Shown here one piece after another: positions 1-64,000 of a stretch of DNA of 64,000 bases; position 1 is the first letter of the stretch, and each line of letters begins with the position of its first letter. This DNA comes from an uncultured virus (IMG/VR IMGVR_UViG_3300042868_009486) (Duplodnaviria > Heunggongvirae > Uroviricota > Caudoviricetes), in the IMG/VR virus record IMGVR_UViG_3300042868_009486, positions 1 through 64,000 of that record; one strand, given 5' to 3'. The translations under genes and the position numbers were made by a program. Below the pieces are notes generated by a model. The model did no database searches, had not been told where the DNA came from, and saw only the letters and a list, made by a program, of their open reading frames with translations.

Positions 1-1
1 A

Positions 2-343
2 ACTTGTGAAGGTGATGGTGAAGAAGACTGTCGTGAGTGTGGAGGACACGGTCAAACTGAGTGCGAATATTGTTATGGTACTGGTACTGAGGAAACCAGT
101 GAAGAGTATTTTGAAATTGGTTACATGTCTATCGTTGTAGTTGGTTCTGGAATATTAAAGTTTGAAAATACCAAAATGACTTTAAGAGAATATGAAGTAT
201 TAAATATGAACGATAAGATTTTTACATATGAATTAACAGTTGCAAATTATAGTGATATGGATGACATCGACGAGGAAGATAGATATAATATGGAAGATTT
301 TAACGAACCTTTTGTAAAATTTGGTGATGTTTTTAAAATATAA
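2..343 (+). CDS. 5'-truncated protein with DnaJ-type CxxCxGxG zinc-finger repeats
   Basis: Frame 2 is open from the window start: TCEGDGEEDCRECGGHGQTECEYCYGTG..., continuing into the tracked 125..343 ORF. Confidence 0.7.
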   Translation, partial: TCEGDGEEDCRECGGHGQTECEYCYGTGTEETSEEYFEIGYMSIVVVGSGILKFENTKMTLREYEVLNMNDKIFTYELTVANYSDMDDIDEEDRYNMEDFNEPFVKFGDVFKI

Positions 344-368
344 AGTATTTATATAAAAAAATAAAAAA

Positions 369-839
369 ATGAAAAGAACTATAAGATTAACAGAATCAGA
401 ACTTATCAATTTGGTAAAAAGAATCATCAAAGAAGATGAAGACCAATGGGTGGCAGACTCACGAGAAATGGAAGATGAAACTGACTTTTCAAAAATGGAA
501 ATACAAGATATGCCTGAGTTTCAAAAATTGGTTAGAATACTTAAAAGAAATCCTGAAGCCGCTATGGAACTCCAAAGTGAATTGGGTGATGGGTTGAATG
601 AGGAATATGAGTATATGGATTATCAAGACGCTCAACCAAAAGAAATAGAAAAAGGTGAATACTGGAAAAGAAAATTAGCAACGGTTGGTCTTTATAGTCT
701 TATCGGTTTGGTTTCAGGAATTGCAATGGCTGGCGGAACATCTGCTGAAGATGTTTTACAACTGGCATTAGGTACCGCAGTTGGCGGAGGCGCAATTGCG
801 AACTCAATGATATCTACAGTGCACAGAAGAAAAAAATAA
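369..839 (+). CDS. leader-bearing hypothetical protein with C-terminal hydrophobic hairpin
   Basis: MKRTIRLTESELINLVKRIIKE leader; TATTTAT at 346-352; two Gly/Ala-rich hydrophobic segments. Confidence 0.75.
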   Translation: MKRTIRLTESELINLVKRIIKEDEDQWVADSREMEDETDFSKMEIQDMPEFQKLVRILKRNPEAAMELQSELGDGLNEEYEYMDYQDAQPKEIEKGEYWKRKLATVGLYSLIGLVSGIAMAGGTSAEDVLQLALGTAVGGGAIANSMISTVHRRKK

Positions 840-873
840 TAATTTTTAGTTCCGCAGACTAATATATATGAAG

Positions 874-902
874 ACCCCTTACTTTTTGTAAGGGGTTTTT
901 TT
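874..902 (+). terminator. intrinsic terminator
   Basis: ACCCCTTAC-TTTTT-GTAAGGGGT stem-loop followed by a T run. Confidence 0.8.
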
Positions 903-922
903 GTAAATTACAATATTTATAG

Positions 923-930
923 TATATTTG
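923..930 (+). promoter_or_regulatory. Bacteroidota-type -7 promoter element (TAnnTTTG)
   Basis: TATATTTG 15 nt upstream of ATG 945; the same element recurs before about 12 genes. Confidence 0.65.
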
Positions 931-944
931 TAGAAATAAAAGAT

Positions 945-1136
945 ATGAAAACCAAACTTCCATTTACTGTTACATATACACAAGAAATGTCAGACAAGTT
1001 CAATAAAGAATTGAAGGAGTCAGGTAAATGTGCAGTAACAAATCCTAAGTTTTATGGTAAGTGGGATCTTGTTGAGTTTGGTACAACTGAATATGACACC
1101 ATGTTCAAAAAAAAAAGAACTAAAGTAAATGACTGA
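945..1136 (+). CDS. hypothetical protein
   Basis: ORF behind a TAnnTTTG element, overlapping the next gene. Confidence 0.6.
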   Translation: MKTKLPFTVTYTQEMSDKFNKELKESGKCAVTNPKFYGKWDLVEFGTTEYDTMFKKKRTKVND

Positions 1137-1746
1137 TATAATTAGAAGGATTCTTAATGAAATAAAATTTTCACAAGAAAGGGTTGAGGAACTTAAAAAA
1201 AAGTTTGGTTGGAGGTTTGTACAAAGTAAAAACCCTAAGTCAGGTAAAACATATAAAAAACTTCACATTTATACTTTCAAGAGTCCTAAATACAAATATA
1301 TAGTTCACATTGAAGAGTACGATTACGATTACTTTTTAATATCATTTTTCCCAAAACTAAATAAAGATTTTTATGTTAAACAATCTATTTTAGGGTCCAC
1401 AGGACAGGAACATTATGATGAATATACCTACCTGACAAAAGAAAATATACCACTTAAAATACTTACACTATTAATATCAGAAATGAAAGGTATATTAATT
1501 AAAAAACCTTACGCATCGTTCGGATATTTTGGTGCTCCTGATGTTAAAACAGGTGAAGACGAAGATTTATTTAACACAAAAAGAGTAAGAATTTATAATG
1601 AAATTATCTCAAACGAATTATCCAATACACATAAGATAATATCAGACCCAACTTTTAGTGGATCTTTAGTTTTAAATAAAGAAGTTTTACAAGAGTACCC
1701 ATTATTTGAAAAATATTGTATGGATATATTAGAATCTCATCTTTAA
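1129..1746 (+). CDS. leader-bearing hypothetical protein
   Basis: MTDIIRRILNE leader; 205-aa ORF. Confidence 0.7.
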   Translation: MTDIIRRILNEIKFSQERVEELKKKFGWRFVQSKNPKSGKTYKKLHIYTFKSPKYKYIVHIEEYDYDYFLISFFPKLNKDFYVKQSILGSTGQEHYDEYTYLTKENIPLKILTLLISEMKGILIKKPYASFGYFGAPDVKTGEDEDLFNTKRVRIYNEIISNELSNTHKIISDPTFSGSLVLNKEVLQEYPLFEKYCMDILESHL

Positions 1747-1793
1747 TACCACCAAAACTTTTCTATTGTTTTTATTTTATCTATATTTGTATT

Positions 1794-2408
1794 ATGAAAA
1801 TAATATTTTTAGATAACGACGGAGTAATTTGTTTATCCAACAACTGGGGTGAACGAGCAAAAAAATGGGCTAATTTTAAAAGAGATAACCCTGATGTTGA
1901 ATTCACTGATAGACCAGTTCTGTGTAGATTTGATGACTTCGATGATAAGGCTGTTAAGGTGTTAAATGAGATACTTGAAGAAACAGGTGCTGAGATCGTT
2001 GTAAGTTCTGATTGGAGACTATATGCGAACTTGGAAGAACTTGGTGAGTACTACGAGAGCCAAGGTATAATCAAAAAACCAATCGCGGTTACTGATATAT
2101 TCAAAGACATATTTCCAAAAGAATGGAATGCATTTAGATTTCGTGCTGAATTAGAATTGGAAAGAAGTATGGAGATAGGACATTGGTTAGAAAATCATCC
2201 TGAGGTTACTCATTGGGTTGCGGTTGATGATTTGGATATGAGTCCTGAGTTTTTATCCAAGTACTTCTCACATAGTGAAGATGAGGATAAAAATCCTGGA
2301 CTAACTAATTTCGTATTAACACCAAGATCAAGAGAAGGTATCAAACAATCGGGAGTTAAAGAAAAAATATTAAAGTTTTTAAAGGATGACACAAAAAGAA
2401 CTGTATAA
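1794..2408 (+). CDS. HAD-superfamily hydrolase (Swiss-Army-Knife RNA-repair-like HAD)
   Basis: MKIIFLDNDGV motif I, IVVSSDWR motif II, WVAVDD motif IV; start moved to 1794 behind TATATTTG at 1782. Confidence 0.8.
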   Translation: MKIIFLDNDGVICLSNNWGERAKKWANFKRDNPDVEFTDRPVLCRFDDFDDKAVKVLNEILEETGAEIVVSSDWRLYANLEELGEYYESQGIIKKPIAVTDIFKDIFPKEWNAFRFRAELELERSMEIGHWLENHPEVTHWVAVDDLDMSPEFLSKYFSHSEDEDKNPGLTNFVLTPRSREGIKQSGVKEKILKFLKDDTKRTV

Positions 2409-2697
2409 TGAGATTGAATACTTAATTATTGTGTGGAACAATGATGGTACTAAAACTGCAGGTTCATTAACAAGAGAAATTATGGGGATATTAGATAATA
2501 AAGACAATACCGAATGGTGTCATTATAGTGATTTACCATCACCTATGTCTTACGCAAAATGTGCCGATTACGACAGTATGGGTAATCACGGAAGATTCCC
2601 AAAAGTTGAAAAAAAACAACCTAAAACAAATAAATTTAAAAAATTATTTGAAAAACTAATTAAAAGTGAAAAATATAAACCAACTATTTCAAAGTAA
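2386..2697 (+). CDS. hypothetical protein
   Basis: ORF in an overlapping gene run. Confidence 0.6.
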   Translation: MTQKELYNEIEYLIIVWNNDGTKTAGSLTREIMGILDNKDNTEWCHYSDLPSPMSYAKCADYDSMGNHGRFPKVEKKQPKTNKFKKLFEKLIKSEKYKPTISK

Positions 2698-2980
2698 TAA
2701 AAAATTATTATATGAGGTTGAAGTTCAGGAGTTGGTTGAATATTGTCGTGAATTAGAAGGTAAGGTTTTTGAAAGACAAACACAAGACACTTATAATAAA
2801 GAACATATTTTAAGAACCATAGTTTCAGATATACTTTCAAGTTGTAATGAATATGAAGAAAATAAAATACTCAAAGATAGGTACCCCGATTTGTATCAAA
2901 ATGTTGACGCGGATTCTTTAGTTAAAAATTTAATGAACTATATTATTACTATGAATGCAAAAAACGATTTAAGATTGTGA
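2666..2980 (+). CDS. hypothetical protein
   Basis: ORF in an overlapping gene run. Confidence 0.6.
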   Translation: MKNINQLFQSNKKLLYEVEVQELVEYCRELEGKVFERQTQDTYNKEHILRTIVSDILSSCNEYEENKILKDRYPDLYQNVDADSLVKNLMNYIITMNAKNDLRL

Positions 2981-3279
2981 TGAAAATAATATTAAGTGAA
3001 AATTGTTTTGGTCCTGATGTTGAAATTGACGATGAGTCATTATTTATACATGAGTATGATAACAGAAATCCTGAGATAATTAGTGATTTACAGGATCAAT
3101 TAATTGATAAATTAAAATCATTAAAAAACAATTTGAGCATGAGTGATTGGACTGAAATTGCAATGATGGTTATTAACAGTTGTGATGAGTTTGAATACGA
3201 TGTTGAAAACTCACAAGAATTTAAAAATTGCGAACAATGTGGAAATTTTAATCATAAACACATTTACATAAAAAAATAA
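2977..3279 (+). CDS. hypothetical protein with C-terminal CxxC
   Basis: CEQCG; coupled to its neighbours. Confidence 0.6.
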   Translation: MMKIILSENCFGPDVEIDDESLFIHEYDNRNPEIISDLQDQLIDKLKSLKNNLSMSDWTEIAMMVINSCDEFEYDVENSQEFKNCEQCGNFNHKHIYIKK

Positions 3280-3590
3280 TGAAAGAAACATTTAAACTAT
3301 TCCAAGTCAAAGGAGAACTATATCTTACAAAAATTGAAGAACTGAAGATAGGTGATAAGGTTATTGTCACAGTTGCTGATCAATTCCCTACCGTCGTTGA
3401 GTGTCAAAATGATGAACAAATTAGTTTGATACAGACCCCAAAACTATCCATGACTAAAGCAAATAAAGTTGTGATGGGTCCTGAAGAAATTACTATAGAA
3501 GAAAGTATGGCACAAAAGTTGGGGGATGATGATGGTTTCGTTCTTGTTCAGGTGGAGGACGGTAAAGTAATAATTATAGAAAACGAATGA
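3279..3590 (+). CDS. hypothetical protein
   Basis: TAATG coupling to the upstream gene. Confidence 0.65.
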   Translation: MKETFKLFQVKGELYLTKIEELKIGDKVIVTVADQFPTVVECQNDEQISLIQTPKLSMTKANKVVMGPEEITIEESMAQKLGDDDGFVLVQVEDGKVIIIENE

Positions 3591-3697
3591 TCACAGTCGA
3601 AGAAATTGTACATATAACAGGTCTAATGATTACCATACTAATTTTGGGTGGTTATTTAATTTACAGATATTTTAAGAAAAGAAAAAAGGGGAAATAA
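3587..3697 (+). CDS. small single-TM membrane protein (not in ORF track)
   Basis: MITVEEIVHITGLMITILILGGYLIYRYFKKRKKGK; ATGA overlap; hydrophobic stretch then basic tail. Confidence 0.55.
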   Translation: MITVEEIVHITGLMITILILGGYLIYRYFKKRKKGK

Positions 3698-3710
3698 TTC
3701 CCCTTTTTTT
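3684..3710. terminator. bidirectional intrinsic terminator
   Basis: AAAAAAGGGGAA-ATAA-TTCCCCTTTTTT between convergent genes. Confidence 0.75.
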
Positions 3711-4308
3711 ATTTAATGTCTGAACTTTCAATCAGAGTATAAGTAAAAGAGTTCCCGTGTTTGTCACGAGACATTCTACAAATTTTCATAAAAGAATCAA
3801 AGTCGGCTGATTTTTTAAATACCTGACATCCTTCAGACCAATTCTCAACATAAGTTGAATCTGCACCTGCTTTGTGAATGTTGATACCAAATACACCTTC
3901 AGCGATTTTTGTTTCGTCATAAGTTAAATCACGATTTGGGTCACGATAAACCTTAACATTTTTTGCTTGTTTAAGTGCTTCGTACTTACCTTGGTGAAGA
4001 CCGATACCGTGTGAACCTCTGTACTGACCCTCAACAAGACGAGCAACACCTGCGGCATTGTGATATTCCATAACTCCTTTTTTACCAGGATCAGTTGTTG
4101 CCGGCCATTCGTGGTATTTCCAAGTACCTGTTTCGTCTTTGTATGAAATAGTTAATAAATCATCAAACGCATTAGTAACTTTCTGACCTGTTGCAGAGTT
4201 TCTAATGCCAATGATGTTTACATCATACCCTTTATTGTTTGTGTCTTCAAAGTAGACATAACCTTTGGCTTTAACGGCAGCCTCGACCTGTTCTCTTGTG
4301 TAACCCAT
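3709..4308 (-). CDS. YkuD/L,D-transpeptidase-like cell-wall enzyme
   Basis: GINIH...WSEGCQV resembles the YkuD H-x(n)-S-x-G-C catalytic motif; TATTTAT on the - strand at 4337-4343. Confidence 0.6.
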   Translation of the reverse strand: MGYTREQVEAAVKAKGYVYFEDTNNKGYDVNIIGIRNSATGQKVTNAFDDLLTISYKDETGTWKYHEWPATTDPGKKGVMEYHNAAGVARLVEGQYRGSHGIGLHQGKYEALKQAKNVKVYRDPNRDLTYDETKIAEGVFGINIHKAGADSTYVENWSEGCQVFKKSADFDSFMKICRMSRDKHGNSFTYTLIESSDIK

Positions 4309-4363
4309 TTGATAATGTTTTTTAGTTTATTTATTAATAAATATTGACTAAATTTTATATGTC

Positions 4364-4726
4364 ATGGGAATAGATGTCGTTGTAAGAGATTTCATAAAAA
4401 ACTATTATATGGTAACTTACTTACCAAAAAAGAAAATTATTCTTTTTGAAGATGGTAATGAAGGAACGCTTTGTGAAAAAAACCCTAATGTTATAGCTTT
4501 GGGTAAATTTAAAGGTTGCTCGGTAGATTTAATATGGGGTAACATTAGAGAAATTACTGGTATTGAATATCACCACAAAGATTATGTATCGGACTTAACA
4601 GCACTATTTTCAGAAATATATCACAATAAATTAACAAGAGATTTACTTCAAACATTAATTGAAGGTAATGTATCAGTATCTTTTACCCTACAAGAAATGA
4701 TTGATTATTTTCCAACATTAGAATAA
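4364..4726 (+). CDS. hypothetical protein
   Basis: ORF. Confidence 0.6.
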   Translation: MGIDVVVRDFIKNYYMVTYLPKKKIILFEDGNEGTLCEKNPNVIALGKFKGCSVDLIWGNIREITGIEYHHKDYVSDLTALFSEIYHNKLTRDLLQTLIEGNVSVSFTLQEMIDYFPTLE

Positions 4727-4727
4727 T

Positions 4728-5081
4728 ATGGCACACCCAATTTTACATGCAAAAAGTTCCGCAAAGAAGTTTGGCGGAAAGTGGGAAGATTATATACATC
4801 TTCATAATTGGTTAGATGAAACCAAAGGATGGTATGGTCATTCATTCCACAGGATGTTTAGACACCATTCAGAAGGGATATTTGAGATGGAGCAAAGGTT
4901 TGGACCTGAGTTTAAAAATAGTGACGGTAAAACCGTTTATACTCGTTATGTCGGGGAACAACATGTCAGAGAAGATTGTGATGGATACATACCAACTGCA
5001 AAAGAATGGTTTACAATTGTAGAAAATAAACAAAGACCCACATGGGCAACACGAACTCAGAAGTTAGAGTTTGAAGATTGA
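4728..5081 (+). CDS. DUF6915-like His-rich protein
   Basis: MAHPILHAKSSAKKFGG..EDY..LH.W.D, HRMFRHH, EQHVREDC pattern. Confidence 0.65.
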   Translation: MAHPILHAKSSAKKFGGKWEDYIHLHNWLDETKGWYGHSFHRMFRHHSEGIFEMEQRFGPEFKNSDGKTVYTRYVGEQHVREDCDGYIPTAKEWFTIVENKQRPTWATRTQKLEFED

Positions 5082-5094
5082 AGTATTTATTATT

Positions 5095-5787
5095 ATGGAA
5101 CTGACTGAATCAGAAAAAAAAGGACTTAGAAGATTTTCTTTATTATTAGAATCATTATCCGACGACCCATGGGAACTTAATCTGTGGTTTGATGACGCGT
5201 CACTATCCGATTCATTACATCATAATAAATATTTTTCATCAAATAGTGCCAGTGGTAATATTGAAATAGACTTCTTCATGGAAGCACTACTCGATAACTT
5301 TTTACGGGAAATCGAAAACAATAATATGATATATGATTATTGTTCTGAAGAATATTGTAGAGGATATGTTATTTTTGAAATAAACCCAAAACAAAAAACA
5401 TTCTCAATAAATTTTGATTTTGAAGTTGACATATCAGAAAATCATACCTCAACCTATGGATTTAAAGAATTTGGTGAGTTAAATGAACAAGAACTCGAGA
5501 CTATCCAAAATTATAAAGAACAGGGTATTGATCACAGTATAAACTTTGACGGTGGTGGTGATAGTGGATATATTGAAGAAGAAGATGCGAATACGGCTGA
5601 ACCAATACCTTCATTTATCACTGAAATGTTATATTCAGTTTTAAATGAAGATTATAGGGGGTGGGAAATCGATTCTGGATCTACTGGTTTTTTTGAAATA
5701 GATTATGAAAATGAAACCATACATTGTTCTGTAACTGAATATGACACAACAAGAACAAATGAAGAAATAAAAGTAATGAATTTTTAA
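5095..5787 (+). CDS. acidic protein with DUF6878-like C-terminal domain
   Basis: FDGGGDSG.IE and GWEIDSGSTG motifs; start at 5095 behind TATTTAT at 5084. Confidence 0.55.
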   Translation: MELTESEKKGLRRFSLLLESLSDDPWELNLWFDDASLSDSLHHNKYFSSNSASGNIEIDFFMEALLDNFLREIENNNMIYDYCSEEYCRGYVIFEINPKQKTFSINFDFEVDISENHTSTYGFKEFGELNEQELETIQNYKEQGIDHSINFDGGGDSGYIEEEDANTAEPIPSFITEMLYSVLNEDYRGWEIDSGSTGFFEIDYENETIHCSVTEYDTTRTNEEIKVMNF

Positions 5788-5788
5788 A

Positions 5789-6532
5789 ATGACCGAAATT
5801 AAAATATCTCCTGAAATGAAGAAAGAACTTGTAAAGTTCAACCTCTATCTTCGTGCAATTATGGACGAAAATAAAATACATTGGGAGTATTATTACGATG
5901 GTAATGATGGTGGGTTTTATGATTCCTACGGACCATATGTGGGTTACCAATACGATGGTCAAATAGATTTAAAAAATCACATTATTGAATTTTTTACAGA
6001 TAAAGTAGATTTAATTACAAGTCATTATGAAGACCATATGTATGATTTAACAAGTTGTGATTTATGTAATGAACGAGGTAGTATGCATGTGCATTATAAT
6101 CCTACAAATTCTTCACTTGACTATAACTTTTATTATACAGAAAAAGAATCACATGATCACCAACAAATAAAATCATTTGAAGAATTATCTAGAATGGATA
6201 GTTGGTATAACACTGGTGACCCTCTATATAAAAAATTAAACGATGATAATTTTGTTAAACAATTAGTAGAACAAAACGGAGGGACAACTAAATTTGAAAT
6301 GATATATAATGGTTATGGTGATAGCGGTCAAATAGATGATACGCATTATTCTAATAGTGTTGAAACATTAGGTTATGAGGTAATTGATTTATTTTATTCA
6401 GGTTGGGAAAATAACGAAGGGTCTGATGGAACAATATTAATTGATTGTGATGATAAGAAAGTTATATTAAACCATACTTATTATTTTGAAGAAGATATTT
6501 TTGAAGAAGGTGGTGAAATAAGATTAGTGTAA
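5789..6532 (+). CDS. paralogous DUF6878-like acidic protein
   Basis: YNGYGDSGQID and GWENNEGSDG motifs, as in the upstream gene. Confidence 0.55.
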   Translation: MTEIKISPEMKKELVKFNLYLRAIMDENKIHWEYYYDGNDGGFYDSYGPYVGYQYDGQIDLKNHIIEFFTDKVDLITSHYEDHMYDLTSCDLCNERGSMHVHYNPTNSSLDYNFYYTEKESHDHQQIKSFEELSRMDSWYNTGDPLYKKLNDDNFVKQLVEQNGGTTKFEMIYNGYGDSGQIDDTHYSNSVETLGYEVIDLFYSGWENNEGSDGTILIDCDDKKVILNHTYYFEEDIFEEGGEIRLV

Positions 6533-7458
6533 TGAAAAAGTTGAACGAAGATATATTAAGAATTAAGGAGTTGATGTCATTGGTTGAAAGTGATCAATTG
6601 TCATTAAATTTTGACGAGACACCTGCTGATCAGGAAGAAGAGACACCAAAACCTGATGAAAAAGACAACTCACCCCAAATATCAACAGACTCAGACGAGT
6701 TCATTAAAAAGTTTAAAGAAAAAGTTTATTTTATATTAAAAGACTTATATAAATCTAATTGGGATTCAGACAAAAGTAGAGGACCTCGCGGAGGTGGTGG
6801 GGTAGTTGGTATTCATACTGTTTATGATTTATTAAAAGAAAAAGGTTTAAATGATTATGACCCTGAAGGTGGTGATTGGTCAATATTAAATTACTTTGAC
6901 ACAAATCCACAGGTTAGAAAAACATTAATCAATCAATATAAAACGGAAACAGGAAACATAATTAATAGTGTAAAAACTATGGATGATTTTATAAAGTGGA
7001 TGTCAGTAAGTAGAAATAAAATATTTAAAGACGGACCTATTTTAAGCAAACTTATCAAACAAAATACTGAATCACTATATCAAGGGGAACTAAATGAAAG
7101 AAAGGCTTATGAATACCTTTTGAAAATACTTGAAAACTTACCAGGTTGGAAGTTAAAAGGTAGATCGGTTCCTGGATCAAAATCTGATAGGGAAGGAATT
7201 GATTTTGTTATGGAAAAAGAAGGGACAAATGAGAAAGCTAAATTTCAAGTTAAACCTTTATCTTCATTAGAAAGAGTTGGTAAATTTTATAAAATAACCA
7301 GTTATAATATAAAAAACTTAGATAAAAAACCTGTTAACTATTTTGTTTTCGTTTCTAGTGGTAAGGACGATATTTATATATTTAGAAATAAGATTGGTAA
7401 ATATACAATCTTAGATAACAACACAATTCAATTTGAAGAGGGACCAATTCAGTTTTAA
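6532..7458 (+). CDS. leader-bearing protein with PD-(D/E)XK-like nuclease domain
   Basis: MKKLNEDILRIKELMSLVE leader; E...D.EGIDFVM...FQVK pattern. Confidence 0.5.
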   Translation: MKKLNEDILRIKELMSLVESDQLSLNFDETPADQEEETPKPDEKDNSPQISTDSDEFIKKFKEKVYFILKDLYKSNWDSDKSRGPRGGGGVVGIHTVYDLLKEKGLNDYDPEGGDWSILNYFDTNPQVRKTLINQYKTETGNIINSVKTMDDFIKWMSVSRNKIFKDGPILSKLIKQNTESLYQGELNERKAYEYLLKILENLPGWKLKGRSVPGSKSDREGIDFVMEKEGTNEKAKFQVKPLSSLERVGKFYKITSYNIKNLDKKPVNYFVFVSSGKDDIYIFRNKIGKYTILDNNTIQFEEGPIQF

Positions 7459-7460
7459 TT

Positions 7461-8585
7461 ATGAGCTTACAAGTTGCAAATGATTTAGTAATTAAATTTA
7501 ATAATGGGGATTATTTAGACGATATTGAACCATATTTTAATGATTTAATAACTTTTTTTAGGTATCTTAAAAAATATGACCTATTAGATGAAATTGAATT
7601 GGGTAATATACCATCTCGTGATTTTGATGAAGAATTGTGGGAGTTTGTTGTTGAAAATGACCTTATATCAAATTCAGATTACAATTACTTACCTGAAGAA
7701 TTAAAAAATTATTTTCTATTATATGAATTAGAGAATAACTATGAATGGGTTATGGAGTATATTACAAATAATCTCATTACTGATGTAGATAAAAGACAGG
7801 ATGGTTTTTATTTATATTTAAAAGATAAAGAGGATTTATCTAATCTTTTTTGTGGGTCAAATCGTGATGGTGGGGCCAGATATGTTGCAAAAATGGTTTT
7901 AAGTGAAGATGGTTTGGGACATGAATGGTATTTTGATTATAATAGAAAACCATTTGACACCATAGATGAATTAGATGAAACGAATTTTACCGCATTAAAA
8001 GACATTATATTCAAAGAAATAGGAAATAAGGAATTATCCTTAGAAGATTACAACTCCGATTTTTTTGAGAGTCTATCTGAAGAACAAGGAACTGAAGGTT
8101 ATTTTAGAATAACTGCAGAAGACATTACTGAATTACTTAAAGACCAAGATGCTATTAATGAATTATGTAAAAATGATTTAGACGAGTTAGGTTCTAATCT
8201 AATAAGTGTATATCATTGGGCTGAAAATGGTGCTTACGAAGATGAGGTATATGATTATGTTTTTGGGGGTTTAGAGGAGTATTTTGAAGGTAGAATTACC
8301 GATGTTCCGAGAGAGGTAACTAAAACTGATGGTTCTAAAGTAACTAGATATGACCAATACATTAAAATTAGAGATTTTCAATCAATAATTAAAACATTTT
8401 TAGAAAACACCAAAGGTCAGGTATATAATGATTCCCATTTAGAGTATTACGGTGATTTTATCGAACTACTTGTTGGAATGATTAATAACGATGAAGTTGA
8501 ATGTATTAATTTTAGAGTACCTGAATATCCTGATTGGTCAAGAACAACAAAAAATATAAACGAAATGTTTAATGATTATATTTAA
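7461..8585 (+). CDS. acidic hypothetical protein
   Basis: 374-aa ORF. Confidence 0.75.
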   Translation: MSLQVANDLVIKFNNGDYLDDIEPYFNDLITFFRYLKKYDLLDEIELGNIPSRDFDEELWEFVVENDLISNSDYNYLPEELKNYFLLYELENNYEWVMEYITNNLITDVDKRQDGFYLYLKDKEDLSNLFCGSNRDGGARYVAKMVLSEDGLGHEWYFDYNRKPFDTIDELDETNFTALKDIIFKEIGNKELSLEDYNSDFFESLSEEQGTEGYFRITAEDITELLKDQDAINELCKNDLDELGSNLISVYHWAENGAYEDEVYDYVFGGLEEYFEGRITDVPREVTKTDGSKVTRYDQYIKIRDFQSIIKTFLENTKGQVYNDSHLEYYGDFIELLVGMINNDEVECINFRVPEYPDWSRTTKNINEMFNDYI

Positions 8586-8591
8586 TATTAT

Positions 8592-9620
8592 ATGAGTAAT
8601 TACCATTTTGATAACGCCGAAAAAAAATTAATGATTGCTGAATCAATCTTAAATGAGATGTCCGATAAAGAATTGGAAAGATTAATGGCTCGTGAGTTAC
8701 AAAAAATTAGATTAATACCATTGGATATGTTTGCAGCAAAAGAGGCTATATCTAATATTATTACTGCTGAAGTATCAAGAGGTACCATTAACTTCAATCG
8801 ACAGATTACAGGTTTAATGTCTTTAGACCTATCAACCGTAACACTTAGAAATAAATTTAGATTTGATAACTACTACAGAAGATTTGTAAACTCTAGAAGT
8901 CGTGGATTTGATTTTGAAGGACTCATTGCGGGTCTTTTAGATGCTGAAATATCAGAGAGTAAGATATCACCTTATGATATCATCACGACGGACGGTGGTT
9001 TACAATCACTTAAAACATTAAATTCATTAAGTGAATCACCAGTATTGAAATCAATTAAAACAAACTTTAAATACTATTTAGAAAATTTCCAAGGAGATGA
9101 TGAGTATAGAAGAGAATTGGAGTCAATAATAAAACAAGATAATCCGTTAAGGTTTTTAGTTGATAGCTCAGACCCAATATTTTTAGATATTGCAAAAGAC
9201 ATATTGATAAATGCATTATCTGAAATCGACGGAATGTTGGTTGGTATACCAATGAAAGATCAAAGAATTAAAATGTTCTATTTTAGTAAGGAAAAATTAA
9301 TTGAACTTGGTTTGCAAGCAGGAATGATTATGGCTCCTAAATCAAAAGGGGCAATGCAAATAAGATTTTCGTCAAAAATTTTTAAAGACCCGACAATTAG
9401 TGGTGAGTTACTTTTTCCCGACCTGACAAAAAAGGATTATGAAAATTTTCTAATAGGTGACGACAACACTACTCGAACAATCCAAACTTTAGATGCCTTC
9501 GGTAGAAAGTACGGGATTAATGGTTTAGGTAGACAATTACCCCAAGATGTTGTAATGGATTTAGCAAAGAGTGAATCATTTATTACTGATATGAGTTTTA
9601 TTATAGGTGACAAAAAATGA
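8592..9620 (+). CDS. putative restriction-endonuclease-fold protein
   Basis: RGFDFEGLIAGLL...PYDII...SLKT pattern; ILNE in the N-terminal region. Confidence 0.45.
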   Translation: MSNYHFDNAEKKLMIAESILNEMSDKELERLMARELQKIRLIPLDMFAAKEAISNIITAEVSRGTINFNRQITGLMSLDLSTVTLRNKFRFDNYYRRFVNSRSRGFDFEGLIAGLLDAEISESKISPYDIITTDGGLQSLKTLNSLSESPVLKSIKTNFKYYLENFQGDDEYRRELESIIKQDNPLRFLVDSSDPIFLDIAKDILINALSEIDGMLVGIPMKDQRIKMFYFSKEKLIELGLQAGMIMAPKSKGAMQIRFSSKIFKDPTISGELLFPDLTKKDYENFLIGDDNTTRTIQTLDAFGRKYGINGLGRQLPQDVVMDLAKSESFITDMSFIIGDKK

Positions 9621-9865
9621 AAATAATAATAACAGAAGATCAATTAGAGGAGGTGATAAGGAGGACTATTCAAAAAGGAAACTCTAAAAAACTTGTAGGT
9701 AAATCTAAAATGAAAACACCAATAGGGAAAATCGGAATACACCTTCCAATTATGGGGGAGGATGATCTTGAAGAAAAATGGTCCGAAAAATATAAAAAAA
9801 GTATCAATTGTAATAACCCAAAAGGTTTTTCACAGAAAGCTCATTGCCAAGGAAGAAAAAAATGA
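9617..9865 (+). CDS. leader-bearing small protein with basic Cys C-terminal module
   Basis: MKIIITEDQL leader; LEE|KWSEKYKKSINCNNPKGFSQKAHC tail. Confidence 0.7.
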   Translation: MKIIITEDQLEEVIRRTIQKGNSKKLVGKSKMKTPIGKIGIHLPIMGEDDLEEKWSEKYKKSINCNNPKGFSQKAHCQGRKK

Positions 9866-9939
9866 TTTGAAATTTGATATTTCAAAAAAAGTTATTTAGA
9901 TTTGTACTATTATTAATCATTTAAAAATAAACAAAAAAT

Positions 9940-10188
9940 ATGGCAACAAAATCAGGACAAAAAGGTCGTTACATCTGTAAGGTAGGTTTTTATGACATCT
10001 ACGCTAAAGACACAATGAGAGCAAAAACAAATCGTAGACCAGGGTCTTCTGAAGTTGAAGTAAAATCAACAGAGTATGTTGTACTACATGCAAAAAAAGT
10101 AATCGAGAAAGGATTAAAGACAAAAGACTTGGCCGTAACTAAAGCAACCGAGTTACTTGGGTCAAAAAAAGAGATCTACGGTATTTAG
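9940..10188 (+). CDS. small basic hypothetical protein
   Basis: TAGATTTG at 9897; terminator downstream. Confidence 0.7.
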   Translation: MATKSGQKGRYICKVGFYDIYAKDTMRAKTNRRPGSSEVEVKSTEYVVLHAKKVIEKGLKTKDLAVTKATELLGSKKEIYGI

Positions 10189-10210
10189 TATTTAATTATA
10201 TATAGATTGA

Positions 10211-10234
10211 AGTCAGGGAGACCTGACTTTTTTT
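10211..10234 (+). terminator. intrinsic terminator
   Basis: AGTCAGG-GAGA-CCTGACT plus T run. Confidence 0.8.
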
Positions 10235-10256
10235 ATGCTTGAAATATTTATCTTAT

Positions 10257-10817
10257 ATGAAAATCATAATTACAGAATCACAATATAAATTAATAGAATC
10301 TTATTCTGAAGAAGAAAAAAAGTTTAAAAAGTTATTTTTTAAAATTTGGCAAAACGAATTGGACAGTACTGGTACAATAGATTTCGATCCAAAAATTGCT
10401 GACTACGTAAATTATAATCCACAAGACAGGAAAGAAATTTACGAAATGTATAGGGATTTTCTTGGTGGTTGGGATAAAATGATAGAAAAGTCATACCAAC
10501 TAATGGATAGAACATTTGACACTATGGATTATGATTTTAGGGGTGGATATAATTTTAAGTTTAAACCGCAGTTTCATAGTGACTATGAAGAAGATAATTT
10601 GATATTTGTTAATGGACCAATTGAAAGTGACGGTAAAGTAACTTTAATAATGACTGATGGCGAAACCCACTATTTAAAAGATTTAGAAGAAAATGAAGAC
10701 TTGTGGTGGGAAATTGATAGTGAAATTAAATCAGTAATTGAAGATATATTATATCAAGAAGTTACTAAAAAAACAGGAATAATGGTTGAGACAAATTTAT
10801 GTTGGATAAAAGAATGA
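10257..10817 (+). CDS. leader-bearing hypothetical protein
   Basis: MKIIITESQY leader; TATTTAT at 10245. Confidence 0.75.
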   Translation: MKIIITESQYKLIESYSEEEKKFKKLFFKIWQNELDSTGTIDFDPKIADYVNYNPQDRKEIYEMYRDFLGGWDKMIEKSYQLMDRTFDTMDYDFRGGYNFKFKPQFHSDYEEDNLIFVNGPIESDGKVTLIMTDGETHYLKDLEENEDLWWEIDSEIKSVIEDILYQEVTKKTGIMVETNLCWIKE

Positions 10818-11218
10818 AAATAATAATCACAGAAAGTCAGTATAGAATATTGTTGGAGTCAAATACAGATTCCATGCAAAGTCTTATTGACATGGCTTTT
10901 GATCAGGTAAAAGAAAATTGTGAAGGTGGATATTATATTAGATCACATCAAAATCTTATTTGTGACCCTGTAGATATGATTGAAGAAATTAAAGTAGTGG
11001 ACGTATCAAAAGTAACATCTATGGATTATTTTGAAAAAAATAAAATGGAAGTTATACACATAAAAGTTAACTGTTATGTTGATTCAATAAATGAATATAA
11101 TAATTTAGATAATTTTATTTATGAACTACAAGCAGAGGCAAGAAACATTATTGGTGGTAGATTCATTACTATAGAAATAGGAGAAATAATTAATAAAAGA
11201 AAAGACTTCAATTGGTAA
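10814..11218 (+). CDS. leader-bearing hypothetical protein
   Basis: MKIIITESQY leader; ATGA overlap. Confidence 0.75.
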   Translation: MKIIITESQYRILLESNTDSMQSLIDMAFDQVKENCEGGYYIRSHQNLICDPVDMIEEIKVVDVSKVTSMDYFEKNKMEVIHIKVNCYVDSINEYNNLDNFIYELQAEARNIIGGRFITIEIGEIINKRKDFNW

Positions 11219-11595
11219 TGAAAATAATAATTACAGAGAACCAACTTAATGAAATGGAAAAACACATTTATGATTATATAAATGATTTGTACGATGTAAG
11301 TGATATATCTTATGGTGAACAGGAAATCTATGATTTTGATAACCGTGAGTATGTTATGTCAGACAATATTTACTTTTATAGTGGGGACTTTAGTTACGGG
11401 AAAATGGAATTTGTTTTATACCAACAAGGATATGAAACAATAGGGGATGAAAGAATATTGGTAGGTCCGGTATTATTTATTGAAGACGAAAATAAAATAG
11501 AATTATTGAGTCAATTTGGTGAATTGTGGAAACCTGTGTTTAAAAAATGGTTTAAAGATAATTTTAACTATGATATTAAAACAATTGATGCATGA
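11218..11595 (+). CDS. leader-bearing hypothetical protein
   Basis: MKIIITENQL leader. Confidence 0.75.
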   Translation: MKIIITENQLNEMEKHIYDYINDLYDVSDISYGEQEIYDFDNREYVMSDNIYFYSGDFSYGKMEFVLYQQGYETIGDERILVGPVLFIEDENKIELLSQFGELWKPVFKKWFKDNFNYDIKTIDA

Positions 11596-12485
11596 AAATC
11601 ATAATTACAGAATCACAATTAAAAATGTTGACAGAAGCAACATCTTTAGCTGATGACGAAGATTTTAGAGAAACAATCAAATCATATGAGAACGAGGTTG
11701 TTGATGCGACAGGAAAACATTATGTATTTGATGACAAGGACCCTAAAAATCCAAAGACATTTGTTAGTTCATCAAATAAAAAAAGAGGTGGAACTTTAAC
11801 GATTGGATGGGGGCATACTGGTCCTGAAGCAAAGGTTGGTGCAAAGATTACAAAAACAAAGGCAGAACAACTTCTTACATTGGATATTATAAATGAAGAA
11901 AAGAAAACAAAAAACTTATTTCCTAAATACGACACTTACCCAACTTATATAAAAAAAGCTCTTGTTAATTCAGTTTATAGAGGAGAAGCAAAAAAAGGTT
12001 ATAAATGGGTTGAGGCAATTAATGCTGGTAATTGGGATGATGCTGCGGCAAAATATCTACAAGGTTGGAACATTGATTTCTCACAAGCAAATGACCCAAG
12101 ATATAAAGGTGGTGTTGCTGATAGAATGGTTACTAATCAAGAAGCCTTTAAAAAATATGCTAAAGAATTGAAGGGAGATAAAAAAACTAACTCAGATAAA
12201 AAACCACAATCAAATAATAGTAAAGAAACTGAAAAACAGAGGTGTTTAAAAATGGAACCCATAGATGCGGCAAAAAGACCCGAATGTGATAAGTATTTCA
12301 AAAATGATTACTATATGGATTACGGGTATGATTTCTCAAAAGAATTTTATACAGTAAAATCAGGTGATACACTTTCTAAAATAGCGTCTCGATACGATAA
12401 AAGTGTTACTGTAGATAGTTTAAAAAAATTAAACGACTTGAAATCAGATAAAATAGAAGTTGGGCAAAAAATAAAAATCAAATGA
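11592..12485 (+). CDS. leader-bearing phage lysozyme (GH24-like) with C-terminal LysM
   Basis: IKSYE...LTIGWGH lysozyme motifs; YTVKSGDTLSKIA...LKKLN...I.VGQKIKI LysM. Confidence 0.75.
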   Translation: MKIIITESQLKMLTEATSLADDEDFRETIKSYENEVVDATGKHYVFDDKDPKNPKTFVSSSNKKRGGTLTIGWGHTGPEAKVGAKITKTKAEQLLTLDIINEEKKTKNLFPKYDTYPTYIKKALVNSVYRGEAKKGYKWVEAINAGNWDDAAAKYLQGWNIDFSQANDPRYKGGVADRMVTNQEAFKKYAKELKGDKKTNSDKKPQSNNSKETEKQRCLKMEPIDAAKRPECDKYFKNDYYMDYGYDFSKEFYTVKSGDTLSKIASRYDKSVTVDSLKKLNDLKSDKIEVGQKIKIK

Positions 12486-13066
12486 ATATTCTAATTACAG
12501 AAGCACAATATAGTAAACTCACCGAAGACAATCTTCGTGAGTTCTTGTATTCTTTTTGGGACAGACAAAAAAAGAATGGGGAAGAACCTTTTTTGGATGA
12601 GATGTTATACCACGTTTTAGGTATTACAAAAAATAGTATAGAAGATTACCAACAAGTTAGACCGATATGGTATCGTTATAATGGTGGTAGAGAAATATTA
12701 TACGATAAATTAGTTAAGGAAATAAGTGATAAAACATTCAGATTACAAGACGACTCACAGAATTTAAACGCCGATTTTAAAGTTGTTGGATTTGATAGTT
12801 ATGAACTGAGTATCAAAATGGAAGTTGTCCTTTTAATGTTAGATGTGGACGGTAATGGTGAAATTGAAGCATTAATTTATGAAGATGATTACGGAGAAAA
12901 TTACCGAATGGAAATAGTTTCAATTTATGAAGCGTTAAACATTGCAAGAGAGTTTTACGAGACAGGTGATTTAACAGGTTATCTTAGAAGTGTAGCTTAC
13001 GATTATTTTTATAATTTACTTGAAAAATACGGATTACCAATCGATGTTGAAGTTGACATAAAATAA
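12482..13066 (+). CDS. leader-bearing hypothetical protein, distant paralogue of 10257..10817
   Basis: MNILITEAQY leader; shared W..Q/E...G...Y...GG layout. Confidence 0.7.
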   Translation: MNILITEAQYSKLTEDNLREFLYSFWDRQKKNGEEPFLDEMLYHVLGITKNSIEDYQQVRPIWYRYNGGREILYDKLVKEISDKTFRLQDDSQNLNADFKVVGFDSYELSIKMEVVLLMLDVDGNGEIEALIYEDDYGENYRMEIVSIYEALNIAREFYETGDLTGYLRSVAYDYFYNLLEKYGLPIDVEVDIK

Positions 13067-13090
13067 AATATATTTTATATTTTTAATACT

Positions 13091-13351
13091 ATGAAAACAT
13101 TCCGTCAAGAACTCAGAAATTGGTTGAAAGAAAAAAAACAAAACGAAGAAAGTTTGGACCACTCAACCTTGTTAGAAGAAATCATTGTAAAAGTTAATGA
13201 ACTTGAAAAAGTGGAGGAAGACTCGATCAATCGTGCTTACCATCGAGGACACATGGATGGTGAAAGTAAAAAAAATCCAGCAAGTAATTATTATGCAAAC
13301 ACACATAAATCAATGAGTATATTTAGAAAGATGCTCAAAAAAAACAAATAA
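13091..13351 (+). CDS. hypothetical protein
   Basis: ORF. Confidence 0.65.
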   Translation: MKTFRQELRNWLKEKKQNEESLDHSTLLEEIIVKVNELEKVEEDSINRAYHRGHMDGESKKNPASNYYANTHKSMSIFRKMLKKNK

Positions 13352-13352
13352 A

Positions 13353-13670
13353 ATGGAAATTACAAACAACGAATTAAAACAAAAATTAAATAACGGTGAG
13401 AAAGTTATCGTTGAATTTTGGGCGCCTTGGTGTGGTCCGTGTAAAATGTTGAAACCTGTGTTCGAAAGAGTTGCAACAAGTAACACTACAGGTATTCAAA
13501 TGTATACAATGAATATTGAAGAAGGTAATAATAAAGAGATTGCAATTGAGTATGGTGTTCGTAGCATTCCTGCGATCAAATCATTTGATGGTTCAGAGTT
13601 AAGAGAAACATCTGTTGGTGTTGTATCGGAAGAAAGAATTAAAGAATTAGTATCAAGTTTAGTTTTGTAA
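13353..13670 (+). CDS. trxA: thioredoxin
   Basis: FWAPWCGPCK active site; YGVRSIP cis-Pro loop. Confidence 0.9.
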   Translation: MEITNNELKQKLNNGEKVIVEFWAPWCGPCKMLKPVFERVATSNTTGIQMYTMNIEEGNNKEIAIEYGVRSIPAIKSFDGSELRETSVGVVSEERIKELVSSLVL

Positions 13671-13741
13671 AAAAAATAAAAAACATTTTGTAGATTGAGA
13701 AAAAGTATATATCTTTGTTGAAGTTAAATGATTTAGAAATT

Positions 13742-13855
13742 ATGAAACAGGTGGAATTAACAATACAAGAAATTTGGCAAGCTACTCGACCTGTAGTGTA
13801 TAAGAGTAAAAAATCATATTCCAGAAAACAGAAACATAAAAACAAAAATATATGA
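13742..13855 (+). CDS. 37-aa basic peptide (not in ORF track), ArfA-like motif
   Basis: MKQVELTIQEIWQATRPVVYKSKKSYSRKQKHKNKNI; TATCTTTG at 13710; ATGA overlap with the next gene. Confidence 0.55.
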   Translation: MKQVELTIQEIWQATRPVVYKSKKSYSRKQKHKNKNI

Positions 13856-14604
13856 TGACACTCAACGACTTAAAATCCACAACACCCGCAGTGTTTGCAA
13901 CTGCACCATCTCCAAAAATGTCTGACAAGTATGTATTCGTACCTACGATGGACATCATGGAAAACTTCGAACTAGAAGGTTGGGAACTAGCAACAGCAAG
14001 ACAAGTAGGTAAGGGATTACATTCAATTCACGAGTTACGATTTCGTAACGGACAATTACCAAAAGTAGGTGACACATTAGTTGAAGCGGTAATTAAAAAC
14101 TCACACAACGGAATGGCAACATTCTCTGTAAGTGCAGGACTTCACCGTTTGGTTTGTTCCAACGGTCTAACAGTACCAACAGCATTATCAGAGTCATTTA
14201 AACTCCGTCACTCAAGATTTGATTTGGATGAAGTTAAACGATTGACTGAAAGTTTTGCGGGACGACTACCAAAGATTGAAGGATCTGTTAATCGCATGAT
14301 GGAACGAGAGCTCTCAACCGATGAAAAAATTGATTTCTTACGACAGTCTGCTGAGATCCGTTTTGGAAAAGAAAAAGTTCTCAAGGACATGGAGATTGTA
14401 GGACTTTTGACACCTAATCGTGATGAAGATCAAGGTGATGATATGTGGAAAGTGTTCAATGTAGTACAAGAAAAATATGTTCGAGGTGGTGTTGAAATGA
14501 CCACACAAAGAGGTAGAAGATCTAAACTCCGTGGACTACAGAACATTATCGCGGTTAATCAAGTGAATACAAAACTTTGGGAGTTGGCTGAGTCAATGTG
14601 TTAA
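13852..14604 (+). CDS. DUF932/DUF945-family protein
   Basis: S.KY.FVPT, NSHNG, AGLHRLVCSNGL, W..FN.VQE motifs. Confidence 0.8.
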   Translation: MMTLNDLKSTTPAVFATAPSPKMSDKYVFVPTMDIMENFELEGWELATARQVGKGLHSIHELRFRNGQLPKVGDTLVEAVIKNSHNGMATFSVSAGLHRLVCSNGLTVPTALSESFKLRHSRFDLDEVKRLTESFAGRLPKIEGSVNRMMERELSTDEKIDFLRQSAEIRFGKEKVLKDMEIVGLLTPNRDEDQGDDMWKVFNVVQEKYVRGGVEMTTQRGRRSKLRGLQNIIAVNQVNTKLWELAESMC

Positions 14605-14610
14605 AAAAAT

Positions 14611-14638
14611 AATCCTCACAAATGTGGGGATTTTTTTT
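14611..14638 (+). terminator. intrinsic terminator
   Basis: AATCCTCACA-AA-TGTGGGGATT plus T run. Confidence 0.7.
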
Positions 14639-14693
14639 GCAGTTCGGAAAAGTTGACTATCTTTGTATTGTAATCATTTAAACCCCATCACAT

Positions 14694-15422
14694 ATGTCAA
14701 CTACCACTCAAGTTCAAAACTACCAAGGTCATAACTCTTTCATCTTAAGAATGAAAGATGTAATCGCTAAATATGGTTCATTAACCGCAAACCAAGCGGC
14801 TGCGGTTGAGAAGATTCTAAACGCTCCTGTTGAGGCAAAACAAGTCGAGATGACTGAGGATATGAAAAAAATCCAAGCGTACGAAGGGACCAATTCTTTT
14901 GTTAAAGAAATCCAATCTAAACTTGAGAAGTTCGGTAAGTTGACAGATAAACAAATATCTGCCGCGATCACACAAATCCAAAAAGAGGAAACCAAAAACG
15001 CAACCGTTCTCATGAACATCCCTCTTGAAGGTGACACCATCATCGTTGGTCGAAATATCGGTCAGAAGATGAAAGAGGATTACAACCTCCAATTCAACCC
15101 AACACTTTTAGACATCACTAAAGTTTTGGCGGTATCACCTAAAGCTGTTAAGTTCTCAGGTAAGATGACTGTAAAACGAGGAGACATCTGTGTATGTTGC
15201 GGTAAAACACTAACTGATGAGTTTTCAATGTTGACTAAGATGGGTAAGACTTGTGCTAAACACATGAAAGTTGAATACATCACTGACAAAACACAAGCGG
15301 ACCGTTTCCGTAACGATTACCTTAAACGAGTTGAGGAAATTGGTGAGATGGTGTTTTGGGTTCCAAAACGACAAATCAAAAAATGGGAAGGAAATGGTGA
15401 CCTTCTTCTTCAGATGATATAA
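14694..15422 (+). CDS. hypothetical protein with duplicated N-terminal helical repeat and Zn-ribbon (DUF6011-like)
   Basis: Two YxG.NSF...K.G.LT..Q..A repeats; C.CCGKTLTD..S...MGKTC; TATCTTTG at 14658. Confidence 0.7.
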   Translation: MSTTTQVQNYQGHNSFILRMKDVIAKYGSLTANQAAAVEKILNAPVEAKQVEMTEDMKKIQAYEGTNSFVKEIQSKLEKFGKLTDKQISAAITQIQKEETKNATVLMNIPLEGDTIIVGRNIGQKMKEDYNLQFNPTLLDITKVLAVSPKAVKFSGKMTVKRGDICVCCGKTLTDEFSMLTKMGKTCAKHMKVEYITDKTQADRFRNDYLKRVEEIGEMVFWVPKRQIKKWEGNGDLLLQMI

Positions 15423-15565
15423 GAAACAACCCCACTTGAAAAGGTGGGGTTTTTTGCTACCTTAATGTTAACAAACTTTATCCTTTCGTTAAACATTTCG
15501 TAGATTGGTGACATATACAATTTTAATTAGTATCTATTGGTAAATAAAAACTAAAAAATTAATTT

Positions 15566-17131
15566 ATGAAACAAATTTACGCAAGTATCTTATTTTTAAT
15601 GTGTGTTCTAACAACAAACGCACAAAACACATTTTGGACACCAACAGATTATAGAGGAGCGTTTCCTGTAACAGATAACTCACCAGCAACTGATTGGACT
15701 TATGGTTGGTCTAATTGGGATCCTAACAATACAGTATACCCAACTACACAAACTACAGTTAGCTCAGATGTTACAACAAATACAACTTGGTCAGGAGTTA
15801 TCCTATTACAAAACAAAGTGTATGTTAAAAACAACGCAACACTTACAATACTTCCTGGTACGATCATCAGAGGTGACTATCAAACACAAGGAACATTAAT
15901 CATCACAAGAGGTTCAAGACTACTTGCTGATGGTGAACAATTTAATCCAATCGTATTTACATCAAACAATCCGATCGGCCAAAGAAACGAAGGAGATTGG
16001 GGTGGTGTTATTGTTTTGGGTAATGCTAAAAACAATCAACCTGGTGGTGTTGCAAACATAGAGGGTTTAAGTCCCACAAACTTCACACAACACGGAGGGA
16101 CTAATGACAACGATGATTCAGGTGTGATTAGATTTGTAAGAATCGAGTTTGCGGGTATTGCACTTGAACCAAATAAAGAAATAAACGGACTAACTTTTGG
16201 TTCTGTCGGTAATCAGACTTTGGTTGACTATGTTCAAGTAAGTAATTGTGGTGATGACTCATTTGAATGGTTCGGAGGAACTGTAAACTGCAAACATTTA
16301 ATATCATATTCATGTGTTGATGATGACTTTGACACAGACTTTGGATACAGAGGTAATGTTCAATTTGGTTTATCGATCAGAAATGAAAATTTGTCAGACG
16401 CCGTAGGTGACTCAAATTGTTTCGAATCGGATAATGACGCACAAGGTAGTGTGGCTCAACCATTGACGGCACCTATTTTTTCTAACTTCACAATTATTGG
16501 CGCGAAGAGCGATGGGACGGTTTCCCTTCCAATAGGTGAGAAATTTGAAAAGGCTTTCAGATTAAGAAGAAATACGGCAACTTCTGTTTTCAACACCATT
16601 GTTACTGGCTGGGAGAAGGGATTATCCATTGAAGGTCTACCTGTAGAAGATAATATTTTAGGGGACACAATGCACTTCCACAGTAACATTCTTTCTAATT
16701 TTAACCCTAATACTGTTTGTATTACAACAACACTTGGTGTATTATCGGTATACTTCTCACAACATGCAAACGACTCAATATCGACACATTCAAATATCAA
16801 TTGGGTGACACCATTTGTTCCACTTGGATTGACACCTGACTATCGCTTAATTGAAGGATCAACGGCAGCCGTAGGAGCAAGCTTCCCAAGTGAAATCTTT
16901 GGTGATTTAGCGTCGGTTAAAGAAAACTCAAATGACTTTAGAATCTATCCTAACCCAGCAAGTGAAGTAGTTTATGTAAGTAAGAAATCATATATCGAGT
17001 TGATCGACCAAAGTGGTAGAGTAATTGATTCTGTTAATGATAATGAAATTGATCTTCGTAACTTAGAGAATGGTGTTTACTACATCAGAGTAAACAAAGT
17101 TAAAACTAAAAAGTTAATAATTAGAAAATGA
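15566..17131 (+). CDS. secreted beta-helix-like protein with T9SS type A sorting domain
   Basis: Signal peptide; DDSFEWFGG / DDDFDTDFG repeats; C-terminal IYPNPAS...GVYYIRV..KKLII. Confidence 0.85.
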   Translation: MKQIYASILFLMCVLTTNAQNTFWTPTDYRGAFPVTDNSPATDWTYGWSNWDPNNTVYPTTQTTVSSDVTTNTTWSGVILLQNKVYVKNNATLTILPGTIIRGDYQTQGTLIITRGSRLLADGEQFNPIVFTSNNPIGQRNEGDWGGVIVLGNAKNNQPGGVANIEGLSPTNFTQHGGTNDNDDSGVIRFVRIEFAGIALEPNKEINGLTFGSVGNQTLVDYVQVSNCGDDSFEWFGGTVNCKHLISYSCVDDDFDTDFGYRGNVQFGLSIRNENLSDAVGDSNCFESDNDAQGSVAQPLTAPIFSNFTIIGAKSDGTVSLPIGEKFEKAFRLRRNTATSVFNTIVTGWEKGLSIEGLPVEDNILGDTMHFHSNILSNFNPNTVCITTTLGVLSVYFSQHANDSISTHSNINWVTPFVPLGLTPDYRLIEGSTAAVGASFPSEIFGDLASVKENSNDFRIYPNPASEVVYVSKKSYIELIDQSGRVIDSVNDNEIDLRNLENGVYYIRVNKVKTKKLIIRK

Positions 17132-17312
17132 TATATCTTTGGTTATTTGTAATATCATTTATCACTCCTACAATCATAAAAGATAGGAGGGAATACCAAG
17201 AGTGGTCTAAGAAATAATATGAACCCCATCTCAAAAGGATGGGGTTTTTTCTTTAGTCATAAAAACAAAATAACCATTCACAACACAAACAACTTATGTG
17301 ATATTTATTATT

Positions 17313-18095
17313 ATGAAATCAATTTTAGAAGAAGAATTACAAAGACTAAAACAACTTATGTTGTCAGAAGAAAGGGTTCAGAGTGACGGATATAAAAAAC
17401 TGAAACAAACTATAGATATTCTGAAAAAAAAAGACAAAGTTCTTTTATTGTCTTGTTCAAATAGATACCAATTCGATCCTAAAAAATTTGACACACCAAA
17501 ATCAAGATTGTTGGCTTTATATATCAAAGAAGAACTTGGTGACAAAGCAACTTACATAGATGTAACAGAACTTAAAATATTACCGTGTGAAGGTAATGTA
17601 TCAAGAGCTGATGGTAATTCATGCGGACTATTAAAGGCTACTCTTAAAGATAAGAAAAAGAACCCATCAGGTCATCACAGATGTTGGGTTAATATAAATG
17701 AACCATCAGACCAACTATGGAAAGTTTCAAAAGAACTTTTTGAATCAGACGCTGTGTTATTTTTCTCTTCAGTGAGATGGGGAGCAGCAAATATGTACTA
17801 CCAAAATCTAATGGAAAGACTTACATGGATTCAAAATAGACACACAACACTTGGTGAATCAAACTTGATTAAAGACATTGAGACTGGCTTTATTTGTGTA
17901 GGTCAAAATTGGAATGGTGAAAATGTGACTGAAACTCAAAAAGAAAGTCACGAATATTATGGATTTAAACCAAATCCAAAACTTTATTGGAACTGGCAAT
18001 ATACTAAAAATCAAAATGATGAAACTCAAAAATCATACAAGGCGTCTCACGATAAGTTCATCAAGGATATGAAACTTGAAGAACCTAAAAAATAA
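17313..18095 (+). CDS. leader-bearing flavodoxin-fold protein (NADPH-dependent FMN reductase-like)
   Basis: MKSILEEELQRLKQLMLSEE leader; LLLSCSNR, PCEGNVS, ESDAVLFFSSVRWG; TATTTAT at 17302. Confidence 0.7.
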   Translation: MKSILEEELQRLKQLMLSEERVQSDGYKKLKQTIDILKKKDKVLLLSCSNRYQFDPKKFDTPKSRLLALYIKEELGDKATYIDVTELKILPCEGNVSRADGNSCGLLKATLKDKKKNPSGHHRCWVNINEPSDQLWKVSKELFESDAVLFFSSVRWGAANMYYQNLMERLTWIQNRHTTLGESNLIKDIETGFICVGQNWNGENVTETQKESHEYYGFKPNPKLYWNWQYTKNQNDETQKSYKASHDKFIKDMKLEEPKK

Positions 18096-19834
18096 TGGCA
18101 ACATCGAGACCTTTTGCGTATAACACAGGATCAACAATATCGGGCACAATACAAATTGGTAATTTAGCTATAGGTGTTGATAATATAGATTATGTTGGAG
18201 GTGTAGGTGGTGTAAGATGGTGGAACGGCCCTGATGAAGATTTAGGTTATGTTGTTGCTTACCCGAACACACAAGGAAATCAACCTAACCCTGAGTTTGT
18301 TAATGCGTATTTAGGATTCAAAAGGAGTGTTTTAAAAAACGACAATAGTTTTTTAGCGTTAGTTAATAAATCATATTCACAAACATTCACAGATCCCGCA
18401 ATTGCCAAAGAGTGGTTAAACGATAATGGTTATTGGACATCATACTCAGGTATTAATACCTTAGGTTTAATCATACAATTAGATGCATATACAAGTTTAA
18501 GTTATCCAGGGACAGGATCTACAGTTTATGATATAACGAGTGGGTATGATCACACATTAACCAACGCTACTTACACAGTTCTTAACGGTATAAAATGTTT
18601 TGATTGTACTACGGGAACTAACAGAGTTGTTGTAAATGGTACTGGACCAACATTACCAACATCAGGATACACTTATATTACTTGGGCAAGATTAATAACA
18701 AGTACTGCCGGATTTAGAACATTACTTTACACAAACTCACCAAAATACACACCAATTACCATCCCTAATGGAACTAATACCTTAGGATATTGGGATACTT
18801 CCTTCAAAAGTTCAGGATATGATGTTGCATCTTCAGCTGGCGTTTGGGTTCAGTATGCGGTAGTTGGAACTAACGCATCTCAAAGATTCTACATAAATGG
18901 TTCACAAGTGGGAAGTACAATCGCTTTCGGTGCTGGAGGAATAACACATTGGGGTTGGGGGAATAATGATCTGGCAGGTCAACCTTTTGGACATGTTGCC
19001 AACATGTATTTCTATAACAGACAATTAAGTCTTTCAGAAATCACACAACAATACAATTATTTGGCTCCAAGATTTGTTGAACCAACTCCAACACCGACAT
19101 CTACACCGACATCTACACCAACTGCGACACCAACTGCGACACCAACTGCGACACCAATAGTTCCTGTAACAAGTAATCTTGTATTACATTTTGACCCAAG
19201 CAATTCGTTAAGTTATTCTGGTGCGGGTACAACAATAAATGACTTATCGGGTAACGGGTTAAATGGTACAATGTCAAATATAACATTTACAAACCCTTAT
19301 TTCACATACAACGGTTCGTCATCTCAGATTAGTGTTGCTGACAATGCATTACTCGAGCCAGGTAGTGGTGATTGGACGATTGAGTTTTGGGTAAACCATT
19401 CGGTAATTGCAGGGTCAAGTAGAGTCCTTATTGCAAAAACTGATGGCGGTAACTCTGCCGATTGGGGATATGGAATAAGAACAATTTCCAACGGTAATAC
19501 GTATATGGAAATAGGTAATGGTTCAACATCAATTACATCACCAGCAACAGGTTTAACTATTAATACTTGGTATCAAGTTGTGGGTGTATGGACTAACGTT
19601 GCAAGTAATTCATTAGCCCTTTATATAAATGGTAGTTTAGTTGGAAGTAACTCTCATTCATTTACAAGTATTAAAAACACAACATCACCTTTATACGCTG
19701 GATCATTCAATGGAGGACAATTTTCTCAATGGTTGAATGGTAGAATGGGTGTTGTAAGAATGTATAGCTCAGCATTAACGGGTTCACAGGTACTACAAAA
19801 CTTTAATGCGGATAAATCTAAGTATGGTTTATAA
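18095..19834 (+). CDS. LamG/concanavalin-A-like lectin domain protein, two domains joined by a PT linker (probable virion surface protein)
   Basis: W.Q.(A/V).V...YING..V and ..Y.R.LS..EI.Q.(Y/F)N motifs twice; PTPTPTSTPT linker. Confidence 0.8.
   Translation: MATSRPFAYNTGSTISGTIQIGNLAIGVDNIDYVGGVGGVRWWNGPDEDLGYVVAYPNTQGNQPNPEFVNAYLGFKRSVLKNDNSFLALVNKSYSQTFTDPAIAKEWLNDNGYWTSYSGINTLGLIIQLDAYTSLSYPGTGSTVYDITSGYDHTLTNATYTVLNGIKCFDCTTGTNRVVVNGTGPTLPTSGYTYITWARLITSTAGFRTLLYTNSPKYTPITIPNGTNTLGYWDTSFKSSGYDVASSAGVWVQYAVVGTNASQRFYINGSQVGSTIAFGAGGITHWGWGNNDLAGQPFGHVANMYFYNRQLSLSEITQQYNYLAPRFVEPTPTPTSTPTSTPTATPTATPTATPIVPVTSNLVLHFDPSNSLSYSGAGTTINDLSGNGLNGTMSNITFTNPYFTYNGSSSQISVADNALLEPGSGDWTIEFWVNHSVIAGSSRVLIAKTDGGNSADWGYGIRTISNGNTYMEIGNGSTSITSPATGLTINTWYQVVGVWTNVASNSLALYINGSLVGSNSHSFTSIKNTTSPLYAGSFNGGQFSQWLNGRMGVVRMYSSALTGSQVLQNFNADKSKYGL
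19081..19157 (+). repeat. 12-bp tandem repeats encoding a Pro/Thr linker
   Basis: ACACCGACATCT x2 and ACACCAACTGCG x3. Confidence 0.85.
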
Positions 19835-19855
19835 TTATTAAACTATTTATAAAAA

Positions 19856-20290
19856 ATGAAAGACATTATCAAAAACATATTGAAAGAAGAACAAGATGGT
19901 GAGTTAGAACAAAGGTTTAGAAACTCTATGCAAAAACTTCAATATATTTTTGAAAGTAATATTTCTTCTGAGATAGATTCTGTAGAGATAAGTGAAATTG
20001 AATTTGACCCAAAGTATATTCAAATTCGAGCAAAACTTACGGTTAAATCATACTTTGAGGACCACGATTTTGGTTCAATCGGTCGACATGCAGATAGTAT
20101 AGAAAATGAAGTTTATAAAATTAATCAACAATATACTTTTACAGAAAACGGTGGTTTAATCAGAAGAGGGTCTGATAATGATTGGATGTTAGGTTGTTTG
20201 CCAATTGGTATGAAATGGCAGGCAGGTGGTGAGGAATCATTTGTTTTAACATTAGAGTTTTGGGTAAATCAAGATGAATACGACGCATAA
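19856..20290 (+). CDS. leader-bearing hypothetical protein (paralogue of 21175..21603)
   Basis: MKDIIKNILKEE leader; L..RF..S...YI.ES...VE...I.FD..Y shared. Confidence 0.75.
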   Translation: MKDIIKNILKEEQDGELEQRFRNSMQKLQYIFESNISSEIDSVEISEIEFDPKYIQIRAKLTVKSYFEDHDFGSIGRHADSIENEVYKINQQYTFTENGGLIRRGSDNDWMLGCLPIGMKWQAGGEESFVLTLEFWVNQDEYDA

Positions 20291-20495
20291 TGAAAGAGTT
20301 GATTAGAAACATATTAAAAGAATATGAAGGTCCTGAAAGAAAGGAATATAGCCAAACATCCAAAAAAGGTCTTGATATTGCTATGAAAATACTTAAACAA
20401 GATTATCCTTTTATCATTGGGTGGGATTTGGTGCGGCAACAGGAGGTGCAAATGATAATCACCAATTAATCAATTGGACTTTAACATTTACATAG
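20290..20495 (+). pseudogene. deletion chimera: truncated leader gene joined out of frame to the 3' end of an L-type lectin gene
   Basis: MKELIRNILKE...KQDYPFIIGWD (like 21593); another frame, 20418-20495, reads WVGFGAATGGANDNHQLINWTLTFT*. Confidence 0.65.
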
Positions 20496-20566
20496 ATATT
20501 ACAAAACTTTAATGTGGTTAAGTCTAAATGTGGACTATAATAATCTAATAATATATTTATAAAGAT

Positions 20567-21178
20567 ATGAAAAATTTAATAAGACAAGTACTGAAAGAAT
20601 ATGTAACTTTAGTTGAGCAAAACGAGTTAAAAAATTATGCTCTTAAGGGACTAAATAATGCATCAAAAAAAATTAATAATGCTGTAAATAACCTTGATGA
20701 GGTAATTAGTGGAAGTTACTCAGCTGAAGGTCAACCAAGAGCATACGACGCATTACACTCATTTCAAAGCAGAAGATCGGATGGATTTGGTGGTAGAATC
20801 AACACAAAAGTTCAGAATGGCATCAAAGAATATAAAAACACAAAAGGTTTAAACGCGGTAGATATTAAAAAAGTTACCGTAAATATTGATCCCAATACAT
20901 TAACAGTAAATTGGGAAGTCACAATCGGAAAAAGTAATGATGGTTATACCTACGAACAGTTTGATAGTAGAGGAAGTGCTGGTGGAGGTGAATCTGCGGT
21001 TGATGGTCAATTAGCTGGTATGCATTCAGTTAACTCAGGAGAACCAAAATTGGTATATTACTTCAATAAAACTATGCCAAAATGTTTCGATTCTAATGGA
21101 GTAAAACTATCGGGTGGATGTAAAGGAACGATCAATATACAGCAAAAGTTCTTCAAATACGGTAAAAAAGTAAAATGA
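20567..21178 (+). CDS. leader-bearing hypothetical protein
   Basis: MKNLIRQVLKE leader; TATTTAT at 20554. Confidence 0.75.
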   Translation: MKNLIRQVLKEYVTLVEQNELKNYALKGLNNASKKINNAVNNLDEVISGSYSAEGQPRAYDALHSFQSRRSDGFGGRINTKVQNGIKEYKNTKGLNAVDIKKVTVNIDPNTLTVNWEVTIGKSNDGYTYEQFDSRGSAGGGESAVDGQLAGMHSVNSGEPKLVYYFNKTMPKCFDSNGVKLSGGCKGTINIQQKFFKYGKKVK

Positions 21179-21603
21179 AAAATTTAATCAAAAATATATT
21201 AAATGAGGAAACAGAAGGTTTGAGAGAAAGATTTATCAAGTCAGCTGAATCTGTTCCCTATATCGTAGAAAGTATTGTGGATACAAACATTATCAACGGG
21301 GTTGAAGTTCAAAATATTACTTTTGATGAAAGATATACTGAAATTGCGGGAGACATTATTATAACATCTTGGAATGAAGATCCTGACCTTTTTGAGTTCA
21401 CTCAGCAATTGCGTAGAATTGATGGTGAATTAGATAAAGTTTTACTTAAATATTCATTTAAAGATAATGGTTCTTTTGGTAGAAATACGGGTAAATATAA
21501 TAACTTGATGTGGTATTTTATTGGTTGTGAGTGGAGTTCCGACAACCAATTTATATTAAAAATGACATACGCATTTAGACAAGAAGAATACGATGAAGAT
21601 TAA
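21175..21603 (+). CDS. leader-bearing hypothetical protein
   Basis: MKNLIKNILNEE leader. Confidence 0.75.
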   Translation: MKNLIKNILNEETEGLRERFIKSAESVPYIVESIVDTNIINGVEVQNITFDERYTEIAGDIIITSWNEDPDLFEFTQQLRRIDGELDKVLLKYSFKDNGSFGRNTGKYNNLMWYFIGCEWSSDNQFILKMTYAFRQEEYDED

Positions 21604-22048
21604 TAGAAATTTAATAAAGCAAATTCTTACTGAAGAAGTTGAAGAACCAAAAATTCTAAAAGGGATCGGTATTGTAGTTAATACACTAAAACAACAATAC
21701 CCATTTATATTAGGATGGGAATTGTCAGATGAATTAGAAACATACAAGATGATAATTTACATCAACCTCTATGTTGACTATGAAATGGTAAAAGAATTTT
21801 ATGGTTTAGAACCCCGATATGAAAAAATTTTTTATTTAGATAAGGCCCTTGTGACACCATTATCCCCATTCAAGGGAAGATATGATAATGAAGGGGTAGA
21901 TGAGGCTTTAAAAATGAATGAAGAGTTACGAGAAATGTATAAATATATCCCTGAAGATATGAAGATGATAGGATATGGTGGTTTTTCAGATGATTATAAA
22001 GAACCAATGATTGATAATTTTACTTTTGTTGATGAGACAACTAATTAG
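21593..22048 (+). CDS. leader-bearing hypothetical protein
   Basis: NLIKQILTEE leader; QQYPFILGWEL. Confidence 0.75.
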   Translation: MKINRNLIKQILTEEVEEPKILKGIGIVVNTLKQQYPFILGWELSDELETYKMIIYINLYVDYEMVKEFYGLEPRYEKIFYLDKALVTPLSPFKGRYDNEGVDEALKMNEELREMYKYIPEDMKMIGYGGFSDDYKEPMIDNFTFVDETTN

Positions 22049-22403
22049 ACATATCTTAAGAGAGTCTAAAGTGCAGACTGACATCCTCGATCTAATTAAA
22101 GATGAGGATATTTTTGTTGCCGCTAAGTTTGTTGGTGGTTTAGATAACCTAAAACAAATACTCAAAAACGAACCTGAGTATGTAACATTAATTGACTCAC
22201 TCAAAGGAAAGTTGAATCTTATTTACCACTCGTTAAAGGAATACCTTGAGTTTCCAATGAAGTTTGAGATAGTAGGTAAAGGTGAAAATGTATTTAAAAA
22301 CCAATTAAACGACATCTATGATATGATACCAAAAGAAATGGTTATTAAAGATACTTGGGGTGATATTAAACAATTAGATATTGAATATTTTAAGTTCAGA
22401 TGA
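22032..22403 (+). CDS. leader-bearing chimeric protein
   Basis: MRQLIRHILRES leader; N-half resembles module 1 of 23349..26063, C-end resembles the tail of 21593..22048. Confidence 0.7.
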   Translation: MRQLIRHILRESKVQTDILDLIKDEDIFVAAKFVGGLDNLKQILKNEPEYVTLIDSLKGKLNLIYHSLKEYLEFPMKFEIVGKGENVFKNQLNDIYDMIPKEMVIKDTWGDIKQLDIEYFKFR

Positions 22404-22723
22404 AAGATTTAATTAGAAACATATTGAAAGAAGAATCTGAAGAGATTGACCAAAAAGTTTATAACTTCCTAAGAAGAAGATATGAAATTAATGAGATTAA
22501 CATTGAAGGAGGAAGTAAGTTTAAAGAGATATATTTTAAGGTAGGTGATGAATATTATGGTGTATCTATGTGGGATAATAAAAAAAGACAAGTAAGACGT
22601 ATTTTGAATATGCTTATTGAAAACAATGTTACTGAACCAATGAGTATCTTCACAAACGAGAATGACCCATATAGACAAAAAGTTGTTAGAACTATTAAAA
22701 AGTTTTTATACGAAGTAATGTAA
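22400..22723 (+). CDS. leader-bearing hypothetical protein
   Basis: MKDLIRNILKEE leader. Confidence 0.75.
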   Translation: MKDLIRNILKEESEEIDQKVYNFLRRRYEINEINIEGGSKFKEIYFKVGDEYYGVSMWDNKKRQVRRILNMLIENNVTEPMSIFTNENDPYRQKVVRTIKKFLYEVM

Positions 22724-23352
22724 TGAAAGAATTAATTAGACACATATTAAAAGAAGAGGTTAGTAGAAAATATGATAAACCTACACCAAAGGTAGAGCAA
22801 CTTATCTACAGATGGTTGAATGATTATTTTGATGGTGTTGAGATGTACCATAAAAAATCTTATGAATCAACACATAGTTTTGATTTTTGTAAAAACGGAA
22901 GAGAAATATTGGATGTTGTTTTATATTTTGGTAATGATGACGACAATAAAAAAACTGAAGAAATGAGTTTTAATAGGGGTTTAATGAGTGTTCCAAAAAA
23001 TGTATTTGATGACTTATCCACAGATATTCCTGTGAGAGTAAGTTATTTAAGATACCTACTTGAAGAATGGTTTGATGATACTTATTTAGGTGAAATTCAA
23101 AAAAAGATGGGTAGAAATGATATCTACATTTCCGAACTTTATATAACTAATTACGACGGTGATATTTGTTTTCCGCCGATAACAAAACCTGATGATGTAA
23201 CTGAGGAAGAAATGATAGAACATATTCTTAAAACAGGAAAATATAAAATGAACGATATATTGTGGTGGGAAGAAAGATTACCAGGATGGATTGAACAAAC
23301 TTATTTAGAACAACTTAATGGTGCTGAATACAGAAGATTAAAAGGAGAATGA
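22723..23352 (+). CDS. leader-bearing hypothetical protein
   Basis: MKELIRHILKEE leader. Confidence 0.75.
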   Translation: MKELIRHILKEEVSRKYDKPTPKVEQLIYRWLNDYFDGVEMYHKKSYESTHSFDFCKNGREILDVVLYFGNDDDNKKTEEMSFNRGLMSVPKNVFDDLSTDIPVRVSYLRYLLEEWFDDTYLGEIQKKMGRNDIYISELYITNYDGDICFPPITKPDDVTEEEMIEHILKTGKYKMNDILWWEERLPGWIEQTYLEQLNGAEYRRLKGE

Positions 23353-26063
23353 AAGAACTGATTAGACATATCTTAAAAGAAAATAGACTCCAACAAGAGA
23401 TGAAACAATTTATTGAAGATAATAATATCTTTGATGCTGCTGAAATGGTTGGGGGACTGGATAATCTTAAAAGTATTTTCAAAGATGACCTTGAACTTTC
23501 TGAAATGTTAAATCAATTAACAGGTGTTGTTGATTTCGAATATCACGACGCTTGGGGAGATCCTAGATTTGTTGTATTCCCGATTGAATATGAAATAATT
23601 GGTATTAAAAAAAATATATGGGGCACACATTCTTGGCCTGAATTAAATCTTATTTATGATGACAGTAAATTAACTTCAGCAGAAAAAAAGAAACTAATAA
23701 CCATCCTTGCCACAATTCAAAATGACAATACTGTAGGAAAGATAGAAACCAACTTACCTGAAATTAAAAGTTCTGGTTATTTTGATGTTAGACAAATAAA
23801 CGGCAAAGATGTCGATATACATGATGAAGAATTCCCTTTTTCAAAAGAAGATGTGAAAAGAATACACAACAAACTTTATGGTGAGTCTGAAAGTTTAAAC
23901 GAAAGTGATAATCGTGAAACTGACAAAAATCTAAGGGCAATAAATGTATTGTTATCTTTAGTTAGTTGGGACGGGCTTTGTGATATATGGGCAGAATATA
24001 ATCCTGATGATAAAGAATATGAAATACGATCAAAAACTCTCTCAACAGATGATTTGGCGACCTCAATTACTGAAATAGAAAAAGAACTTAATTCTTTAGA
24101 GGACTCAATAAAGTCTATGGGAATCAAAGTGTATATCTACACACCGTGGTATGTGGATAGTTGTGACGATGAGGTTAAGTTCATGAACGAGAGTTCAAAC
24201 AGAAATGAAAAGGACACACAAAGACTTTTCAAAATAATAAAAATGATAATGGAAGATATGATACTTCCTGAATATGGTCATCTTATTTGTTCTTATGAAA
24301 TCACATTAAATGAAGATTTTTTCAATATACCTCAAGTTACAGTTTTATTTATTGGAGGTTACGGAACAGAATATTGGCCAGTGACCCAAGCTGTAAGAAA
24401 CATGTATAATGAGGTCTTAGATGCCATTACAAAAGAAATTGCAACCTATACAGGAGTAGTAATTTATGTTGATATGTTACAAACACCAAAGTGTGAAGAT
24501 AAAGAAAATATCTATCTGAGAGAAAGTGAATCAGAAGACAAAGATTATAGTCCTGCGGGTAAAGAAATAACACCCAATCATATTGTTGTCCATAAGTCCA
24601 ATCCAATGTACAGAGATAAGATAATGGAAAACGGTCTTAAAGTAAGAGCGGGAGAATGTTATAAAGTATATGTAGGTTATGGGGTTAAATGTAAACCAGC
24701 AATTTTTGCAACCAACTCAACAAACAAAAGAGCATGGTTTGATTCAACATACGACGATGATATTTGGTTTATTGACACAACAATGATTCCTTATGTTAAA
24801 TGGTTTAAAGATAGACATTTTGAGTCAAGGTCAAAACATATTGTAACATTTCAAGATATTCCAAAAGAGGCGATAACCCTAAAATATGAAGGAACAGGAA
24901 GTAGTGAAGATGTTTTAAATTCGTGGCCTGAAGATTCACCTAATAGATTACAAGAATCCATAAGAAGTATATTAAGGGAAGATTCATTAAAGAATGATTT
25001 AATGGAATCAGAAGATAAAAAACTTGATTTGGTTAAACAAATGATTCTTCAGTTATTTGATGAGGTTGAATATATTGAAATTGATGAAATATACGGAAAA
25101 CCTTTAATTAAAATCTATCACGATGTAGATGATACTGCAGCAAACTACGACAGTTGGTTTGAAGAAGTTATAGAAGATAAGATTGATGAAATGACAGGTG
25201 GAAATATTATTTTATGTTCATGGTGGGCACCAGTATGGCACTATAAAAGAAAGAACGCTGACTTTTTTATTGATGTTGAAAAAATTGAATATGACGATGA
25301 CGGAAATGAGATAAACGAGTCAGAAGAAAAACAACCAAAGTATTTAGACATCATCAAAGATATTGTGGAACCATTTAAAAATGAAGATTGTGTTTGTGAT
25401 ATTAGAGTTTTGTATAATGAAGAAGACGATATGTATTTAATTGATGTTGAGATTGGTTTATTTGACCTTAAAGAGAAGTTTTTTGCTGAGGTAGGAAGAA
25501 ACCATTATGTTAAAAAAATAAGACTTGATATTAAAGAAACAATCAAAGGTTACATCCCAATAGATAATTTCTATGTTGGTTCATACTCAACACCAAAATG
25601 TGGTGAGAAAAGATGGTGGGACAAAAATATAAATGAATCTGATAATAAAGAACAATCATTACAAAAACTTATAGACCAACACGGTTTATATGATTTCATA
25701 AAGATGACAGGGTTAGACTTTAATCAAGTAAAAACATTATTAAGTAAAGTAGATAACCCCAAAGAAATATTAAAACAATATATAAGAGAATTTGTTTTAG
25801 AACATGATGGGATGAGTGGTGACAATTATGGTTCACTTTTTGCGTTAAATTTACCATTGAGTGATACTAAGTATGTTAACGATATATTAGTACAAGACAG
25901 TGGTCAAAGTGCTGTTGAGATATGGGAGTATCATCTTGATGAATATGGACATAGAGAACAAAAAGACCAATATCTAACATCAATTATTACCCTAACTAAT
26001 GACGAGTTACTATCAATTCTTTCTTGGATGATGGAAGTAATAGAAGGTGGTTATTGGGATTAG
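23349..26063 (+). CDS. 904-aa multi-module putative polyprotein including an ADP-ribosyltransferase-like module
   Basis: Leader plus internal LNE|S, MNE|S, LRE|S, LQE|S..LME|S, INE|S, INE|S junctions; modules homologous to stand-alone ORFs. Confidence 0.75.
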   Translation: MKELIRHILKENRLQQEMKQFIEDNNIFDAAEMVGGLDNLKSIFKDDLELSEMLNQLTGVVDFEYHDAWGDPRFVVFPIEYEIIGIKKNIWGTHSWPELNLIYDDSKLTSAEKKKLITILATIQNDNTVGKIETNLPEIKSSGYFDVRQINGKDVDIHDEEFPFSKEDVKRIHNKLYGESESLNESDNRETDKNLRAINVLLSLVSWDGLCDIWAEYNPDDKEYEIRSKTLSTDDLATSITEIEKELNSLEDSIKSMGIKVYIYTPWYVDSCDDEVKFMNESSNRNEKDTQRLFKIIKMIMEDMILPEYGHLICSYEITLNEDFFNIPQVTVLFIGGYGTEYWPVTQAVRNMYNEVLDAITKEIATYTGVVIYVDMLQTPKCEDKENIYLRESESEDKDYSPAGKEITPNHIVVHKSNPMYRDKIMENGLKVRAGECYKVYVGYGVKCKPAIFATNSTNKRAWFDSTYDDDIWFIDTTMIPYVKWFKDRHFESRSKHIVTFQDIPKEAITLKYEGTGSSEDVLNSWPEDSPNRLQESIRSILREDSLKNDLMESEDKKLDLVKQMILQLFDEVEYIEIDEIYGKPLIKIYHDVDDTAANYDSWFEEVIEDKIDEMTGGNIILCSWWAPVWHYKRKNADFFIDVEKIEYDDDGNEINESEEKQPKYLDIIKDIVEPFKNEDCVCDIRVLYNEEDDMYLIDVEIGLFDLKEKFFAEVGRNHYVKKIRLDIKETIKGYIPIDNFYVGSYSTPKCGEKRWWDKNINESDNKEQSLQKLIDQHGLYDFIKMTGLDFNQVKTLLSKVDNPKEILKQYIREFVLEHDGMSGDNYGSLFALNLPLSDTKYVNDILVQDSGQSAVEIWEYHLDEYGHREQKDQYLTSIITLTNDELLSILSWMMEVIEGGYWD

Positions 26064-26093
26064 TCAAATAATTTTATTATATTTGCTTTTGAT

Positions 26094-26360
26094 ATGGTAA
26101 AAGATTTATCAAAAGTAATAGAACAATATGTATATACTCATCTATCACACAGAGATGATATTTTGGTGCAAGTAGTAAAATCACCAACAAGATATAAAGT
26201 CCACATAGTTATATATGTAAAACCAACCGACGGACTTTATGCCACAATCAACAAAGGTATCGACAGAGGTGATTTAATGAATGGAATTAAAGGGTATTTT
26301 AATTTGGATTGGGATAGTTGTATGATTTACACTCAAGTTAGCGAATACCAAACTGAGTAA
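26094..26360 (+). CDS. hypothetical protein (paralogue of 27552..27836)
   Basis: MVKDLS...HLSHRDDI.VQV...GLY.TINKGIDR; TATATTTG at 26078. Confidence 0.75.
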   Translation: MVKDLSKVIEQYVYTHLSHRDDILVQVVKSPTRYKVHIVIYVKPTDGLYATINKGIDRGDLMNGIKGYFNLDWDSCMIYTQVSEYQTE

Positions 26361-26371
26361 TATTTATTATT

Positions 26372-26671
26372 ATGAACCTACAAGAACAAATATCAAGAAT
26401 GAAATCAATGATGGGGGTTATTAATGAGTCTCATCTACCGACATACATTATAAGAAGGGTGACAATAGAAAAATTAGATGACTTGGTTGATGATGTGAAA
26501 GGTTTAATTGATTCGGGTTATGATAGAACCGACGCAATATACGATACCGTAAGACAATTTATTGCATCCAGTAAGAATTTTAGATTTCTTAGTTCGTCTG
26601 AACAAGAATATTGGGATTCATATATTATGTTTGAGAAGCCATTGGTGGATTATGTAAAAGAAAAGTTATGA
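26372..26671 (+). CDS. leader-bearing hypothetical protein
   Basis: MNLQEQISRMKSMMGVINE|S; TATTTAT at 26361. Confidence 0.75.
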   Translation: MNLQEQISRMKSMMGVINESHLPTYIIRRVTIEKLDDLVDDVKGLIDSGYDRTDAIYDTVRQFIASSKNFRFLSSSEQEYWDSYIMFEKPLVDYVKEKL

Positions 26672-27099
26672 TGAACCTACAAGAACATATAAGAAAGATA
26701 CTAAAGGAAGAGACATATTATAAAATTTCTGATGACAAGTATTCAAAGTTAATTAAAAATCTTATCCTTGATTATGTTAATTTTAATATATGTACATTAG
26801 TTGTTAGTGCGTTAGAATCTTTTGAAGACCAATATTTAGTTATTTTGATAGTTGAAGAACAACTTAAGTCATCTTATCGTGAGGAACTTCAAGAATATCT
26901 TAATAATTATATCCCGTTAAAAGCAATATATGTTTCCGTTTCAGATGGTCAGGACTGTCAAAATTATAAAAAAGGAAGAAGTCAACAAGAAATGAAAGAG
27001 GGTGAACTAACAGAAAGATGTTGGAAAGGATATACTCAAAAAGGTATGAAGACTATGTTTGGTAAACGTTATCCCAATTGTGTGAAGAAGAAAAAGTAA
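26668..27099 (+). CDS. leader-bearing protein with basic Cys C-terminal module
   Basis: MNLQEHIRKILKEE; LTE|RCWKGYTQKGMKTMFGKRYPNCVKKKK. Confidence 0.75.
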   Translation: MMNLQEHIRKILKEETYYKISDDKYSKLIKNLILDYVNFNICTLVVSALESFEDQYLVILIVEEQLKSSYREELQEYLNNYIPLKAIYVSVSDGQDCQNYKKGRSQQEMKEGELTERCWKGYTQKGMKTMFGKRYPNCVKKKK

Positions 27100-27518
27100 T
27101 GAAACTACAAGAAAACATAAGAAAAGTACTCAGAGAAGAGAGTCAAAAACAATCATTACTTACACTCTTAAACCAACATGGTTTATATGAATTTATGAAG
27201 ATGACAGGACTATCTCTTCCACAAATCTATACAAAGACAGGAGAACTACCAAGAGAAGTCTTTGAGAGATACATAAAAGACTTTTTAGAAAAAGATGAAA
27301 TAGGTTGGGATCTATCTATACAAATATCACCAAATAAAATAGTAGATTCATTTTATTTATCTTATGGTGTAGTTACAATAGGAGTAAATGAAGTAGATTC
27401 AATAGGTAGAGTAGTTGCTGGAAGTTTCGAAAGACTTTCAGTTTTATCTGATGAGGAAATTTTCAGTTTAGTTGATGAAATGTCACAAATCAACGATGAT
27501 TATTTGGATTATATGTAA
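27099..27518 (+). CDS. leader-bearing protein homologous to the last module of the 904-aa ORF
   Basis: MKLQENIRKVLREE; QSL..L..QHGLY.F.KMTGL shared. Confidence 0.75.
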   Translation: MKLQENIRKVLREESQKQSLLTLLNQHGLYEFMKMTGLSLPQIYTKTGELPREVFERYIKDFLEKDEIGWDLSIQISPNKIVDSFYLSYGVVTIGVNEVDSIGRVVAGSFERLSVLSDEEIFSLVDEMSQINDDYLDYM

Positions 27519-27551
27519 TTAATCAAATTTTTTTCTTATATTTGCCTGAAG

Positions 27552-27836
27552 ATGGTAAAGGACTTATCAAACGCACTTATTTCATTTGTATATGATCACC
27601 TCTCACACAGGGATGATATTACCGTCCAAGTTCAAACAAACGGTAAAAAACCTTATTTCTACAGTATACATATATTAGTATACTTAGATGAACACGACGG
27701 ATTATATAACACAATCAATAAAGGAATAGATAGGTATGGACTTTACCATCAATTAAAAAAGTATTTTAATTTAACACTAGACGATTGTCGTATCACATAT
27801 CAAACCATTTATCCAACCACATCATTATGGGTTTAG
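27552..27836 (+). CDS. hypothetical protein (paralogue of 26094..26360)
   Basis: Sequence similarity; TATATTTG at 27537. Confidence 0.75.
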   Translation: MVKDLSNALISFVYDHLSHRDDITVQVQTNGKKPYFYSIHILVYLDEHDGLYNTINKGIDRYGLYHQLKKYFNLTLDDCRITYQTIYPTTSLWV

Positions 27837-28096
27837 AACAATATATTATTTCAGTACTTGATGAACCACAAGTAAAAGTAACACTTGTGGAAGGGGTGTA
27901 TCATGTCAATAGTGAAATAGATTCAACCAAAGTGACATCTATAGATACATTGGCATTTAAACAAATGCATATGACAGAAAGAATAAGGAACAAACTAAAA
28001 ACATTTCTACCATCAGATGTGGAGTATACGGTATTTGTTTATGTCAAACCAAATTTTGCAAAACTATCAAAGTCAAGACATGAAAGACCGAGATAA
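27827..28096 (+). CDS. hypothetical protein
   Basis: ORF; probable start at MGLEQY. Confidence 0.5.
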   Translation: MGLEQYIISVLDEPQVKVTLVEGVYHVNSEIDSTKVTSIDTLAFKQMHMTERIRNKLKTFLPSDVEYTVFVYVKPNFAKLSKSRHERPR

Positions 28097-28364
28097 AATA
28101 GAAAAACTTATATTAGATTACTTCAAGTTTGTAAACCCATTACCATGTGATGAGGTTAAAATAGAGTTTTGTGAGTTTTTTGATTTGTATACGATTAATA
28201 TTAAGAGTGAAAATTACTTAGACTACATAAGACATAGAAGAGACATACAACCAAATAGTAAAACTGTTTGTGAGGAGATAAGATACAGTATGGAAAATTT
28301 GTTTCCTTATAACTTCCGTGTGTTATGCGTAGTAGAAAGAAGAGATTTTTATAAAAAAATATAA
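28080..28364 (+). CDS. hypothetical protein
   Basis: ORF; probable start at MKDRDK. Confidence 0.5.
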   Translation: MKDRDKIEKLILDYFKFVNPLPCDEVKIEFCEFFDLYTINIKSENYLDYIRHRRDIQPNSKTVCEEIRYSMENLFPYNFRVLCVVERRDFYKKI

Positions 28365-28453
28365 TATGGAATTAGAACAAATAATTAGTATGTCGATCGG
28401 GTTATTCTCAACCTGTATGATGATCATAATTTATATAATCGGGATTAAAGATT

Positions 28454-28533
28454 AAGAGTATACGATTAAATCATTCGGTTCATAGTCCTACACTGCGTTC
28501 GGAATTCACCTCATAATTTTATCCTATACTCTT
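28454..28533. repeat. structured intergenic element, copy 1
   Basis: AAGAGTATA...TATACTCTT terminal inverted repeat around a conserved TCATTC...GGAATTCACCTCA core. Confidence 0.85.
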
Positions 28534-28566
28534 GGCTGAGTCAAAATTATATAGTATCTTTGTTAT

Positions 28567-29316
28567 ATGAAAAGGAACCGAAGTCAAGGATGGACATACG
28601 CCAAATTAAGCGGGCACAAGAATGAATCGTTAGTCAGCGAAGAGTTGGGTGATGGATACTACACTCTTGCTGGTAAGGTAGAATCTATCTTCGGTGACAA
28701 AACAACTCCTAAGCCAGACATTTATGGTGTAAAAAGACATAGTCTAAAAAAATCATTAAGTGGTCAGGTTCACATGAATAAGGTTGGTCGTTTCTTAGAT
28801 GGTTATACGATCATGTATGGTGAGATTCCGTCAAATGTATCAAAGGTGTTTTTATTATTGTTTGGTGGTAGTGATATCATTGATGAGGTTTTATCTTGTG
28901 AGGATTGCATACATCAGAATCCTAAGGTTAGAGCAACTGAAGTTAGAAGAAAGACCACCACCACAGAGACTTTGATCAAATATAATGAGGATCTCTCAAA
29001 TGAGTTTAAGTTATGGTTCAAGGACAACTTACACAACATCACGGAGTTGGTTTTTAAGAAGGGATGGAGCAAAAATGAAGGTGATTGGGTTGACATCTTA
29101 TGGTATGTTAACAAACTCGGTGACAACCAAGTTAATGAGAAATTTGACATCAACGAGATCATTGAGAAATCAAAAGGGCGTGATGTTATATATGGAACAA
29201 AGAATGGAGGAACAACCATTCAGTTACCATTTGGTCACCTACAATTTCATCAGGGAGGTCTACAATTTCATCACAATTATGAGAAGATCAAGGAATTGAT
29301 TTCTGAGAGAAAATAA
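28567..29316 (+). CDS. putative type II restriction endonuclease (MspI/HinP1I-like)
   Basis: AKLSGHKNE N-terminal helix, KPDI...SLKK, C-terminal LQF; adjacent to a methyltransferase. Confidence 0.55.
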   Translation: MKRNRSQGWTYAKLSGHKNESLVSEELGDGYYTLAGKVESIFGDKTTPKPDIYGVKRHSLKKSLSGQVHMNKVGRFLDGYTIMYGEIPSNVSKVFLLLFGGSDIIDEVLSCEDCIHQNPKVRATEVRRKTTTTETLIKYNEDLSNEFKLWFKDNLHNITELVFKKGWSKNEGDWVDILWYVNKLGDNQVNEKFDINEIIEKSKGRDVIYGTKNGGTTIQLPFGHLQFHQGGLQFHHNYEKIKELISERK

Positions 29317-29328
29317 TTATATTTAAGT

Positions 29329-30048
29329 ATGATAGATTTAAGAATGGGGGATTGTATTGACGAGATGAGAAAGATCCCATCAGACTCAATTGCGTGTATA
29401 GTTACAAGTCCTCCGTATAACAAGAAAGGATTGATCGGTAAGGTAAAACCTGGCAATCAAGTATGGAAGAAATTTAATATTGACTATGATTCATATGGGG
29501 ATGATCTAAGTGAGGTTGATTACCATAACTGGATGATCGATGTATTAAATGAGATGAAGAGAATCATTAAACCTGATGGATCAATATTCTTCAATCATAA
29601 AGCGAGAAGACATAAGAACAAGTTGCATCTTCCTACAGACTTTATCTCCAAGTCGGACTTAAATGTATATCAATTAATTATATGGAATCGTCTGTCAAGT
29701 CCTAACATTAGAAAGGATCTATTGTTGCCGTGTACAGAACATATCTATTGGTTAACAAAGGGTAAACCTAAGGTATTCAAAGATCAGATACCAAGTGAGT
29801 ATCAGTCTGAGGTGTGGATAATCAATCCTGACAAGAATACAAAACATCCAGCACCATTCCCAAAGAAGTTAGTAGAGACATGTATGTTGTTAACGACAGA
29901 AGAGAATGATTTATGTTTAGATCCGTTCTTAGGATCAGGAACCTCAGCAATTGTGGCTCGAAATAATAATAGAGATTTTATAGGGATAGAGATTGATTCT
30001 AAGTATATAGATCTAACAAATGAATTATTAGGGGACCCTTCATTGTAA
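29329..30048 (+). CDS. DNA amino-methyltransferase, beta class (N4-C/N6-A)
   Basis: VTSPPY motif IV precedes HPAPFP and LDPFLGSGT motif I. Confidence 0.9.
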   Translation: MIDLRMGDCIDEMRKIPSDSIACIVTSPPYNKKGLIGKVKPGNQVWKKFNIDYDSYGDDLSEVDYHNWMIDVLNEMKRIIKPDGSIFFNHKARRHKNKLHLPTDFISKSDLNVYQLIIWNRLSSPNIRKDLLLPCTEHIYWLTKGKPKVFKDQIPSEYQSEVWIINPDKNTKHPAPFPKKLVETCMLLTTEENDLCLDPFLGSGTSAIVARNNNRDFIGIEIDSKYIDLTNELLGDPSL

Positions 30049-30084
30049 AGATGGGGGGTTTTTATTTATAATATATTTATTATT

Positions 30085-30573
30085 ATGAATCTACAAGAAC
30101 GAGTAAGGAGAATATTAAGAGAAACCCTTGAGTCCAAATGGAACGACGGGAATTACGACTATCAGCACGGGTATTGCCATTACTTCGCACATAACATCAT
30201 AGATAAGATTAGGGAACGTTTCCCGAACAAAAACGTAACTTACTATCTTTTACTGGCAAACGAGGTTAATATTGACACGGAAGAGATAGAACAGGAGTAT
30301 TTGTTGCACGTATATATAAAGATCGGGGATAAGTTATTAGATTCCAATGGATTCATTACATTGGATAAGGTGGAGGAAAGAATAGATGATTGGTATAATA
30401 GACAACTTACAATAACACCTGAAGAGTATGAGATAAATGTATGGGATGAAGAAAGTGATACAATCCCTGATATGTTCTTTAATAGTAGATTCTGTAATGT
30501 AGATAAAGTAAAGAAAGATACGGAGAAATTCTTATCTAATCCAATAGTACAAAGGATCCTTAAGTATAAATAA
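30085..30573 (+). CDS. leader-bearing protein, possible papain/transglutaminase-like Cys-His-Asp fold
   Basis: MNLQERVRRILRETLE|S; GYCHYFA...HVYI...LLDSNG. Confidence 0.55.
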   Translation: MNLQERVRRILRETLESKWNDGNYDYQHGYCHYFAHNIIDKIRERFPNKNVTYYLLLANEVNIDTEEIEQEYLLHVYIKIGDKLLDSNGFITLDKVEERIDDWYNRQLTITPEEYEINVWDEESDTIPDMFFNSRFCNVDKVKKDTEKFLSNPIVQRILKYK

Positions 30574-30653
30574 AGAGTATACGATCAAATCATTCACTCC
30601 ATCCTACCGTTCGTAAACTCACTACGGAATTCACCTCACAAATTTATCCTATA
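30573..30653. repeat. structured intergenic element, copy 2 (right arm truncated)
   Basis: AAGAGTATACGATCAAATCATTC...CACTACGGAATTCACCTCACAAATTTATCCTATA. Confidence 0.8.
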
Positions 30654-30700
30654 TATAAACTATCGTTATTAAAGGGAGTGAATAAGATCAGGAACATATA
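30652..30700. repeat. 49-bp direct repeat, copy 1
   Basis: TATATAAACTATCGTTATTAAAGGGAGTGAATAAGATCAGGAACATATA, identical at 32767-32815. Confidence 0.9.
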
Positions 30701-30727
30701 AGAATATAACAGTTTATATAATATATT

Positions 30728-30765
30728 ATGGGTATATTTATTTAATATGGGTATATTTATTTAAT
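30728..30765 (+). repeat. 19-bp tandem duplication containing the TATTTAT motif
   Basis: ATGGGTATATTTATTTAAT x2 directly before ATG 30766. Confidence 0.9.
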
Positions 30766-31116
30766 ATGAATTTACAGGAGAGTATATATAGAATTCGTCA
30801 AATTATGGAAGTATCTGATCCGACAAAGACATTTAGTTTTGTTATGGATGGGAGGCAAGAAACTCATCAGTATCAAGTGGTTAATGTAAGTGATTCAACA
30901 AAGTCTGTACCTGTAGACAAAACAAACCCTAGAGGTGAGAAGAAAACTTTTAATACAAAGGTTATAGAATTAAAATGGATGAATCCGCCAGCAAATATCA
31001 CAAACCCTGAAGGTATTACAATTGTAAAGGTGTGTGGTGATAATGTTATCAAACCACCAAGAGGATATAGTAAATTACCTGATGACTTTATAACTTACGC
31101 AAACCAACTCTGTTAA
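30766..31116 (+). CDS. leader-bearing hypothetical protein
   Basis: MNLQESIYRIRQIME leader. Confidence 0.75.
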   Translation: MNLQESIYRIRQIMEVSDPTKTFSFVMDGRQETHQYQVVNVSDSTKSVPVDKTNPRGEKKTFNTKVIELKWMNPPANITNPEGITIVKVCGDNVIKPPRGYSKLPDDFITYANQLC

Positions 31117-31461
31117 ATGAAAAAAATTATTAGACTTACTGAAAGTGAATTGATTAACTTAGTCCATAGAGTAATTAAAGAGGATATGAGTACAGTTAAT
31201 ATTACAATCAATGGTGATGTACAAAGAGAGTGTAATAAGTGTAATGGAGACACAATAGATTATGTTATATTAAATGAGTTAAGAAATATCTCAGATCTTA
31301 CGCAGATTACCTCAGAAGATATAACATATGTAGAATATGAAATACAAAACTATTCCGATGTCAATAAGATTAAAAGTGTATTAGAGTTAAAGTTAAAGAC
31401 TTTATTAGAAAAGCAAATTACTTGTGAGGTTAACGGAAATAATATTACTTGTCAGATATAA
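31117..31461 (+). CDS. leader-bearing hypothetical protein
   Basis: MKKIIRLTESELINLVHRVIKE leader. Confidence 0.75.
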   Translation: MKKIIRLTESELINLVHRVIKEDMSTVNITINGDVQRECNKCNGDTIDYVILNELRNISDLTQITSEDITYVEYEIQNYSDVNKIKSVLELKLKTLLEKQITCEVNGNNITCQI

Positions 31462-31464
31462 ATC

Positions 31465-31551
31465 AAGAGTATAGATTTAATTTACTCACTCATCATTACC
31501 GTTCATTTCATTCACTACATTCTTCGTTTCATAATTTAATTCTATACTCTT
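31465..31551. repeat. structured intergenic element, copy 3 (diverged core)
   Basis: AAGAGTATAGA...TCATAATTTAATTCTATACTCTT. Confidence 0.8.
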
Positions 31552-31663
31552 TCCCCCCTCTCTTTATAAGGGGATTTTTATTTAAAAAAAACTTGACTTT
31601 TTCATTGTAGATATGAGGAATATCACTATCTTTGTATTGTAATCATTTAACCCCCATCACAAT

Positions 31664-32320
31664 ATGAAAAACCTTCTTTTAGTTGCTCTTGTTTCTTTAG
31701 TATCAATTGTTTCTTTTTCACAAAAACAAATAGGAGTTTCATTACTATATAATGGTAATTTACCAAAAGCGGCTTGGGGATTCTCAGTAGAGAAAACGGT
31801 AAAAAACTACACTATTTTCTTTGACTACAAAATCGGAGGAATGTTACCAGCTCAAGATAGAGTTAAAACATGGACAACTCCTGAAGAGACAAATTTTGAT
31901 AACTACTCATATGGTGTTACAGAGTGGGGTTCATATGTTTACGAATCATCAACAATCACAACAAGATACGGTACGGCAATTAAACCCTCATTGTTTAATA
32001 TTGGTGTTGGTAAAGAGATTATAACTGTCGGTAGTACAGATATTAGAATCAATTTAGGTTTAGGAGTGTGTAAAGAAAGACACCAATTAGTAAGAGAAAA
32101 TTCTTACTTTGATTTCCAACTTTATAATTTAGAATTAGTTGATTACCACGAGTCTTTCTCAGACTTAGATGTTTATTATCAAGTTGTTAGTGAAAAAAAC
32201 ACATACAAGTTAAATTTTACGGCAAATGTACTTTTCGAAAAATATGATATGTTTGTATATGGTTTTGGTTTTGACACTAAACCTATGGGTGTTAATCTAA
32301 TCTTTGGTTTAAAATTTTAA
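31664..32320 (+). CDS. secreted, probable outer-membrane beta-barrel protein
   Basis: Signal peptide, alternating aromatic/Gly strands, C-terminal FGLKF; TATCTTTG at 31627. Confidence 0.6.
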   Translation: MKNLLLVALVSLVSIVSFSQKQIGVSLLYNGNLPKAAWGFSVEKTVKNYTIFFDYKIGGMLPAQDRVKTWTTPEETNFDNYSYGVTEWGSYVYESSTITTRYGTAIKPSLFNIGVGKEIITVGSTDIRINLGLGVCKERHQLVRENSYFDFQLYNLELVDYHESFSDLDVYYQVVSEKNTYKLNFTANVLFEKYDMFVYGFGFDTKPMGVNLIFGLKF

Positions 32321-32321
32321 T

Positions 32322-32403
32322 AAGAGTATAGGATTAATTCATTCGGTTCATAGTCCTTCGTTATCACTACGGAATTCACCTCATAATTTAATTCTACACT
32401 CTT
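32322..32403. repeat. structured intergenic element, copy 4
   Basis: AAGAGTATAGGATTAATTCATTCGGTTCATAGTCCT...GGAATTCACCTCATAATTTAATTCTACACTCTT. Confidence 0.85.
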
Positions 32404-33290
32404 ATTATCGTCTATATAACCGATATCGTATATTATCGTTCATTTAACCGATATTCTATTACATCTCTATAAGAGATAAGTCCCATTAATTACCACATAT
32501 ACTTTATCGTAATGATCATTACACATTTTGTGTAACACATAATGTAGAATAGTATCGTAATGTACATTACTGTAATGGGGGTTACGATATACATGTATAG
32601 AAAATCTAATTCTTTATACATGATGAGGTTCTTATGTATAGATCGTATACATGATACACAACTTACCATTCGGTAAGTTACTACTTAGTAAGTTCCCCCC
32701 ATCTAAAGACAGGTCCCCCATTTCTTATGGTGTGGTTTAATGGTATGTTCTACTGTGGTATTCAGTTATATAAACTATCGTTATTAAAGGGAGTGAATAA
32801 GATCAGGAACATATACGAAGGGACTGTTGTTTTATATCATTGTTGTCAGGTTAAACCTGATATAAGTGATATGTTTAATATGTCCCACATATTACCACAA
32901 GTGTTGGGGACTGACTAAATGACACATAATTGGGGGTACATTAGGTCCCCTAATCGTTGGAAGAACTATAGGACTATCGTCTCCCGCCCACCCTCATCAT
33001 AAGAACACAAATTAGCTGGAAAATGTATATACCTAAAAAACTAGTCCTGTAGACCCCTACAGAGGGGATTTTTTAGGCTGATCATAGCAACAGAGGGGAT
33101 TGTGGTGGTAAATAGTGGTAGACCTGTGTGGTAAAAAGTGGGGAAAGGGATTGTCCCCTGTGTGAATCGTGACTGACATTTTGACAAAATCAAGAAAAAT
33201 ACAATAAATATTTATCAACAATTCCCCCCTGACATACTGTCACCCCCAATTTACTATTTAAAATGTATCAAATATTTATTAACATTAACG
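32404..33290. other. long palindrome-rich non-coding region, candidate replication origin or genome-end region
   Basis: No credible ORF over ~0.9 kb; many palindromes and recurring short motifs. Confidence 0.45.
32767..32815. repeat. 49-bp direct repeat, copy 2
   Basis: Identical to 30652-30700. Confidence 0.9.
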
Positions 33291-33296
33291 GTACAT

Positions 33297-33641
33297 ATGA
33301 ACGCAATAGAGAAATTTCTTAAAGAACAGTATACCCAATGTGTGGTAGAAGATAAGATGGGGATCAAATGTTTATTCAAACATAAGCAAGGACTCACAGA
33401 TGATGGGGTTGTATTTTTTGAGTTTGCAAAAAAGAAGTGGTCCAAGAAACCAATCCTTAGTAAAAGACAATTTGTAATTGTGGATGCAGACATGGGGGAT
33501 GTGTTACAGTTTTTAAATCAATACTATAACCTGTCAGAAAATGACTACCAAGAAATAAGATCACTCATAGTTAATATGAGTATAGAACATGTAGAGAAAT
33601 TCTTTAGTCCTGATGGGGAGGATCCAAGTCAACATCAGTAA
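33297..33641 (+). CDS. hypothetical protein
   Basis: ORF; TATTTAT at 33273. Confidence 0.65.
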   Translation: MNAIEKFLKEQYTQCVVEDKMGIKCLFKHKQGLTDDGVVFFEFAKKKWSKKPILSKRQFVIVDADMGDVLQFLNQYYNLSENDYQEIRSLIVNMSIEHVEKFFSPDGEDPSQHQ

Positions 33642-33777
33642 TAACATGACGACGAATGAATCCACTTACTTTAGAGGTGGGGAAATACTTAAGGGACATT
33701 AAACAAACCCCCATGAAGATAGAAGCTCCAATGACAATATAAGCGAACATAAGATTTATAAATAGAATTGTTTTCAT
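33604..33777 (-). CDS. small membrane protein
   Basis: MKTILFINLMFAYIVIGASIFMGVCLMSL...FIRRHVITD. Confidence 0.55.
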   Translation of the reverse strand: MKTILFINLMFAYIVIGASIFMGVCLMSLKYFPTSKVSGFIRRHVITDVDLDPPHQD

Positions 33778-33907
33778 ACTATAAAGATATGAAAACATTT
33801 CGACAAGGACAAGAGGGTCCTTCACAAAAAGATGGGGATCCTTATATAAAAATATAAGGCAGGTTGGAGTCTACTCGGTCCCCCCCGATTAAAAAGGTTA
33901 CACTACA

Positions 33908-34021
33908 AAGGTATGGATTTTTTTTGACATGGCCTAATATTTATATAAGTAAAAAATAAAATTAAGGTATGGATTTTTTTTGACATGGCTTAATATTTAT
34001 ATAAGTAAAAAATAAAATTAA
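33908..34021 (+). repeat. ~57-bp near-perfect tandem duplication of a promoter block
   Basis: AAGGTATGGATTTTTTT(T)GACATGGC(C/T)TAATATTTATATAAGTAAAAAATAAAATTA x2. Confidence 0.9.
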
Positions 34022-34038
34022 CATTAAAAAATAAAACA

Positions 34039-34302
34039 ATGAGAAGAAGATTAAATGAATCAGACATAGATCGTATAGTAAGTAGAGTATTGTCTGAACA
34101 AGTTGCCCCCACTAAAGAGTTGTCAGCATGTTGTAAATCTGCAGGGATCACTGTACCTATGGCTTGTACAGCAGGAGATCCTGGCAAATGTATTGAAGCT
34201 CTTTTAGAAATGGCATCTAAAGATCCTATGGGTGTGGGGATGAAAGCAATAACTGCAATGAACTGTATTAAGGATAAGAAGTTATCGCCTGTACAATACT
34301 AA
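34039..34302 (+). CDS. leader-bearing Cys-containing small protein
   Basis: MRRRLNESDIDRIVSRVLSEQ leader. Confidence 0.75.
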   Translation: MRRRLNESDIDRIVSRVLSEQVAPTKELSACCKSAGITVPMACTAGDPGKCIEALLEMASKDPMGVGMKAITAMNCIKDKKLSPVQY

Positions 34303-34607
34303 TCACCATATAAAATACTTATTAACAATTGGGGGGTCTTATAGGTCCCCCTCTTTGTTTGGCATACCCCCCTCCCCTTAATAATTGGGGTCCCCCTCCC
34401 CCGTATCCCCCCTCTTTCTGACACTTTGACAGGGTCCAAAATGGGGGTCAATCCCCCTTGCAGAGTATAAGTTTTAAAAAAGGTAATATGGTCTTAAAAA
34501 ATATTTTGGGAAAAAATCTTTAAAAATCGGAATACCCCCTATACACTAAAAAAAAATTCCAGAAAATTTTGGGAAAATCGGAGTATTTATAACTAAAGAA
34601 ATATATT

Positions 34608-35051
34608 ATGAAACACTTATTAAATAATTTAAGTTCAGAGGAGAAAAATAGAATTCGTGAACAACACACAGGAGGAATTAAAGTTATGACTGAAAATTTC
34701 TCAAGATTATTAAATGCCAAACTTGGTAATGCAAAACCACTTATTTCAGAAGAAGAAGGGACAACTAATTTTGATAAGAATTATTTCATGAGTAAAAAGA
34801 CAGGAACTGTTAATTTTGATGATTATGGTTTCCCTACTACAGTTGACGGAATTCAAATAACTGATTATGATAATCAGTGGAAAAACAACTTTACGGTTAA
34901 AAATATCGGTGGCAGAGGGTTCCAAGGGGGTGACTACAAATGGACTTATAGTGATAAAGTTAGTTCAGGGGTCATGGCACCAGGACAAGAAAAACCAGGT
35001 ATATCAATAACCGATACTCAAAATCAAGTTGTAGGTACTCTACAATTCTAA
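34608..35051 (+). CDS. leader-bearing hypothetical protein
   Basis: NLSSEEKNRIREQH...F.RLL.AKLG..KPLISEE; TATTTAT at 34584. Confidence 0.75.
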   Translation: MKHLLNNLSSEEKNRIREQHTGGIKVMTENFSRLLNAKLGNAKPLISEEEGTTNFDKNYFMSKKTGTVNFDDYGFPTTVDGIQITDYDNQWKNNFTVKNIGGRGFQGGDYKWTYSDKVSSGVMAPGQEKPGISITDTQNQVVGTLQF

Positions 35052-35129
35052 AAAAAAAATTCCAGAAAAATTTTAGGAAAATCGGGGTATTTATATTTAA
35101 ATCGTTAATAAACAAATAAAAAATATATT

Positions 35130-35405
35130 ATGAAAAACAAATTAACAGAAAGAGATTTATCACGTATCGTTAAACGTGTAATAAATGAGGGAGTATTCTC
35201 ACCAGGTGACTTAATTAATTTTCCTGATGGTACTTATCTTATGACAAAAATTGAACCTACTGACCAACCAAGTCAAAAAGGAAATTACTTTGTAAAAAAT
35301 GGTAATAGTATTGCTAATATAGTGATTGTTTCGGGTCAGGTTAAAAAGAAAGAAGACGGTAGTACTTCCCCTTATGGAAGTGGAATACTATATAAAGGTA
35401 AATAA
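35130..35405 (+). CDS. leader-bearing hypothetical protein
   Basis: MKNKLTERDLSRIVKRVINE leader. Confidence 0.75.
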   Translation: MKNKLTERDLSRIVKRVINEGVFSPGDLINFPDGTYLMTKIEPTDQPSQKGNYFVKNGNSIANIVIVSGQVKKKEDGSTSPYGSGILYKGK

Positions 35406-35420
35406 AATAAGTTTAAATAA

Positions 35421-35654
35421 ATGGATGACTGTGAAGTAATTATTTCAAATATGGAATATGTTTTTAATGATTTTATGTCGTTTGTTAAAACTTCACCTGA
35501 AGAACAAAGTCCCGAAGATATGTACGATGACATACAATCAGAACTTGGAGGGTTCCTAGATATGGATGAAGAAATGGAGTGTGAAAATATTGACGAAGTG
35601 TATATGATTTATGATGAACTCATAAATGATTTTCGTTCATATGTCGGACTTTAA
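35421..35654 (+). CDS. acidic hypothetical protein
   Basis: ORF followed by a terminator. Confidence 0.6.
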   Translation: MDDCEVIISNMEYVFNDFMSFVKTSPEEQSPEDMYDDIQSELGGFLDMDEEMECENIDEVYMIYDELINDFRSYVGL

Positions 35655-35748
35655 TAATTAAAAAAATAAAGAACTATACATTAAAACCCTTCCTTCAACG
35701 GAGGGGTTTTCTTTTTTATGTATAATATTTATATTTAAAATAAAACCT

Positions 35749-36432
35749 ATGAAAAAATTATTATTATTTATTGTTACCACAACTATGTTAATTGGTTGTA
35801 GTACGAAAACTGAAACTCTTGAAGACATTAAGTCTGATAAAATTGTGAAACTACACAAGGGATCATTTGCATTTTGTGGAGCATCATCTGCTGTTCCTAC
35901 GGGAAGAAAGATTGTTGTCCAAGGTGTTGAGTATAACGAGGGTTGTGCCATTTGTCCTGTGTTGGAGGGACCATCTTTATCCAACTTGGCTATGGAAGGT
36001 ATTAGTGATACTTATGGTAAGTTCAATGTGAACGATAATTTCCAAACTCCAAACGGAAAAAGTAATACTGTATGGTCTTTGTTTTGGTATTATGATTCAA
36101 CCACCACTATTCCCCAATTTAATCCATCTACTAAGAAGTGGGAAATGATGTCACCTAAAAATAGATCATTTGTGATTAATATGGATAAACCATCTACAAG
36201 TGAAAGTAATATGTTTGCAATGCCAGGTATCATCTTTGATACAACTTCTACAGGTATTGTGTTGGCAAAAGTTTATGGACCACTTAATGAAGCTGCGGTC
36301 CCATTGCGTAAAGCTGTACCTGTTAAAAACGGACAAACATCTGTTACGGCAGCAAAGATTGGTTTCCCTTTCCCTGTCGGAACCCCTATTCCTGTTTCAG
36401 AGTATAGTAAGGAACTACAGAAAAAACATTAA
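35749..36432 (+). CDS. lipoprotein of unknown function
   Basis: MKKLLLFIVTTTMLIGC lipobox. Confidence 0.75.
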   Translation: MKKLLLFIVTTTMLIGCSTKTETLEDIKSDKIVKLHKGSFAFCGASSAVPTGRKIVVQGVEYNEGCAICPVLEGPSLSNLAMEGISDTYGKFNVNDNFQTPNGKSNTVWSLFWYYDSTTTIPQFNPSTKKWEMMSPKNRSFVINMDKPSTSESNMFAMPGIIFDTTSTGIVLAKVYGPLNEAAVPLRKAVPVKNGQTSVTAAKIGFPFPVGTPIPVSEYSKELQKKH

Positions 36433-36493
36433 TTAAACAACTAAACCCTACCTCATCGGTGGGGTTTTTTATTTTCCCATATATTTATCTTAT

Positions 36494-36865
36494 ATGAAAA
36501 TCATTCTTACAGAATCTCAATATATAAAACTATTGGAATCCTCCGACAAGACTAATATTGTTGAACAAATCTTGGAAATGGAAGGTATTGAGTATGACGG
36601 TTGTGAATATGATGGAAGGACCCATGATAATTTTGGAAGAAACCATGACTCTGTTGTTTTTTATTTTAAATTTCCTAACGATTATAAGCATAGAAGTATT
36701 CGTTTTTTAACTAAAAATAATAAAGTTGTTAGTGTTTTAAGTTCATCAGATTTTAGAATTACTGATGGACTTAGATATATCCCTCGAAAAGTTTTAATGG
36801 ATTATTTTATTGAAAAGGGTAAAATACATTTGGAAAAAATATTACCTTTAGAATATCCCCGTTAA
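36494..36865 (+). CDS. leader-bearing hypothetical protein
   Basis: MKIILTESQYIKLLE|S; TATTTAT at 36482. Confidence 0.75.
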   Translation: MKIILTESQYIKLLESSDKTNIVEQILEMEGIEYDGCEYDGRTHDNFGRNHDSVVFYFKFPNDYKHRSIRFLTKNNKVVSVLSSSDFRITDGLRYIPRKVLMDYFIEKGKIHLEKILPLEYPR

Positions 36866-37242
36866 TGAAAAATGAAAAACTAATATCTTTACTTAAAAAA
36901 CTCTTTGAAAATAAGGAGTTTGAAATGACGCTCACAGACGTTGAACATGTTTATGATGGGTATAACAATGTCACGCAAGATGTTAACTATGAATTTAAAT
37001 TTCACGTTGTTGTTAGAAGTGTTGTTGGTAAGGGGGTAGAAGCTGTTGGTGATATGGATATTATTATTGATTCTATAACTAAAGATGGTGATGACTATTA
37101 TCCTGTTTGGGCCGATAGTGATTATGGTGATTCTATGTGGTATATTAATGAACTCGATGAAACGTTTTATCTTGATTATTTGGAAATTCTACCATTTAGT
37201 GTGTATACAACAATCTACGGTTATGATGAAGAAAGATTATAA
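36865..37242 (+). CDS. hypothetical protein
   Basis: TAATG coupling. Confidence 0.7.
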   Translation: MKNEKLISLLKKLFENKEFEMTLTDVEHVYDGYNNVTQDVNYEFKFHVVVRSVVGKGVEAVGDMDIIIDSITKDGDDYYPVWADSDYGDSMWYINELDETFYLDYLEILPFSVYTTIYGYDEERL

Positions 37243-37319
37243 ATCCCCTCCCCTAAAGAGGGTTTTTTATTTTAAGATATATTTATATTTAAAATAAGCA
37301 AATAAAATAAAATTATATT

Positions 37320-37778
37320 ATGAAAAATATTTTAACAGAATCAGAAAAGAATGAAATTCTTGAAATGCATAGAAAGCATGGGTACAACAATTCTTTAAAT
37401 GAACAAGGTGAGGAGGAATCTACTAAAACTGCTTTGGAACAAGAAGTTGAGGAACTTGAAGCGTTAAAGATGGAATTGGAAAAAACTAAATCTCAGTTGG
37501 TCTCTAAAAAAGCAATCGTTGGTGGTACTTTAAGAATGAGACTTCGTAAAGCAGCACAAAGAAAAAGATTGAGACAAGAAAATAAAAAACTTGCTGCAGA
37601 TCTTGAAAGATTGGAAACAGACATTGCTAAATTGGAATCAGGCAAAGTTATTGATAGTGATACTGTTGAAACCGCTAAAGTAATCGGGGCTGCCATTGCA
37701 ACTTTAACTTTATATATTACGATGTTAAAAAAAGGAATTGTGGGAGCCATTAGTGATAAAATTGGACCTGAAAACTAA
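37320..37778 (+). CDS. leader-bearing coiled-coil protein with C-terminal hydrophobic segment
   Basis: MKNILTESEKNEILEMH...SLNEQ. Confidence 0.75.
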   Translation: MKNILTESEKNEILEMHRKHGYNNSLNEQGEEESTKTALEQEVEELEALKMELEKTKSQLVSKKAIVGGTLRMRLRKAAQRKRLRQENKKLAADLERLETDIAKLESGKVIDSDTVETAKVIGAAIATLTLYITMLKKGIVGAISDKIGPEN

Positions 37779-37863
37779 CATTTATTCATTATAAAATAAT
37801 CGACCCCATCATAAAGGTGGGGTTTTTTATTTTCCTTTATAAAAAAATAACTTATATTTAATT

Positions 37864-38043
37864 ATGACAAATCAGCAAAAAGCCGAACTTTATACACAGT
37901 TGATGTATGAACACACAAAAATACAAAATAAAATTTCTTCCATTAAGGGGGAATCCATTAATTTGAATGAACAACAACTTTTGCAAATTAGAGATTTGGA
38001 AAATAAATTAAGATTCCTTATGAATAAAGTATCTAAATTATAA
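37864..38043 (+). CDS. small coiled-coil protein (not in ORF track)
   Basis: MTNQQKAELYTQLMYEHTKIQNKISSIKGESINLN...; 59 aa. Confidence 0.6.
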   Translation: MTNQQKAELYTQLMYEHTKIQNKISSIKGESINLNEQQLLQIRDLENKLRFLMNKVSKL

Positions 38044-38126
38044 ATGGTTGATTCTGTTGTAATAGTTGGATTTATTATTGTTTACTCCATTTTTGTAATG
38101 GTGGCTCATTTTTTTAAAAAATAATT

Positions 38127-38300
38127 ATGAATCGTTTAAAACCTCATCTCTTTTTGATCCTTCTTGTGGTCTTTATGTTTTTGGCCCTTATGGGGATTCC
38201 CTATTATGTAAAATATGTGAATGAAATATTTGGAGCCATTCTTGGGATGTTAATTTATTATCTCGGATTTAAGACATTAAAAGATACCTTTAATTTTTAA
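38127..38300 (+). CDS. small two-TM membrane protein (not in ORF track)
   Basis: MNRLKPHLFLILLVVFMFLALMGIPYY...GAILGMLIYYLGF. Confidence 0.5.
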   Translation: MNRLKPHLFLILLVVFMFLALMGIPYYVKYVNEIFGAILGMLIYYLGFKTLKDTFNF

Positions 38301-38350
38301 AATTTCCCCCTTTCATTTGATCGGGGGATTTTTTTTATTTATATTTTTTC

Positions 38351-38911
38351 ATGGGACTTTGTGATAATGTGAGATTTAGCGATAACTTCATGAATGAGTA
38401 TATGAATCATACTTATAATTCTTATTCTGATTATAAGTCCATGTATGAAAATGCAAAACTACAATACCTCATCCATAAAAAATATTTGAAACTCTTGGGT
38501 AAATTTATTGAAACGATATACCCTAACTTGAGGTTTGATATTTTTATTAGAAACCGAAACCCTAAAGAAAGAAAGGTCGATTGGTATGGAATGACTTATA
38601 TGGAACTTGTGATCTTTGATGTTATTTGTAGTCCTGTATATAACCCCATGAATTTTGAACCGGTTTATAGAACCCCACATTGTGAGGAGTATATTTCTAC
38701 AGAGTCATTATTTTATGAGATTGATTCATATCTTCCTGAAATTACTAAACATCTTTTAATTAAGTTTAAACCTTTAATACAACCTCATATTGAAATTCAT
38801 AATATGGATTTTTATAATATCCCTGAGTTTGAATGTTGGACTGAATGTTATAAAAGAGAAAGAATTAAATCTTATGCATCTTTTGGTGATCCTTATGGTA
38901 ATGGATATTAA
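38351..38911 (+). CDS. hypothetical protein
   Basis: 186-aa ORF. Confidence 0.65.
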   Translation: MGLCDNVRFSDNFMNEYMNHTYNSYSDYKSMYENAKLQYLIHKKYLKLLGKFIETIYPNLRFDIFIRNRNPKERKVDWYGMTYMELVIFDVICSPVYNPMNFEPVYRTPHCEEYISTESLFYEIDSYLPEITKHLLIKFKPLIQPHIEIHNMDFYNIPEFECWTECYKRERIKSYASFGDPYGNGY

Positions 38912-39003
38912 AATCATTTATAGTGGATGGTGAAGGTCAATTTCTGGAAAATTTTTTTTGACCTGAACCTCCCCCAAACCCCCTCCTTGTTGTATTTATC
39001 TTT

Positions 39004-39846
39004 ATGAAGGTTTTAATTTTGGAATCACAATATGTCTCCCTTATGGAGGATATCAAAAAAGAACGATACAAAGAATTGGTGTCGAATCTTTTGGAAACTT
39101 TATTTGGGAAACTTTCTATTGTAGATAATGAAGATGGTGGTGAAATATATCAACATACCATACACGACCAAAATGGTGAAGATATAGCTGAAATCTATTT
39201 GGGAAAATATGGAAACGCGGGTTGCAAAAAAGACTTGACATTATCACGAGATGTTACTGAAAAACTCGAGGGGTATGTTCCTTATTTTCGACATAAATTA
39301 TTTTCTAAAGTTCTTGTTGATTATGTTTATGAACAATTGGGTATTAAATGTGATTGTGTTCAATATGATTATGATTTTGAAAATAAGGTGGAACTCGATA
39401 CTGACGGTACAGAATATGAATGGAGAAGTTCTAATACAAGAAAGTATAATGTCAAAAAGAAAAAGAAGATTAAAGAATCAATTGATAAGAAGAAAAAGTT
39501 TTTAATTGATGTAATGGGAATTGACTTCACAGATAAGATTGAAGAAATAAAAGATGCCTACGATGTTCCCTTGGAATTTGATGATATAATTGGTCCCGAT
39601 TTAATTAGACGAATGTTAAATTATTTTGGACCCATGTATCTTGTTGATATTGATGGGAAAAAATACTTATACCAATATAGATCCGATGAAGATAATAGGT
39701 TTGGATGGGATAGTGGTGATTTTGAATGGTTTCATGATGAGAATGGATTTGACTATGTTGATGGTGAAATCTCAGAAAAACTTGGTATTACACAAATGGG
39801 ACTAAAGTTCTCTGATATCATTGATATATTTTACAATGAAGACTAA
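39004..39846 (+). CDS. leader-bearing two-module protein
   Basis: MKVLILESQY leader; internal KKIKE|SIDKK junction. Confidence 0.7.
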   Translation: MKVLILESQYVSLMEDIKKERYKELVSNLLETLFGKLSIVDNEDGGEIYQHTIHDQNGEDIAEIYLGKYGNAGCKKDLTLSRDVTEKLEGYVPYFRHKLFSKVLVDYVYEQLGIKCDCVQYDYDFENKVELDTDGTEYEWRSSNTRKYNVKKKKKIKESIDKKKKFLIDVMGIDFTDKIEEIKDAYDVPLEFDDIIGPDLIRRMLNYFGPMYLVDIDGKKYLYQYRSDEDNRFGWDSGDFEWFHDENGFDYVDGEISEKLGITQMGLKFSDIIDIFYNED

Positions 39847-39871
39847 TATTTATATATAAAACAATTTAATT

Positions 39872-40435
39872 ATGAAAAATATTGAACAATACAGAAATAG
39901 GTTTAACTCTTTATTGGAGTCAACAATTGGGGATGTTAGACCTTTGATTAGTGAAGTTACCACAAACCCATTACACCAATTGATTGGAAAAACTGTAAAA
40001 TTCGAACCAATAAATTTAAATAGAGTAATTGGTGCGGATGTGAAAACAGATGTATGGTACGCTTCTGAGGTGGATAAGGAATCATTATCTAATCTTGATG
40101 CTAGTTATTGGGATGAATTTAAAACCGGAACAATCAAAGGAAAAATTAAAGGAGTAAGAATTCTTACACAGGATGTTATTTTATTTGAATTGGAGGATCT
40201 TGATAACCTTGCTCTTTCTACGAGAATAACAGCTGAACCTGATTTTAAATGTGGTGATGATGTTTTCAATATTACTCTTACGGTACAATCTTCTAATTCT
40301 TGGTTTTCAGGTAAAAAAGTTCAAGGGACCTACCGTAATGTAAAATTGGCAGAATACCTTAATAATAATTTACCATGTGGCGGGTTTGACTTTGCCAAAA
40401 TTGATTCTGAGGAAACTCCAACTAACTTTGCATAG
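39872..40435 (+). CDS. leader-bearing hypothetical protein
   Basis: RFNSLLESTIGDVRPLISE leader, like 34608. Confidence 0.75.
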   Translation: MKNIEQYRNRFNSLLESTIGDVRPLISEVTTNPLHQLIGKTVKFEPINLNRVIGADVKTDVWYASEVDKESLSNLDASYWDEFKTGTIKGKIKGVRILTQDVILFELEDLDNLALSTRITAEPDFKCGDDVFNITLTVQSSNSWFSGKKVQGTYRNVKLAEYLNNNLPCGGFDFAKIDSEETPTNFA

Positions 40436-40440
40436 ACCAA

Positions 40441-40914
40441 ATGTCTCCATTAGAAAAACTTAGCGATAAAGCACTTCTTCTTCTTATTAATCAAATAAGA
40501 GAAGAATTTGTGGATAATGATGTTGATTCATATAGCTTGGAAGAATTTTTATCAAGTTATAACATGATAGAAACAAAGGCATCCTATTTTGGAATTGATA
40601 ACTTACAAGTTCCAGATATAACTTATTTGTTTAAGTTATTTTCACAGATAGTTTATGACGAGGAAGATATTACAGAGTTACCCCCAAGACCACAACTAAA
40701 AAAACTAAGAGTTGAGTGGAGTGAAGATGTAACTGAATATAACCGATATTATTATCAAGATACCGTTGAGTCATATTATGATTTATCTACTTATGATATG
40801 CAAGTCTTAAGAAGTGAAGAATTTTTTGATCCATGGAGTGGTAAAATGTACCATAAAGAAATTTTGGATTCAGAAACAACTGAAGATGGGTGTACTGAAG
40901 TAACAGAAATCTGA
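40441..40914 (+). CDS. acidic hypothetical protein
   Basis: ORF. Confidence 0.7.
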   Translation: MSPLEKLSDKALLLLINQIREEFVDNDVDSYSLEEFLSSYNMIETKASYFGIDNLQVPDITYLFKLFSQIVYDEEDITELPPRPQLKKLRVEWSEDVTEYNRYYYQDTVESYYDLSTYDMQVLRSEEFFDPWSGKMYHKEILDSETTEDGCTEVTEI

Positions 40915-40984
40915 TTAAATTTTAAAACCCACAAAAGGTGGGTTTTTGTTTTTCAAACATATTTATAAAATATATTATTAAACT

Positions 40985-41356
40985 ATGAAAAAAATTGTAA
41001 GACTTACTGAATCTGAATTAACTAATTTGATCGGTAAAATTGTAAAGGAACAAAAATCACAATTCCAACCCGATTCGTATTATTTGAATGTTGCAAATAA
41101 AATGATGAAAAATAACCCAAAACCTGACCAAGGTGGTAAATACTGCTTTACACCAAAAGGGTTGTCAAATGAAATAAAAAATCAAGGGGAGGACTACATC
41201 AAATTTTATAAAATTAAAAAAAATGACACATTAAGTAATCTGCAATCAATGACAGACCAAGATTCTGCACTTATAAAAATGAATCCTGTGTGTAATTTGA
41301 AATCTGTAGTTAAGGTTGGTGATGTTGTTATAATGAGTATGAGAGAATCCATGTGA
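40985..41356 (+). CDS. leader-bearing protein with LysM-like domain
   Basis: MKKIVRLTESEL leader; YKIKKNDTLS...MNP...VKVGDVV. Confidence 0.65.
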   Translation: MKKIVRLTESELTNLIGKIVKEQKSQFQPDSYYLNVANKMMKNNPKPDQGGKYCFTPKGLSNEIKNQGEDYIKFYKIKKNDTLSNLQSMTDQDSALIKMNPVCNLKSVVKVGDVVIMSMRESM

Positions 41357-41487
41357 TCATGGTCCGTTAATTTTTATTATCTTTTACAACAAAAACACCC
41401 TCATAGATTGGGGGTGTTTTTTTATTGATTTAATATATTTATCAGTAAGATCTTTTGGTCGATAAACATTAATTAAACTCAAATAAG

Positions 41488-41619
41488 ATGGCAAAAATAA
41501 AAGGGGGTTCAAGTGATTCAAGAAAACAATCATTTGGTAAAAAAAGGGTTGGGAAATTAAAAAGAAAATTCGGACCAAAAGAACAAAGACCAAAAAAATA
41601 TAAAGGACAAGGTAGATAA
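41488..41619 (+). CDS. 43-aa very basic peptide (not in ORF track)
   Basis: MAKIKGGSSDSRKQSFGKKRVGKLKRKFGPKEQRPKKYKGQGR; TAATG coupling to the next gene. Confidence 0.7.
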   Translation: MAKIKGGSSDSRKQSFGKKRVGKLKRKFGPKEQRPKKYKGQGR

Positions 41620-42068
41620 TGTTTACAAAAGAGGAAATAACTAAAATTAACAAAAGTGTATCAAAACAAGAATTTGAAACTCCTGTTTATATATACCCTG
41701 ATGATAAAAGTAACACATCAGTAACTTACACATTTGAGATTGTTGGAATTAAACCAATGATTTCAGTTGGTGAGTGGTATGATTATGCTATGTACGATGT
41801 GACTATTTTGGATGCAAACGAAACATTAAAAAAATGGATGTCAATTGCTATTAAAATATTCTACGAATACAAAACTGACGAACCGTTAAAACAAAGGTTA
41901 GAATACTTCTTGAAAAAAGATAGTTACATTCTTAGACGAGTTAATGAAGATATAGATAACACTTTAGGGTATTACCACACAGGAGATTATAGTCGATCAA
42001 CTATGAGAGATGTATATGTCTCTAACGAATTAGTAAAGGAAATAGAAAATATTGTTATAAAGATGTAA
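41619..42068 (+). CDS. hypothetical protein
   Basis: ORF. Confidence 0.7.
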   Translation: MFTKEEITKINKSVSKQEFETPVYIYPDDKSNTSVTYTFEIVGIKPMISVGEWYDYAMYDVTILDANETLKKWMSIAIKIFYEYKTDEPLKQRLEYFLKKDSYILRRVNEDIDNTLGYYHTGDYSRSTMRDVYVSNELVKEIENIVIKM

Positions 42069-42077
42069 CAAAAGAAA

Positions 42078-42150
42078 CGGCTTAGGACCGATATAGCAAC
42101 GGCTATATAAAACCCCCATCAGTGTCGCTACCAATGGGGGTTTATTTTTT
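42078..42150 (+). ncRNA. candidate three-hairpin structured RNA ending in a terminator
   Basis: CGG-CTTAGGA-CCG, ATATAGC-AACG-GCTATAT, AAACCCCCAT-loop-ATGGGGGTTT. Confidence 0.4.
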
Positions 42151-42575
42151 TATTGGATTTCTAATACTTCTAAATCGAAAATTAGTTTTTTTCCAGCAAG
42201 TGGGTGATTCGCATCCAACACGACTGTACTTTCTTTAACTTCTTTTACTGTTAAAATAATCGGACCCATTTCAGTTTGGGCTTGAAGTTGCATTCCTGCT
42301 GAAACTTCTCCTGGCATATTTTCCAAAGGAACCTCTTGCTCCATGTTTGGAAGGTATTCGCCATATGCATCCGACGGATCAATTTGTACTTCTTTTGTGT
42401 CTCCAACAGACATATCAATTAATCCCGATTCAAAACCTGAAATTAATTGACCTTGACCTAAAGTTGCTGTCAAAGGGTCTCTCCCTTCGACCATTGAGGA
42501 ATCGAAAACAGTACCATCTTCTAATCTTCCTGTGTAATGTACCTTGACGGTATCTCCATTTTGTATTTTTCTCAT
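42150..42575 (-). CDS. FKBP-type peptidyl-prolyl isomerase (SlyD/FkpB-like, no His tail)
   Basis: VKVHYTGRLEDGTVFDSS, GQLISGFE, AYG, DANHPLAGKKLIFD. Confidence 0.92.
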   Translation of the reverse strand: MRKIQNGDTVKVHYTGRLEDGTVFDSSMVEGRDPLTATLGQGQLISGFESGLIDMSVGDTKEVQIDPSDAYGEYLPNMEQEVPLENMPGEVSAGMQLQAQTEMGPIILTVKEVKESTVVLDANHPLAGKKLIFDLEVLEIQ

Positions 42576-42670
42576 AATAATATTTTTAGAAAACTTAATT
42601 AAAAAATTTTGTTAAGTAAAACAAAACGATCTATATATTGAAAATAAATTATTTTTACTATATTTGTGGT

Positions 42671-42964
42671 ATGGAAAATTTAGATAAGTTAGAACTACAA
42701 GAAATAAAATCTTTATGTAAGAAGTATGAAATCGGAACCGTCGGTGATAAAAAAACTTTGGTAAAAAAACTAAAATATTATTTGGACCCAATACAAAATG
42801 TTTTGAACACTCATGTTGGAAGAAAAATACCTAAGGAAAAAGAAATTGTAGGGGTTCCTGCCGACTCAACCGATAAGATTAATTCTGTTTTGAAAAAAAA
42901 AGGTCAATTTCTTTATTATTCTTTGGGGTATAACTACTACATGGTAGATAAATCGGATAAATAA
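42671..42964 (+). CDS. hypothetical protein with SAP/HeH-like N-terminus
   Basis: L.LQEIKSLCKKYEI.T.GDKKTLV.KL; TATATTTG at 42659. Confidence 0.55.
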   Translation: MENLDKLELQEIKSLCKKYEIGTVGDKKTLVKKLKYYLDPIQNVLNTHVGRKIPKEKEIVGVPADSTDKINSVLKKKGQFLYYSLGYNYYMVDKSDK

Positions 42965-42979
42965 AGTATTTATTTTAAT

Positions 42980-44167
42980 ATGGGTAAAAAGTTTGTTATA
43001 TCTGAAAATGATAAAAGACATATCATGTCTTTGTATGGAATATTATCCGAAGAAACTGCAAATTTAATTTTCGGTAAAGTTGTCAGTGAGGTTTTTCTTG
43101 ATGATTATTTATTGTCTATGTATGAAAAATATACGGTAGGTATAAAAAATCTGAAAATAACTCTCGGTTACTTTGGGTCAAACGGCTCAGGAACATTTAC
43201 AAAAGTTTTAGATACAACAACAGACGAAGAAGGAAATTTTAAATTTGAAAATACACCACTAAGATCGGATTACACAATTATAGTTCCCGAGACTAATACC
43301 TTTAAGCAAGTAATTAAAAAAATTAATATAACCAAGGGGAAGGATCTTAATGTTGGAGACATTGTGGTCACATCAAAAACCGAAGTTCCAAATAATATGA
43401 TCTCTACTGATACAGATTTAAAAGATCCTTGTGGTGAATTTGAATCTTCATCTACTATTTTCTATGGTCGAGGTAATGAGGAAGTTAAAACCTCATCTAA
43501 GTTTGAAGGTGAACTTTCAGTGTCTCAGTCAATATTAGATGCTCTTACAAGTATAGTTGAGCAGTATTTTGAAAAGTTTCAAATAGATGAATCACTATTA
43601 GATTCCGCATTAGAATGTTTAGAAGTGAAAGAAGTCCCATTTAATTATGAGATAGTTTGTAATCAGATTATATCTTTAGCGACAACATCATTCAAGTATG
43701 TTGTAGTAAAAGCGGATATAAAAGACATTACTAAATTTCTTCAGGAATGTTCAAAGTATTCTAATAAAGAAATTATTGAACCTGAAAAAAAGATTGAGTT
43801 TGAAGATTACAAATTTATAGATGCTTTGAATTTGTCTTATGATACAAAACGAAAAATATTTATGTTAGTTGGATTATCGTCCGATCAAAACACTAATGAA
43901 GTTTTGGAAAGATTGAATAAAAGTCCTGAAAGGGTTGACTCGATAAATAAAAATTATATAAACCTTTACTATCAGGTTGATAGAGGTGATAAGGATAAAT
44001 ATTATATTGCGTCTGAATTTTTAGACATGGAGTCCTACCCATCAATCTACATTATTGAAGTTGTAAATGATCCTAATAACACTGAATTAAGGGACAGTAT
44101 AAAAATAATCAAAAGGTTGGATGGTGTAAGTAATAACTTGGAATCACTTGACACTTTGGGTATTTAA
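42980..44167 (+). CDS. leader-bearing protein with Cna-B/carboxypeptidase-regulatory-like domain
   Basis: FVISENDKRHIMSLYGILSEE; TTTDEEGNFKF....YTI. Confidence 0.6.
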   Translation: MGKKFVISENDKRHIMSLYGILSEETANLIFGKVVSEVFLDDYLLSMYEKYTVGIKNLKITLGYFGSNGSGTFTKVLDTTTDEEGNFKFENTPLRSDYTIIVPETNTFKQVIKKINITKGKDLNVGDIVVTSKTEVPNNMISTDTDLKDPCGEFESSSTIFYGRGNEEVKTSSKFEGELSVSQSILDALTSIVEQYFEKFQIDESLLDSALECLEVKEVPFNYEIVCNQIISLATTSFKYVVVKADIKDITKFLQECSKYSNKEIIEPEKKIEFEDYKFIDALNLSYDTKRKIFMLVGLSSDQNTNEVLERLNKSPERVDSINKNYINLYYQVDRGDKDKYYIASEFLDMESYPSIYIIEVVNDPNNTELRDSIKIIKRLDGVSNNLESLDTLGI

Positions 44168-44191
44168 TAATATTTATAAAAAAAACATGTT

Positions 44192-44521
44192 ATGAATAAT
44201 AAGATAAATAAAGAATTAAAAGAAATGAAGTACCTTTTTGGTTATGAAAGAGGTAGAGTTATTTCAGAACAAAATATGCCAATCGATGAATACGAAGTGG
44301 AAGATGATATCGAAGTTTTAGATTTTGATCCTGAATTTGCAGGTAGAGAAGTAGAAACACCGGTAAGACCCGATGTTGACACACCAACAAAACCATCGAA
44401 ACCCGGAACACCGTATAGACCAAAACCAGGACCAAAGAAAAATCCTAAGGCAGACATGGATGATGTTGATATGCCAAATTGGTTATCATTTGATGAATTA
44501 GGTTTAAATTTTGAAGACTAA
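44192..44521 (+). CDS. leader-bearing Pro-rich protein
   Basis: INKELKEMKYLFGYERGRVISEQ; P-rich segment. Confidence 0.7.
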   Translation: MNNKINKELKEMKYLFGYERGRVISEQNMPIDEYEVEDDIEVLDFDPEFAGREVETPVRPDVDTPTKPSKPGTPYRPKPGPKKNPKADMDDVDMPNWLSFDELGLNFED

Positions 44522-44523
44522 CT

Positions 44524-45801
44524 ATGAAAAAATTAATCGAACAAAGAGACGAACTTAGAGTTAAATTAGTTTTAGAAGGATTAAGTAATGCTGAAATGAA
44601 TCGTTTAGCAAAACTTTCATCTAAAATAAATGAGGCTCCAATCGATTATGAGGGACCTGAAAGAATGGAACCAGGAATCGAAAGAAAGATTACAGGTAAA
44701 GAAACACCTTACCACAACTTCCCAGCGATACCCGAAATGGATAGAGACTTTATAGAACTTATTTCTTCAAAAAGATTCAAAGACTCTGTTGATAAAGTTA
44801 GAAGATACATGGGTAATACCCAAATCATTCAAGGAGGTAATCCACTCATGCAGTTGATGATGACAGTTGGTCAGGCGATGCAACAAATCATTGGTATCCA
44901 AATGAGACATAAGGAAGAATTGGAACAACTCGCTATCAAACTTGTCAAAGATGAGATGGGAATTCCTGAAGATGCAATGCAGTTCAAGGCTGAACTTGTT
45001 ATGCAACCAATGGGTGCTGCTGAAGGGATGCAACAAGAACCTGAACTACCAAGTGAAGAAGAAGTTGAAGAGTTTATGGGCGATATGGAGTCATTTAATT
45101 TAGAAAGGTCTAAAAGAAGATTCATTAATTCACTTATTCAAGGGGCAGCATTTAAAGGTGGACATATGTATGTATTAGTTTCAAATGAACTAAACGACAT
45201 GGACCCAAGATTATTGAACCTATATGGCGTTTCACAATCTTTGATGGAACATGCTTATTGGATTTTCCCTGATATGGAACAAATGGCTGGCGGTGGTGGT
45301 GGTCAAATGGGACAATCAGAAGTTGATGAAGAAACTGATCCACCCACAGTAAAGGCTAAAGCAGTAACATTCCCATTATTAGTTCACGAGTTAGTTAAAG
45401 GTGTTTATGAAATCTTTGGAACACATGGTTTACCTGATGACCCAAGACAACAAGAAATGATTTTAAATGCTGAAGACACTTTACCTGCGGAAATTTGGGA
45501 CTCTCGTTTGGGTCCAATCTTTTGGGAAAAGTTTATGGCAACATATCCTATGGAATTATTTGATGAGGATAAAAAACATATACAACATTACTTATTTATG
45601 CGTTTCTCAGCACTTGACGCTAAAGAATTTTTCAGGGTAGCAAACCTTATTTTAGCCGGTGATCCTAAAGGAAACAAATTTATTCAAGACATGGTTGACG
45701 ATATTGTTCGTGAACTTAAAAAAGAGGAATATAGACAAGCATTACCTAACGAAGATGACGATGACAACTTGGATAACATCGATATTTCAGGATTATTTTA
45801 A
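44524..45801 (+). CDS. hypothetical protein (425 aa)
   Basis: Long ORF; KINE|APIDY; LVHELVKG. Confidence 0.8.
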   Translation: MKKLIEQRDELRVKLVLEGLSNAEMNRLAKLSSKINEAPIDYEGPERMEPGIERKITGKETPYHNFPAIPEMDRDFIELISSKRFKDSVDKVRRYMGNTQIIQGGNPLMQLMMTVGQAMQQIIGIQMRHKEELEQLAIKLVKDEMGIPEDAMQFKAELVMQPMGAAEGMQQEPELPSEEEVEEFMGDMESFNLERSKRRFINSLIQGAAFKGGHMYVLVSNELNDMDPRLLNLYGVSQSLMEHAYWIFPDMEQMAGGGGGQMGQSEVDEETDPPTVKAKAVTFPLLVHELVKGVYEIFGTHGLPDDPRQQEMILNAEDTLPAEIWDSRLGPIFWEKFMATYPMELFDEDKKHIQHYLFMRFSALDAKEFFRVANLILAGDPKGNKFIQDMVDDIVRELKKEEYRQALPNEDDDDNLDNIDISGLF

Positions 45802-45811
45802 AAATAAAAAA

Positions 45812-46105
45812 ATGGAAAGAAGAATAACAGAATCAGAAATCAATAGAATCGTTAATAGAGTTATTAACGAAGAAATGGAAGACAAAGAATTAAGATTTGG
45901 GGTCGCATATAACAAACAAACTGAGTTGGTTGATGATGTCATCAACAGGATTAAAGAATATGGTGAAGAATATACAAGAGCCCTTAATAAATTGAACTTT
46001 GATTTCCCAACCGAGAAATATAAAAGAGTTGAAAGACCAAGAAGAGATAATTTTGAATTACCAAAGGGTGTTAGAGTACAAAGTAGTGTATTTGGTGATG
46101 AGTAA
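45812..46105 (+). CDS. leader-bearing hypothetical protein
   Basis: MERRITESEINRIVNRVINEE leader. Confidence 0.75.
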   Translation: MERRITESEINRIVNRVINEEMEDKELRFGVAYNKQTELVDDVINRIKEYGEEYTRALNKLNFDFPTEKYKRVERPRRDNFELPKGVRVQSSVFGDE

Positions 46106-46110
46106 TACTT

Positions 46111-46767
46111 ATGGACACTGAAAAAATATTAGAATTATTTAAAAAATATGCGGGAGACAAGATTAATTTGTATGGATTAATCGTGACTCCCGTTTTAGTT
46201 GAGACTAGTTTCAAAACTAAAGGTCAGTATAACATATTTTTTAATTTTGAAAATCCAAATAATGTATCTTATTATACAATAATAGTGGAGAATGAATTAT
46301 CTGAAGATGTTGAGTCATTCGAATCAATAATCAATGAAAAAATAAATACATATTTATTGCCAAGCATTAAAAGAGGTCTTTATTTTAATAATGAACTCAA
46401 AGAAAAAATTCAAAATGTATTTGATTCTGTTAAAATTATAAAATTTGTTACAGGAACACCGTTTATTGGTTACGAAAGATACGAAATACATGTAGAATCG
46501 GTTGGTTTCAAAACATATGCGTATGATGATGAAAGTCTCTATATAGAAAATAATGTAAAAGCACTTAAAGCGACAAAAAATGGTGAAGAAATCAATATAC
46601 AAGAAGCGATTTTTGAATATGTCGACGAATTTTTACCAAATGTTGAGACTTATTGGGAAACAGAAAATTTATATAACCCAATTGACTATATTTTAAACGA
46701 TTATCCCTTATTAACTGACAGATGGGGTCACATCGCTGGTTACTACGACACAAAATTTATCCAATAA
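46111..46767 (+). CDS. hypothetical protein
   Basis: 218-aa ORF. Confidence 0.7.
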   Translation: MDTEKILELFKKYAGDKINLYGLIVTPVLVETSFKTKGQYNIFFNFENPNNVSYYTIIVENELSEDVESFESIINEKINTYLLPSIKRGLYFNNELKEKIQNVFDSVKIIKFVTGTPFIGYERYEIHVESVGFKTYAYDDESLYIENNVKALKATKNGEEINIQEAIFEYVDEFLPNVETYWETENLYNPIDYILNDYPLLTDRWGHIAGYYDTKFIQ

Positions 46768-48031
46768 CTGATTTACTCCTTTTTTTTCTGTGAAATGTAA
46801 TAACAAATCGGTGAACCTCATTCTGAATTGTTGCAAGTAAGTTAAAAAACTTTTTATTTTCAAATTTTACACTATTTCCATCAGTAAAATGTATAATATC
46901 TGACCTGTGCTGTGAGTTTTTAGATATAGATAGTAAATCTATACGATTAGATAGTGAAAGTTCGTCAAATACTCTCTTTGCTATACCTAATTGACCTTTA
47001 CCACCGTCGATGATCACTAAATCTGGTAATTTTGACCGTTCTTTAAGTAATCTTGTAAACCTTCTTCGTAAAACCTCATCAAATGAAGCATAATCATCAG
47101 GACCAACAACGGTTTTAATGTTGAATTTACGGTATTCTGATGTGTTTTTCTTACCATTTGTGTATCTAACAAGGGCAGACACCTGACAATCCCCATTAGT
47201 GTGGGAGTTATCGTACATTTCTATGTCAATTGGGGTGTTTTGTAGACCAAAAGTAGTCTTAAACTCATCAGCAATCACCAAATAACCACCAATTCTTGCA
47301 GATTCTACACATTTTTCGTACTTATCAAGGGCATTTAGTCTAAATTTAATAGTATTTGCCTTCTCAAACTCCATAATTTTACTAAATGCGTTCATTTTAC
47401 GAATTAATTTACCTCGCAATTGGTCAAAATTGTATAAAACCACCTGTTTTAGTTCAGATATTACCTCACGATAGATAAATTTATTAATATTTGATACACA
47501 TGGTGCGTCACATCTACCCATATGGGACTCTAAACACACCTTAAACTTGTTATTTTCAATGTTTTCAGGTGTTAATTCATAAGAACATGAGCGTAAATTA
47601 AAGATATCGTGTAATAAATCATACATTTCATGACACATACTACTACTTGGAACCTCAATTAAAGGGTCTGAGTCCAAATTAGTATCATTTTTAACCTCTA
47701 AACGAGGAAAATCGTCATTTGTAAGGGTTAAATACCATTTTTTTGACCTATCATCCTTCAATTTGATGTTAAATTTAGGATTATGGGTCTTAATTAGATC
47801 ATTTTCTAAAATAAATGCGGAATTTTCGTCTAAAGTTGTCAAAAAATCCACATCTACAATGTTTTCTACCAATAATTGGGTCTTACTTGGGTGATTTTTG
47901 TTAGAAAAGTACGATTTTACCCTATTTGGGAGGTATTTTGCCTTACCTACATAGATAATTTGACCTTTTTTATCTTTAAAAAGGTAACAACCACTACTTT
48001 TTGGGATATTTTGGAGCTTTTCTACTAACAT
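46757..48031 (-). CDS. uvrC: excinuclease ABC subunit C, compact form
   Basis: GIY-YIG (GCYLF..IIYVGKAK...RVKSY), Cys cluster, UVR (MEFEKA), RNase-H-like DNSH/DDY/DLVIIDGGKGQ, EVHRF; TAnnTTTG on the - strand at 48037-48044. Confidence 0.9.
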   Translation of the reverse strand: MLVEKLQNIPKSSGCYLFKDKKGQIIYVGKAKYLPNRVKSYFSNKNHPSKTQLLVENIVDVDFLTTLDENSAFILENDLIKTHNPKFNIKLKDDRSKKWYLTLTNDDFPRLEVKNDTNLDSDPLIEVPSSSMCHEMYDLLHDIFNLRSCSYELTPENIENNKFKVCLESHMGRCDAPCVSNINKFIYREVISELKQVVLYNFDQLRGKLIRKMNAFSKIMEFEKANTIKFRLNALDKYEKCVESARIGGYLVIADEFKTTFGLQNTPIDIEMYDNSHTNGDCQVSALVRYTNGKKNTSEYRKFNIKTVVGPDDYASFDEVLRRRFTRLLKERSKLPDLVIIDGGKGQLGIAKRVFDELSLSNRIDLLSISKNSQHRSDIIHFTDGNSVKFENKKFFNLLATIQNEVHRFVITFHRKKRSKSVIG

Positions 48032-48099
48032 TTACACAAAAATAAGGTTTTTTCGGTCAAAATACAACAAAATAACGGTCAAAATAGGTATTTATTAGT

Positions 48100-48651
48100 A
48101 TGAAAATCGTAATTACAGAGTCACAATACCGTTTTTTGGTCGAAAATACCCAAGAAATAGACAAAATTCTAGATAAAATGGGTAAAATTGGGTATGAAAA
48201 CCTTGAAAATGAGGAAAAAATGACCCTAAATGCCTATTCTGAGTGGTTAAATAGTGGAAAAAAGGGTGAATTTACCCCCCAAAATGACCAAAAACAGACT
48301 GATTTTGAGGGTAAAATGGGTGAAAAATGGACCAGAACGCTACAAGATGGTAGTGAATTTACCTTCCAATTTGACTATGAAGAAATAGAAAATGATGTAG
48401 AATTGTATTTTGGAGTAGTGACTTGGAATAACACTCAGTGGGTTGGGTGTATTGTTGCAGAAAAAGACGGATCTTTAGCTATGTTAGACTTCGTAGAGGA
48501 TGACGGTGAATTTGAAACATACGATAATGTACAAATATCGTCTAAATTTGAACAAAAACAACATAGATATTTACAGAACGAACTTGGTAAATTACAAAAT
48601 GAGGTTGATTATTATGTTGAGGAAGTGATTATTCCTGAGTTAATGGATTAA
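48100..48651 (+). CDS. leader-bearing hypothetical protein
   Basis: MKIVITESQY; IDKILDK....GYE.L...EK..L helical motif. Confidence 0.75.
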   Translation: MKIVITESQYRFLVENTQEIDKILDKMGKIGYENLENEEKMTLNAYSEWLNSGKKGEFTPQNDQKQTDFEGKMGEKWTRTLQDGSEFTFQFDYEEIENDVELYFGVVTWNNTQWVGCIVAEKDGSLAMLDFVEDDGEFETYDNVQISSKFEQKQHRYLQNELGKLQNEVDYYVEEVIIPELMD

Positions 48652-49251
48652 ATCGTTGCTTTTCAAATAATCAAACATAGATTTTGCTAACTTTTCACCA
48701 AATCTAATATCAGAAGGATAATGTGCCTTTGCCATTTGTCGTGAATTTGTTATATCTTTACATATCTTATTAAAATCCTTTTTATAGTCAGGATACAATT
48801 CACATAAAACCATACATAAAAGATTAGAGGTGGTGGAGTGACCTGATGGGTAGGCAAACCCTTCCATCGAATCTAACATTGTGTCTGTTAAGGATGGGTC
48901 TAATCTAAACGGTCTTGGTCTTTTGTAGTGTGATTTTAAATCTAAAACAATATGATATAAATCATCATATACCTTTTTGAGGTATTTTTTGTTGTATTTG
49001 ATTTTTTTTTCTTCTAAAAACTCCATAAAGTTTCCTAACATGTCGTCTTTTTCTTGAATAAATAATTTATCTAAGTTGATAGATCTTAAATATTCTATTT
49101 CTTTTTTGGTTTGATCACTAGAATCTGAAGGTGGTGGAACATCTTTAAATGATGAATAATCAAACTTATAAAACAAATTGTTTTTGTCCATTTTGGTTTC
49201 GTTTAAGTTCATTAAGTTCTTAATTTTTAAAATTTCTTCATATAGTAGCAT
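48640..49251 (-). CDS. leader-bearing PAP2/acid phosphatase
   Basis: K..YKRPRP, YPSGHS, SR....HYPSD; start at MLLYEEILKIKNLMNLNE. Confidence 0.85.
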   Translation of the reverse strand: MLLYEEILKIKNLMNLNETKMDKNNLFYKFDYSSFKDVPPPSDSSDQTKKEIEYLRSINLDKLFIQEKDDMLGNFMEFLEEKKIKYNKKYLKKVYDDLYHIVLDLKSHYKRPRPFRLDPSLTDTMLDSMEGFAYPSGHSTTSNLLCMVLCELYPDYKKDFNKICKDITNSRQMAKAHYPSDIRFGEKLAKSMFDYLKSNDLIH

Positions 49252-49262
49252 ATTTATAAATA
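49251..49262. promoter_or_regulatory. palindromic TATTTATAAATA, candidate bidirectional phage promoter
   Basis: Carries TATTTAT on both strands between divergent genes. Confidence 0.45.
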
Positions 49263-49318
49263 TAATACTAGGCAGCAAGCTTGCTACTAGCTTTAAATAA
49301 ACTAGCACTAGACTAGAT

Positions 49319-49780
49319 ATGATTACTAAAAAAGATTTATTAAATAGAAATTACAAATCATTTTCTTTTTTGAATGAAGAAGAGGAAGATAAAAAAGATG
49401 AAAAAGAAACTAACAATTGGGACTTTGCAGAAATGATGTCTATTCTTTTACACTCACAAACTCAAGCCCATACATTACATCTCCAAACTGAATCCTATTC
49501 AGAACATAAAGCACTTCAAAATTATTATGAAGGTATTGATGGGATAGTTGACGGTTTAGTTGAATCTTTTCAAGGTAAATACGGTATTATTAAAGGATAT
49601 AAAAGTATGAACCTACAAGAATGGAAAAGTACTGAAGACACTGTAAAATACATGAAAGGTTTATGTGAAAAAGTTATAGAATTAAGAGATTGTTGTGAAG
49701 ATTCTTATATTCAAAATCAAATTGATACTGTTTGTGAATTAATTAATTCTACACTTTATAAATTAAGATTTTTAAAATAA
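49319..49780 (+). CDS. ferritin/Dps-like four-helix protein (DUF5856-like)
   Basis: H..HLQT.SYSEHKAL..YY...D...E..QG; NQID...LI..T.YKL.FL. Confidence 0.7.
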   Translation: MITKKDLLNRNYKSFSFLNEEEEDKKDEKETNNWDFAEMMSILLHSQTQAHTLHLQTESYSEHKALQNYYEGIDGIVDGLVESFQGKYGIIKGYKSMNLQEWKSTEDTVKYMKGLCEKVIELRDCCEDSYIQNQIDTVCELINSTLYKLRFLK

Positions 49781-49801
49781 AAGGCGTATCATCTGAGCAG
49801 G

Positions 49802-49830
49802 AAAACCGTGACGAAAGTTACGGTTTTTTT
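49802..49830. terminator. intrinsic terminator between convergent genes
   Basis: AAAACCGTGAC-GAAA-GTTACGGTTTT. Confidence 0.8.
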
Positions 49831-49832
49831 AT

Positions 49833-50414
49833 TTATGGTTCTTGAGATACTTGGGACATCCTACCAAACCCTTTGAATACCCTTCCATAATAACCACTTA
49901 AGACATTTTTTTGAATATTTACACCCTTATCTGTTGAAGAGTGTATCATATCTATAGTTCCATCTTCATTTACTGCGTGAACAATACCAATATGATCAAT
50001 ATCACTACTTTCTGTATTTGCATCAAAAAATATCATATCACCTACTTGTGCATTTTCTTTATCTATTTTCTCAGCACTATTAAAAAATGATTGTGCGGTA
50101 CCTCTCGGTATTGAAACCCCAGCATCATTATATGCCCATGTTACTAATCCACTACAATCAAACCCATCACTTTCACTTTCAGATCCCCACACATAAGGTT
50201 TACCAATTTGAGATTCTGCCGATGCAATAATTTTTGAACCTACTTCTGAAGTATATACATCTTTTGGTTTTCTTGTCTTAACACTTGACGAGTCTGAAAA
50301 ATCCAAAGACCCAATAGTTTGACCAACAGAGATTCCGCTCTCAGGATCGATCATCGATCCGAACTTACCACCTTGTTCGTAAATGTTTTCTTTGAGTATT
50401 TTTAATAATTTCAT
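49833..50414 (-). CDS. leader-bearing NlpC/P60 peptidase
   Basis: GKPYVWG...FDCSGL...GD..FF...HIGI...MIH; MKLLKILKE leader. Confidence 0.9.
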   Translation of the reverse strand: MKLLKILKENIYEQGGKFGSMIDPESGISVGQTIGSLDFSDSSSVKTRKPKDVYTSEVGSKIIASAESQIGKPYVWGSESESDGFDCSGLVTWAYNDAGVSIPRGTAQSFFNSAEKIDKENAQVGDMIFFDANTESSDIDHIGIVHAVNEDGTIDMIHSSTDKGVNIQKNVLSGYYGRVFKGFGRMSQVSQEP

Positions 50415-50520
50415 TTAGATATATTTTAATAAATATCATTTAATAACTAAATACCCATATTTGATAATCTAATTTGACTAAATGAAGTATTAGGTTTAGT
50501 ATTTCATATTTATTAATTAT

Positions 50521-52755
50521 ATGAAACATCTAATACTTTTATTCTTATTCCCCCTTTTTGCGTATTCGCAATTCTGTCCGGCATTAGGACCTGACCAAAT
50601 TCTTCCGTGTGGAGTTGGATCCACAACCTTAACTGCAGACCTTAGTCAGTGTGGTGTTGGTGGACCTACACCTAATCAAACAACAAACTATAGTGTTGCA
50701 CCAATCCCTTATGTGAATCAAACTAACACAGGTAATCAGTTATTCATGACTGATGACTCACAACAAGGTCCTTTTAACATTGGGTTTACCTTTTGTTTCT
50801 TTGGTCAGACTTATACTCAGTTTTGGGTGGGGTCAAATGGGTGGATTTCCTTCTCACCAGCACAACCAATAACCTTCACAACACAAACTATACCAACAGG
50901 TAATATAAATGTCCCTAAAAACTGTATTATGGGACCATGGCAAGACTGGCATCCTGGTATTGGTGGTCAGATCAGATACCAAACAACAGGAGTTGCTCCT
51001 TGTAGAAAGTTAATTGTGTCTTGGACTAACATGCCTATGTTCTCTTGCACTAATAACTTTGGAACATTCCATATTGTGATAAACGAATCAACAAATTATA
51101 TTGATAGTTACATTCAAAACAAACCTGCTTGTCTACAATGGCAGAATGGAACAGCAACACAAGGTATTCATAATCAATTAGGTACTATTGGAATTGCCGT
51201 TCCTGGTAGAAACTCATCTGTATGGACAGCAGTTAATGATGCTTACCGATGGACACCAACAGGACCGGTAGTTTTGCCAACTTTAACTTGGTACCAAGTC
51301 GGTAACCCAAATCCTATTGGTACAGGACCAACAATAACCGTTACCCCACCTGCTGCAGGTGCGAATTATACCTGTCAGTTTGTATACCCAACCTGTAATG
51401 CAGGATGGAACACTTGTAATGCGGGTCAAGGCAGTAATTTAGGACCTGACACAGTATTTGTTTTACCTGGTCCACCAAACCTACCTCAACCAATAATTAA
51501 TTTCGGTAACCCAACTTGTTTTCAAAGTTGCGATGGTTTTATTGATATTATTGCACAAGGTGGTAACGGAGTTCAAACAATTTCGTGGAACGGTCAATTA
51601 CCAAATAATTTTATAAATTTAAGTTTATGTGCCGGCACATATCCATTTACTATTACGGACGCACTTGGTTGTAGTGTTACGGGTGTCGTAAACTTAGTTG
51701 ACCCACCACAAGTAACTTTAACACCGATAGTTGGGTCAGACACTCTATGTTATAATTCGACAAACAATATTTTTAATGTTGGTAGTGTGTTTCCTAATTT
51801 GACATATAACTGGTCAACCAATTTAGGTAATATAACATCAGGTCAAGGAACACAACAAATTAATTTAGATGTAAGTGGTGAAAACAGTGGATTCTATAAT
51901 AATGTGTTATCTGTTTATGGAATTAACCAATTTGGGTGTATGAGTAACCCTGTAAACTTTTCGTTAGTTAATTTCAATTTATTACCCCAAGTTGCACAAA
52001 TCGGACCTTTTTGTGAATACGATGGGTGTACACCTCTTACTGCTGTCCCGGCTGGAGGAACATTTAGTGGTAATAATGTATGGTTGAATGATTATTGTCC
52101 CAACAATGGTTTTATTGGGGTTGATGGTGTAAGTTATTTTGTAACACAATCTGGTTGTTGGTTTGATACCACAATATCAGTAAATGTATTCCCAAGACCG
52201 ACCGTAATTCCTGTAATCGATGGGAGGGTTGGTGTTAATTATGAATATCACGAAATATGTGATGGGGACACAATACAAGATTTATATGAAGCACAATCAC
52301 CATTCGTTGGTTATAATGAATGGTATGTGTTTGGTGATACACTACAAGGACCCACAATTAGTTTAACTTGGGATCAAGAAGGTATATTTCAATTTGATGT
52401 TGTGAGATGGAGTAATGGTTGTATTTCTAATCCTGAAACGATTACCGTAGCTCTAAGTCTATGTCCGCAAGAATTGATTTATATACCTAATACATTTACT
52501 CCTGATGGTAATGAACATAATCAGTATTTTTTACCGGTAATAACTTCAGGTGTTGATTTATATCAGTATCGCATGACTATCTACAATCGTTGGGGAGAAG
52601 TGATATGGGAAAGTATGGATTCTAAAGTTGGTTGGGATGGTACATACAATAATGTTATATGTCCTGACGGTTCTTATACTTGGATTTTACAGTTTGGTGT
52701 GTCAAACACTGATGAGGTTAAAGAATATCACGGAAATTTAACAATAATAAGGTAG
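50521..52755 (+). CDS. secreted protein with T9SS type B (gliding-motility C-terminal) sorting domain
   Basis: Signal peptide; SprB/PKD-like repeats; YIPNTFTPDG...IYNRWGE...GWDGTY...G.LTIIR. Confidence 0.88.
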   Translation: MKHLILLFLFPLFAYSQFCPALGPDQILPCGVGSTTLTADLSQCGVGGPTPNQTTNYSVAPIPYVNQTNTGNQLFMTDDSQQGPFNIGFTFCFFGQTYTQFWVGSNGWISFSPAQPITFTTQTIPTGNINVPKNCIMGPWQDWHPGIGGQIRYQTTGVAPCRKLIVSWTNMPMFSCTNNFGTFHIVINESTNYIDSYIQNKPACLQWQNGTATQGIHNQLGTIGIAVPGRNSSVWTAVNDAYRWTPTGPVVLPTLTWYQVGNPNPIGTGPTITVTPPAAGANYTCQFVYPTCNAGWNTCNAGQGSNLGPDTVFVLPGPPNLPQPIINFGNPTCFQSCDGFIDIIAQGGNGVQTISWNGQLPNNFINLSLCAGTYPFTITDALGCSVTGVVNLVDPPQVTLTPIVGSDTLCYNSTNNIFNVGSVFPNLTYNWSTNLGNITSGQGTQQINLDVSGENSGFYNNVLSVYGINQFGCMSNPVNFSLVNFNLLPQVAQIGPFCEYDGCTPLTAVPAGGTFSGNNVWLNDYCPNNGFIGVDGVSYFVTQSGCWFDTTISVNVFPRPTVIPVIDGRVGVNYEYHEICDGDTIQDLYEAQSPFVGYNEWYVFGDTLQGPTISLTWDQEGIFQFDVVRWSNGCISNPETITVALSLCPQELIYIPNTFTPDGNEHNQYFLPVITSGVDLYQYRMTIYNRWGEVIWESMDSKVGWDGTYNNVICPDGSYTWILQFGVSNTDEVKEYHGNLTIIR

Positions 52756-52809
52756 ACTTACTTATATTTATTTTATGTGGAAACACATTAATTAATAAAA
52801 CTAAAAAAT

Positions 52810-53646
52810 ATGTTATTAAAGGTCGGATCTAAAGGAGAAGATGTAAAAAAATTACAGGTAAAACTTGGAGTCGAAGCAATAGGAACCTTCGGTCCAAAAA
52901 CTGAAGCGGCTGTGAAAGCTTGGCAAAAAGCAAACGGGTTAAAAGACGATGGTATTGTTGGAGATACAACATGGACAAAATTGTTCGGAGAACAATCGCC
53001 AAAAACAGAAGTCATTAAAGAAGATGTGGTTCTTCCAAAAGGGGGTCCATTAAATATTGAAAAGTTAAAAGGTCATATTCCTGATGCGGTTCTAACTCAA
53101 ATACCTGAGACGGCGGCTAAGTTTAATATTACAAATAATTTAAGGTTAGCACATTTCTTAGCTCAGTGTGGTCACGAATCGGGTAACTTTAAGGCGGTAA
53201 GTGAAAACTTAAATTATTCTGCGGATGGATTAAAGAAAATATTTGGTAAATATTTTCCAGGAAATTTGAACGAATCTTACGCTCGTAAACCTGAAAAAAT
53301 TGCAGCTCGTGTTTACGCATCAAGAATGGGTAATGGTGACGAAGCGTCAGGTGAAGGTTTCAAATTCAGAGGAAGAGGTTATATTCAATTGACAGGAAAG
53401 GCAAACTACACAAACTTTACAAAGTTTATTGGTGAGGATTGTGTTGCTAACCCTGACTTAGTAGCCACTAAATATCCATTAGCTTCCGCCGCGTTCTTTT
53501 TTGATTCAAATAAGTTATGGGCGATTTGTGATAAAGGTGCTGATGACGCTACCGTAACATCAGTTACTAAAAGAGTAAATGGTGGTACAATAGGTTTAGC
53601 CGATCGAATCAAACATTTCAAAGAGTATTACAACTTACTTAAATAA
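52810..53646 (+). CDS. endolysin: PG-binding domain plus GH19 glycosidase
   Basis: GSKGEDVKKLQ...FGPKTE.AV..WQ..GL..DG.VG; AHFLAQCGHES, FRGRGYIQLTG..NY, VNGG..GL.DR. Confidence 0.9.
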   Translation: MLLKVGSKGEDVKKLQVKLGVEAIGTFGPKTEAAVKAWQKANGLKDDGIVGDTTWTKLFGEQSPKTEVIKEDVVLPKGGPLNIEKLKGHIPDAVLTQIPETAAKFNITNNLRLAHFLAQCGHESGNFKAVSENLNYSADGLKKIFGKYFPGNLNESYARKPEKIAARVYASRMGNGDEASGEGFKFRGRGYIQLTGKANYTNFTKFIGEDCVANPDLVATKYPLASAAFFFDSNKLWAICDKGADDATVTSVTKRVNGGTIGLADRIKHFKEYYNLLK

Positions 53647-53674
53647 AAAAAACCCAACTTCGGTTGGGTTTTTT
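53646..53674. terminator. bidirectional intrinsic terminator
   Basis: AAAAAACCCAAC-TTCG-GTTGGGTTTTTT. Confidence 0.85.
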
Positions 53675-53675
53675 A

Positions 53676-55256
53676 TTATCTGTTTGGGTTATTTGCCTTT
53701 CTTTTTCTTTCAAACGCCTTATCTCTTTTTTTGTACATATTAGAGAGTCTTCGATCTGTTGTGTTTTGTGAAAGCCACTTACGACCACCGAATAATCCTT
53801 TTCTTAAGTACATTGATTTTTCTTTACTTCCTGGAATTAAAGAAAAATCTATATCAAAACCACCACCTTTGCGTCCTGTATATTTCAGTACGATAATTTT
53901 CTGTGTTATTTCACCTTTAAGTTGGTTCACTGATGCTCTAGTCCTTTGTTTTGTTTTTGTAACCGAAAAATCTATTAATATTTCAGAATATTGACCGGGA
54001 TTCGGAAATTCAGATGTTTTTGTTTCGTCTACTTTTCCACCTGTATTTGTGATACGAATTTCCGTCTCGATATCACTCGACCAATCAAAAGACTGTGATA
54101 ATTTAATTCCTGGTGTTTTTGCGATGTCAGTAAGAACCGCCTGAATTAACTTATTACCCCTTTCTTTCGCTAATTTAAAGTTTTTAATATTATTTCCTTT
54201 ACGATCTAAACTACCAATATCTTTGACTTTGGTGCCATTATTTTCATGAGTATAATCTAATATTTCATCTCTAACCCAAGTGTTACTTGCTGAAGACAAT
54301 ATTGATGCACTAGTCACATTAATTGTATATGTGCTATCACAGTTACCATCACCACATTCGATCATTTCTTTAACTGTAATTGCCGGATCACCATCACTAA
54401 ATGATACTGATGTTTTATAAACTATATCCAAAATTGTTTTCATCATGTTTGGGAGGAACATTTGGGGGTCAGAAGAACCAGCAACATACTTTCCAGGGAT
54501 TTTAGGAACAACAATTTCAAAACCACCAACGGTCGTGTATTTTTCGTCAGGTGACAGTTCCTTAATAGTTAATGGTTTAGATGCTCTCGCAAATAATGAT
54601 GATAGTATAGGTTTATTAATTACATTTGATGAGACATCACCCTCTTTTTTATCGTAATAAAAATATGAACCTTGTTTTGATAATATAGTACCTTCTTTAG
54701 AATTCGCCTCATTAAGGTTAAAGACTTCTTGATTCATTACTTGATTAAGACCCTCTAATGTTGATAAATCGCCTTTCGATGTCACACTTAACTTAACTAC
54801 CCCAACATCTTCGGGTTCTATAACAGAAAAGGACCATCTTTGTGATTTTTTAAAAAACTTTCTTAGTTTTTTTACACTTTCTTTATCTTCCTTATTAACT
54901 TTCTGTCCGTTGATAACCGCTTCTATTGCATTATAAAAACCTTCTGCAAACATATTTTTAGTTTCTGCTGGTAGTTTTTGATAATCCCCATCTTGTATTT
55001 CTGCAGACATTTTAGAATATACATCACCTGCGGTCGTCAGTTCTTTATCTAGTTCTTTATCGTATTCAAAACCTAAACCAATTTTAGTTGGACTTCTTTG
55101 AATTCCTCTCATGTTGAATTCGTTACCAAAAAGATCTGCACCTATATTAAAACCTCTTCTCTCTGTTTCTTGTTCATTAATTACTTTACTTGGGTCGTAA
55201 TTTGTCATAAAAGAAAACCTTTTGATTTCTTCTAATATTTTTTTTTCATTTTCCAT
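53676..55256 (-). CDS. leader-bearing large hypothetical protein
   Basis: ILEEIKRFSFMTNYDPSKVINEQ leader; TATTTAT on the - strand at 55272-55278. Confidence 0.75.
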   Translation of the reverse strand: MENEKKILEEIKRFSFMTNYDPSKVINEQETERRGFNIGADLFGNEFNMRGIQRSPTKIGLGFEYDKELDKELTTAGDVYSKMSAEIQDGDYQKLPAETKNMFAEGFYNAIEAVINGQKVNKEDKESVKKLRKFFKKSQRWSFSVIEPEDVGVVKLSVTSKGDLSTLEGLNQVMNQEVFNLNEANSKEGTILSKQGSYFYYDKKEGDVSSNVINKPILSSLFARASKPLTIKELSPDEKYTTVGGFEIVVPKIPGKYVAGSSDPQMFLPNMMKTILDIVYKTSVSFSDGDPAITVKEMIECGDGNCDSTYTINVTSASILSSASNTWVRDEILDYTHENNGTKVKDIGSLDRKGNNIKNFKLAKERGNKLIQAVLTDIAKTPGIKLSQSFDWSSDIETEIRITNTGGKVDETKTSEFPNPGQYSEILIDFSVTKTKQRTRASVNQLKGEITQKIIVLKYTGRKGGGFDIDFSLIPGSKEKSMYLRKGLFGGRKWLSQNTTDRRLSNMYKKRDKAFERKRKANNPNR

Positions 55257-55327
55257 TTAAAATATTTTAAAATAAATATCTTTAAAAATAAAAAAATGTA
55301 TATATTTGTGGTATAAACCACCTCCAC

Positions 55328-55948
55328 ATGAAAAGTCTATTAGTTTTTTTATCTTTTTTTATTTACACTTTTGGTTATACACAAACAACTATTTTTTCAG
55401 ATAGTGTTGAGTTTTATTTTTTAAAATATCTGAACGAACACAGAAAGACTTTGTATGGTGACTCTGTTGTTGATTTAACAATAAATAAAAATGCAAGTCT
55501 TGCGTGTGAGCATCATAACAATTATTTGTTTGATATGGTTTGGGTAAATAAACCACAAAATCAAGATAAGTCTTTCAAACAAGAAAAGTATTTTATTAGT
55601 CACGGGGAACCACAAAAAAGCACCACTAGTGACGGATCAACTTTTGAATACAAGGGTAAAACACAGTTAATTCCAAACTTTGCAGATAGAATCAGATACT
55701 ACAATACGAATAAAGACTTTGGACCTATTGGTGAGGTAATAAATAGTGGAGGGGTTAGACCATCTAATGAGGTTCAGGCAAAAAAAGTTTTAGAGTCTTT
55801 TTTAAATTCTCCACCACACAAAAAGATTTTGGAAGATAGAGACTACAAGTATATTGCCATTGATGTGATGATTAAGGGTTCTATGGTATCTACAGTTGTT
55901 GTGACAGGAACAGGACCTAATGAAGGATTAAAATTTAACGGACACTAA
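55328..55948 (+). CDS. secreted CAP/SCP-domain protein
   Basis: Signal peptide; LNEHR, A..H, SH, GE, FLNSPPHKKIL; TATATTTG at 55301. Confidence 0.75.
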   Translation: MKSLLVFLSFFIYTFGYTQTTIFSDSVEFYFLKYLNEHRKTLYGDSVVDLTINKNASLACEHHNNYLFDMVWVNKPQNQDKSFKQEKYFISHGEPQKSTTSDGSTFEYKGKTQLIPNFADRIRYYNTNKDFGPIGEVINSGGVRPSNEVQAKKVLESFLNSPPHKKILEDRDYKYIAIDVMIKGSMVSTVVVTGTGPNEGLKFNGH

Positions 55949-56004
55949 TTTTAACAAAACCTGATCATACGATTGGGTTTTGTTTTTATATACTATTTAT
56001 AGAT

Positions 56005-56688
56005 ATGAAAAAAGGATTAAACCCTAAACTTGACACCGGTGATAAAATCATTCTTGTCCATATGGATGGGGAGGATGTTGGTCCCGGAACTAAAGGTGAA
56101 GTTATAAAAGTAGAAAAAATACCTTCTTTCGGTGGTTCCGTTGATTACCAATACCGAGTGAATTGGTTTGATAATGATGGTAAAGTAATCAGTACTCTTT
56201 CATTATTACCCGATGTTGATGGGTGGTTAATGGATGAAGAAGAAAAAAAGGAAGACATACAAGAAATTAATTTTAAAAATCTTGATGACCTAATGGCTAA
56301 AGGTGATTTTTTAGCATGTTTTTCAACAAGAGATTTAGATGAGATATATAAGTTTTTGGAGCTTGAAAGAAGAATCGGTTCACACAATATGGCTACGGAA
56401 GGTGGTAAGTTTTTATTAATGGGTCCTGACTATATAAAAGATTTTTTCAAATTACAAAGTTACCACAGAACTCCTGATGAAGATAAGCAGATACTTATAG
56501 ATAAACTTGTTGGTCGATCCCAAGACATTTATGATTTGTTTGTAAGGGCATCCTTAAAATATCTTGAGAAAAAAAACGAAGAAATAAGTATTCCGAGGGT
56601 TCAAAGAACTATGGGTCGTTTGGCAACAACGGCTAAACAATTTTGGATGTTTGGAGGTAATAAATTTTTAAATAAAGAAATAGAATGA
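56005..56688 (+). CDS. hypothetical protein, SH3-like (DUF4314-like) N-terminal module plus a second module
   Basis: GDKIILVHM...PGTKGEV...VNW...LSLLPDVD.W; IQE junction; TATTTAT at 55994. Confidence 0.6.
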   Translation: MKKGLNPKLDTGDKIILVHMDGEDVGPGTKGEVIKVEKIPSFGGSVDYQYRVNWFDNDGKVISTLSLLPDVDGWLMDEEEKKEDIQEINFKNLDDLMAKGDFLACFSTRDLDEIYKFLELERRIGSHNMATEGGKFLLMGPDYIKDFFKLQSYHRTPDEDKQILIDKLVGRSQDIYDLFVRASLKYLEKKNEEISIPRVQRTMGRLATTAKQFWMFGGNKFLNKEIE

Positions 56689-57179
56689 GAGGATATTCAA
56701 TAATGTCTAATGATGAAAGACAAGAAATATTAAAAAAACACAGTGAATTATATAATGGTTATGCGGTAGGTAATATTCCATCTAATATGACTCCATTGAG
56801 GGTTTACGACGCCACTGGTGATAAAGAAGGAATTACTGTTAATTCTAGAGGTGAGGTTGGGAACTACAGAAATCATAATATTAATGAGATTACAGCAAAA
56901 CCACTCAACTATGATGAGATTACACCGGCGTATGACTTTGACTCTAAAGGTCCACAACAATCTATGACACAAATGGGTATGGGTAAAAGACCTTATGATT
57001 TTGAATCAAAGGGACCTTCGGATGTTTATGAATATGAAGTGGAGGAAGAAGTTTACGAAGAATCTAATTTAGATGATTTACTTAATAAGGATGAAGATTT
57101 ACAACAACAAAGAGATCAAATTGAGGAGAATGTATATAAATCATTAGATATGTTCAAAAGATTTCAAAAATACAATTAA
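56685..57179 (+). CDS. leader-bearing hypothetical protein
   Basis: MSNDERQEILKKH; internal YDF(D/E)SKGP repeat. Confidence 0.7.
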   Translation: MRGYSIMSNDERQEILKKHSELYNGYAVGNIPSNMTPLRVYDATGDKEGITVNSRGEVGNYRNHNINEITAKPLNYDEITPAYDFDSKGPQQSMTQMGMGKRPYDFESKGPSDVYEYEVEEEVYEESNLDDLLNKDEDLQQQRDQIEENVYKSLDMFKRFQKYN

Positions 57180-57484
57180 TGGAAGTAATTGAAGTTATAT
57201 CACATTATGTTGACAAAACTCAAAATATAATAAACATTGAGTTTAGGTTATTAGGCGACTCTGAAGATAATGTAAGAGAAGATATTATCGAATATTCTTT
57301 TTTTGAAGAGTTTGGTTTTGACAACAGTAAAGACTTTGATATTTTTGAATCAATAATCGACGAGGAGGACGAATGGGATAATGATGAATATGATTATATT
57401 AATAACGAAGATGACTTATTGACATTTTTGAATGAATATTATGTTGTGTATCCCGACAAACTACCTAAAACACAAATCAAATGA
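57179..57484 (+). CDS. acidic hypothetical protein
   Basis: Coupled ORF. Confidence 0.7.
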   Translation: MEVIEVISHYVDKTQNIINIEFRLLGDSEDNVREDIIEYSFFEEFGFDNSKDFDIFESIIDEEDEWDNDEYDYINNEDDLLTFLNEYYVVYPDKLPKTQIK

Positions 57485-58818
57485 AAAAGATTTTTAATTT
57501 ACAAGAGGATTTTGTTAACGAACCAAATGTTGCAGTAATCGGTGATGAAATTGCCTACTTGTTGGATAATTCAGATTTATTTAGACCAATAGACCTTATA
57601 GATCCAAACATCGATGTCAATCTATTATTGATGCAACTTACTAGACAAGAACCATATCCATTTGTTGATACTTTGTTTTTTTCTGTTGGGTCAAACGATT
57701 TATTTGACCCAAATACGAGCATATCGGCATTAGTTAATGAACTTTCAAGAGTATTTCCTAATGCTGAACTTTATTTGATGAAAGGATATATTGATATCGA
57801 TGAATATGACTTTGATGACGAACAATGGGACAAAATTGGTGATGATGAAATCATATTTCATCAGATGTTAGAAAAAGACAAAGTAAATGTTGTCGGTAAC
57901 TACTTTTCTTTTGGGGATGAGGTACTTTCAAAGGGTAGTAAAGTTATAAGAAACCTAAGAGGGGTTGTTGATAATTTTATTAACGATGGTGGATTTGAAT
58001 TTGAAAATGAAGATCAAAAAGAAATTTTACAGAAAAACCAAAACCTTAATATTAATGACGAAACAGATTACGACACGATATATGAGTTTTTAGATAACTT
58101 CGATTTAATTGTTAAATCAAAAAATAGTTACAGTATTGATGACAGGTTTAGTGATATTGATGATGTTAGGATTATTAAAATAGCATTATCATTCTTAGGG
58201 TATGGGGACTTGACCGAAAATGGGTTTTACGATGAAGAAACAGAAAAGGCGGTAAAAAAGTTCCAAATGGATAATACAATTCAACCAACAGGTATATCTG
58301 ATAATGACACTTTAGAGGAATTAATTTATGAATTAAGAGTTCATGGATTTGATGAGGATGACTTGAGTAAGTTTTTAAGTAAAATATTAAAAGATGTTGA
58401 ACCTGAAGATGAATTCGAGATGATTAACAGGTCCGTTTCGGATTTCAAACAAGAAATGTCTAATATTGGCGTACAACTAAAGGGTGGTGGTGCAGATATA
58501 GATAGTGGAGGAAATGTTGATCCTAAGTTTTTAGGTATTGTAACATCACTATTTCAGGAATTTAAAAAAATGGTTCCTAACGCAAATTTAGTTGTGACAT
58601 CTGGAAATGATAAATTCCATCATGGATTAAATTATACTAGTCTACACTCTATGGGTAAGGCTTTAGATGTTACTTTGGATGGGGGTTATCATCGCCAATT
58701 TATAAATCTATTGAATAATTATAAAGGTCAATATTCTGGATTCGGTTATATTGACGAATATAATGACCCCTCGGATGCTTCCACAGGTCCTCACTTCCAT
58801 TTACAATACAAAGGATAA
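57481..58818 (+). CDS. multi-domain protein: SGNH-like N-terminus, PG-binding domain, M15-like Zn peptidase
   Basis: VIGD...SVGSND; G.YD.ETEKAVKKFQ....PTG; TSG...S.H..GKALD...HFH. Confidence 0.7.
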   Translation: MKKIFNLQEDFVNEPNVAVIGDEIAYLLDNSDLFRPIDLIDPNIDVNLLLMQLTRQEPYPFVDTLFFSVGSNDLFDPNTSISALVNELSRVFPNAELYLMKGYIDIDEYDFDDEQWDKIGDDEIIFHQMLEKDKVNVVGNYFSFGDEVLSKGSKVIRNLRGVVDNFINDGGFEFENEDQKEILQKNQNLNINDETDYDTIYEFLDNFDLIVKSKNSYSIDDRFSDIDDVRIIKIALSFLGYGDLTENGFYDEETEKAVKKFQMDNTIQPTGISDNDTLEELIYELRVHGFDEDDLSKFLSKILKDVEPEDEFEMINRSVSDFKQEMSNIGVQLKGGGADIDSGGNVDPKFLGIVTSLFQEFKKMVPNANLVVTSGNDKFHHGLNYTSLHSMGKALDVTLDGGYHRQFINLLNNYKGQYSGFGYIDEYNDPSDASTGPHFHLQYKG

Positions 58819-58855
58819 ATCTTATTTTTCTTATTGTTAAAGTATTTATTAGTAA

Positions 58856-59305
58856 ATGAAAAATTTACAAGAGAGCATATCACGCATCAAAAATTTGATG
58901 AATATCTTAGAAGGATCAACGGAGTTTACAAAAGATCCGTATGGTGACTATGCGGACGACCAAGACCCAAGACAAACAGGACCATCACAATATGGTGTAA
59001 ATCCAGAAATGGACAAAGAAATGGATAGTTATGATTCTGATGGGATGGGTGAAGGTGAAATCAAAGAAGAGGGTGAAGAAACTGCAACTACAACAGATAC
59101 TACCACAGATACCACTACTGATACCGCATCTTCAGGGGGAGGTACTGTAAGTAAGTGGGAAAGTGGAGTCAATAGATCTAAGGGAAACCCTGTCGGGAAC
59201 ACTGTTTGGGATAGTGGGAGAACTAAAGGTCCGACTTACCAAGGTACGGGTTATAAATGGACTTCAGGAAGAGGTTACGGACCAACAGGAAAATACGCAT
59301 CATGA
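58856..59305 (+). CDS. leader-bearing low-complexity protein with W-x-S-G repeats
   Basis: MKNLQESISRIKNLMNILE; KWESG, VWDSG, KWTSG. Confidence 0.75.
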   Translation: MKNLQESISRIKNLMNILEGSTEFTKDPYGDYADDQDPRQTGPSQYGVNPEMDKEMDSYDSDGMGEGEIKEEGEETATTTDTTTDTTTDTASSGGGTVSKWESGVNRSKGNPVGNTVWDSGRTKGPTYQGTGYKWTSGRGYGPTGKYAS

Positions 59306-61428
59306 TGGACAAAGATTTATCACTAAATATTGAACTACTTAGACAATTATCATTAATCAATTTTGATAGATCTAAGACTTTAATGGAACAAACCGTTAAA
59401 AGTGATAGATTAGGTTCAGAAGGGCAGTTCCAACCATTAATTGATACTAACAGACCATCTAAAGACACGACAGTTGCATATAGAGTTTTTGAAAAAATTA
59501 AAAAAGAAATAAACAAAGATTCATACTGGGTTGAGTTTTGGAAATGGGGTACAGATGAGGACGGATTACTAGAATCATTAAAAACCTTAAAAAACAAAAA
59601 TCAGTATGACATACTTTTAAAATTAATACACAAAAATTTTCCCGAATCGGTAGGGTTAACAATAATTCAGTTTTTACAACAACAAGAGTTTAGTGTTGCC
59701 CAAGACCCATTTTTTCAAGAACTTAATAGGGATGTTAATATGGCTTCTGAAATACAATATCAGAAAAATGACAAATGGTTAATACAATATCAAAATATTC
59801 TTCAAAAATTTAATCCATATGAAAAATATTCTTATGAATCAGTTTTTGACCCATCCACAACAATAGCCAAACAAATGATACCTCCATATACAAGAGAACT
59901 TTTACATGTTGTGTTACCCGTATCTGCGGTATTAGTTGCAATAGCGACGGGTGGTATTGGAACTAGTTTAGGTTATGGATTAGTAGAGTTTTCACTCGAA
60001 TTATTAGATGCTGCTATTTATGCCACGGTAGATGGTGATATATATATGGCAGGATTAGGTATGGTATTTGCTTTAGTGCCTGGTTTTACTCTTTTGGCAA
60101 AATACCTAAAGAATATGGGCATACCTAAGTTCAAAAAGTTTTTAGAAAAGTTAGGTTTATGGAAAGCAGGAAAGATCGGTTCCGAATCGTTAAGTTCACA
60201 AGAAAGACAAGCTTTAAATGAATTTATTGAGAATCAAGACTATTATGTAAAATTGGCACTTAAAACTGCCATGAAAAATGTAGTAACCAAAACACTAATG
60301 ACTCTAACTAAAAATGTAGAAAAGTTTTTAGAATTTTTACTATACTTAGTAAAAAAATCTTTGTTACCTGCAAATTTTTTAACACAAGCAGGTCTTGTAA
60401 TGGGAGGTGGTTTTATGACATGGGACGCAATCGCAAGTGGTCTTGGAGTTTGTAGGTCGTTTAGTCTACAAGACCTTGAAGGTTCAGAAAATAAAATATT
60501 ATCTCTCTTAGGTAAAATTGGCGGAGCAACACAAAGATTTGCTGAAAGATGCGATACAGAAGAGAAAGAAAAACTAATTGATGACATAGAGAAACAACTT
60601 AGTACTTTAAAGGATATTGTTGTCATGTCATTGGAACAAATAATAAAATCTAATCTTACATTTAGTGAGAAAAATTTTAAGAATACTTTTATGTATGAAG
60701 TTGTTTTTATTCAGTATGTTCTAAAAAAACTAGGTATTAAAAGTGATCAAAAAGTTGCTAGCTATAGCTACGATAGTAAAAATATGATTTTGAACTTTCA
60801 GAATGCTGAAGAAATAAGTAGTGTCAAAGTGTATAGTGTTTACGGTAGAGAAATGGCATCAAAAAATAATGATGAAAAAACTAACATACTTGTTGACATG
60901 TCTAAATTACAAGAAGGGGTATATATAGTTAATATTACATTATCGGACGATACAAAACGAAACTTCAAAATATTTTCTTTGAAAAAGTCGTCTCCCGCAT
61001 ATAATTTGGGTGCCGTTAATTCATCATTCAAATGGGGATATTATGATAAATACACTGAAAATGTAATTAAAAAATATCAAAAAAATAGAGGATTGAATCC
61101 TGACGGTGTTTGTGGAAATGATACATTAGAATCATTATTGGAAGACTCCAAAAAATTTGACAAAATAAATAATTACGGTAATATTTCTTTAGATTCAAAA
61201 TCAATAAAATTAGCTATAGAACAAGCGAGTTCTCAAATCGAAAAAAATCAACTTGAGTGGGAAAAGAAGAATGAAAGTCAAGTCACTAAAGAAGAAGTAC
61301 AGGAGGAATTAAACAAACAAAAAGGAAAAAAAATAAAAGAAATTACCGATGATTTAAATGACCTCGAGTTTGATGAAAATATGTTAAATATGGTAAGTAA
61401 AAAATCAGACACCTTGATAAAGAACTGA
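59302..61428 (+). CDS. leader-bearing large protein with hydrophobic helices and a split PG-binding domain
   Basis: ELLRQLSLINFDRSKTLMEQ; GTDE..L; hydrophobic mid region; GYYDKYTE..IKKYQ..RGL.PDG.CG..T. Confidence 0.75.
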   Translation: MMDKDLSLNIELLRQLSLINFDRSKTLMEQTVKSDRLGSEGQFQPLIDTNRPSKDTTVAYRVFEKIKKEINKDSYWVEFWKWGTDEDGLLESLKTLKNKNQYDILLKLIHKNFPESVGLTIIQFLQQQEFSVAQDPFFQELNRDVNMASEIQYQKNDKWLIQYQNILQKFNPYEKYSYESVFDPSTTIAKQMIPPYTRELLHVVLPVSAVLVAIATGGIGTSLGYGLVEFSLELLDAAIYATVDGDIYMAGLGMVFALVPGFTLLAKYLKNMGIPKFKKFLEKLGLWKAGKIGSESLSSQERQALNEFIENQDYYVKLALKTAMKNVVTKTLMTLTKNVEKFLEFLLYLVKKSLLPANFLTQAGLVMGGGFMTWDAIASGLGVCRSFSLQDLEGSENKILSLLGKIGGATQRFAERCDTEEKEKLIDDIEKQLSTLKDIVVMSLEQIIKSNLTFSEKNFKNTFMYEVVFIQYVLKKLGIKSDQKVASYSYDSKNMILNFQNAEEISSVKVYSVYGREMASKNNDEKTNILVDMSKLQEGVYIVNITLSDDTKRNFKIFSLKKSSPAYNLGAVNSSFKWGYYDKYTENVIKKYQKNRGLNPDGVCGNDTLESLLEDSKKFDKINNYGNISLDSKSIKLAIEQASSQIEKNQLEWEKKNESQVTKEEVQEELNKQKGKKIKEITDDLNDLEFDENMLNMVSKKSDTLIKN

Positions 61429-61469
61429 TAAACTATATTATTTAAATAATTAGGGTATATTTATATAAA

Positions 61470-64000
61470 ATGAAAAAAGAACTCATATCTGAAATATCGA
61501 GAATACAGGAACTCATGGGTGTTCAAAAACTAATTGTTGAACAAGGAACTTGGTTAAAAACTTTAGCAATCAAAGCACCTAGATCGTTTGATAGTTTTAT
61601 GACAATATTAAAGTCTGTAAGACAAAAGGGCGTTAAAATAACTGATTCGGAATTAGATGAAATACAACTCAAACTAATTGAAGCTGGTGGTCTTACTGAT
61701 GATGAAATTGAAAATCTGATGAAAGTTTTAAGAAATGACATCGAAGTGAGAAAAATACTTTCTACTACAGATGATTTTTTATCTGATTTGGCAAATAAAT
61801 TCCCTGACGATGCCGTTCCGAATACATCATTGGCGGGACTTTCCAAAATTAAACTTAATCCCGATCAAATAAAGAAAATATCAGAAGATGCCGTAAAAGC
61901 ATTACTTCGTAACAGAAACCATCCAATGAATCGTTTATATACGCTATTAGATGAAACTTTTTACGAGGCGATATATGGAATATCCACATCAGGACAAAAG
62001 TTAAATAATGTTGACGAAGTATTTGATTTGATCGACGATAACATTAATTACATAATTAAACACAATGTAAAAACGGGAAAAATTGACCCGTCGATAGTGG
62101 ATCCAAACTTGCTTTTTCAACAAACATCAGAATTCTTAAGAAATTTTTCAAAAACAAAACAGTTACTAGATGATATGGTTGAAAACAAACAAGTATTCAA
62201 CTATCCAAAAAGAACAAAAACTGTAAAATATGGGGACGCCCCTTTAGGTTTAAACGCTGATGAGGTTATTAAAAGCATTGGTGGACAAGGAGTTGATGCA
62301 AAGTTTTTAAGCAAATACGAAGAATTATTACAAAAAAATCAGGATGAATTAAACGACCAACAAAAACAATTTATAAAAGATGTTGATGATTTCAAAAAGG
62401 GGATTGATGTAAATCTTGATGACTCCCTTGAATTTGTAATTAGATCAGAAAGATTGGAAGAATTAGGAAACACATTTAAAATTTTGAGTGCGAAAAATGT
62501 AAATTTTGATTCATGGTATGTTAAATATTTTAGACCATTATTTAGATGGTGGGTTGCAAATTTTGAAGTATTAGTTGATGCAGTAATCAATAGTACCTTG
62601 AAACCTAAATTTGAAACATATGCTAAAGAATTTGAAAAGGCGTTCGGAGAGGGATTGGCAGCATATAGAAATGTTAGTGAAAACCCAACAAAGTTAGATC
62701 CATATTATCTTTTTAAAATAAAAGATAGATTACTAAAACTACGATCTGAAATTATTTTGGATCCGGCAAAATATAGTCGAGAACTTTTTGTAGAAGATTT
62801 GTGGAAGGCTTTCAAAGAAAACGCGGTTAAGAAACTTACAACCCAACAAGATATAGAGTCATTCCAAAGTTTTTGTAAAGTGGTTGATGAACAACCTCCG
62901 GGTTTTAGATCAGCATCTATTAGAGACCTTTTTAATAAAGCATCTGTCGATGAGGGTGGTATGGACTTTAAAAAAATGTCAGAAGAAACTAGTAAAAAAT
63001 TCGAAGACATGTCCAAAACCGTAAAAAATAATGAAGTTACCACAGTTATTAAGGACAAAATGGGTGAGTTTATTATGAACAGTAAAGTACTGTCATGGTT
63101 TACGACAGGATCTTGGAAGACACCTAGAGAGGTTGAGAGATTATTGGCAACAAAGGGATATAGAGGAAGGACGATTTATTACAACACATTAAAAACTATT
63201 GGTTTAAGATATATTTTAGTTCCGTTTGTTGCCGGATTACTCTCTGCTATTTTTGACGCATTCCAAAAGGCGAGAAATGTAGTTGGGATGGACACCAAGG
63301 ATAAAAATTTATTTGAGGCTTACTGGTTACCCGAATATATCGATTTTATATCAGGTAAGTCAATTGTAGAATTTGGGTTTGAGCAATATATGGGTAAAAT
63401 ACCTGGAGGTAATGAATGGACCGACGTACTACAAATCGCAGTTCCAGGATTTGCGGACAACACGATAATTCAACTTTATAACAGGCTTAGTTATTATAAA
63501 GACAACCCTGGTGAGTATGACAATATTGTGGATGCAACTAAAGCGGCAGTAGGAGAGAAATCTAATCAAGAAATAATTAAGAAAAATGATAAGATAATTG
63601 AAAAGACTAACAATCGTTTGGAGGAGAGAGTTGAAGAAGTTGGTTATGATCAAATAATTAAGACTCAACAAATTGCTCTACCGATTTTTAAAAATCGAGT
63701 AGACGACTTAGTAAAAGAGGGAATTATCGATAAAGAACAAGGAGAATTTGTAAAAAACAATATGAAATATGTTCCAAAGTTACCCAAGGATTACTTAAAT
63801 ATGGTAAAACAAAAACAAAAAGAAATGGTTGCCGCTGGTAATGCGGGTGAATTGTTGACAAAAATGAACACAATATTTGGTGTGTCAAATATTGATATAA
63901 CATCAGTATCAATCCCACGAGGGGTGGATTTAGGGTCTATAGTCTTAAATGGTGATAATGTACAATACTTAGTAGTTCTACAAAAAAGAGATATCTACTC
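61470..64000 (+). CDS. large leader-bearing protein running off the window end (not in ORF track)
   Basis: MKKELISEISRIQELMGVQKLIVEQ; TATTTAT at 61458; frame open at spot checks near 63180 and 63900-64000. Confidence 0.75.
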   Translation, partial: MKKELISEISRIQELMGVQKLIVEQGTWLKTLAIKAPRSFDSFMTILKSVRQKGVKITDSELDEIQLKLIEAGGLTDDEIENLMKVLRNDIEVRKILSTTDDFLSDLANKFPDDAVPNTSLAGLSKIKLNPDQIKKISEDAVKALLRNRNHPMNRLYTLLDETFYEAIYGISTSGQKLNNVDEVFDLIDDNINYIIKHNVKTGKIDPSIVDPNLLFQQTSEFLRNFSKTKQLLDDMVENKQVFNYPKRTKTVKYGDAPLGLNADEVIKSIGGQGVDAKFLSKYEELLQKNQDELNDQQKQFIKDVDDFKKGIDVNLDDSLEFVIRSERLEELGNTFKILSAKNVNFDSWYVKYFRPLFRWWVANFEVLVDAVINSTLKPKFETYAKEFEKAFGEGLAAYRNVSENPTKLDPYYLFKIKDRLLKLRSEIILDPAKYSRELFVEDLWKAFKENAVKKLTTQQDIESFQSFCKVVDEQPPGFRSASIRDLFNKASVDEGGMDFKKMSEETSKKFEDMSKTVKNNEVTTVIKDKMGEFIMNSKVLSWFTTGSWKTPREVERLLATKGYRGRTIYYNTLKTIGLRYILVPFVAGLLSAIFDAFQKARNVVGMDTKDKNLFEAYWLPEYIDFISGKSIVEFGFEQYMGKIPGGNEWTDVLQIAVPGFADNTIIQLYNRLSYYKDNPGEYDNIVDATKAAVGEKSNQEIIKKNDKIIEKTNNRLEERVEEVGYDQIIKTQQIALPIFKNRVDDLVKEGIIDKEQGEFVKNNMKYVPKLPKDYLNMVKQKQKEMVAAGNAGELLTKMNTIFGVSNIDITSVSIPRGVDLGSIVLNGDNVQYLVVLQKRDIY

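Follow-up and report, generated by a model that had tools for sequence, protein, structure and literature searches.

Why do dozens of otherwise dissimilar proteins of one phage begin with the same few short peptides? The window analysed here, a stretch of 64,000 nucleotides, is carried by a 78.6-kb contig with 99 non-overlapping open reading frames (ORFs). By its sequence the contig is a piece of a putative T4-type jumbo myovirus, a freshwater Bacteroidota phage. In a preliminary description of the window, about 40 dissimilar proteins were proposed to share leaders that load them into the phage head for delivery at infection.

Short leaders shared by unrelated proteins

All the 43 leader sites listed in that description start with ATG and translate to the leaders described. 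The first about 20 residues of the 99 ORFs were compared by the best ungapped 16-mer BLOSUM62 score for each pair, with the motif ignored. A total of 102 of the 4851 pairs (2.1%) scored 30 or more, as against 0.10% of the pairs of shuffled N-termini and 0.10% of the pairs of internal windows. Single linkage at a score of 30 yielded one cluster of 40 ORFs, including 39 of the 43 sites; the fortieth member, ORF 38351, is likely false. Of the four sites outside the cluster, 44192 and 55256(-) form a pair, and 50414(-) and 59302 are weaker. Upon all-against-all blastp of the bodies (residue 36 onwards), only seven pairs were related at E≤1e-3. The sharing of leaders by mostly unrelated bodies, as originally claimed, is real.

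The leader is missing, also as claimed, on UvrC, thioredoxin, FKBP, the methyltransferase and the signal-peptide proteins. Elsewhere in the window, non-leader ORFs do have classical signal peptides. A Sec or lipoprotein signal peptide, which would need an N-terminal hydrophobic h-region of some 10-20 residues, was rejected as the nature of the leaders, since none of the 43 leader proteins has a TM-like segment at its N-terminus. Double-glycine leaders of the bacteriocin type carry the motif L-[ST]-x-x-E-L-x-x-[IL]. Leader B resembles this motif, but its copies, six of six, end with [KSN]-E instead of Gly-Gly or Gly-Ala, and this candidate was also rejected.

Organization of the leader genes

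The genes are on the plus strand unless indicated, and an arrow marks the position behind the Glu of the hydrophobic-x-Glu site. Leader A begins the products of 9617-9865 (MKIIITEDQLEE...; 82 aa), 10257-10817 (MKIIITESQYKLIE↓S; 186 aa), 10814-11218 (134 aa), 11218-11595 (125 aa), 11592-12485 (297 aa, a phage lysozyme plus LysM body without signal peptide), 12482-13066 (MNILITEAQYSKLTE↓D; 194 aa), 36494-36865 (123 aa), 39004-39846 (MKVLILESQYVSLME↓D; 280 aa), and 48100-48651 (183 aa, with a DUF6576 match right behind the leader). The 10257 protein, the conserved core protein of the clade, consists of the leader, a variable acidic linker and the body in this order. Leader B is found at 369-839 (MKRTIRLTESELINLVKRIIKE↓D; 156 aa), 31117-31461 (114 aa) and 40985-41356 (123 aa), and in short-form genes at 34039-34302 (87 aa), 35130-35405 (91 aa) and 45812-46105 (97 aa).

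Leader C is carried by 1129-1746 (MTDIIRRILNE↓I; 205 aa) and by a tandem array of nine genes (MKxLIRxILKE↓E) at 19856-23352, with starts at 19856, 20290, 20567, 21175, 21593, 22032, 22400 and 22723, from which the gene at 23349 continues. This last gene (23349-26063) encodes a mosaic protein of 904 aa with at least four modules, each of which is a separate leader-bearing gene in relatives; an internal leader-like stretch (RLQESIRSILRED...; 24948-25010, residues 534-554) marks a module junction. A weak leader C-like start (MKLLKILKE↓N) precedes an NlpC/P60 peptidoglycan peptidase of 193 aa on the minus strand (49833-50414).

Leader D is present at 6532-7458 (MKKLNEDILRIKELMSLVE↓S; 308 aa), 17313-18095 (260 aa, with a possible FMN-reductase/flavodoxin-like body, a lead only), 26372-26671 (MNLQEQISRMKSMMGVINE↓S; 99 aa), 30766-31116 (116 aa), 48640-49251 on the minus strand (203 aa, a PAP2 phosphatase in which no TM-like segment was found), 58856-59305 (MKNLQESISRIKNLMNILE↓G; 149 aa), and 61470-64000, directly upstream of the tail-fibre genes, where the 890-aa protein continues to contig position 64142. 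Hybrids that start as D and end as C are encoded by two genes at 26668-27518 (MNLQExIRKILKE↓E; starts 26668 and 27099); a further D/C hybrid is at 30085-30573 (162 aa). Extended D-type leaders end with ...GRVISE↓Q at 44192-44521 (109 aa) and with ...SKVINE↓Q at 53676-55256 on the minus strand (526 aa). A weak extended leader (...SKTLME↓Q) is carried by 59302-61428, of which the start is ambiguous (ATG 59257 or 59302) and the body includes PG_binding_1, a Por_Secre_tail-like stretch and two TM-like segments. Leader E is found at 34608-35051 (LSSEEKNRIREQH; 147 aa), 37320-37778 (ILTESEKNEILEMH; 152 aa), 42980-44167 (ISENDKRHIMSLY; 395 aa) and 56685-57179 (MSNDERQEILKKH; 164 aa).

Hydrophobic-x-Glu sites and leader architecture

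The similarity of the leaders had been noted to stop at [L/I/M]-x-E, and the counts agree with this. A [LIVM]xE site ending at residues 3-25 is present in 39 of the 40 clustered ORFs, typically twice (residues 5-11 and 13-24). It is less common in the remaining 59 ORFs (27) and in internal 23-residue windows (43%). By ORF count the significance of this difference is overstated, because the independent units behind the 40 ORFs are the leader families, only about five in number. With [LI]xE, the corresponding numbers are 38 of 40 and 22 of 59. Among 74 non-redundant leader A proteins, 70 have L or I at position 13, and 46 have a [LIVM]xE whose Glu falls at residues 13-18, compared with 11.6% of internal windows; the conservation of leader A ends at this site. 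Two points have to be set against a role in cleavage: the hydrophobic-x-Glu site is also expected from any Glu-rich amphipathic helix, and leader conservation continues beyond the first possible cleavage site.

In an alignment of orthologs, leader and body are conserved and the acidic linker between them is variable; the leaders themselves show conservation of 15-25 residues, helical periodicity and a terminal Glu. An AF2 model placed a coil at residues 1-6, a low-confidence helix at residues 7-15 and the body from residue 19, with mean pLDDT of 57 and 62 for the first two 10-residue blocks. The leader is thus modelled as a detachable part outside the fold of the body.

Leaders in relatives

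The relative G004 (281 kb, 328 ORFs) gave blastp matches for 50 of the 99 contig ORFs in shared gene order. Leader profiles made from the window only, a check suggested beforehand, matched 33 of the 328 G004 ORFs, and 31 of these 33 matches begin at residue 8 or before; the profiles thus find proteins of an independent relative almost solely at N-termini. In 131 IMG/VR loci, the profiles matched 327 N-termini (A, 201; B, 50; C, 30; D, 46) and 18 'internal' positions, mostly mis-called starts. Leader B is present in 3-12 copies per record in each of five large records. A DNA pattern for leader A was found in at least 133 stretches of IMG/VR and in only four stretches, all on MAG contigs, of 596 Gb of prokaryote genomes. 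The leaders are specific to a phage clade and nearly missing from bacterial genomes. Within 113 leader A genes, 75 distinct 27-mers were counted, and 71 of the genes use TCN for the conserved Ser, with AGY in another 29. Selection acts on the leaders at the protein level.

The leaders are also modular tags. Across three relatives, the leader on one module (...YSPAGKE...) is C, a D/C hybrid or D, and in the window the module is internal, indicating that the tags are swappable between cargo modules. In relatives, D tags were found at the C-termini of cargo with six matches at i-E≤0.5, and an M23 plus VanY peptidoglycan hydrolase of one relative carries a C-terminal D tag with L-x-E before the tag. 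The internal stretch at a module junction of the 904-aa mosaic protein is a further D tag, here between fused modules. The D tag is thus present irrespective of its position in the protein, and may function so as well.

As to the phage group, bS21 is encoded by three of the five leader-bearing relatives searched, and in G006 its gene is 0.7 kb from the head protease gene; no bS21 match was found in G004, the closest near-complete relative of the window, though leaders are present. The bS21-encoding jumbo phages of freshwater Bacteroidetes are described as myoviruses of 293-331 kb with 31-33.7% GC, in which TerL, portal, prohead protease and MCP form a conserved block (Chen et al. 2022, PMC9723584). 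By this description, they match the leader-bearing phages as an organism group. The words "leaders", "propeptides" and "promoters" have 0 occurrences in the main text of that study, and our literature search found no published description of such a leader system. When four leader proteins or peptides were compared by tblastn with 50,697 phage records, no relative was detected.

Head protease, capsid protein and a scaffold-like protein

If the leaders are removed in the head, a gp21-like protease should be encoded, as was pointed out in the preliminary description. No head genes were found on the 78.6-kb contig, which is a fragment, so that the protease link comes from the relatives. G004 encodes the head genes Terminase_6N, Portal_T4, Peptidase_S77 and Gp23, together with tail sheath, tail tube and baseplate proteins. 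Peptidase_S77 was above the Pfam cut-off in eight of the 13 leader-bearing records searched, including each of the four with completeness of 90% or more; the five records in which it was missed are 36-71% complete. The expected protease was thus found in near-complete relatives and not on the window contig. The proposal that the motif should recur on capsid and scaffold proteins also held, since conserved hydrophobic-x-Glu sites are present in both the capsid and the scaffold-like proteins of relatives. In the capsid protein, a conserved LINE↓A is located about 60 residues in, within the region aligned with the T4 gp23 propeptide.

The gene of the scaffold-like protein lies between those of the head protease and the capsid protein. 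Its identity as a scaffold is putative, based on gene order and composition, and no similarity to T4 gp22 was found. The motif R[IM]K.[LM]M occurs three times in the 87,610 residues of G004, twice at residues 9-10 of D leaders and once at residue 486 of the 495-aa scaffold-like protein. All three occurrences in the window contig are at N-termini, and among 14 in the loci ORFs 13 are N-terminal and one is C-terminal. The scaffold-like tail ...NLIESKTYENPQF(L/M)RMKDLMxK(L/I)K is kept in six of seven relatives, the seventh having ...QVLSESKAYENPQFRRMKDLMSKLK, and its motif RM(K/R)D(L/I)M is kept in all seven. The tail of the head protease also includes ...DLMK(K/R)L.... In the window, the sole non-N-terminal match of the relaxed scaffold-tail/D-tag motif is the C-terminus (...KLRFLMNKVSKL) of a 59-aa protein (37864-38043). 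Tag D thus appears to copy the C-terminal tail of the putative scaffold-like protein. This scaffold-tail link applies to family D only, and no head-protein counterpart was found for leaders A, B, C and E.

Cargo of the leaders

Pfam matches were obtained for 23 of 150 non-redundant leader proteins from relatives. Nine of these 23 cargoes are cell-wall enzymes or binders without signal peptide, and the remaining ones include PAP2, two GNATs, an ECF-type sigma factor, a P-loop kinase and a hydrolase. Within the window, the lysozyme plus LysM, NlpC/P60 and PAP2 folds assigned earlier were recovered with Pfam. The flavodoxin fold stays a lead only: among the ESM Atlas neighbours of the 17313 protein, the share of members with FMN_red is 15-89%. 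A nuclease fold and an ART-like domain are candidate assignments in the window, and one relative has a sub-threshold ART-PolyVal match. The bodies of the leader proteins are acidic on average (Asp+Glu, 16.6%; Lys+Arg, 13%). No leader was found on any of the 24 G004 proteins that fall in a structural or replication category of PHROG.

Possible function of the leaders

By analogy with T4, the leaders of this T4-type jumbo phage are probably, with a fair margin of doubt, portable propeptides that address proteins to the capsid and are then cut off by the head protease. With an amphipathic tag of only 7-25 residues, from one of five related families, an unrelated protein would be brought into co-assembly with the scaffolding core of the procapsid, the family D tag acting by mimicry of the C-terminal tail of the scaffold-like protein. 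A gp21-type (S77) prohead protease would then cleave behind Glu at the hydrophobic-x-Glu site or sites separating tag and cargo, and the released cargo would remain in the head and enter the host along with the DNA. We infer each of these events, binding to a core or capsid protein, cleavage, presence in the virion and ejection into the host. The portable head-loading arsenal originally proposed is supported in part. The sequence-based checks suggested with it gave results in its favour, and the tags are swappable. No head gene was found on the window contig, however, and some cargoes are not obviously weapons, and pterin-4a-carbinolamine dehydratase, the sigma factor and the P-loop kinase, with no obvious use on injection, are a point against it. 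The word 'arsenal' is an interpretation of the cargo set. If the proposal is true, this is the T4 head-loading trick in greatly enlarged form, with about 40 tagged proteins.

The same N-terminal helices could be tags for interaction with a non-capsid hub, such as a phage AAA+ protease or chaperone, for which they would be degrons or delivery signals timing the turnover of accessory proteins, or a cytoplasmic complex or condensate. Such a hub would fit the short amphipathic tags, which occur on a great many proteins, a sigma factor and cytoplasmic-type enzymes among them; G004 encodes a 740-aa ATP-dependent protease (phrog_4871) plus another peptidase, and chaperones and Clp protease are reported in related bS21 phages (PMC9723584). 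We regard the hub as unlikely, because it leaves unexplained the identity of tag D with the C-terminal tail of the scaffold-like protein, the ending of every family with a hydrophobic-x-Glu of the T4-protease type, and the dominance of signal-peptide-less peptidoglycan hydrolases among annotated cargo, and no partner gene was found for it. No more credible is common descent, in which the leaders are relics of tandem duplication, the bodies having diverged and an N-terminal folding or oligomerisation helix having been kept, with neither targeting nor cleavage. The arrangement of many leader genes in tandem, with the stop codon of one overlapping the start codon of the next (9617-13066, 19856-26063 and 26372-27518), the few bodies still related (19856/21175 and 22032/23349) and the intergrading of families A-E would be expected of such relics, but one leader on folds as unrelated as lysozyme, PAP2, NlpC/P60, sigma-70, GNAT, P-loop kinase and M23, one body module with different leaders in different phages, tags at C-terminal or internal positions, and the AF2 model with the leader outside the fold would not.

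Less likely still, the first codons may act in translation, as an optimal start region or nascent peptide on Shine-Dalgarno-less mRNAs with next to no 5' leader in a Bacteroidota host, maybe with phage bS21. TATTTAT is located 11-12 or 19-24 nt upstream of ATG in 33 of the 99 genes, suggesting very short 5' leaders, and A-ending synonyms are favoured in leaders over bodies (ATA, 56% versus 34%; ACA, 65% versus 45%). Phage bS21, found in three of five relatives as above, is proposed to select phage mRNAs (PMC9723584), but G004 has leaders and yet no bS21 match. A role of the codons is also difficult to reconcile with amino acids kept through synonymous change and switches of Ser codon family, with the extent, helical periodicity and terminal Glu of the conserved stretch, with the same tag at C-termini and within proteins, and with the lack of leaders on those structural proteins that are the most highly expressed and on the 24 G004 proteins mentioned above.

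Comparison with known systems

The closest known system to the proposed capsid-addressing propeptides is the capsid targeting sequence (CTS) of T4, the propeptide of IPI, IPII, IPIII and Alt that is removed by gp21. T4 gp21 cleaves after L/I-x-E, and a 10-residue CTS suffices to load foreign proteins (PMC9026906, PMC3012670). As far as described there, both systems have a short N-terminal peptide common to unrelated proteins, an L/I-x-Glu ending, known here from sequence alone, and diverse, fast-changing cargo, and the relatives of the window phage likewise have a T4-type head gene set including the S77 protease. T4 has one leader family and about four tagged proteins, whereas five families and 30-45 tagged proteins per genome (about 43 of 99 contig ORFs; 31-40 of 328 in G004) are present here. 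The leaders here are longer, usually with two candidate cleavage sites, and one family is also C-terminal or between modules. Unlike T4, the host is Bacteroidota, and the leader-protein bodies are acidic, while T4 internal proteins are basic. A search of the T4 genome with profiles of leaders A and B returned a single match (E=0.06, in a 34-aa open frame). The far larger scale, the acidic bodies and the missing similarity to T4 count against the proposed function. The leaders may work like a CTS, yet by descent they are not CTS members.

The proteases of the giant phages phiKZ and SPN3US (gp175/gp245), which process propeptides of head and ejection proteins, are diverged relatives of gp21 that cut after Glu in a short motif, and their propeptides include redundant cleavage sites, some proteins being cut into several pieces (PMC9026906). 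These phages have a large capsid with tens of different internal proteins (PMC9026906, PMC7411985, PMC10052503). No transferable leader family on unrelated proteins was found described for them in these sources, while the leader here is a recognisable swappable module.

In scaffolding proteins and HK97-type prohead proteases, whose C-terminal tails bind the capsid, and with encapsulin cargo-loading peptides, a short terminal peptide is enough to bring a protein to the inner face of the capsid. In the phages described here, dozens of unrelated proteins carry a copy of such a peptide, in most cases N-terminal, joined to a putative protease site.

Five leader families on proteins with dissimilar bodies

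The preliminary description held that about 40 otherwise unrelated proteins share short N-terminal leaders, and all 43 coordinates named in it start with ATG and yield the leaders described. Without use of its motifs, the N-termini of all ORFs on the contig, 99 in a rough gene call that allowed no overlaps, were scored pairwise as 16-mers with BLOSUM62. A score of 30 was reached by 102 of the 4851 pairs (2.1%), compared with 0.10% of control pairs from internal windows and 0.10% from shuffled N-termini. By single linkage, one cluster of 40 ORFs was formed, in which 39 of the 43 named sites are included, and the bodies are for the most part as dissimilar as had been claimed, residues 36 onwards giving only seven related pairs at E≤1e-3. 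An [L/I/M]-x-E site at the leader end had also been proposed; [LIVM]xE ending at residues 3–25 was indeed identified in 39 of the 40 clustered ORFs, compared with 27 of the 59 others, and usually twice per clustered ORF, at residues 5–11 and 13–24. Nominal p-values overstate this evidence, because there are only about five independent leader families.

The consensus sequences are MKIIITESQ[YL]xxLxE for leader A, MKKIIRLTESELxxLVKRVIKE for leader B, MKxLIRxILKEE for leader C, xLQExIxRIKxLMG..hxE for leader D, and hhTE[SE]EKxxIxxx[HY] for leader E. The families intergrade, and D/C hybrids, with a D start and a C end, are carried by the genes starting at 26668, 27099, and 30085. A double-glycine leader was rejected since all six copies of leader B end in [KSN]-E and not in GG, and a signal peptide since none of the 43 leader proteins has an N-terminal TM-like segment.

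Leader A was traced in IMG/VR with a degenerate DNA pattern covering its nine residues; at least 133 stretches matched, and among the matches listed are contigs of up to 322 kb and 125 distinct proteins whose bodies differ greatly. Against 596 Gb of bacterial and archaeal genomes, the same pattern matched only four times, in each case on a MAG contig. A set of 74 non-redundant leader-A proteins has mostly Y, L, or F at position 10, L or I at position 13 in 70 members, and an [LIVM]xE ending at residues 13–18 in 46, compared with 11.6% of internal windows; beyond this site the conservation is gone. A total of 75 different 27-mers encode the leader in 113 leader-A genes, the conserved Ser codon being of TCN (71) or AGY (29) type, with a moderate enrichment of A-ending codons. 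Selection on the leaders acts at the protein level.

The trial of leader profiles in relatives, as had been suggested, was positive: profiles built from the window matched 33 of the 328 ORFs of G004, the syntenic relative, and 31 of these matches begin no later than residue 8. In 131 IMG/VR loci (2397 distinct ORFs), 327 matches were N-terminal and 18 were 'internal', most of the latter being mis-called starts because Met directly precedes the motif. Copies of leader B in five large records number 10, 3, 7, 12, and 6.

Detachable modules and their cargo

The protein encoded from 10257 has 172 homologues, and their alignment starts with the leader, which is conserved, and continues through a variable linker of acidic character into a body that is again conserved. 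In its AF2 model (mean pLDDT 80), residues 1–6 are coil, residues 7–15 form a low-confidence helix, and the body begins at residue 19; a Foldseek search of PDB with this model gave no match at E≤0.001. One homologue (protein P0096) is deposited in a 'Candidatus Fonsibacter' MAG on a contig of 536 bases, which is probably a phage fragment binned by its low GC content.

In relatives, the leaders are fused directly to clear domains, as identified by Pfam matches in 23 of 150 leader proteins scanned, which were drawn from 197 non-redundant candidates. The cargo includes wall enzymes such as lysozyme (+LysM), SleB-type hydrolase, and glucosaminidase, in addition to PAP2, GNAT, alpha/beta hydrolase, P-loop kinase, pterin-4a-carbinolamine dehydratase, and an ECF-type sigma factor. 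The bodies of leader proteins are acidic on average.

The module ...YSPAGKE... follows a C leader, a D/C hybrid, and a D leader in three different relatives, and its window copy is internal to the 904-aa protein starting at 23349, after a degenerate ...YLRESE. At least four modules make up this protein (23349–26063), each being a separate leader-bearing gene in relatives, and the leader-like RLQESIRSILRED is retained at its residues 534–554. It may be a polyprotein or the product of a recent gene fusion.

The contig, its relatives, and the host group

The window represents the initial 64 kb of a single virus contig of 78,576 bases; its GC content is 30–35% and nearly all its genes are on the plus strand. 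Few contig proteins were recognised by Pfam and PHROGs, among them thioredoxin, FKBP, N6/N4 methyltransferase, DUF932, a UvrC-like nuclease, and several peptidoglycan enzymes, and giant collagen-repeat tail-fibre genes are located in the final 14 kb of the contig. The UvrC-like protein (46757–48031, minus strand; 424 aa) combines a GIY-YIG domain with a UvrC RNase H endonuclease domain and falls short of bacterial UvrC in length. Two proteins with type-IX sorting domains of Bacteroidota type (15566–17131 and 50521–52755; Por_Secre_tail, and CHU_C with a PKD domain) both carry a classical signal peptide and lack the leader; the phage seems to use the host T9SS for a second, leader-free class of exported proteins.

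Blastp matches in G004 (281 kb, 96% complete) were obtained for 50 of the 99 contig ORFs, with synteny to its positions 264–281 kb plus 1–28 kb. The head genes of G004 encode Terminase_6N, Portal_T4 (intein-containing), Peptidase_S77, and Gp23, and its further products include tail sheath, tube, baseplate, and a T4-like replication set. The intein, with an HNH endonuclease, interrupts the T4-type portal gene (L136:6958-9735). The search for a gp21-like prohead protease gave a divided answer: no protease gene, nor any capsid, portal, or terminase gene, was detected by Pfam and PHROGs on the contig itself, but Peptidase_S77, the family of T4 gp21, was above the curated Pfam cut-off in 8 of 13 leader-bearing records searched. 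It was found in all four records that are at least 90% complete, and the five records without it are 36–71% complete. Homologues of the prohead protease in metagenomes number at least 7,933 at E≤1e-10, and the best 120 listed are all at least 83% identical.

These phages match a group already described from freshwater Bacteroidetes as 'bS21 phages', which are 293–331 kb in size with 31–33.7% GC, and for which a Flavobacterium host was predicted from one spacer (PMC9723584). The main text of that paper never mentions leader, motif, promoter, or propeptide. The bS21 gene is present in three of five leader-bearing records searched, as published for the group, and absent from G004. In G006 it lies on the opposite strand at 0.7 kb from the prohead protease gene; the loci concerned are L137:10644-10829 (minus strand) and the protease regions of G005 and G006. 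In the cultured Flavobacterium phage immuto, a 40.8-kb stretch with 117 ORFs gave no leader-profile match, and the whole record none for the leader A and B profiles. A tblastn search of 50,697 phage records with leader proteins 23349, 11592, and 48100 and a 30-aa leader-B peptide detected no relative, the sole match being that of a Vibrio phage to the lysozyme part of a query.

Leader D and the tail of the scaffold-like protein

The protein encoded between the prohead protease and the capsid protein in relatives is considered scaffold-like because of its position and composition (16% Glu); BLASTP against T4 gp22 detected no similarity (E=4.5). Its C-terminus is ...NLIESKTYENPQF(L/M)RM(K/R)D(L/I)MxK(L/I)(K/Q)K in six of seven relatives compared, that of G002 being different (...QVLSESKAYENPQFRRMKDLMSKLK). 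The 87,610 residues of G004 contain just three instances of R[IM]K.[LM]M, two at residues 9–10 of D leaders and one in the scaffold-like protein (495 aa), at residue 486. On the window contig all three occurrences are at residues 9–10, and in the loci ORFs 13 of 14 are N-terminal and one is C-terminal. A relaxed motif occurs eight times in the window, seven times at residues 9–11 and once at the C-terminus of a 59-aa protein at 37864. The protease, too, shares ...DLMK(K/R)L... at its own C-terminus.

D tags are also present at the C-termini of cargo in relatives, as in an M23+VanY hydrolase ending in ...QLNE|EIYRIKDLMKKII. In every arrangement, hydrophobic-x-Glu separates tag from body: the order is tag, hxE, and cargo at the N-terminus, and cargo, LxE, and tag at the C-terminus. 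The expectation that the cleavage motif should recur on head proteins was borne out in relatives, by LIE between the body and the tail of the scaffold-like protein and by a conserved LINE|A on the capsid protein in the region aligned to the T4 gp23 propeptide. Such a separator is what a putative clip-off address would require.

The leader profiles gave no significant match to the capsid protein, portal, or scaffold N-terminus of G004, and a head-protein counterpart is known for family D only among the five families. The [LI]xE density of the scaffold-like protein ranks 38 of 189. A complex prediction for the G004 S77 protease with residues 1–45 of the 10257 protein gave a score of 0.00, which is no answer either way.

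Some features of the head regions were observed besides. A 242-aa protein between portal and protease of G004 (L136:9755-10483) ranks 2 of 189 in [LI]xE density (4.1 per 100 residues) and occupies the place of the T4 core proteins gp67/gp68. G007 (269 kb) carries two different head modules, L162 (27–39 kb) and L161 (229–241 kb), both made up of genes for a portal, an S77 protease, a scaffold-like protein, and a capsid protein of gp23 type. The capsid proteins are 32% identical to each other's group, and the pair of modules could reflect chimeric assembly, a satellite, or a true second capsid. The scaffold tail of the second, divergent module is ...FARWQKLAGIK, and in a test for co-variation a DNA pattern for this tail detected the tail itself and one 2-mismatch match at control level only.

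A promoter-like motif upstream of genes

TATTTAT is located upstream of 33 of the 99 contig genes (for example at 10239–10256, 26360–26371, 30073–30084, 36482–36493, and 48088–48099) and of 79 of the 328 G004 genes, including those for protease, adaptor, and baseplate. It is commoner upstream of leader genes (21 of 43) than of other genes (12 of 56). Two distances from the ATG are preferred, –11/–12 or –19 to –24, and therefore the mRNAs should be almost leaderless. At 10212–10256 and 36449–36493, TATTTAT comes immediately after a G+C-rich hairpin that has a T-run, and a leader gene follows; these terminator–promoter cassettes resemble the mobile PeSL cassettes of T4-type phages.

Proposed role of the tags

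We consider it fairly probable, on the basis of the sequence comparisons, that the tags are capsid-addressing propeptides. The tags would bind the assembling prohead core, tag D by mimicry of the scaffold tail; the S77 protease would then remove them, and the freed cargo would remain in the head for delivery. The wall hydrolases without signal peptide and the soluble-type PAP2 would fit a periplasmic role at entry, and a part in early takeover would suit the sigma factor, the acetyltransferases, and the kinase. Several observations count against the propeptide reading: so many tagged genes are without precedent, their bodies are acidic on average, the contig carries no head genes, the leader A and B profiles failed to match phage immuto and gave one match (E=0.06) in T4, and family D alone has a counterpart among head proteins. 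Three other explanations were weighed. That the tags serve a hub other than the capsid, such as a phage AAA+ protease, is unlikely, and we give an equally low chance to the leaders being oligomerisation helices retained by diverged paralogues. A translation-level signal on the nearly leaderless mRNAs is less probable still, being contradicted both by the synonymous variation of the leaders and by the C-terminal and internal copies of the tags.

The propeptide reading may tentatively be extended to multi-address loading, for which we hold a somewhat less than even expectation. In this clade of jumbo phages, at least five interchangeable tags would each be read by a component of the prohead core, one of them being a copy of the capsid-binding tail of the scaffold, and 30–45 different proteins per genome, including cell-wall hydrolases, PAP2 phosphatase, acetyltransferases, kinases, and an ECF-type sigma factor, would be loaded and freed by S77. 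The virion would thus inject a customisable proteome that breaches the envelope and reprograms host transcription before phage gene expression, new cargo being gained by recombining a tag onto a gene. If the tags act as they seem to, these abundant freshwater phages would inject an order of magnitude more proteins than T4, a common cellular address would be given to about 10–40% of their 'hypothetical' genes, and foreign proteins could be loaded into Bacteroidota phage capsids with the tags as ready-made parts.

Comparison with T4 and other phages

The T4 protease gp21 cleaves L/I-x-E sites behind the Glu, foreign proteins are loaded into the head by no more than the 10 N-terminal residues of IPIII, and the internal proteins of T-even phages are diverse except for the capsid targeting sequence (CTS); in the giant phages phiKZ and SPN3US, gp21 relatives process many head proteins at redundant sites (PMC9026906, PMC3012670). 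Recognition of the CTS is described in these two T4 sources only as an affinity for the core, and scaffold-tail mimicry offers a concrete, testable mechanism for it. Literature search detected neither the leader strings in published papers nor a publication on CTS-like tags in uncultured or Bacteroidota phages. The T4 genome gave a single match to the leader A and B profiles (E=0.06, in a 34-aa open frame). The tags are like the T4 CTS in kind, with sequences that are new and unrelated to it. They differ from the CTS in that 30–45 genes per genome are tagged and in that one tag, as it appears, was copied from the scaffold tail and occurs at either end or between modules. The T4 CTS was already known; what is new here is the five families of tags unrelated to it in sequence, the number of tagged genes, and the apparent copy of the scaffold tail.

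Follow-up and report, generated by a model that had tools for sequence, protein, structure and literature searches.

A strand-specific hairpin element marks one variable locus in uncultured T4-like jumbo phages of lakes

We analysed a window of 64,000 nt, which is positions 1 to 64,000 of the 78,576-nt record of an uncultured virus (IMG/VR IMGVR_UViG_3300042868_009486). Here, three gene cassettes lie between four related inverted-repeat elements of ~80-87 nt each, followed by a conserved non-coding region and a conserved gene. The features are as follows.

28454-28533, minus strand: element copy 1, type A core (covariance model 81.7 bits); internal, at the left end of the array
28555-28562: TAnnTTTG box, promoter-like, before cassette 1
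28567-30573, plus strand: cassette 1, three genes, between copies 1 and 2
28567-29316, plus strand: gene without recognised function, cassette 1
29329-30048, plus strand: N6/N4 DNA methyltransferase (PF01555, 1.3e-41), cassette 1
30085-30573, plus strand: gene without recognised function, MNLQE tag at its start, cassette 1
30573-30653, minus strand: element copy 2, decayed recombinant, a B/A chimera
30652-30704, plus strand: 53-nt duplicate of part of the non-coding region (32767-32819; 98% identity)
30766-31461, plus strand: cassette 2, two small genes without recognised function (30766-31116 and 31117-31461)
31465-31551, minus strand: element copy 3, type C core (covariance model 89.1 bits)
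31627-31634: TAnnTTTG box, promoter-like, before cassette 3
31664-32320, plus strand: cassette 3, one gene, signal-peptide-like start MKNLLL...FSQ
32322-32403, minus strand: element copy 4, type A core, taken as the resident copy; adjoins the non-coding region
32403-32458: 28-nt tandem units of the non-coding region
32404-33296: non-coding region right of copy 4, conserved in relatives
32461-32500: box ACATCTCTATAAGAG...TTACCACATAT in the non-coding region
32846-32860: hairpin TCAGGTTAAACCTGA in the non-coding region
33054-33074: CCCCTACAGAGGGGATTTTTT in the non-coding region
33171-33186: invariant GACTGACATTTTGACA in the non-coding region
33297-33641, plus strand: group X gene, conserved 105-130 aa protein, the syntenic anchor of our locus searches

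A sequence-only reading of this DNA had described the four hairpins, with shared arms, a mosaic core and no terminator T-tail, and the description proved accurate. Copies 1 and 3 both have the exact arms AAGAGTATA...TATACTCTT (2 matches versus 0.00 expected from 100 shuffles). Copy 4 has a single mismatch in its arm (TACACTCTT), and the right arm of copy 2 is truncated by its last ~6 nt. The element combines conserved ends with a variable, mosaic centre, and there are three core types among the copies. None of the four copies is followed by a T-run. Scanning the whole 78,576-nt record with a covariance model, we found the four copies at 81.7-89.1 bits and no fifth copy, as had been claimed for the window; the next best match (12862-12943) reached 26.8 bits with an E of 0.019. 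The element had no Rfam match even at E<=10, in agreement with the earlier view of an uncatalogued structured motif.

Copy 2 joins a type B left half and apex to a type A right half, and its middle stem is thereby broken. From 30652 it passes into the 53-nt duplicate, which has replaced the end of the right arm at a TATA microhomology. The four copies do sit at stop codons, as had been noticed. Copy 1 overlaps the TAA of a 29-aa ORF (28366-28455), copy 2 shares 1 nt with the stop codon of 30085-30573, and copies 3 and 4 begin 3 nt and 1 nt past the stop codons of 31117-31461 and 31664-32320, respectively. This placement is incidental, however: in sister clades the corresponding hairpin lies upstream of an opposite-strand gene. 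The neighbour that stays constant is the conserved non-coding region to the right of the element.

Cassette 1 had been read as a restriction enzyme and methyltransferase block. The methyltransferase stands, but the restriction enzyme label is unsupported: 28567-29316 has no match in Pfam, PHROGs, NCBIfam or PDB sequences. The genes of this cassette have no homologue at the same position in relatives, and the sole homologue of 30085-30573 (59% identity) lies at a different place in the genome of the relative G002. Homologues of 31117-31461 stand directly upstream of elements in two other loci (L158 and L183). The copies delimit gene blocks, as proposed, and the content of these blocks is phage-specific and differs among relatives. 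Their accessory genes encode a methyltransferase, a YceI protein, a T9SS-tailed PKD protein, an RmlD-like enzyme and signal-peptide proteins; a ~190-aa gene family forms a single-gene block flanked by two copies in 3 contigs. A promoter-like box opens 2 of the 3 window blocks and also several blocks of relatives. Extra copies occur solely where phage-specific accessory blocks are inserted, and n blocks go with n+1 copies at one locus.

The element is conserved in relatives. It was present in 80 of 80 metagenome loci fetched, among at least 121 matches of a scan that demanded an intact right arm and thus biases the counts of intact copies, and in ~14 viral contigs. It was absent from 50,697 cultured-phage records and from 185,579 prokaryote species genomes, the latter giving one chance pattern match without a model match. 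The carriers are uncultured freshwater (lake) T4-like jumbo phages, and their host is probably Bacteroidota. A complete relative of 304,365 nt (G001) has a T4-like gene set comprising portal, large terminase, gp32, PolB, DnaB-like helicase, primase, 5'-3' exonuclease and Mre11-like phosphoesterases.

Normally there is a single copy at a single syntenic position, on the left edge of a conserved non-coding region of ~0.7-1.4 kb. G001 and G004 carry 1 copy each, and G002 and G003 carry 2 each. Searching by the neighbouring protein alone, we found exactly one copy in 9 of 9 loci, in the same orientation and upstream of its gene. Copy 4, beside the non-coding region, has the same setting as the single copy of relatives. 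The motif GACTGACATTTTGACAWA of the non-coding region was found in 49 viral contigs; all 22 element-bearing loci among them have the element upstream in the same orientation, and the element itself is absent from the other 27. At least 12 of these 27 have a sequence-unrelated hairpin of the same design at the same place, while no clear analogue was found in ~15. The analogue in L247 folds at -35.1 kcal/mol (z -5.9) on the minus strand versus -21.1 on the plus strand. In four subclades with an analogue hairpin the left-hand gene is on the opposite strand. In L247-type clades a promoter-like box separates the hairpin from the leftward gene, which therefore need not share a transcript with the hairpin. 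The group X protein falls into 168 clusters, none of them named; a structure search gave no match at E<=0.001. In summary, the family is an uncatalogued ~85-nt structured element that marks one fixed, highly variable spot of the genome.

We also checked on which strand the element folds. All 63 of the 63 distinct copies compared had their lower MFE on the minus strand. Copy 1 gave -26.9 kcal/mol on the minus strand versus -18.3 on the plus strand as RNA, and copy 4 gave -30.0 kcal/mol on the minus strand (z -7.5), with the fold that the sequence-only reading had given. Copy 2 showed no rod fold (z -0.55 minus, -1.50 plus). Across type A (36 sequences, 29 pairs), 91.7% of cells were paired, versus 36-47% with the partners slid. 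Compensatory changes occurred at seven pairs, and the covariation score was 0.102 versus 0.072 for shuffled alignments, with 0 of 500 shuffles reaching the observed value. G·U pairs possible on the minus strand only filled 50 cells at 7 pairs in the 36 copies, and those possible on the plus strand only filled 0. Both 2x2 loops were GA/GA in 36/36 type A copies. Types B and C form the same rod. The fold is therefore selected, with covariation, on the strand antisense to the block genes, upholding the earlier suggestion of selection on structure, and the hairpin is very probably not a terminator of those genes.

Recombination at the copies, which had been suggested, is seen in lake contigs whose joints lack blocks and have break points in elements. 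In one joint (31528 to 32388; side 64) block 3 is missing, and in another (28526 to 31619) blocks 1 and 2 are missing. The joints from 28531/28533 to 32459/32613/32617 lead from the element directly into the non-coding region, and a further joint runs from 30034 to 30703. Several skipping joints had short sides (20-32 nt) matched at 90% likeness, and these may come from related phages, not strain variants. The window and the locus L141 have a common upstream gene and near-identical copies 1, with different blocks. Hybrid copies also occur. In L181 and L110 both sides of the middle stem are of type A and the apex is of type B, a conversion patch that preserves pairing.

Comparing copies pairwise, we find that 1953 of 2461 pairs have the element alone in common. 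Homology starts within -5 to +2 of the first element base in 327 of the 451 pairs alike on the right flank only, and ends at base 0 or +1 in 26 of the 31 pairs alike on the left flank only. Homology edges are exact at both element ends, across 73 different flank contexts. Proteins of 29 unrelated families abut the element, and the upstream stop codon overlaps its first bases in 30 of 63 cases.

Homologous recombination alone gives no account of 29 unrelated genes joined 0-3 nt from the element. Joints this exact would be more in keeping with a site-specific or structure-directed process.

Our preferred reading, which we hold to be about as apt to be right as wrong, is that the element is a structured border module giving portable homology for cassette shuffling of the PeSL kind. 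The ~85-nt rod-like hairpin would stand as the left border of the conserved non-coding stretch, which is seen as a control region. The element is an island of near-identical sequence in phages that are otherwise only 30-60% identical in protein, and this likeness would let it serve as portable homology. Copies would undergo homologous recombination and gene conversion, presumably by the phage's own T4-type recombination system, and accessory blocks would thereby be inserted, deleted and swapped, with one copy left on each side. Most exchanged blocks would bring a promoter-like box. In the window, copy 4 would be the resident, copies 1-3 would have been brought by, or left after, exchanges, and copy 2 would be a broken recombinant. 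Recombination would not be the reason for the hairpin's conservation. Most likely the hairpin acts in cis as a structure belonging to the adjacent control region, and it would be read either in a leftward transcript, of which it would be the terminal hairpin, or in the minus strand as single-stranded DNA. We infer the enzyme route by homologous recombination, a circular intermediate and the primary cis role.

Another reading, possible but doubtful in our view, is that the element works primarily as RNA of the minus strand. The resident copy would then form the terminal hairpin of a small leftward ncRNA, as its 3' end or terminator, or else make up the body of that RNA. This RNA would be made from the left part of the non-coding region, and the internal copies would be orphaned relics. 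Both the fold and the G·U pattern favour the minus strand, and the hairpins are strong with RNA parameters (-16 to -36 kcal/mol) and weak with DNA parameters (-6 to -11 kcal/mol). Tandem GA and GUA/GAA internal loops, which are typical of RNA motifs, occur in the element. In 9 of 10 phages C exceeds G on the plus strand in the first 100 nt right of the element, opposite to this genome's G-rich coding strand (positive GC skew). The same-design hairpins of divergent sequence at the same place point the same way, as do two broken or truncated internal copies (copy 2 and the partial copy of L159). However, the non-coding region showed no recognisable conserved box of a host-type leftward promoter, and no U-run follows the hairpin on the minus strand. 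Most internal copies are intact, a count subject to the scan's bias, and the box of L247-type clades separates the hairpin from the leftward gene.

We consider an integron-like, site-specific platform unlikely. The folded antisense strand would then be acted on by a recombinase or structure-specific nuclease, from an unfamiliar family or supplied by the host, and circular gene-plus-element units would be inserted exactly at the element ends. attC sites fold on the bottom strand, antisense to the cassette genes, and the element's fold is alike in this. Its conserved ends and variable mosaic centre, the n blocks with n+1 copies at one locus, the exact edges and the stop codons of unrelated upstream genes over its first bases all agree with such a platform. 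Against it, profile searches of 5 records found no tyrosine (PF00589, 0/5) or serine (PF00239, 0/5) recombinase, and for PF01797 the sole match was a sub-threshold Y1-HUH fragment (18 bits, 33 residues) in G001; the tyrosine recombinase or HUH nuclease looked for on the strength of the earlier reading thus did not emerge. The 234 ORFs of at least 130 aa scanned in G001, a set that leaves aside 12 spanning fetch boundaries and all shorter ones, included no recombinase, transposase or RT family. Taken together, these searches recognised no family of integrases, serine recombinases, HUH enzymes or transposases. The hybrids (L181, L110 and copy 2) switch at varied places, including the internal conversion patch, which fits homologous exchange and not one fixed crossover point. 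The promoter-like boxes of the blocks are unlike integron cassettes, and the element ends are unlike attC core sites, as judged by the attC consensus.

A replication signal is quite unlikely. The hairpin would form on one DNA strand at an origin-like region with iteron-like repeats and conserved hairpins, serving priming or helicase loading as in single-strand origins, and the fragility of the site would make it recombinogenic. Consistent with this, the element has one copy per genome, and in the 304-kb relative its locus is among only five non-coding gaps >500 nt. The region bears repeated GTGGTAA/TTACCAC-type motifs and small inverted repeats, the position is independent of the left gene's orientation, and the fold is strand-specific. 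But GC skew tracks the coding strand with no turn at the locus, in the window or G001, and in the neighbouring group X protein no DNA-binding or initiator fold was recognised. The DNA-parameter stabilities are low, and up to four copies are tolerated.

Very unlikely is a sense-strand 3' element of the upstream genes, acting as terminator, RNase III-type processing site or mRNA stabiliser. The element lies 0-3 nt past, or overlaps, the stop codon in 43 of 63 contexts, and it is certainly within the sense transcript if there is no earlier termination. Its ~20-bp outer stem forms on the plus strand too (-10 to -21 kcal/mol), and the promoter-like box comes next in 2 of the 3 internal window positions and several relatives, a terminator-promoter-like order. 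Yet no U-tract follows, the variation preserves pairing on the other strand only, and the plus-strand interior consists of TC/TC mismatches and an open pyrimidine loop. G001, with hundreds of genes in 304 kb, has one copy, the sister-clade analogue lies upstream of the left neighbour and not after it, and a distinct hairpin of the ordinary terminator-like sort, with a T-run, comes after copy 3 (~31553-31583). A MITE jumping within phage or host genomes can hardly be entertained: terminal inverted repeats, sharply defined ends and a modest enrichment of T in front of the element (43/73 contexts) and of A behind it (42/73) stand against one syntenic locus and orientation throughout, the one copy of the complete genome G001, no consistent target duplication, no transposase in the searches above and absence from the prokaryote and cultured-phage genomes.

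Membership of the attC or REP classes, offered in the sequence-only reading, is not supported: besides the dissimilar ends and the recombinases that the above searches did not find, the copy number is 1 per genome, not hundreds. T4-type phages provide a published precedent for cassette shuffling (PMC2839356, PMC4122927). Against our preferred reading, PeSLs contain a promoter, number ~50 per genome and fold as sense-strand terminators, whereas the element contains no promoter, is single-copy and folds on the antisense strand.

The sequence-only reading had placed four hairpin copies in the window, each next to a stop codon, and had seen no others. We recovered all four, each adjoining a stop codon, together with the gene blocks between them and the region on their right. 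The plus strand is sense to the block genes and the minus strand is antisense.

28454-28533, element, copy 1
28567-30573, gene block 1
30573-30653, element, copy 2
30766-31461, gene block 2
31465-31551, element, copy 3
31664-32320, gene block 3
32322-32403, element, copy 4 (the resident copy)
32404-33296, non-coding region
33297-33641, plus strand, group X gene

The arms AAGAGTATA and TATACTCTT occur as an exact pair, 40-70 nt apart, twice in the window, against none expected from 100 shuffles. As described earlier, copy 4 has a single mismatch in an arm and the end of the right arm is missing from copy 2. From 30652 on, copy 2 runs into a 53-nt stretch with 98% identity to 32767-32819. Using a covariance model made from eight element copies, we obtained scores of 81.7-89.1 bits for the four copies in the window, while the next-best place in the whole 78,576-nt record scored 26.8 bits. 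Rfam 15 gave no match at gathering score in the window and none on the copies at E ≤ 10 (28300-33400), and the window held no tRNA or tmRNA. The CACTNCGTT units were also considered as a dispersed binding motif; this was rejected, as they showed no enrichment outside the elements.

Across the family, the element measures 80-91 nt. Its ends, (T)AAGAGTATA and TATACTCTT(A), were found in 49/73 and 71/73 contexts, respectively, and the conserved unit stops on the right exactly at ...CTCTT. Promoter-like TAnnTTTG boxes, the consensus of which we assume here, lay outside the conserved unit, in non-homologous DNA, where they were present. An exact-arm scan of viral contigs returned 79 loci, mostly by chance, with true copies in six. 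With the covariance model, we counted one copy each in the related viral genome records G001 and G004 and two copies each in G002 and G003. These four loci and the window are syntenic despite protein identity of only 30-60%: a paralogous gene family lies on the left, and an ORF-free stretch of 0.7-1.0 kb followed by the small, conserved group X gene lies on the right. When the group X protein was the only query, nine loci were returned, each with exactly one element, upstream and in the same orientation as the gene. An invariant 18-nt motif beside the group X gene was found at 49 viral loci. The element was present at 22 of them (20 single-copy and 2 two-copy), upstream of the motif and in constant orientation in 22/22.

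Scanning metagenome contigs with a degenerate right-arm pattern, we found at least 121 loci. All 80 that were fetched had model hits, and seven contigs carried two copies. Among 185,579 prokaryote species genomes, the sole pattern match was a chance one in Riemerella, with no model hit. The 50,697 cultured-phage records held no true match and a single 26-nt chance hit, and blastn of the region against cultured phages gave methyltransferase hits in cyanophages only. We found no description of the element in the literature, where the jumbo-phage and antisense-hairpin topics were checked in outline only.

The non-coding region next to the resident copy (~0.7-1.4 kb, without conserved ORFs) is kept in at least ten phages. 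Matching stretches are at 32404-33296 of the window and at the viral loci L092, L093, L094, L095, L099 and L103-L106. Its many conserved blocks include the following.

32846-32860, hairpin TCAGGTTAAACCTGA
33054-33074, CCCCTACAGAGGGGATTTTTT
33171-33186, invariant GACTGACATTTTGACA
within the non-coding region, covarying hairpin GTCCTAAAGGAC / GACATAAATGTC
within the non-coding region, GTGGTAAA-type repeats

Rfam gave no match for this region, which may serve as an origin or regulatory hub, or encode one or more non-coding RNAs. On the plus strand directly right of the element, C exceeded G in 9/10 phages; a GC-skew search for an origin returned coding-strand skew and no other signal. The ACATTTCTATAAAGGATATGT... 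motif right of the resident copy was considered as a promoter and set aside; its orientation is ambiguous, and it is absent in G001, G003 and another phage locus, L103. The group X protein has no family name, and Foldseek against the PDB gave no match at E ≤ 0.001 for its predicted model, which is a good one (pLDDT 84.5).

We also observed a ~21-nt core with ATGT/ACAT flanks right of the element (32461-32500; L099, L104-L106 and many metagenome loci). Its orientation varies by phage, reading GTCCCATTAATTACCAC or GTGGTAATTAATGGGAC, and it resembles an inverted segment or a dyad operator. Between the element and this core lie 0-2 small modules, depending on the phage, each with its own inverted repeats (TTACCGT...ACGGTAA, AACGAGAGTAAT...TTACCTTCGT and TTATCGTC...ACCGATAT).

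The minus strand of the element folded better in 63/63 distinct copies, a preference that base composition alone could account for. Selection on the structure had been suspected earlier, and the decisive support for it lies in how the copies vary. The element's centre occurs in three versions, core types A, B and C. Among 36 distinct type A copies, seven pairs showed compensatory changes, and 0/500 shuffles matched the score. In the same 36 copies, the 29-pair rod of type A was paired in 91.7% of cells, compared with 36-47% when the partners were slid. Pairs that are G·U on the minus strand only were found in 50 cells at seven pairs, and those that are G·U on the plus strand only in none. Both 2x2 internal loops had GA opposite GA in 36/36 type A copies, where the sense strand would have TC/TC. 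Types B and C formed the same rod, with more one-sided G·U changes. As the changes preserve pairing on the minus strand, the element does not appear to be a terminator or processing hairpin of the preceding genes. An intrinsic terminator was rejected in any case on the A+U-rich stem and the absence of a T-run on either strand; that no T-run follows any of the four copies had been seen in the sequence-only reading as well.

The predicted folding energies were -16 to -36 kcal/mol as RNA versus -6 to -11 kcal/mol as DNA, and these stronger RNA values favour an RNA reading over single-stranded DNA. In the non-coding region, no TAnnTTTG host-type box was conserved on either strand, and no leftward promoter was found. 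We interpret the resident copy as a cis element belonging to the neighbouring control region, presumably read as a leftward RNA or as ssDNA.

Twenty-seven motif-bearing loci are without the element. At least 12 of them had a rod hairpin of 90-117 nt in the corresponding position, which is 550-870 nt upstream of the motif (the four loci of the L247 group, L264, L265, L266, L272, L282, L284, L287 and L292). The end sequences of these look-alikes have no relation to those of the element, but the design is the same. Purines are abundant on their minus strand, which folds far more stably, with a long A+U stem followed by short helices that are split by GA/GA loops; for the L247 hairpin, the energy was -35.1 kcal/mol (z -5.9) on the minus strand versus -21.1 kcal/mol on the plus strand. 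In four look-alike subclades, the left gene lies on the minus strand and the hairpin is ~20 nt upstream of the gene start. Thus, the constant partner of the hairpin is the right-hand non-coding region, and not the 3' end of a gene.

The window's IMG/VR record is rated 27% complete, and the stretch was contained in 20 lake-water DNA runs. We characterized the phages through G001, a related complete record of 304,365 nt. The Pfam scan covered 234/246 of its ORFs of at least 130 aa, the remaining 12 crossing fetch boundaries and thus lying outside the scan. It showed a T4-type portal, large terminase, prohead protease and baseplate proteins, along with gp32, PolB, a DnaB-like helicase, primase and a sigma-70-family protein. 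Type IX secretion (T9SS) sorting domains are found on proteins of G001, and a T9SS-tailed protein is encoded in the G002 cassette. The best cultured matches of the portal were from Microcystis and Flavobacterium phages (38%). Taken together, the T4-type gene set, the T9SS proteins and the portal matches point to T4-like jumbo phages, probably of Bacteroidota.

The same two genes stand at either end of G001 (L228:650-3523 and L243:1746-3774), one for a glutamine-synthetase-like protein and the other for a methyltransferase with DUF3310. This suggests that the record has a terminal repeat or that its assembly was circularly permuted. Unusual host-like genes of G001 include a PAS/GAF histidine kinase, a ClpB-like AAA+ chaperone, DnaJ, an Fe/Mn superoxide dismutase, a ferritin-like protein, a GMP reductase/IMPDH-like enzyme, and sulfotransferases with APS kinase. 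A large glycosyltransferase block lies on its minus strand.

The claim that the copies delimit gene blocks held for the three blocks in the window, and block content was found to differ among relatives. Wherever there are several copies, n+1 of them always enclose n blocks, and the block genes are missing from relatives at that place. The single block of G002 comprises four genes, that of G003 two and that of L141 six; L183 has a block of two genes, and L159, L161, L172 and L185 each have a single-gene block. One family of ~190 aa makes up a single-gene block in three contigs. The encoded functions include a DNA methyltransferase, a YceI-like protein, a T9SS-sorted PKD protein, an RmlD-like reductase and several signal-peptide proteins. 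The label of restriction endonuclease that had been given to 28567-29316 found no support and was dropped. Copy 1 is near-identical in the window and L141, which also share the small gene upstream of it, and the blocks that follow are wholly different. Array-mates usually differ in core type (A, B/A, C, A in the window), which argues that the arrays were built from different lineages and not by local duplication. The upstream ORF was clear for 63 copies and belonged to 29 unrelated families; its stop codon overlapped the first bases of the element in 30/63.

Other repeats were noticed in and around the array. The unrelated small genes at 26372, 26671 and 30085 have a common start of ~14-40 nt encoding MNLQE... 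(repeat families D1 and D4), and varied starts of this type are at 27098, 30766 and 49607. Directly upstream of gene 30766, positions 30723-30773 hold a tandem duplication of 19-20 nt, and one lake run showed a form minus 20 nt at 30744. Two tandem 56-nt units with 98% identity (33908-34019; family D8) lie directly upstream of gene 34039-34302. Left of the array are several paralogous genes (26094-26360 / 27552-27836; 22011-27518), including those for paralogous 88-aa and 94-aa proteins with 56% identity, and both 22011-22403 and 27078-27518 repeat N-terminal portions of the 904-aa ORF 23349-26063. The region left of the array looks hyperplastic and built from repeated modules.

Contigs from four lake runs had breaks at the elements, some of them skipping blocks. 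The joint 31528->32388 (shorter side 64 nt) lost block 3, and 28526->31619 lost blocks 1 and 2. The joints 28531/28533->32459/32613/32617 led from the element directly into the non-coding region, at a depth of 10-23 versus ~10 for the window's form, and a further skipping joint was 30034->30703. Several of the skipping joints had short sides and the contigs were placed at 90% likeness, so that some could come from closely related phages and not from variants of the window's strain. Whichever source they have, these contigs show that the block-free arrangement exists in near relatives.

The copies themselves carry marks of exchange. Copy 2 is a chimera of a type B half and a type A half with its middle stem unpaired. 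In L181 and L110, a type B apex sits between type A middle stems on both sides, as an internal patch with pairing kept. Comparing 500-nt flanks, we found the element alone in common in 1953/2461 copy pairs; in pairs with one common flank, homology ended at the first or last base of the element. The best explanation for the occurrence of several copies is by analogy with the PeSLs of T4-type coliphages, through exchange at intergenic stem-loop units. The extra copies would then be by-products as well as substrates of homologous exchange.

The exact joints to 29 unrelated genes are the chief observation that homologous exchange alone leaves unexplained, and this keeps a structure-directed or site-specific process alive. 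In its strongest form, the element and the look-alikes would be a new class of strand-specific element, either antisense folded DNA or a small tandem-GA RNA. They would define a dedicated gene-capture site at which a structure-directed enzyme of unknown family joins genes to the ends, as an integrase-less phage counterpart of the integron; we consider this unlikely. No tyrosine recombinase (PF00589) was found in the five records, complete genome included (0/5; control genomes 14/14), and no serine recombinase in the same five. Transposase, HUH and RT families were absent from the 234 scanned ORFs of G001. The sole match to PF01797 (Y1-HUH) covered 33 residues of a 71-aa open frame (G001:C1:121064-121162, in L097) at a sub-threshold 18.4 bits. 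This fragment is probably due to chance, yet it is the sole hint of an enzyme acting on ssDNA.

For uncultured lake jumbo phages, probably of Bacteroidota, the element gives accessory-gene gain an address, where methylases, surface and secreted proteins, and sugar-modifying enzymes turn over. Metagenome searches for this single border hairpin can lead to the cargo that varies across an entire phage clade. It is also a clear case of antisense-strand selection, and in the sister clades unrelated sequence of the same design has taken its place. This pattern calls for a reader, be it a protein, a polymerase or a nuclease.

Of the known systems, PeSLs come closest. As outlined in the two papers on them, they are conserved intergenic stem-loop units that serve as exchange points for ORFans, with a sigma-70-type early promoter inside, ~50 copies per genome, and a stem-loop shown to terminate sense transcription (PMC2839356, Arbiol et al. 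2010; PMC4122927, Comeau et al. 2014). Like PeSLs, the element is a short conserved intergenic stem-loop motif in T4-like hyperplastic regions and begins where the upstream gene has its stop codon. Its copies flank ORFans and accessory genes that vary between relatives, and exchange between copies gives insertions, deletions and replacements. However, its conserved unit has no promoter, and it is a single-copy element at one fixed locus, with at most four copies seen and one in G001. Another difference is its elaborate rod, in which the tandem GA loops are invariant and for which selection acts on the antisense strand. The element and PeSLs share no sequence similarity.

The sequence-only reading had proposed, as one option, an attC-like or REP-like site. 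With attC, the element shares an imperfect palindrome of comparable size whose ends are conserved and whose centre varies. Both follow cassette genes directly at their 3' ends, in arrays of blocks split by sites, and in both the folded strand is antisense to the genes. No integrase was found in the complete relative, though, and the ends AAGAG.../...CTCTT are not core sites (R''/R') under what we take to be the attC consensus; on these points the element does not qualify as an attC. Moreover, its locus has no attI/Pc platform, its blocks are often multi-gene with promoter-like boxes of their own, and its hybrids resemble homologous exchange. Single-strand signals such as the complementary-strand origins of ssDNA phages, plasmid single-strand origins and mitochondrial OriL are likewise strand-specific, orientation-dependent imperfect hairpins, read only when one strand is unpaired. 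They belong to replicons with a single-stranded stage, whereas the element showed no sign of priming or initiation and no sequence likeness to them. REP/BIME units and MITEs are also small intergenic palindromes with sharp ends and possible recombination substrates. REPs are 20-40 nt long, occur in hundreds of copies and have a RAYT gene, whereas the element keeps to one locus, normally in a single copy, and has no partner enzyme; the PF01797 fragment below threshold and the copy number of 1-4 do not make it a REP. MITEs, which are dispersed with target duplications, were rejected, since the element is not dispersed, its flanks showed no target duplication but just a modest preference for T on the left and A on the right, and no transposase was found among the scanned ORFs. 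Were the joining site-specific, the element would stand for a new type of gene capture; were it to supply homology only, the PeSL principle would reach beyond the coliphages to a distant T4-like branch, with a different anatomy.
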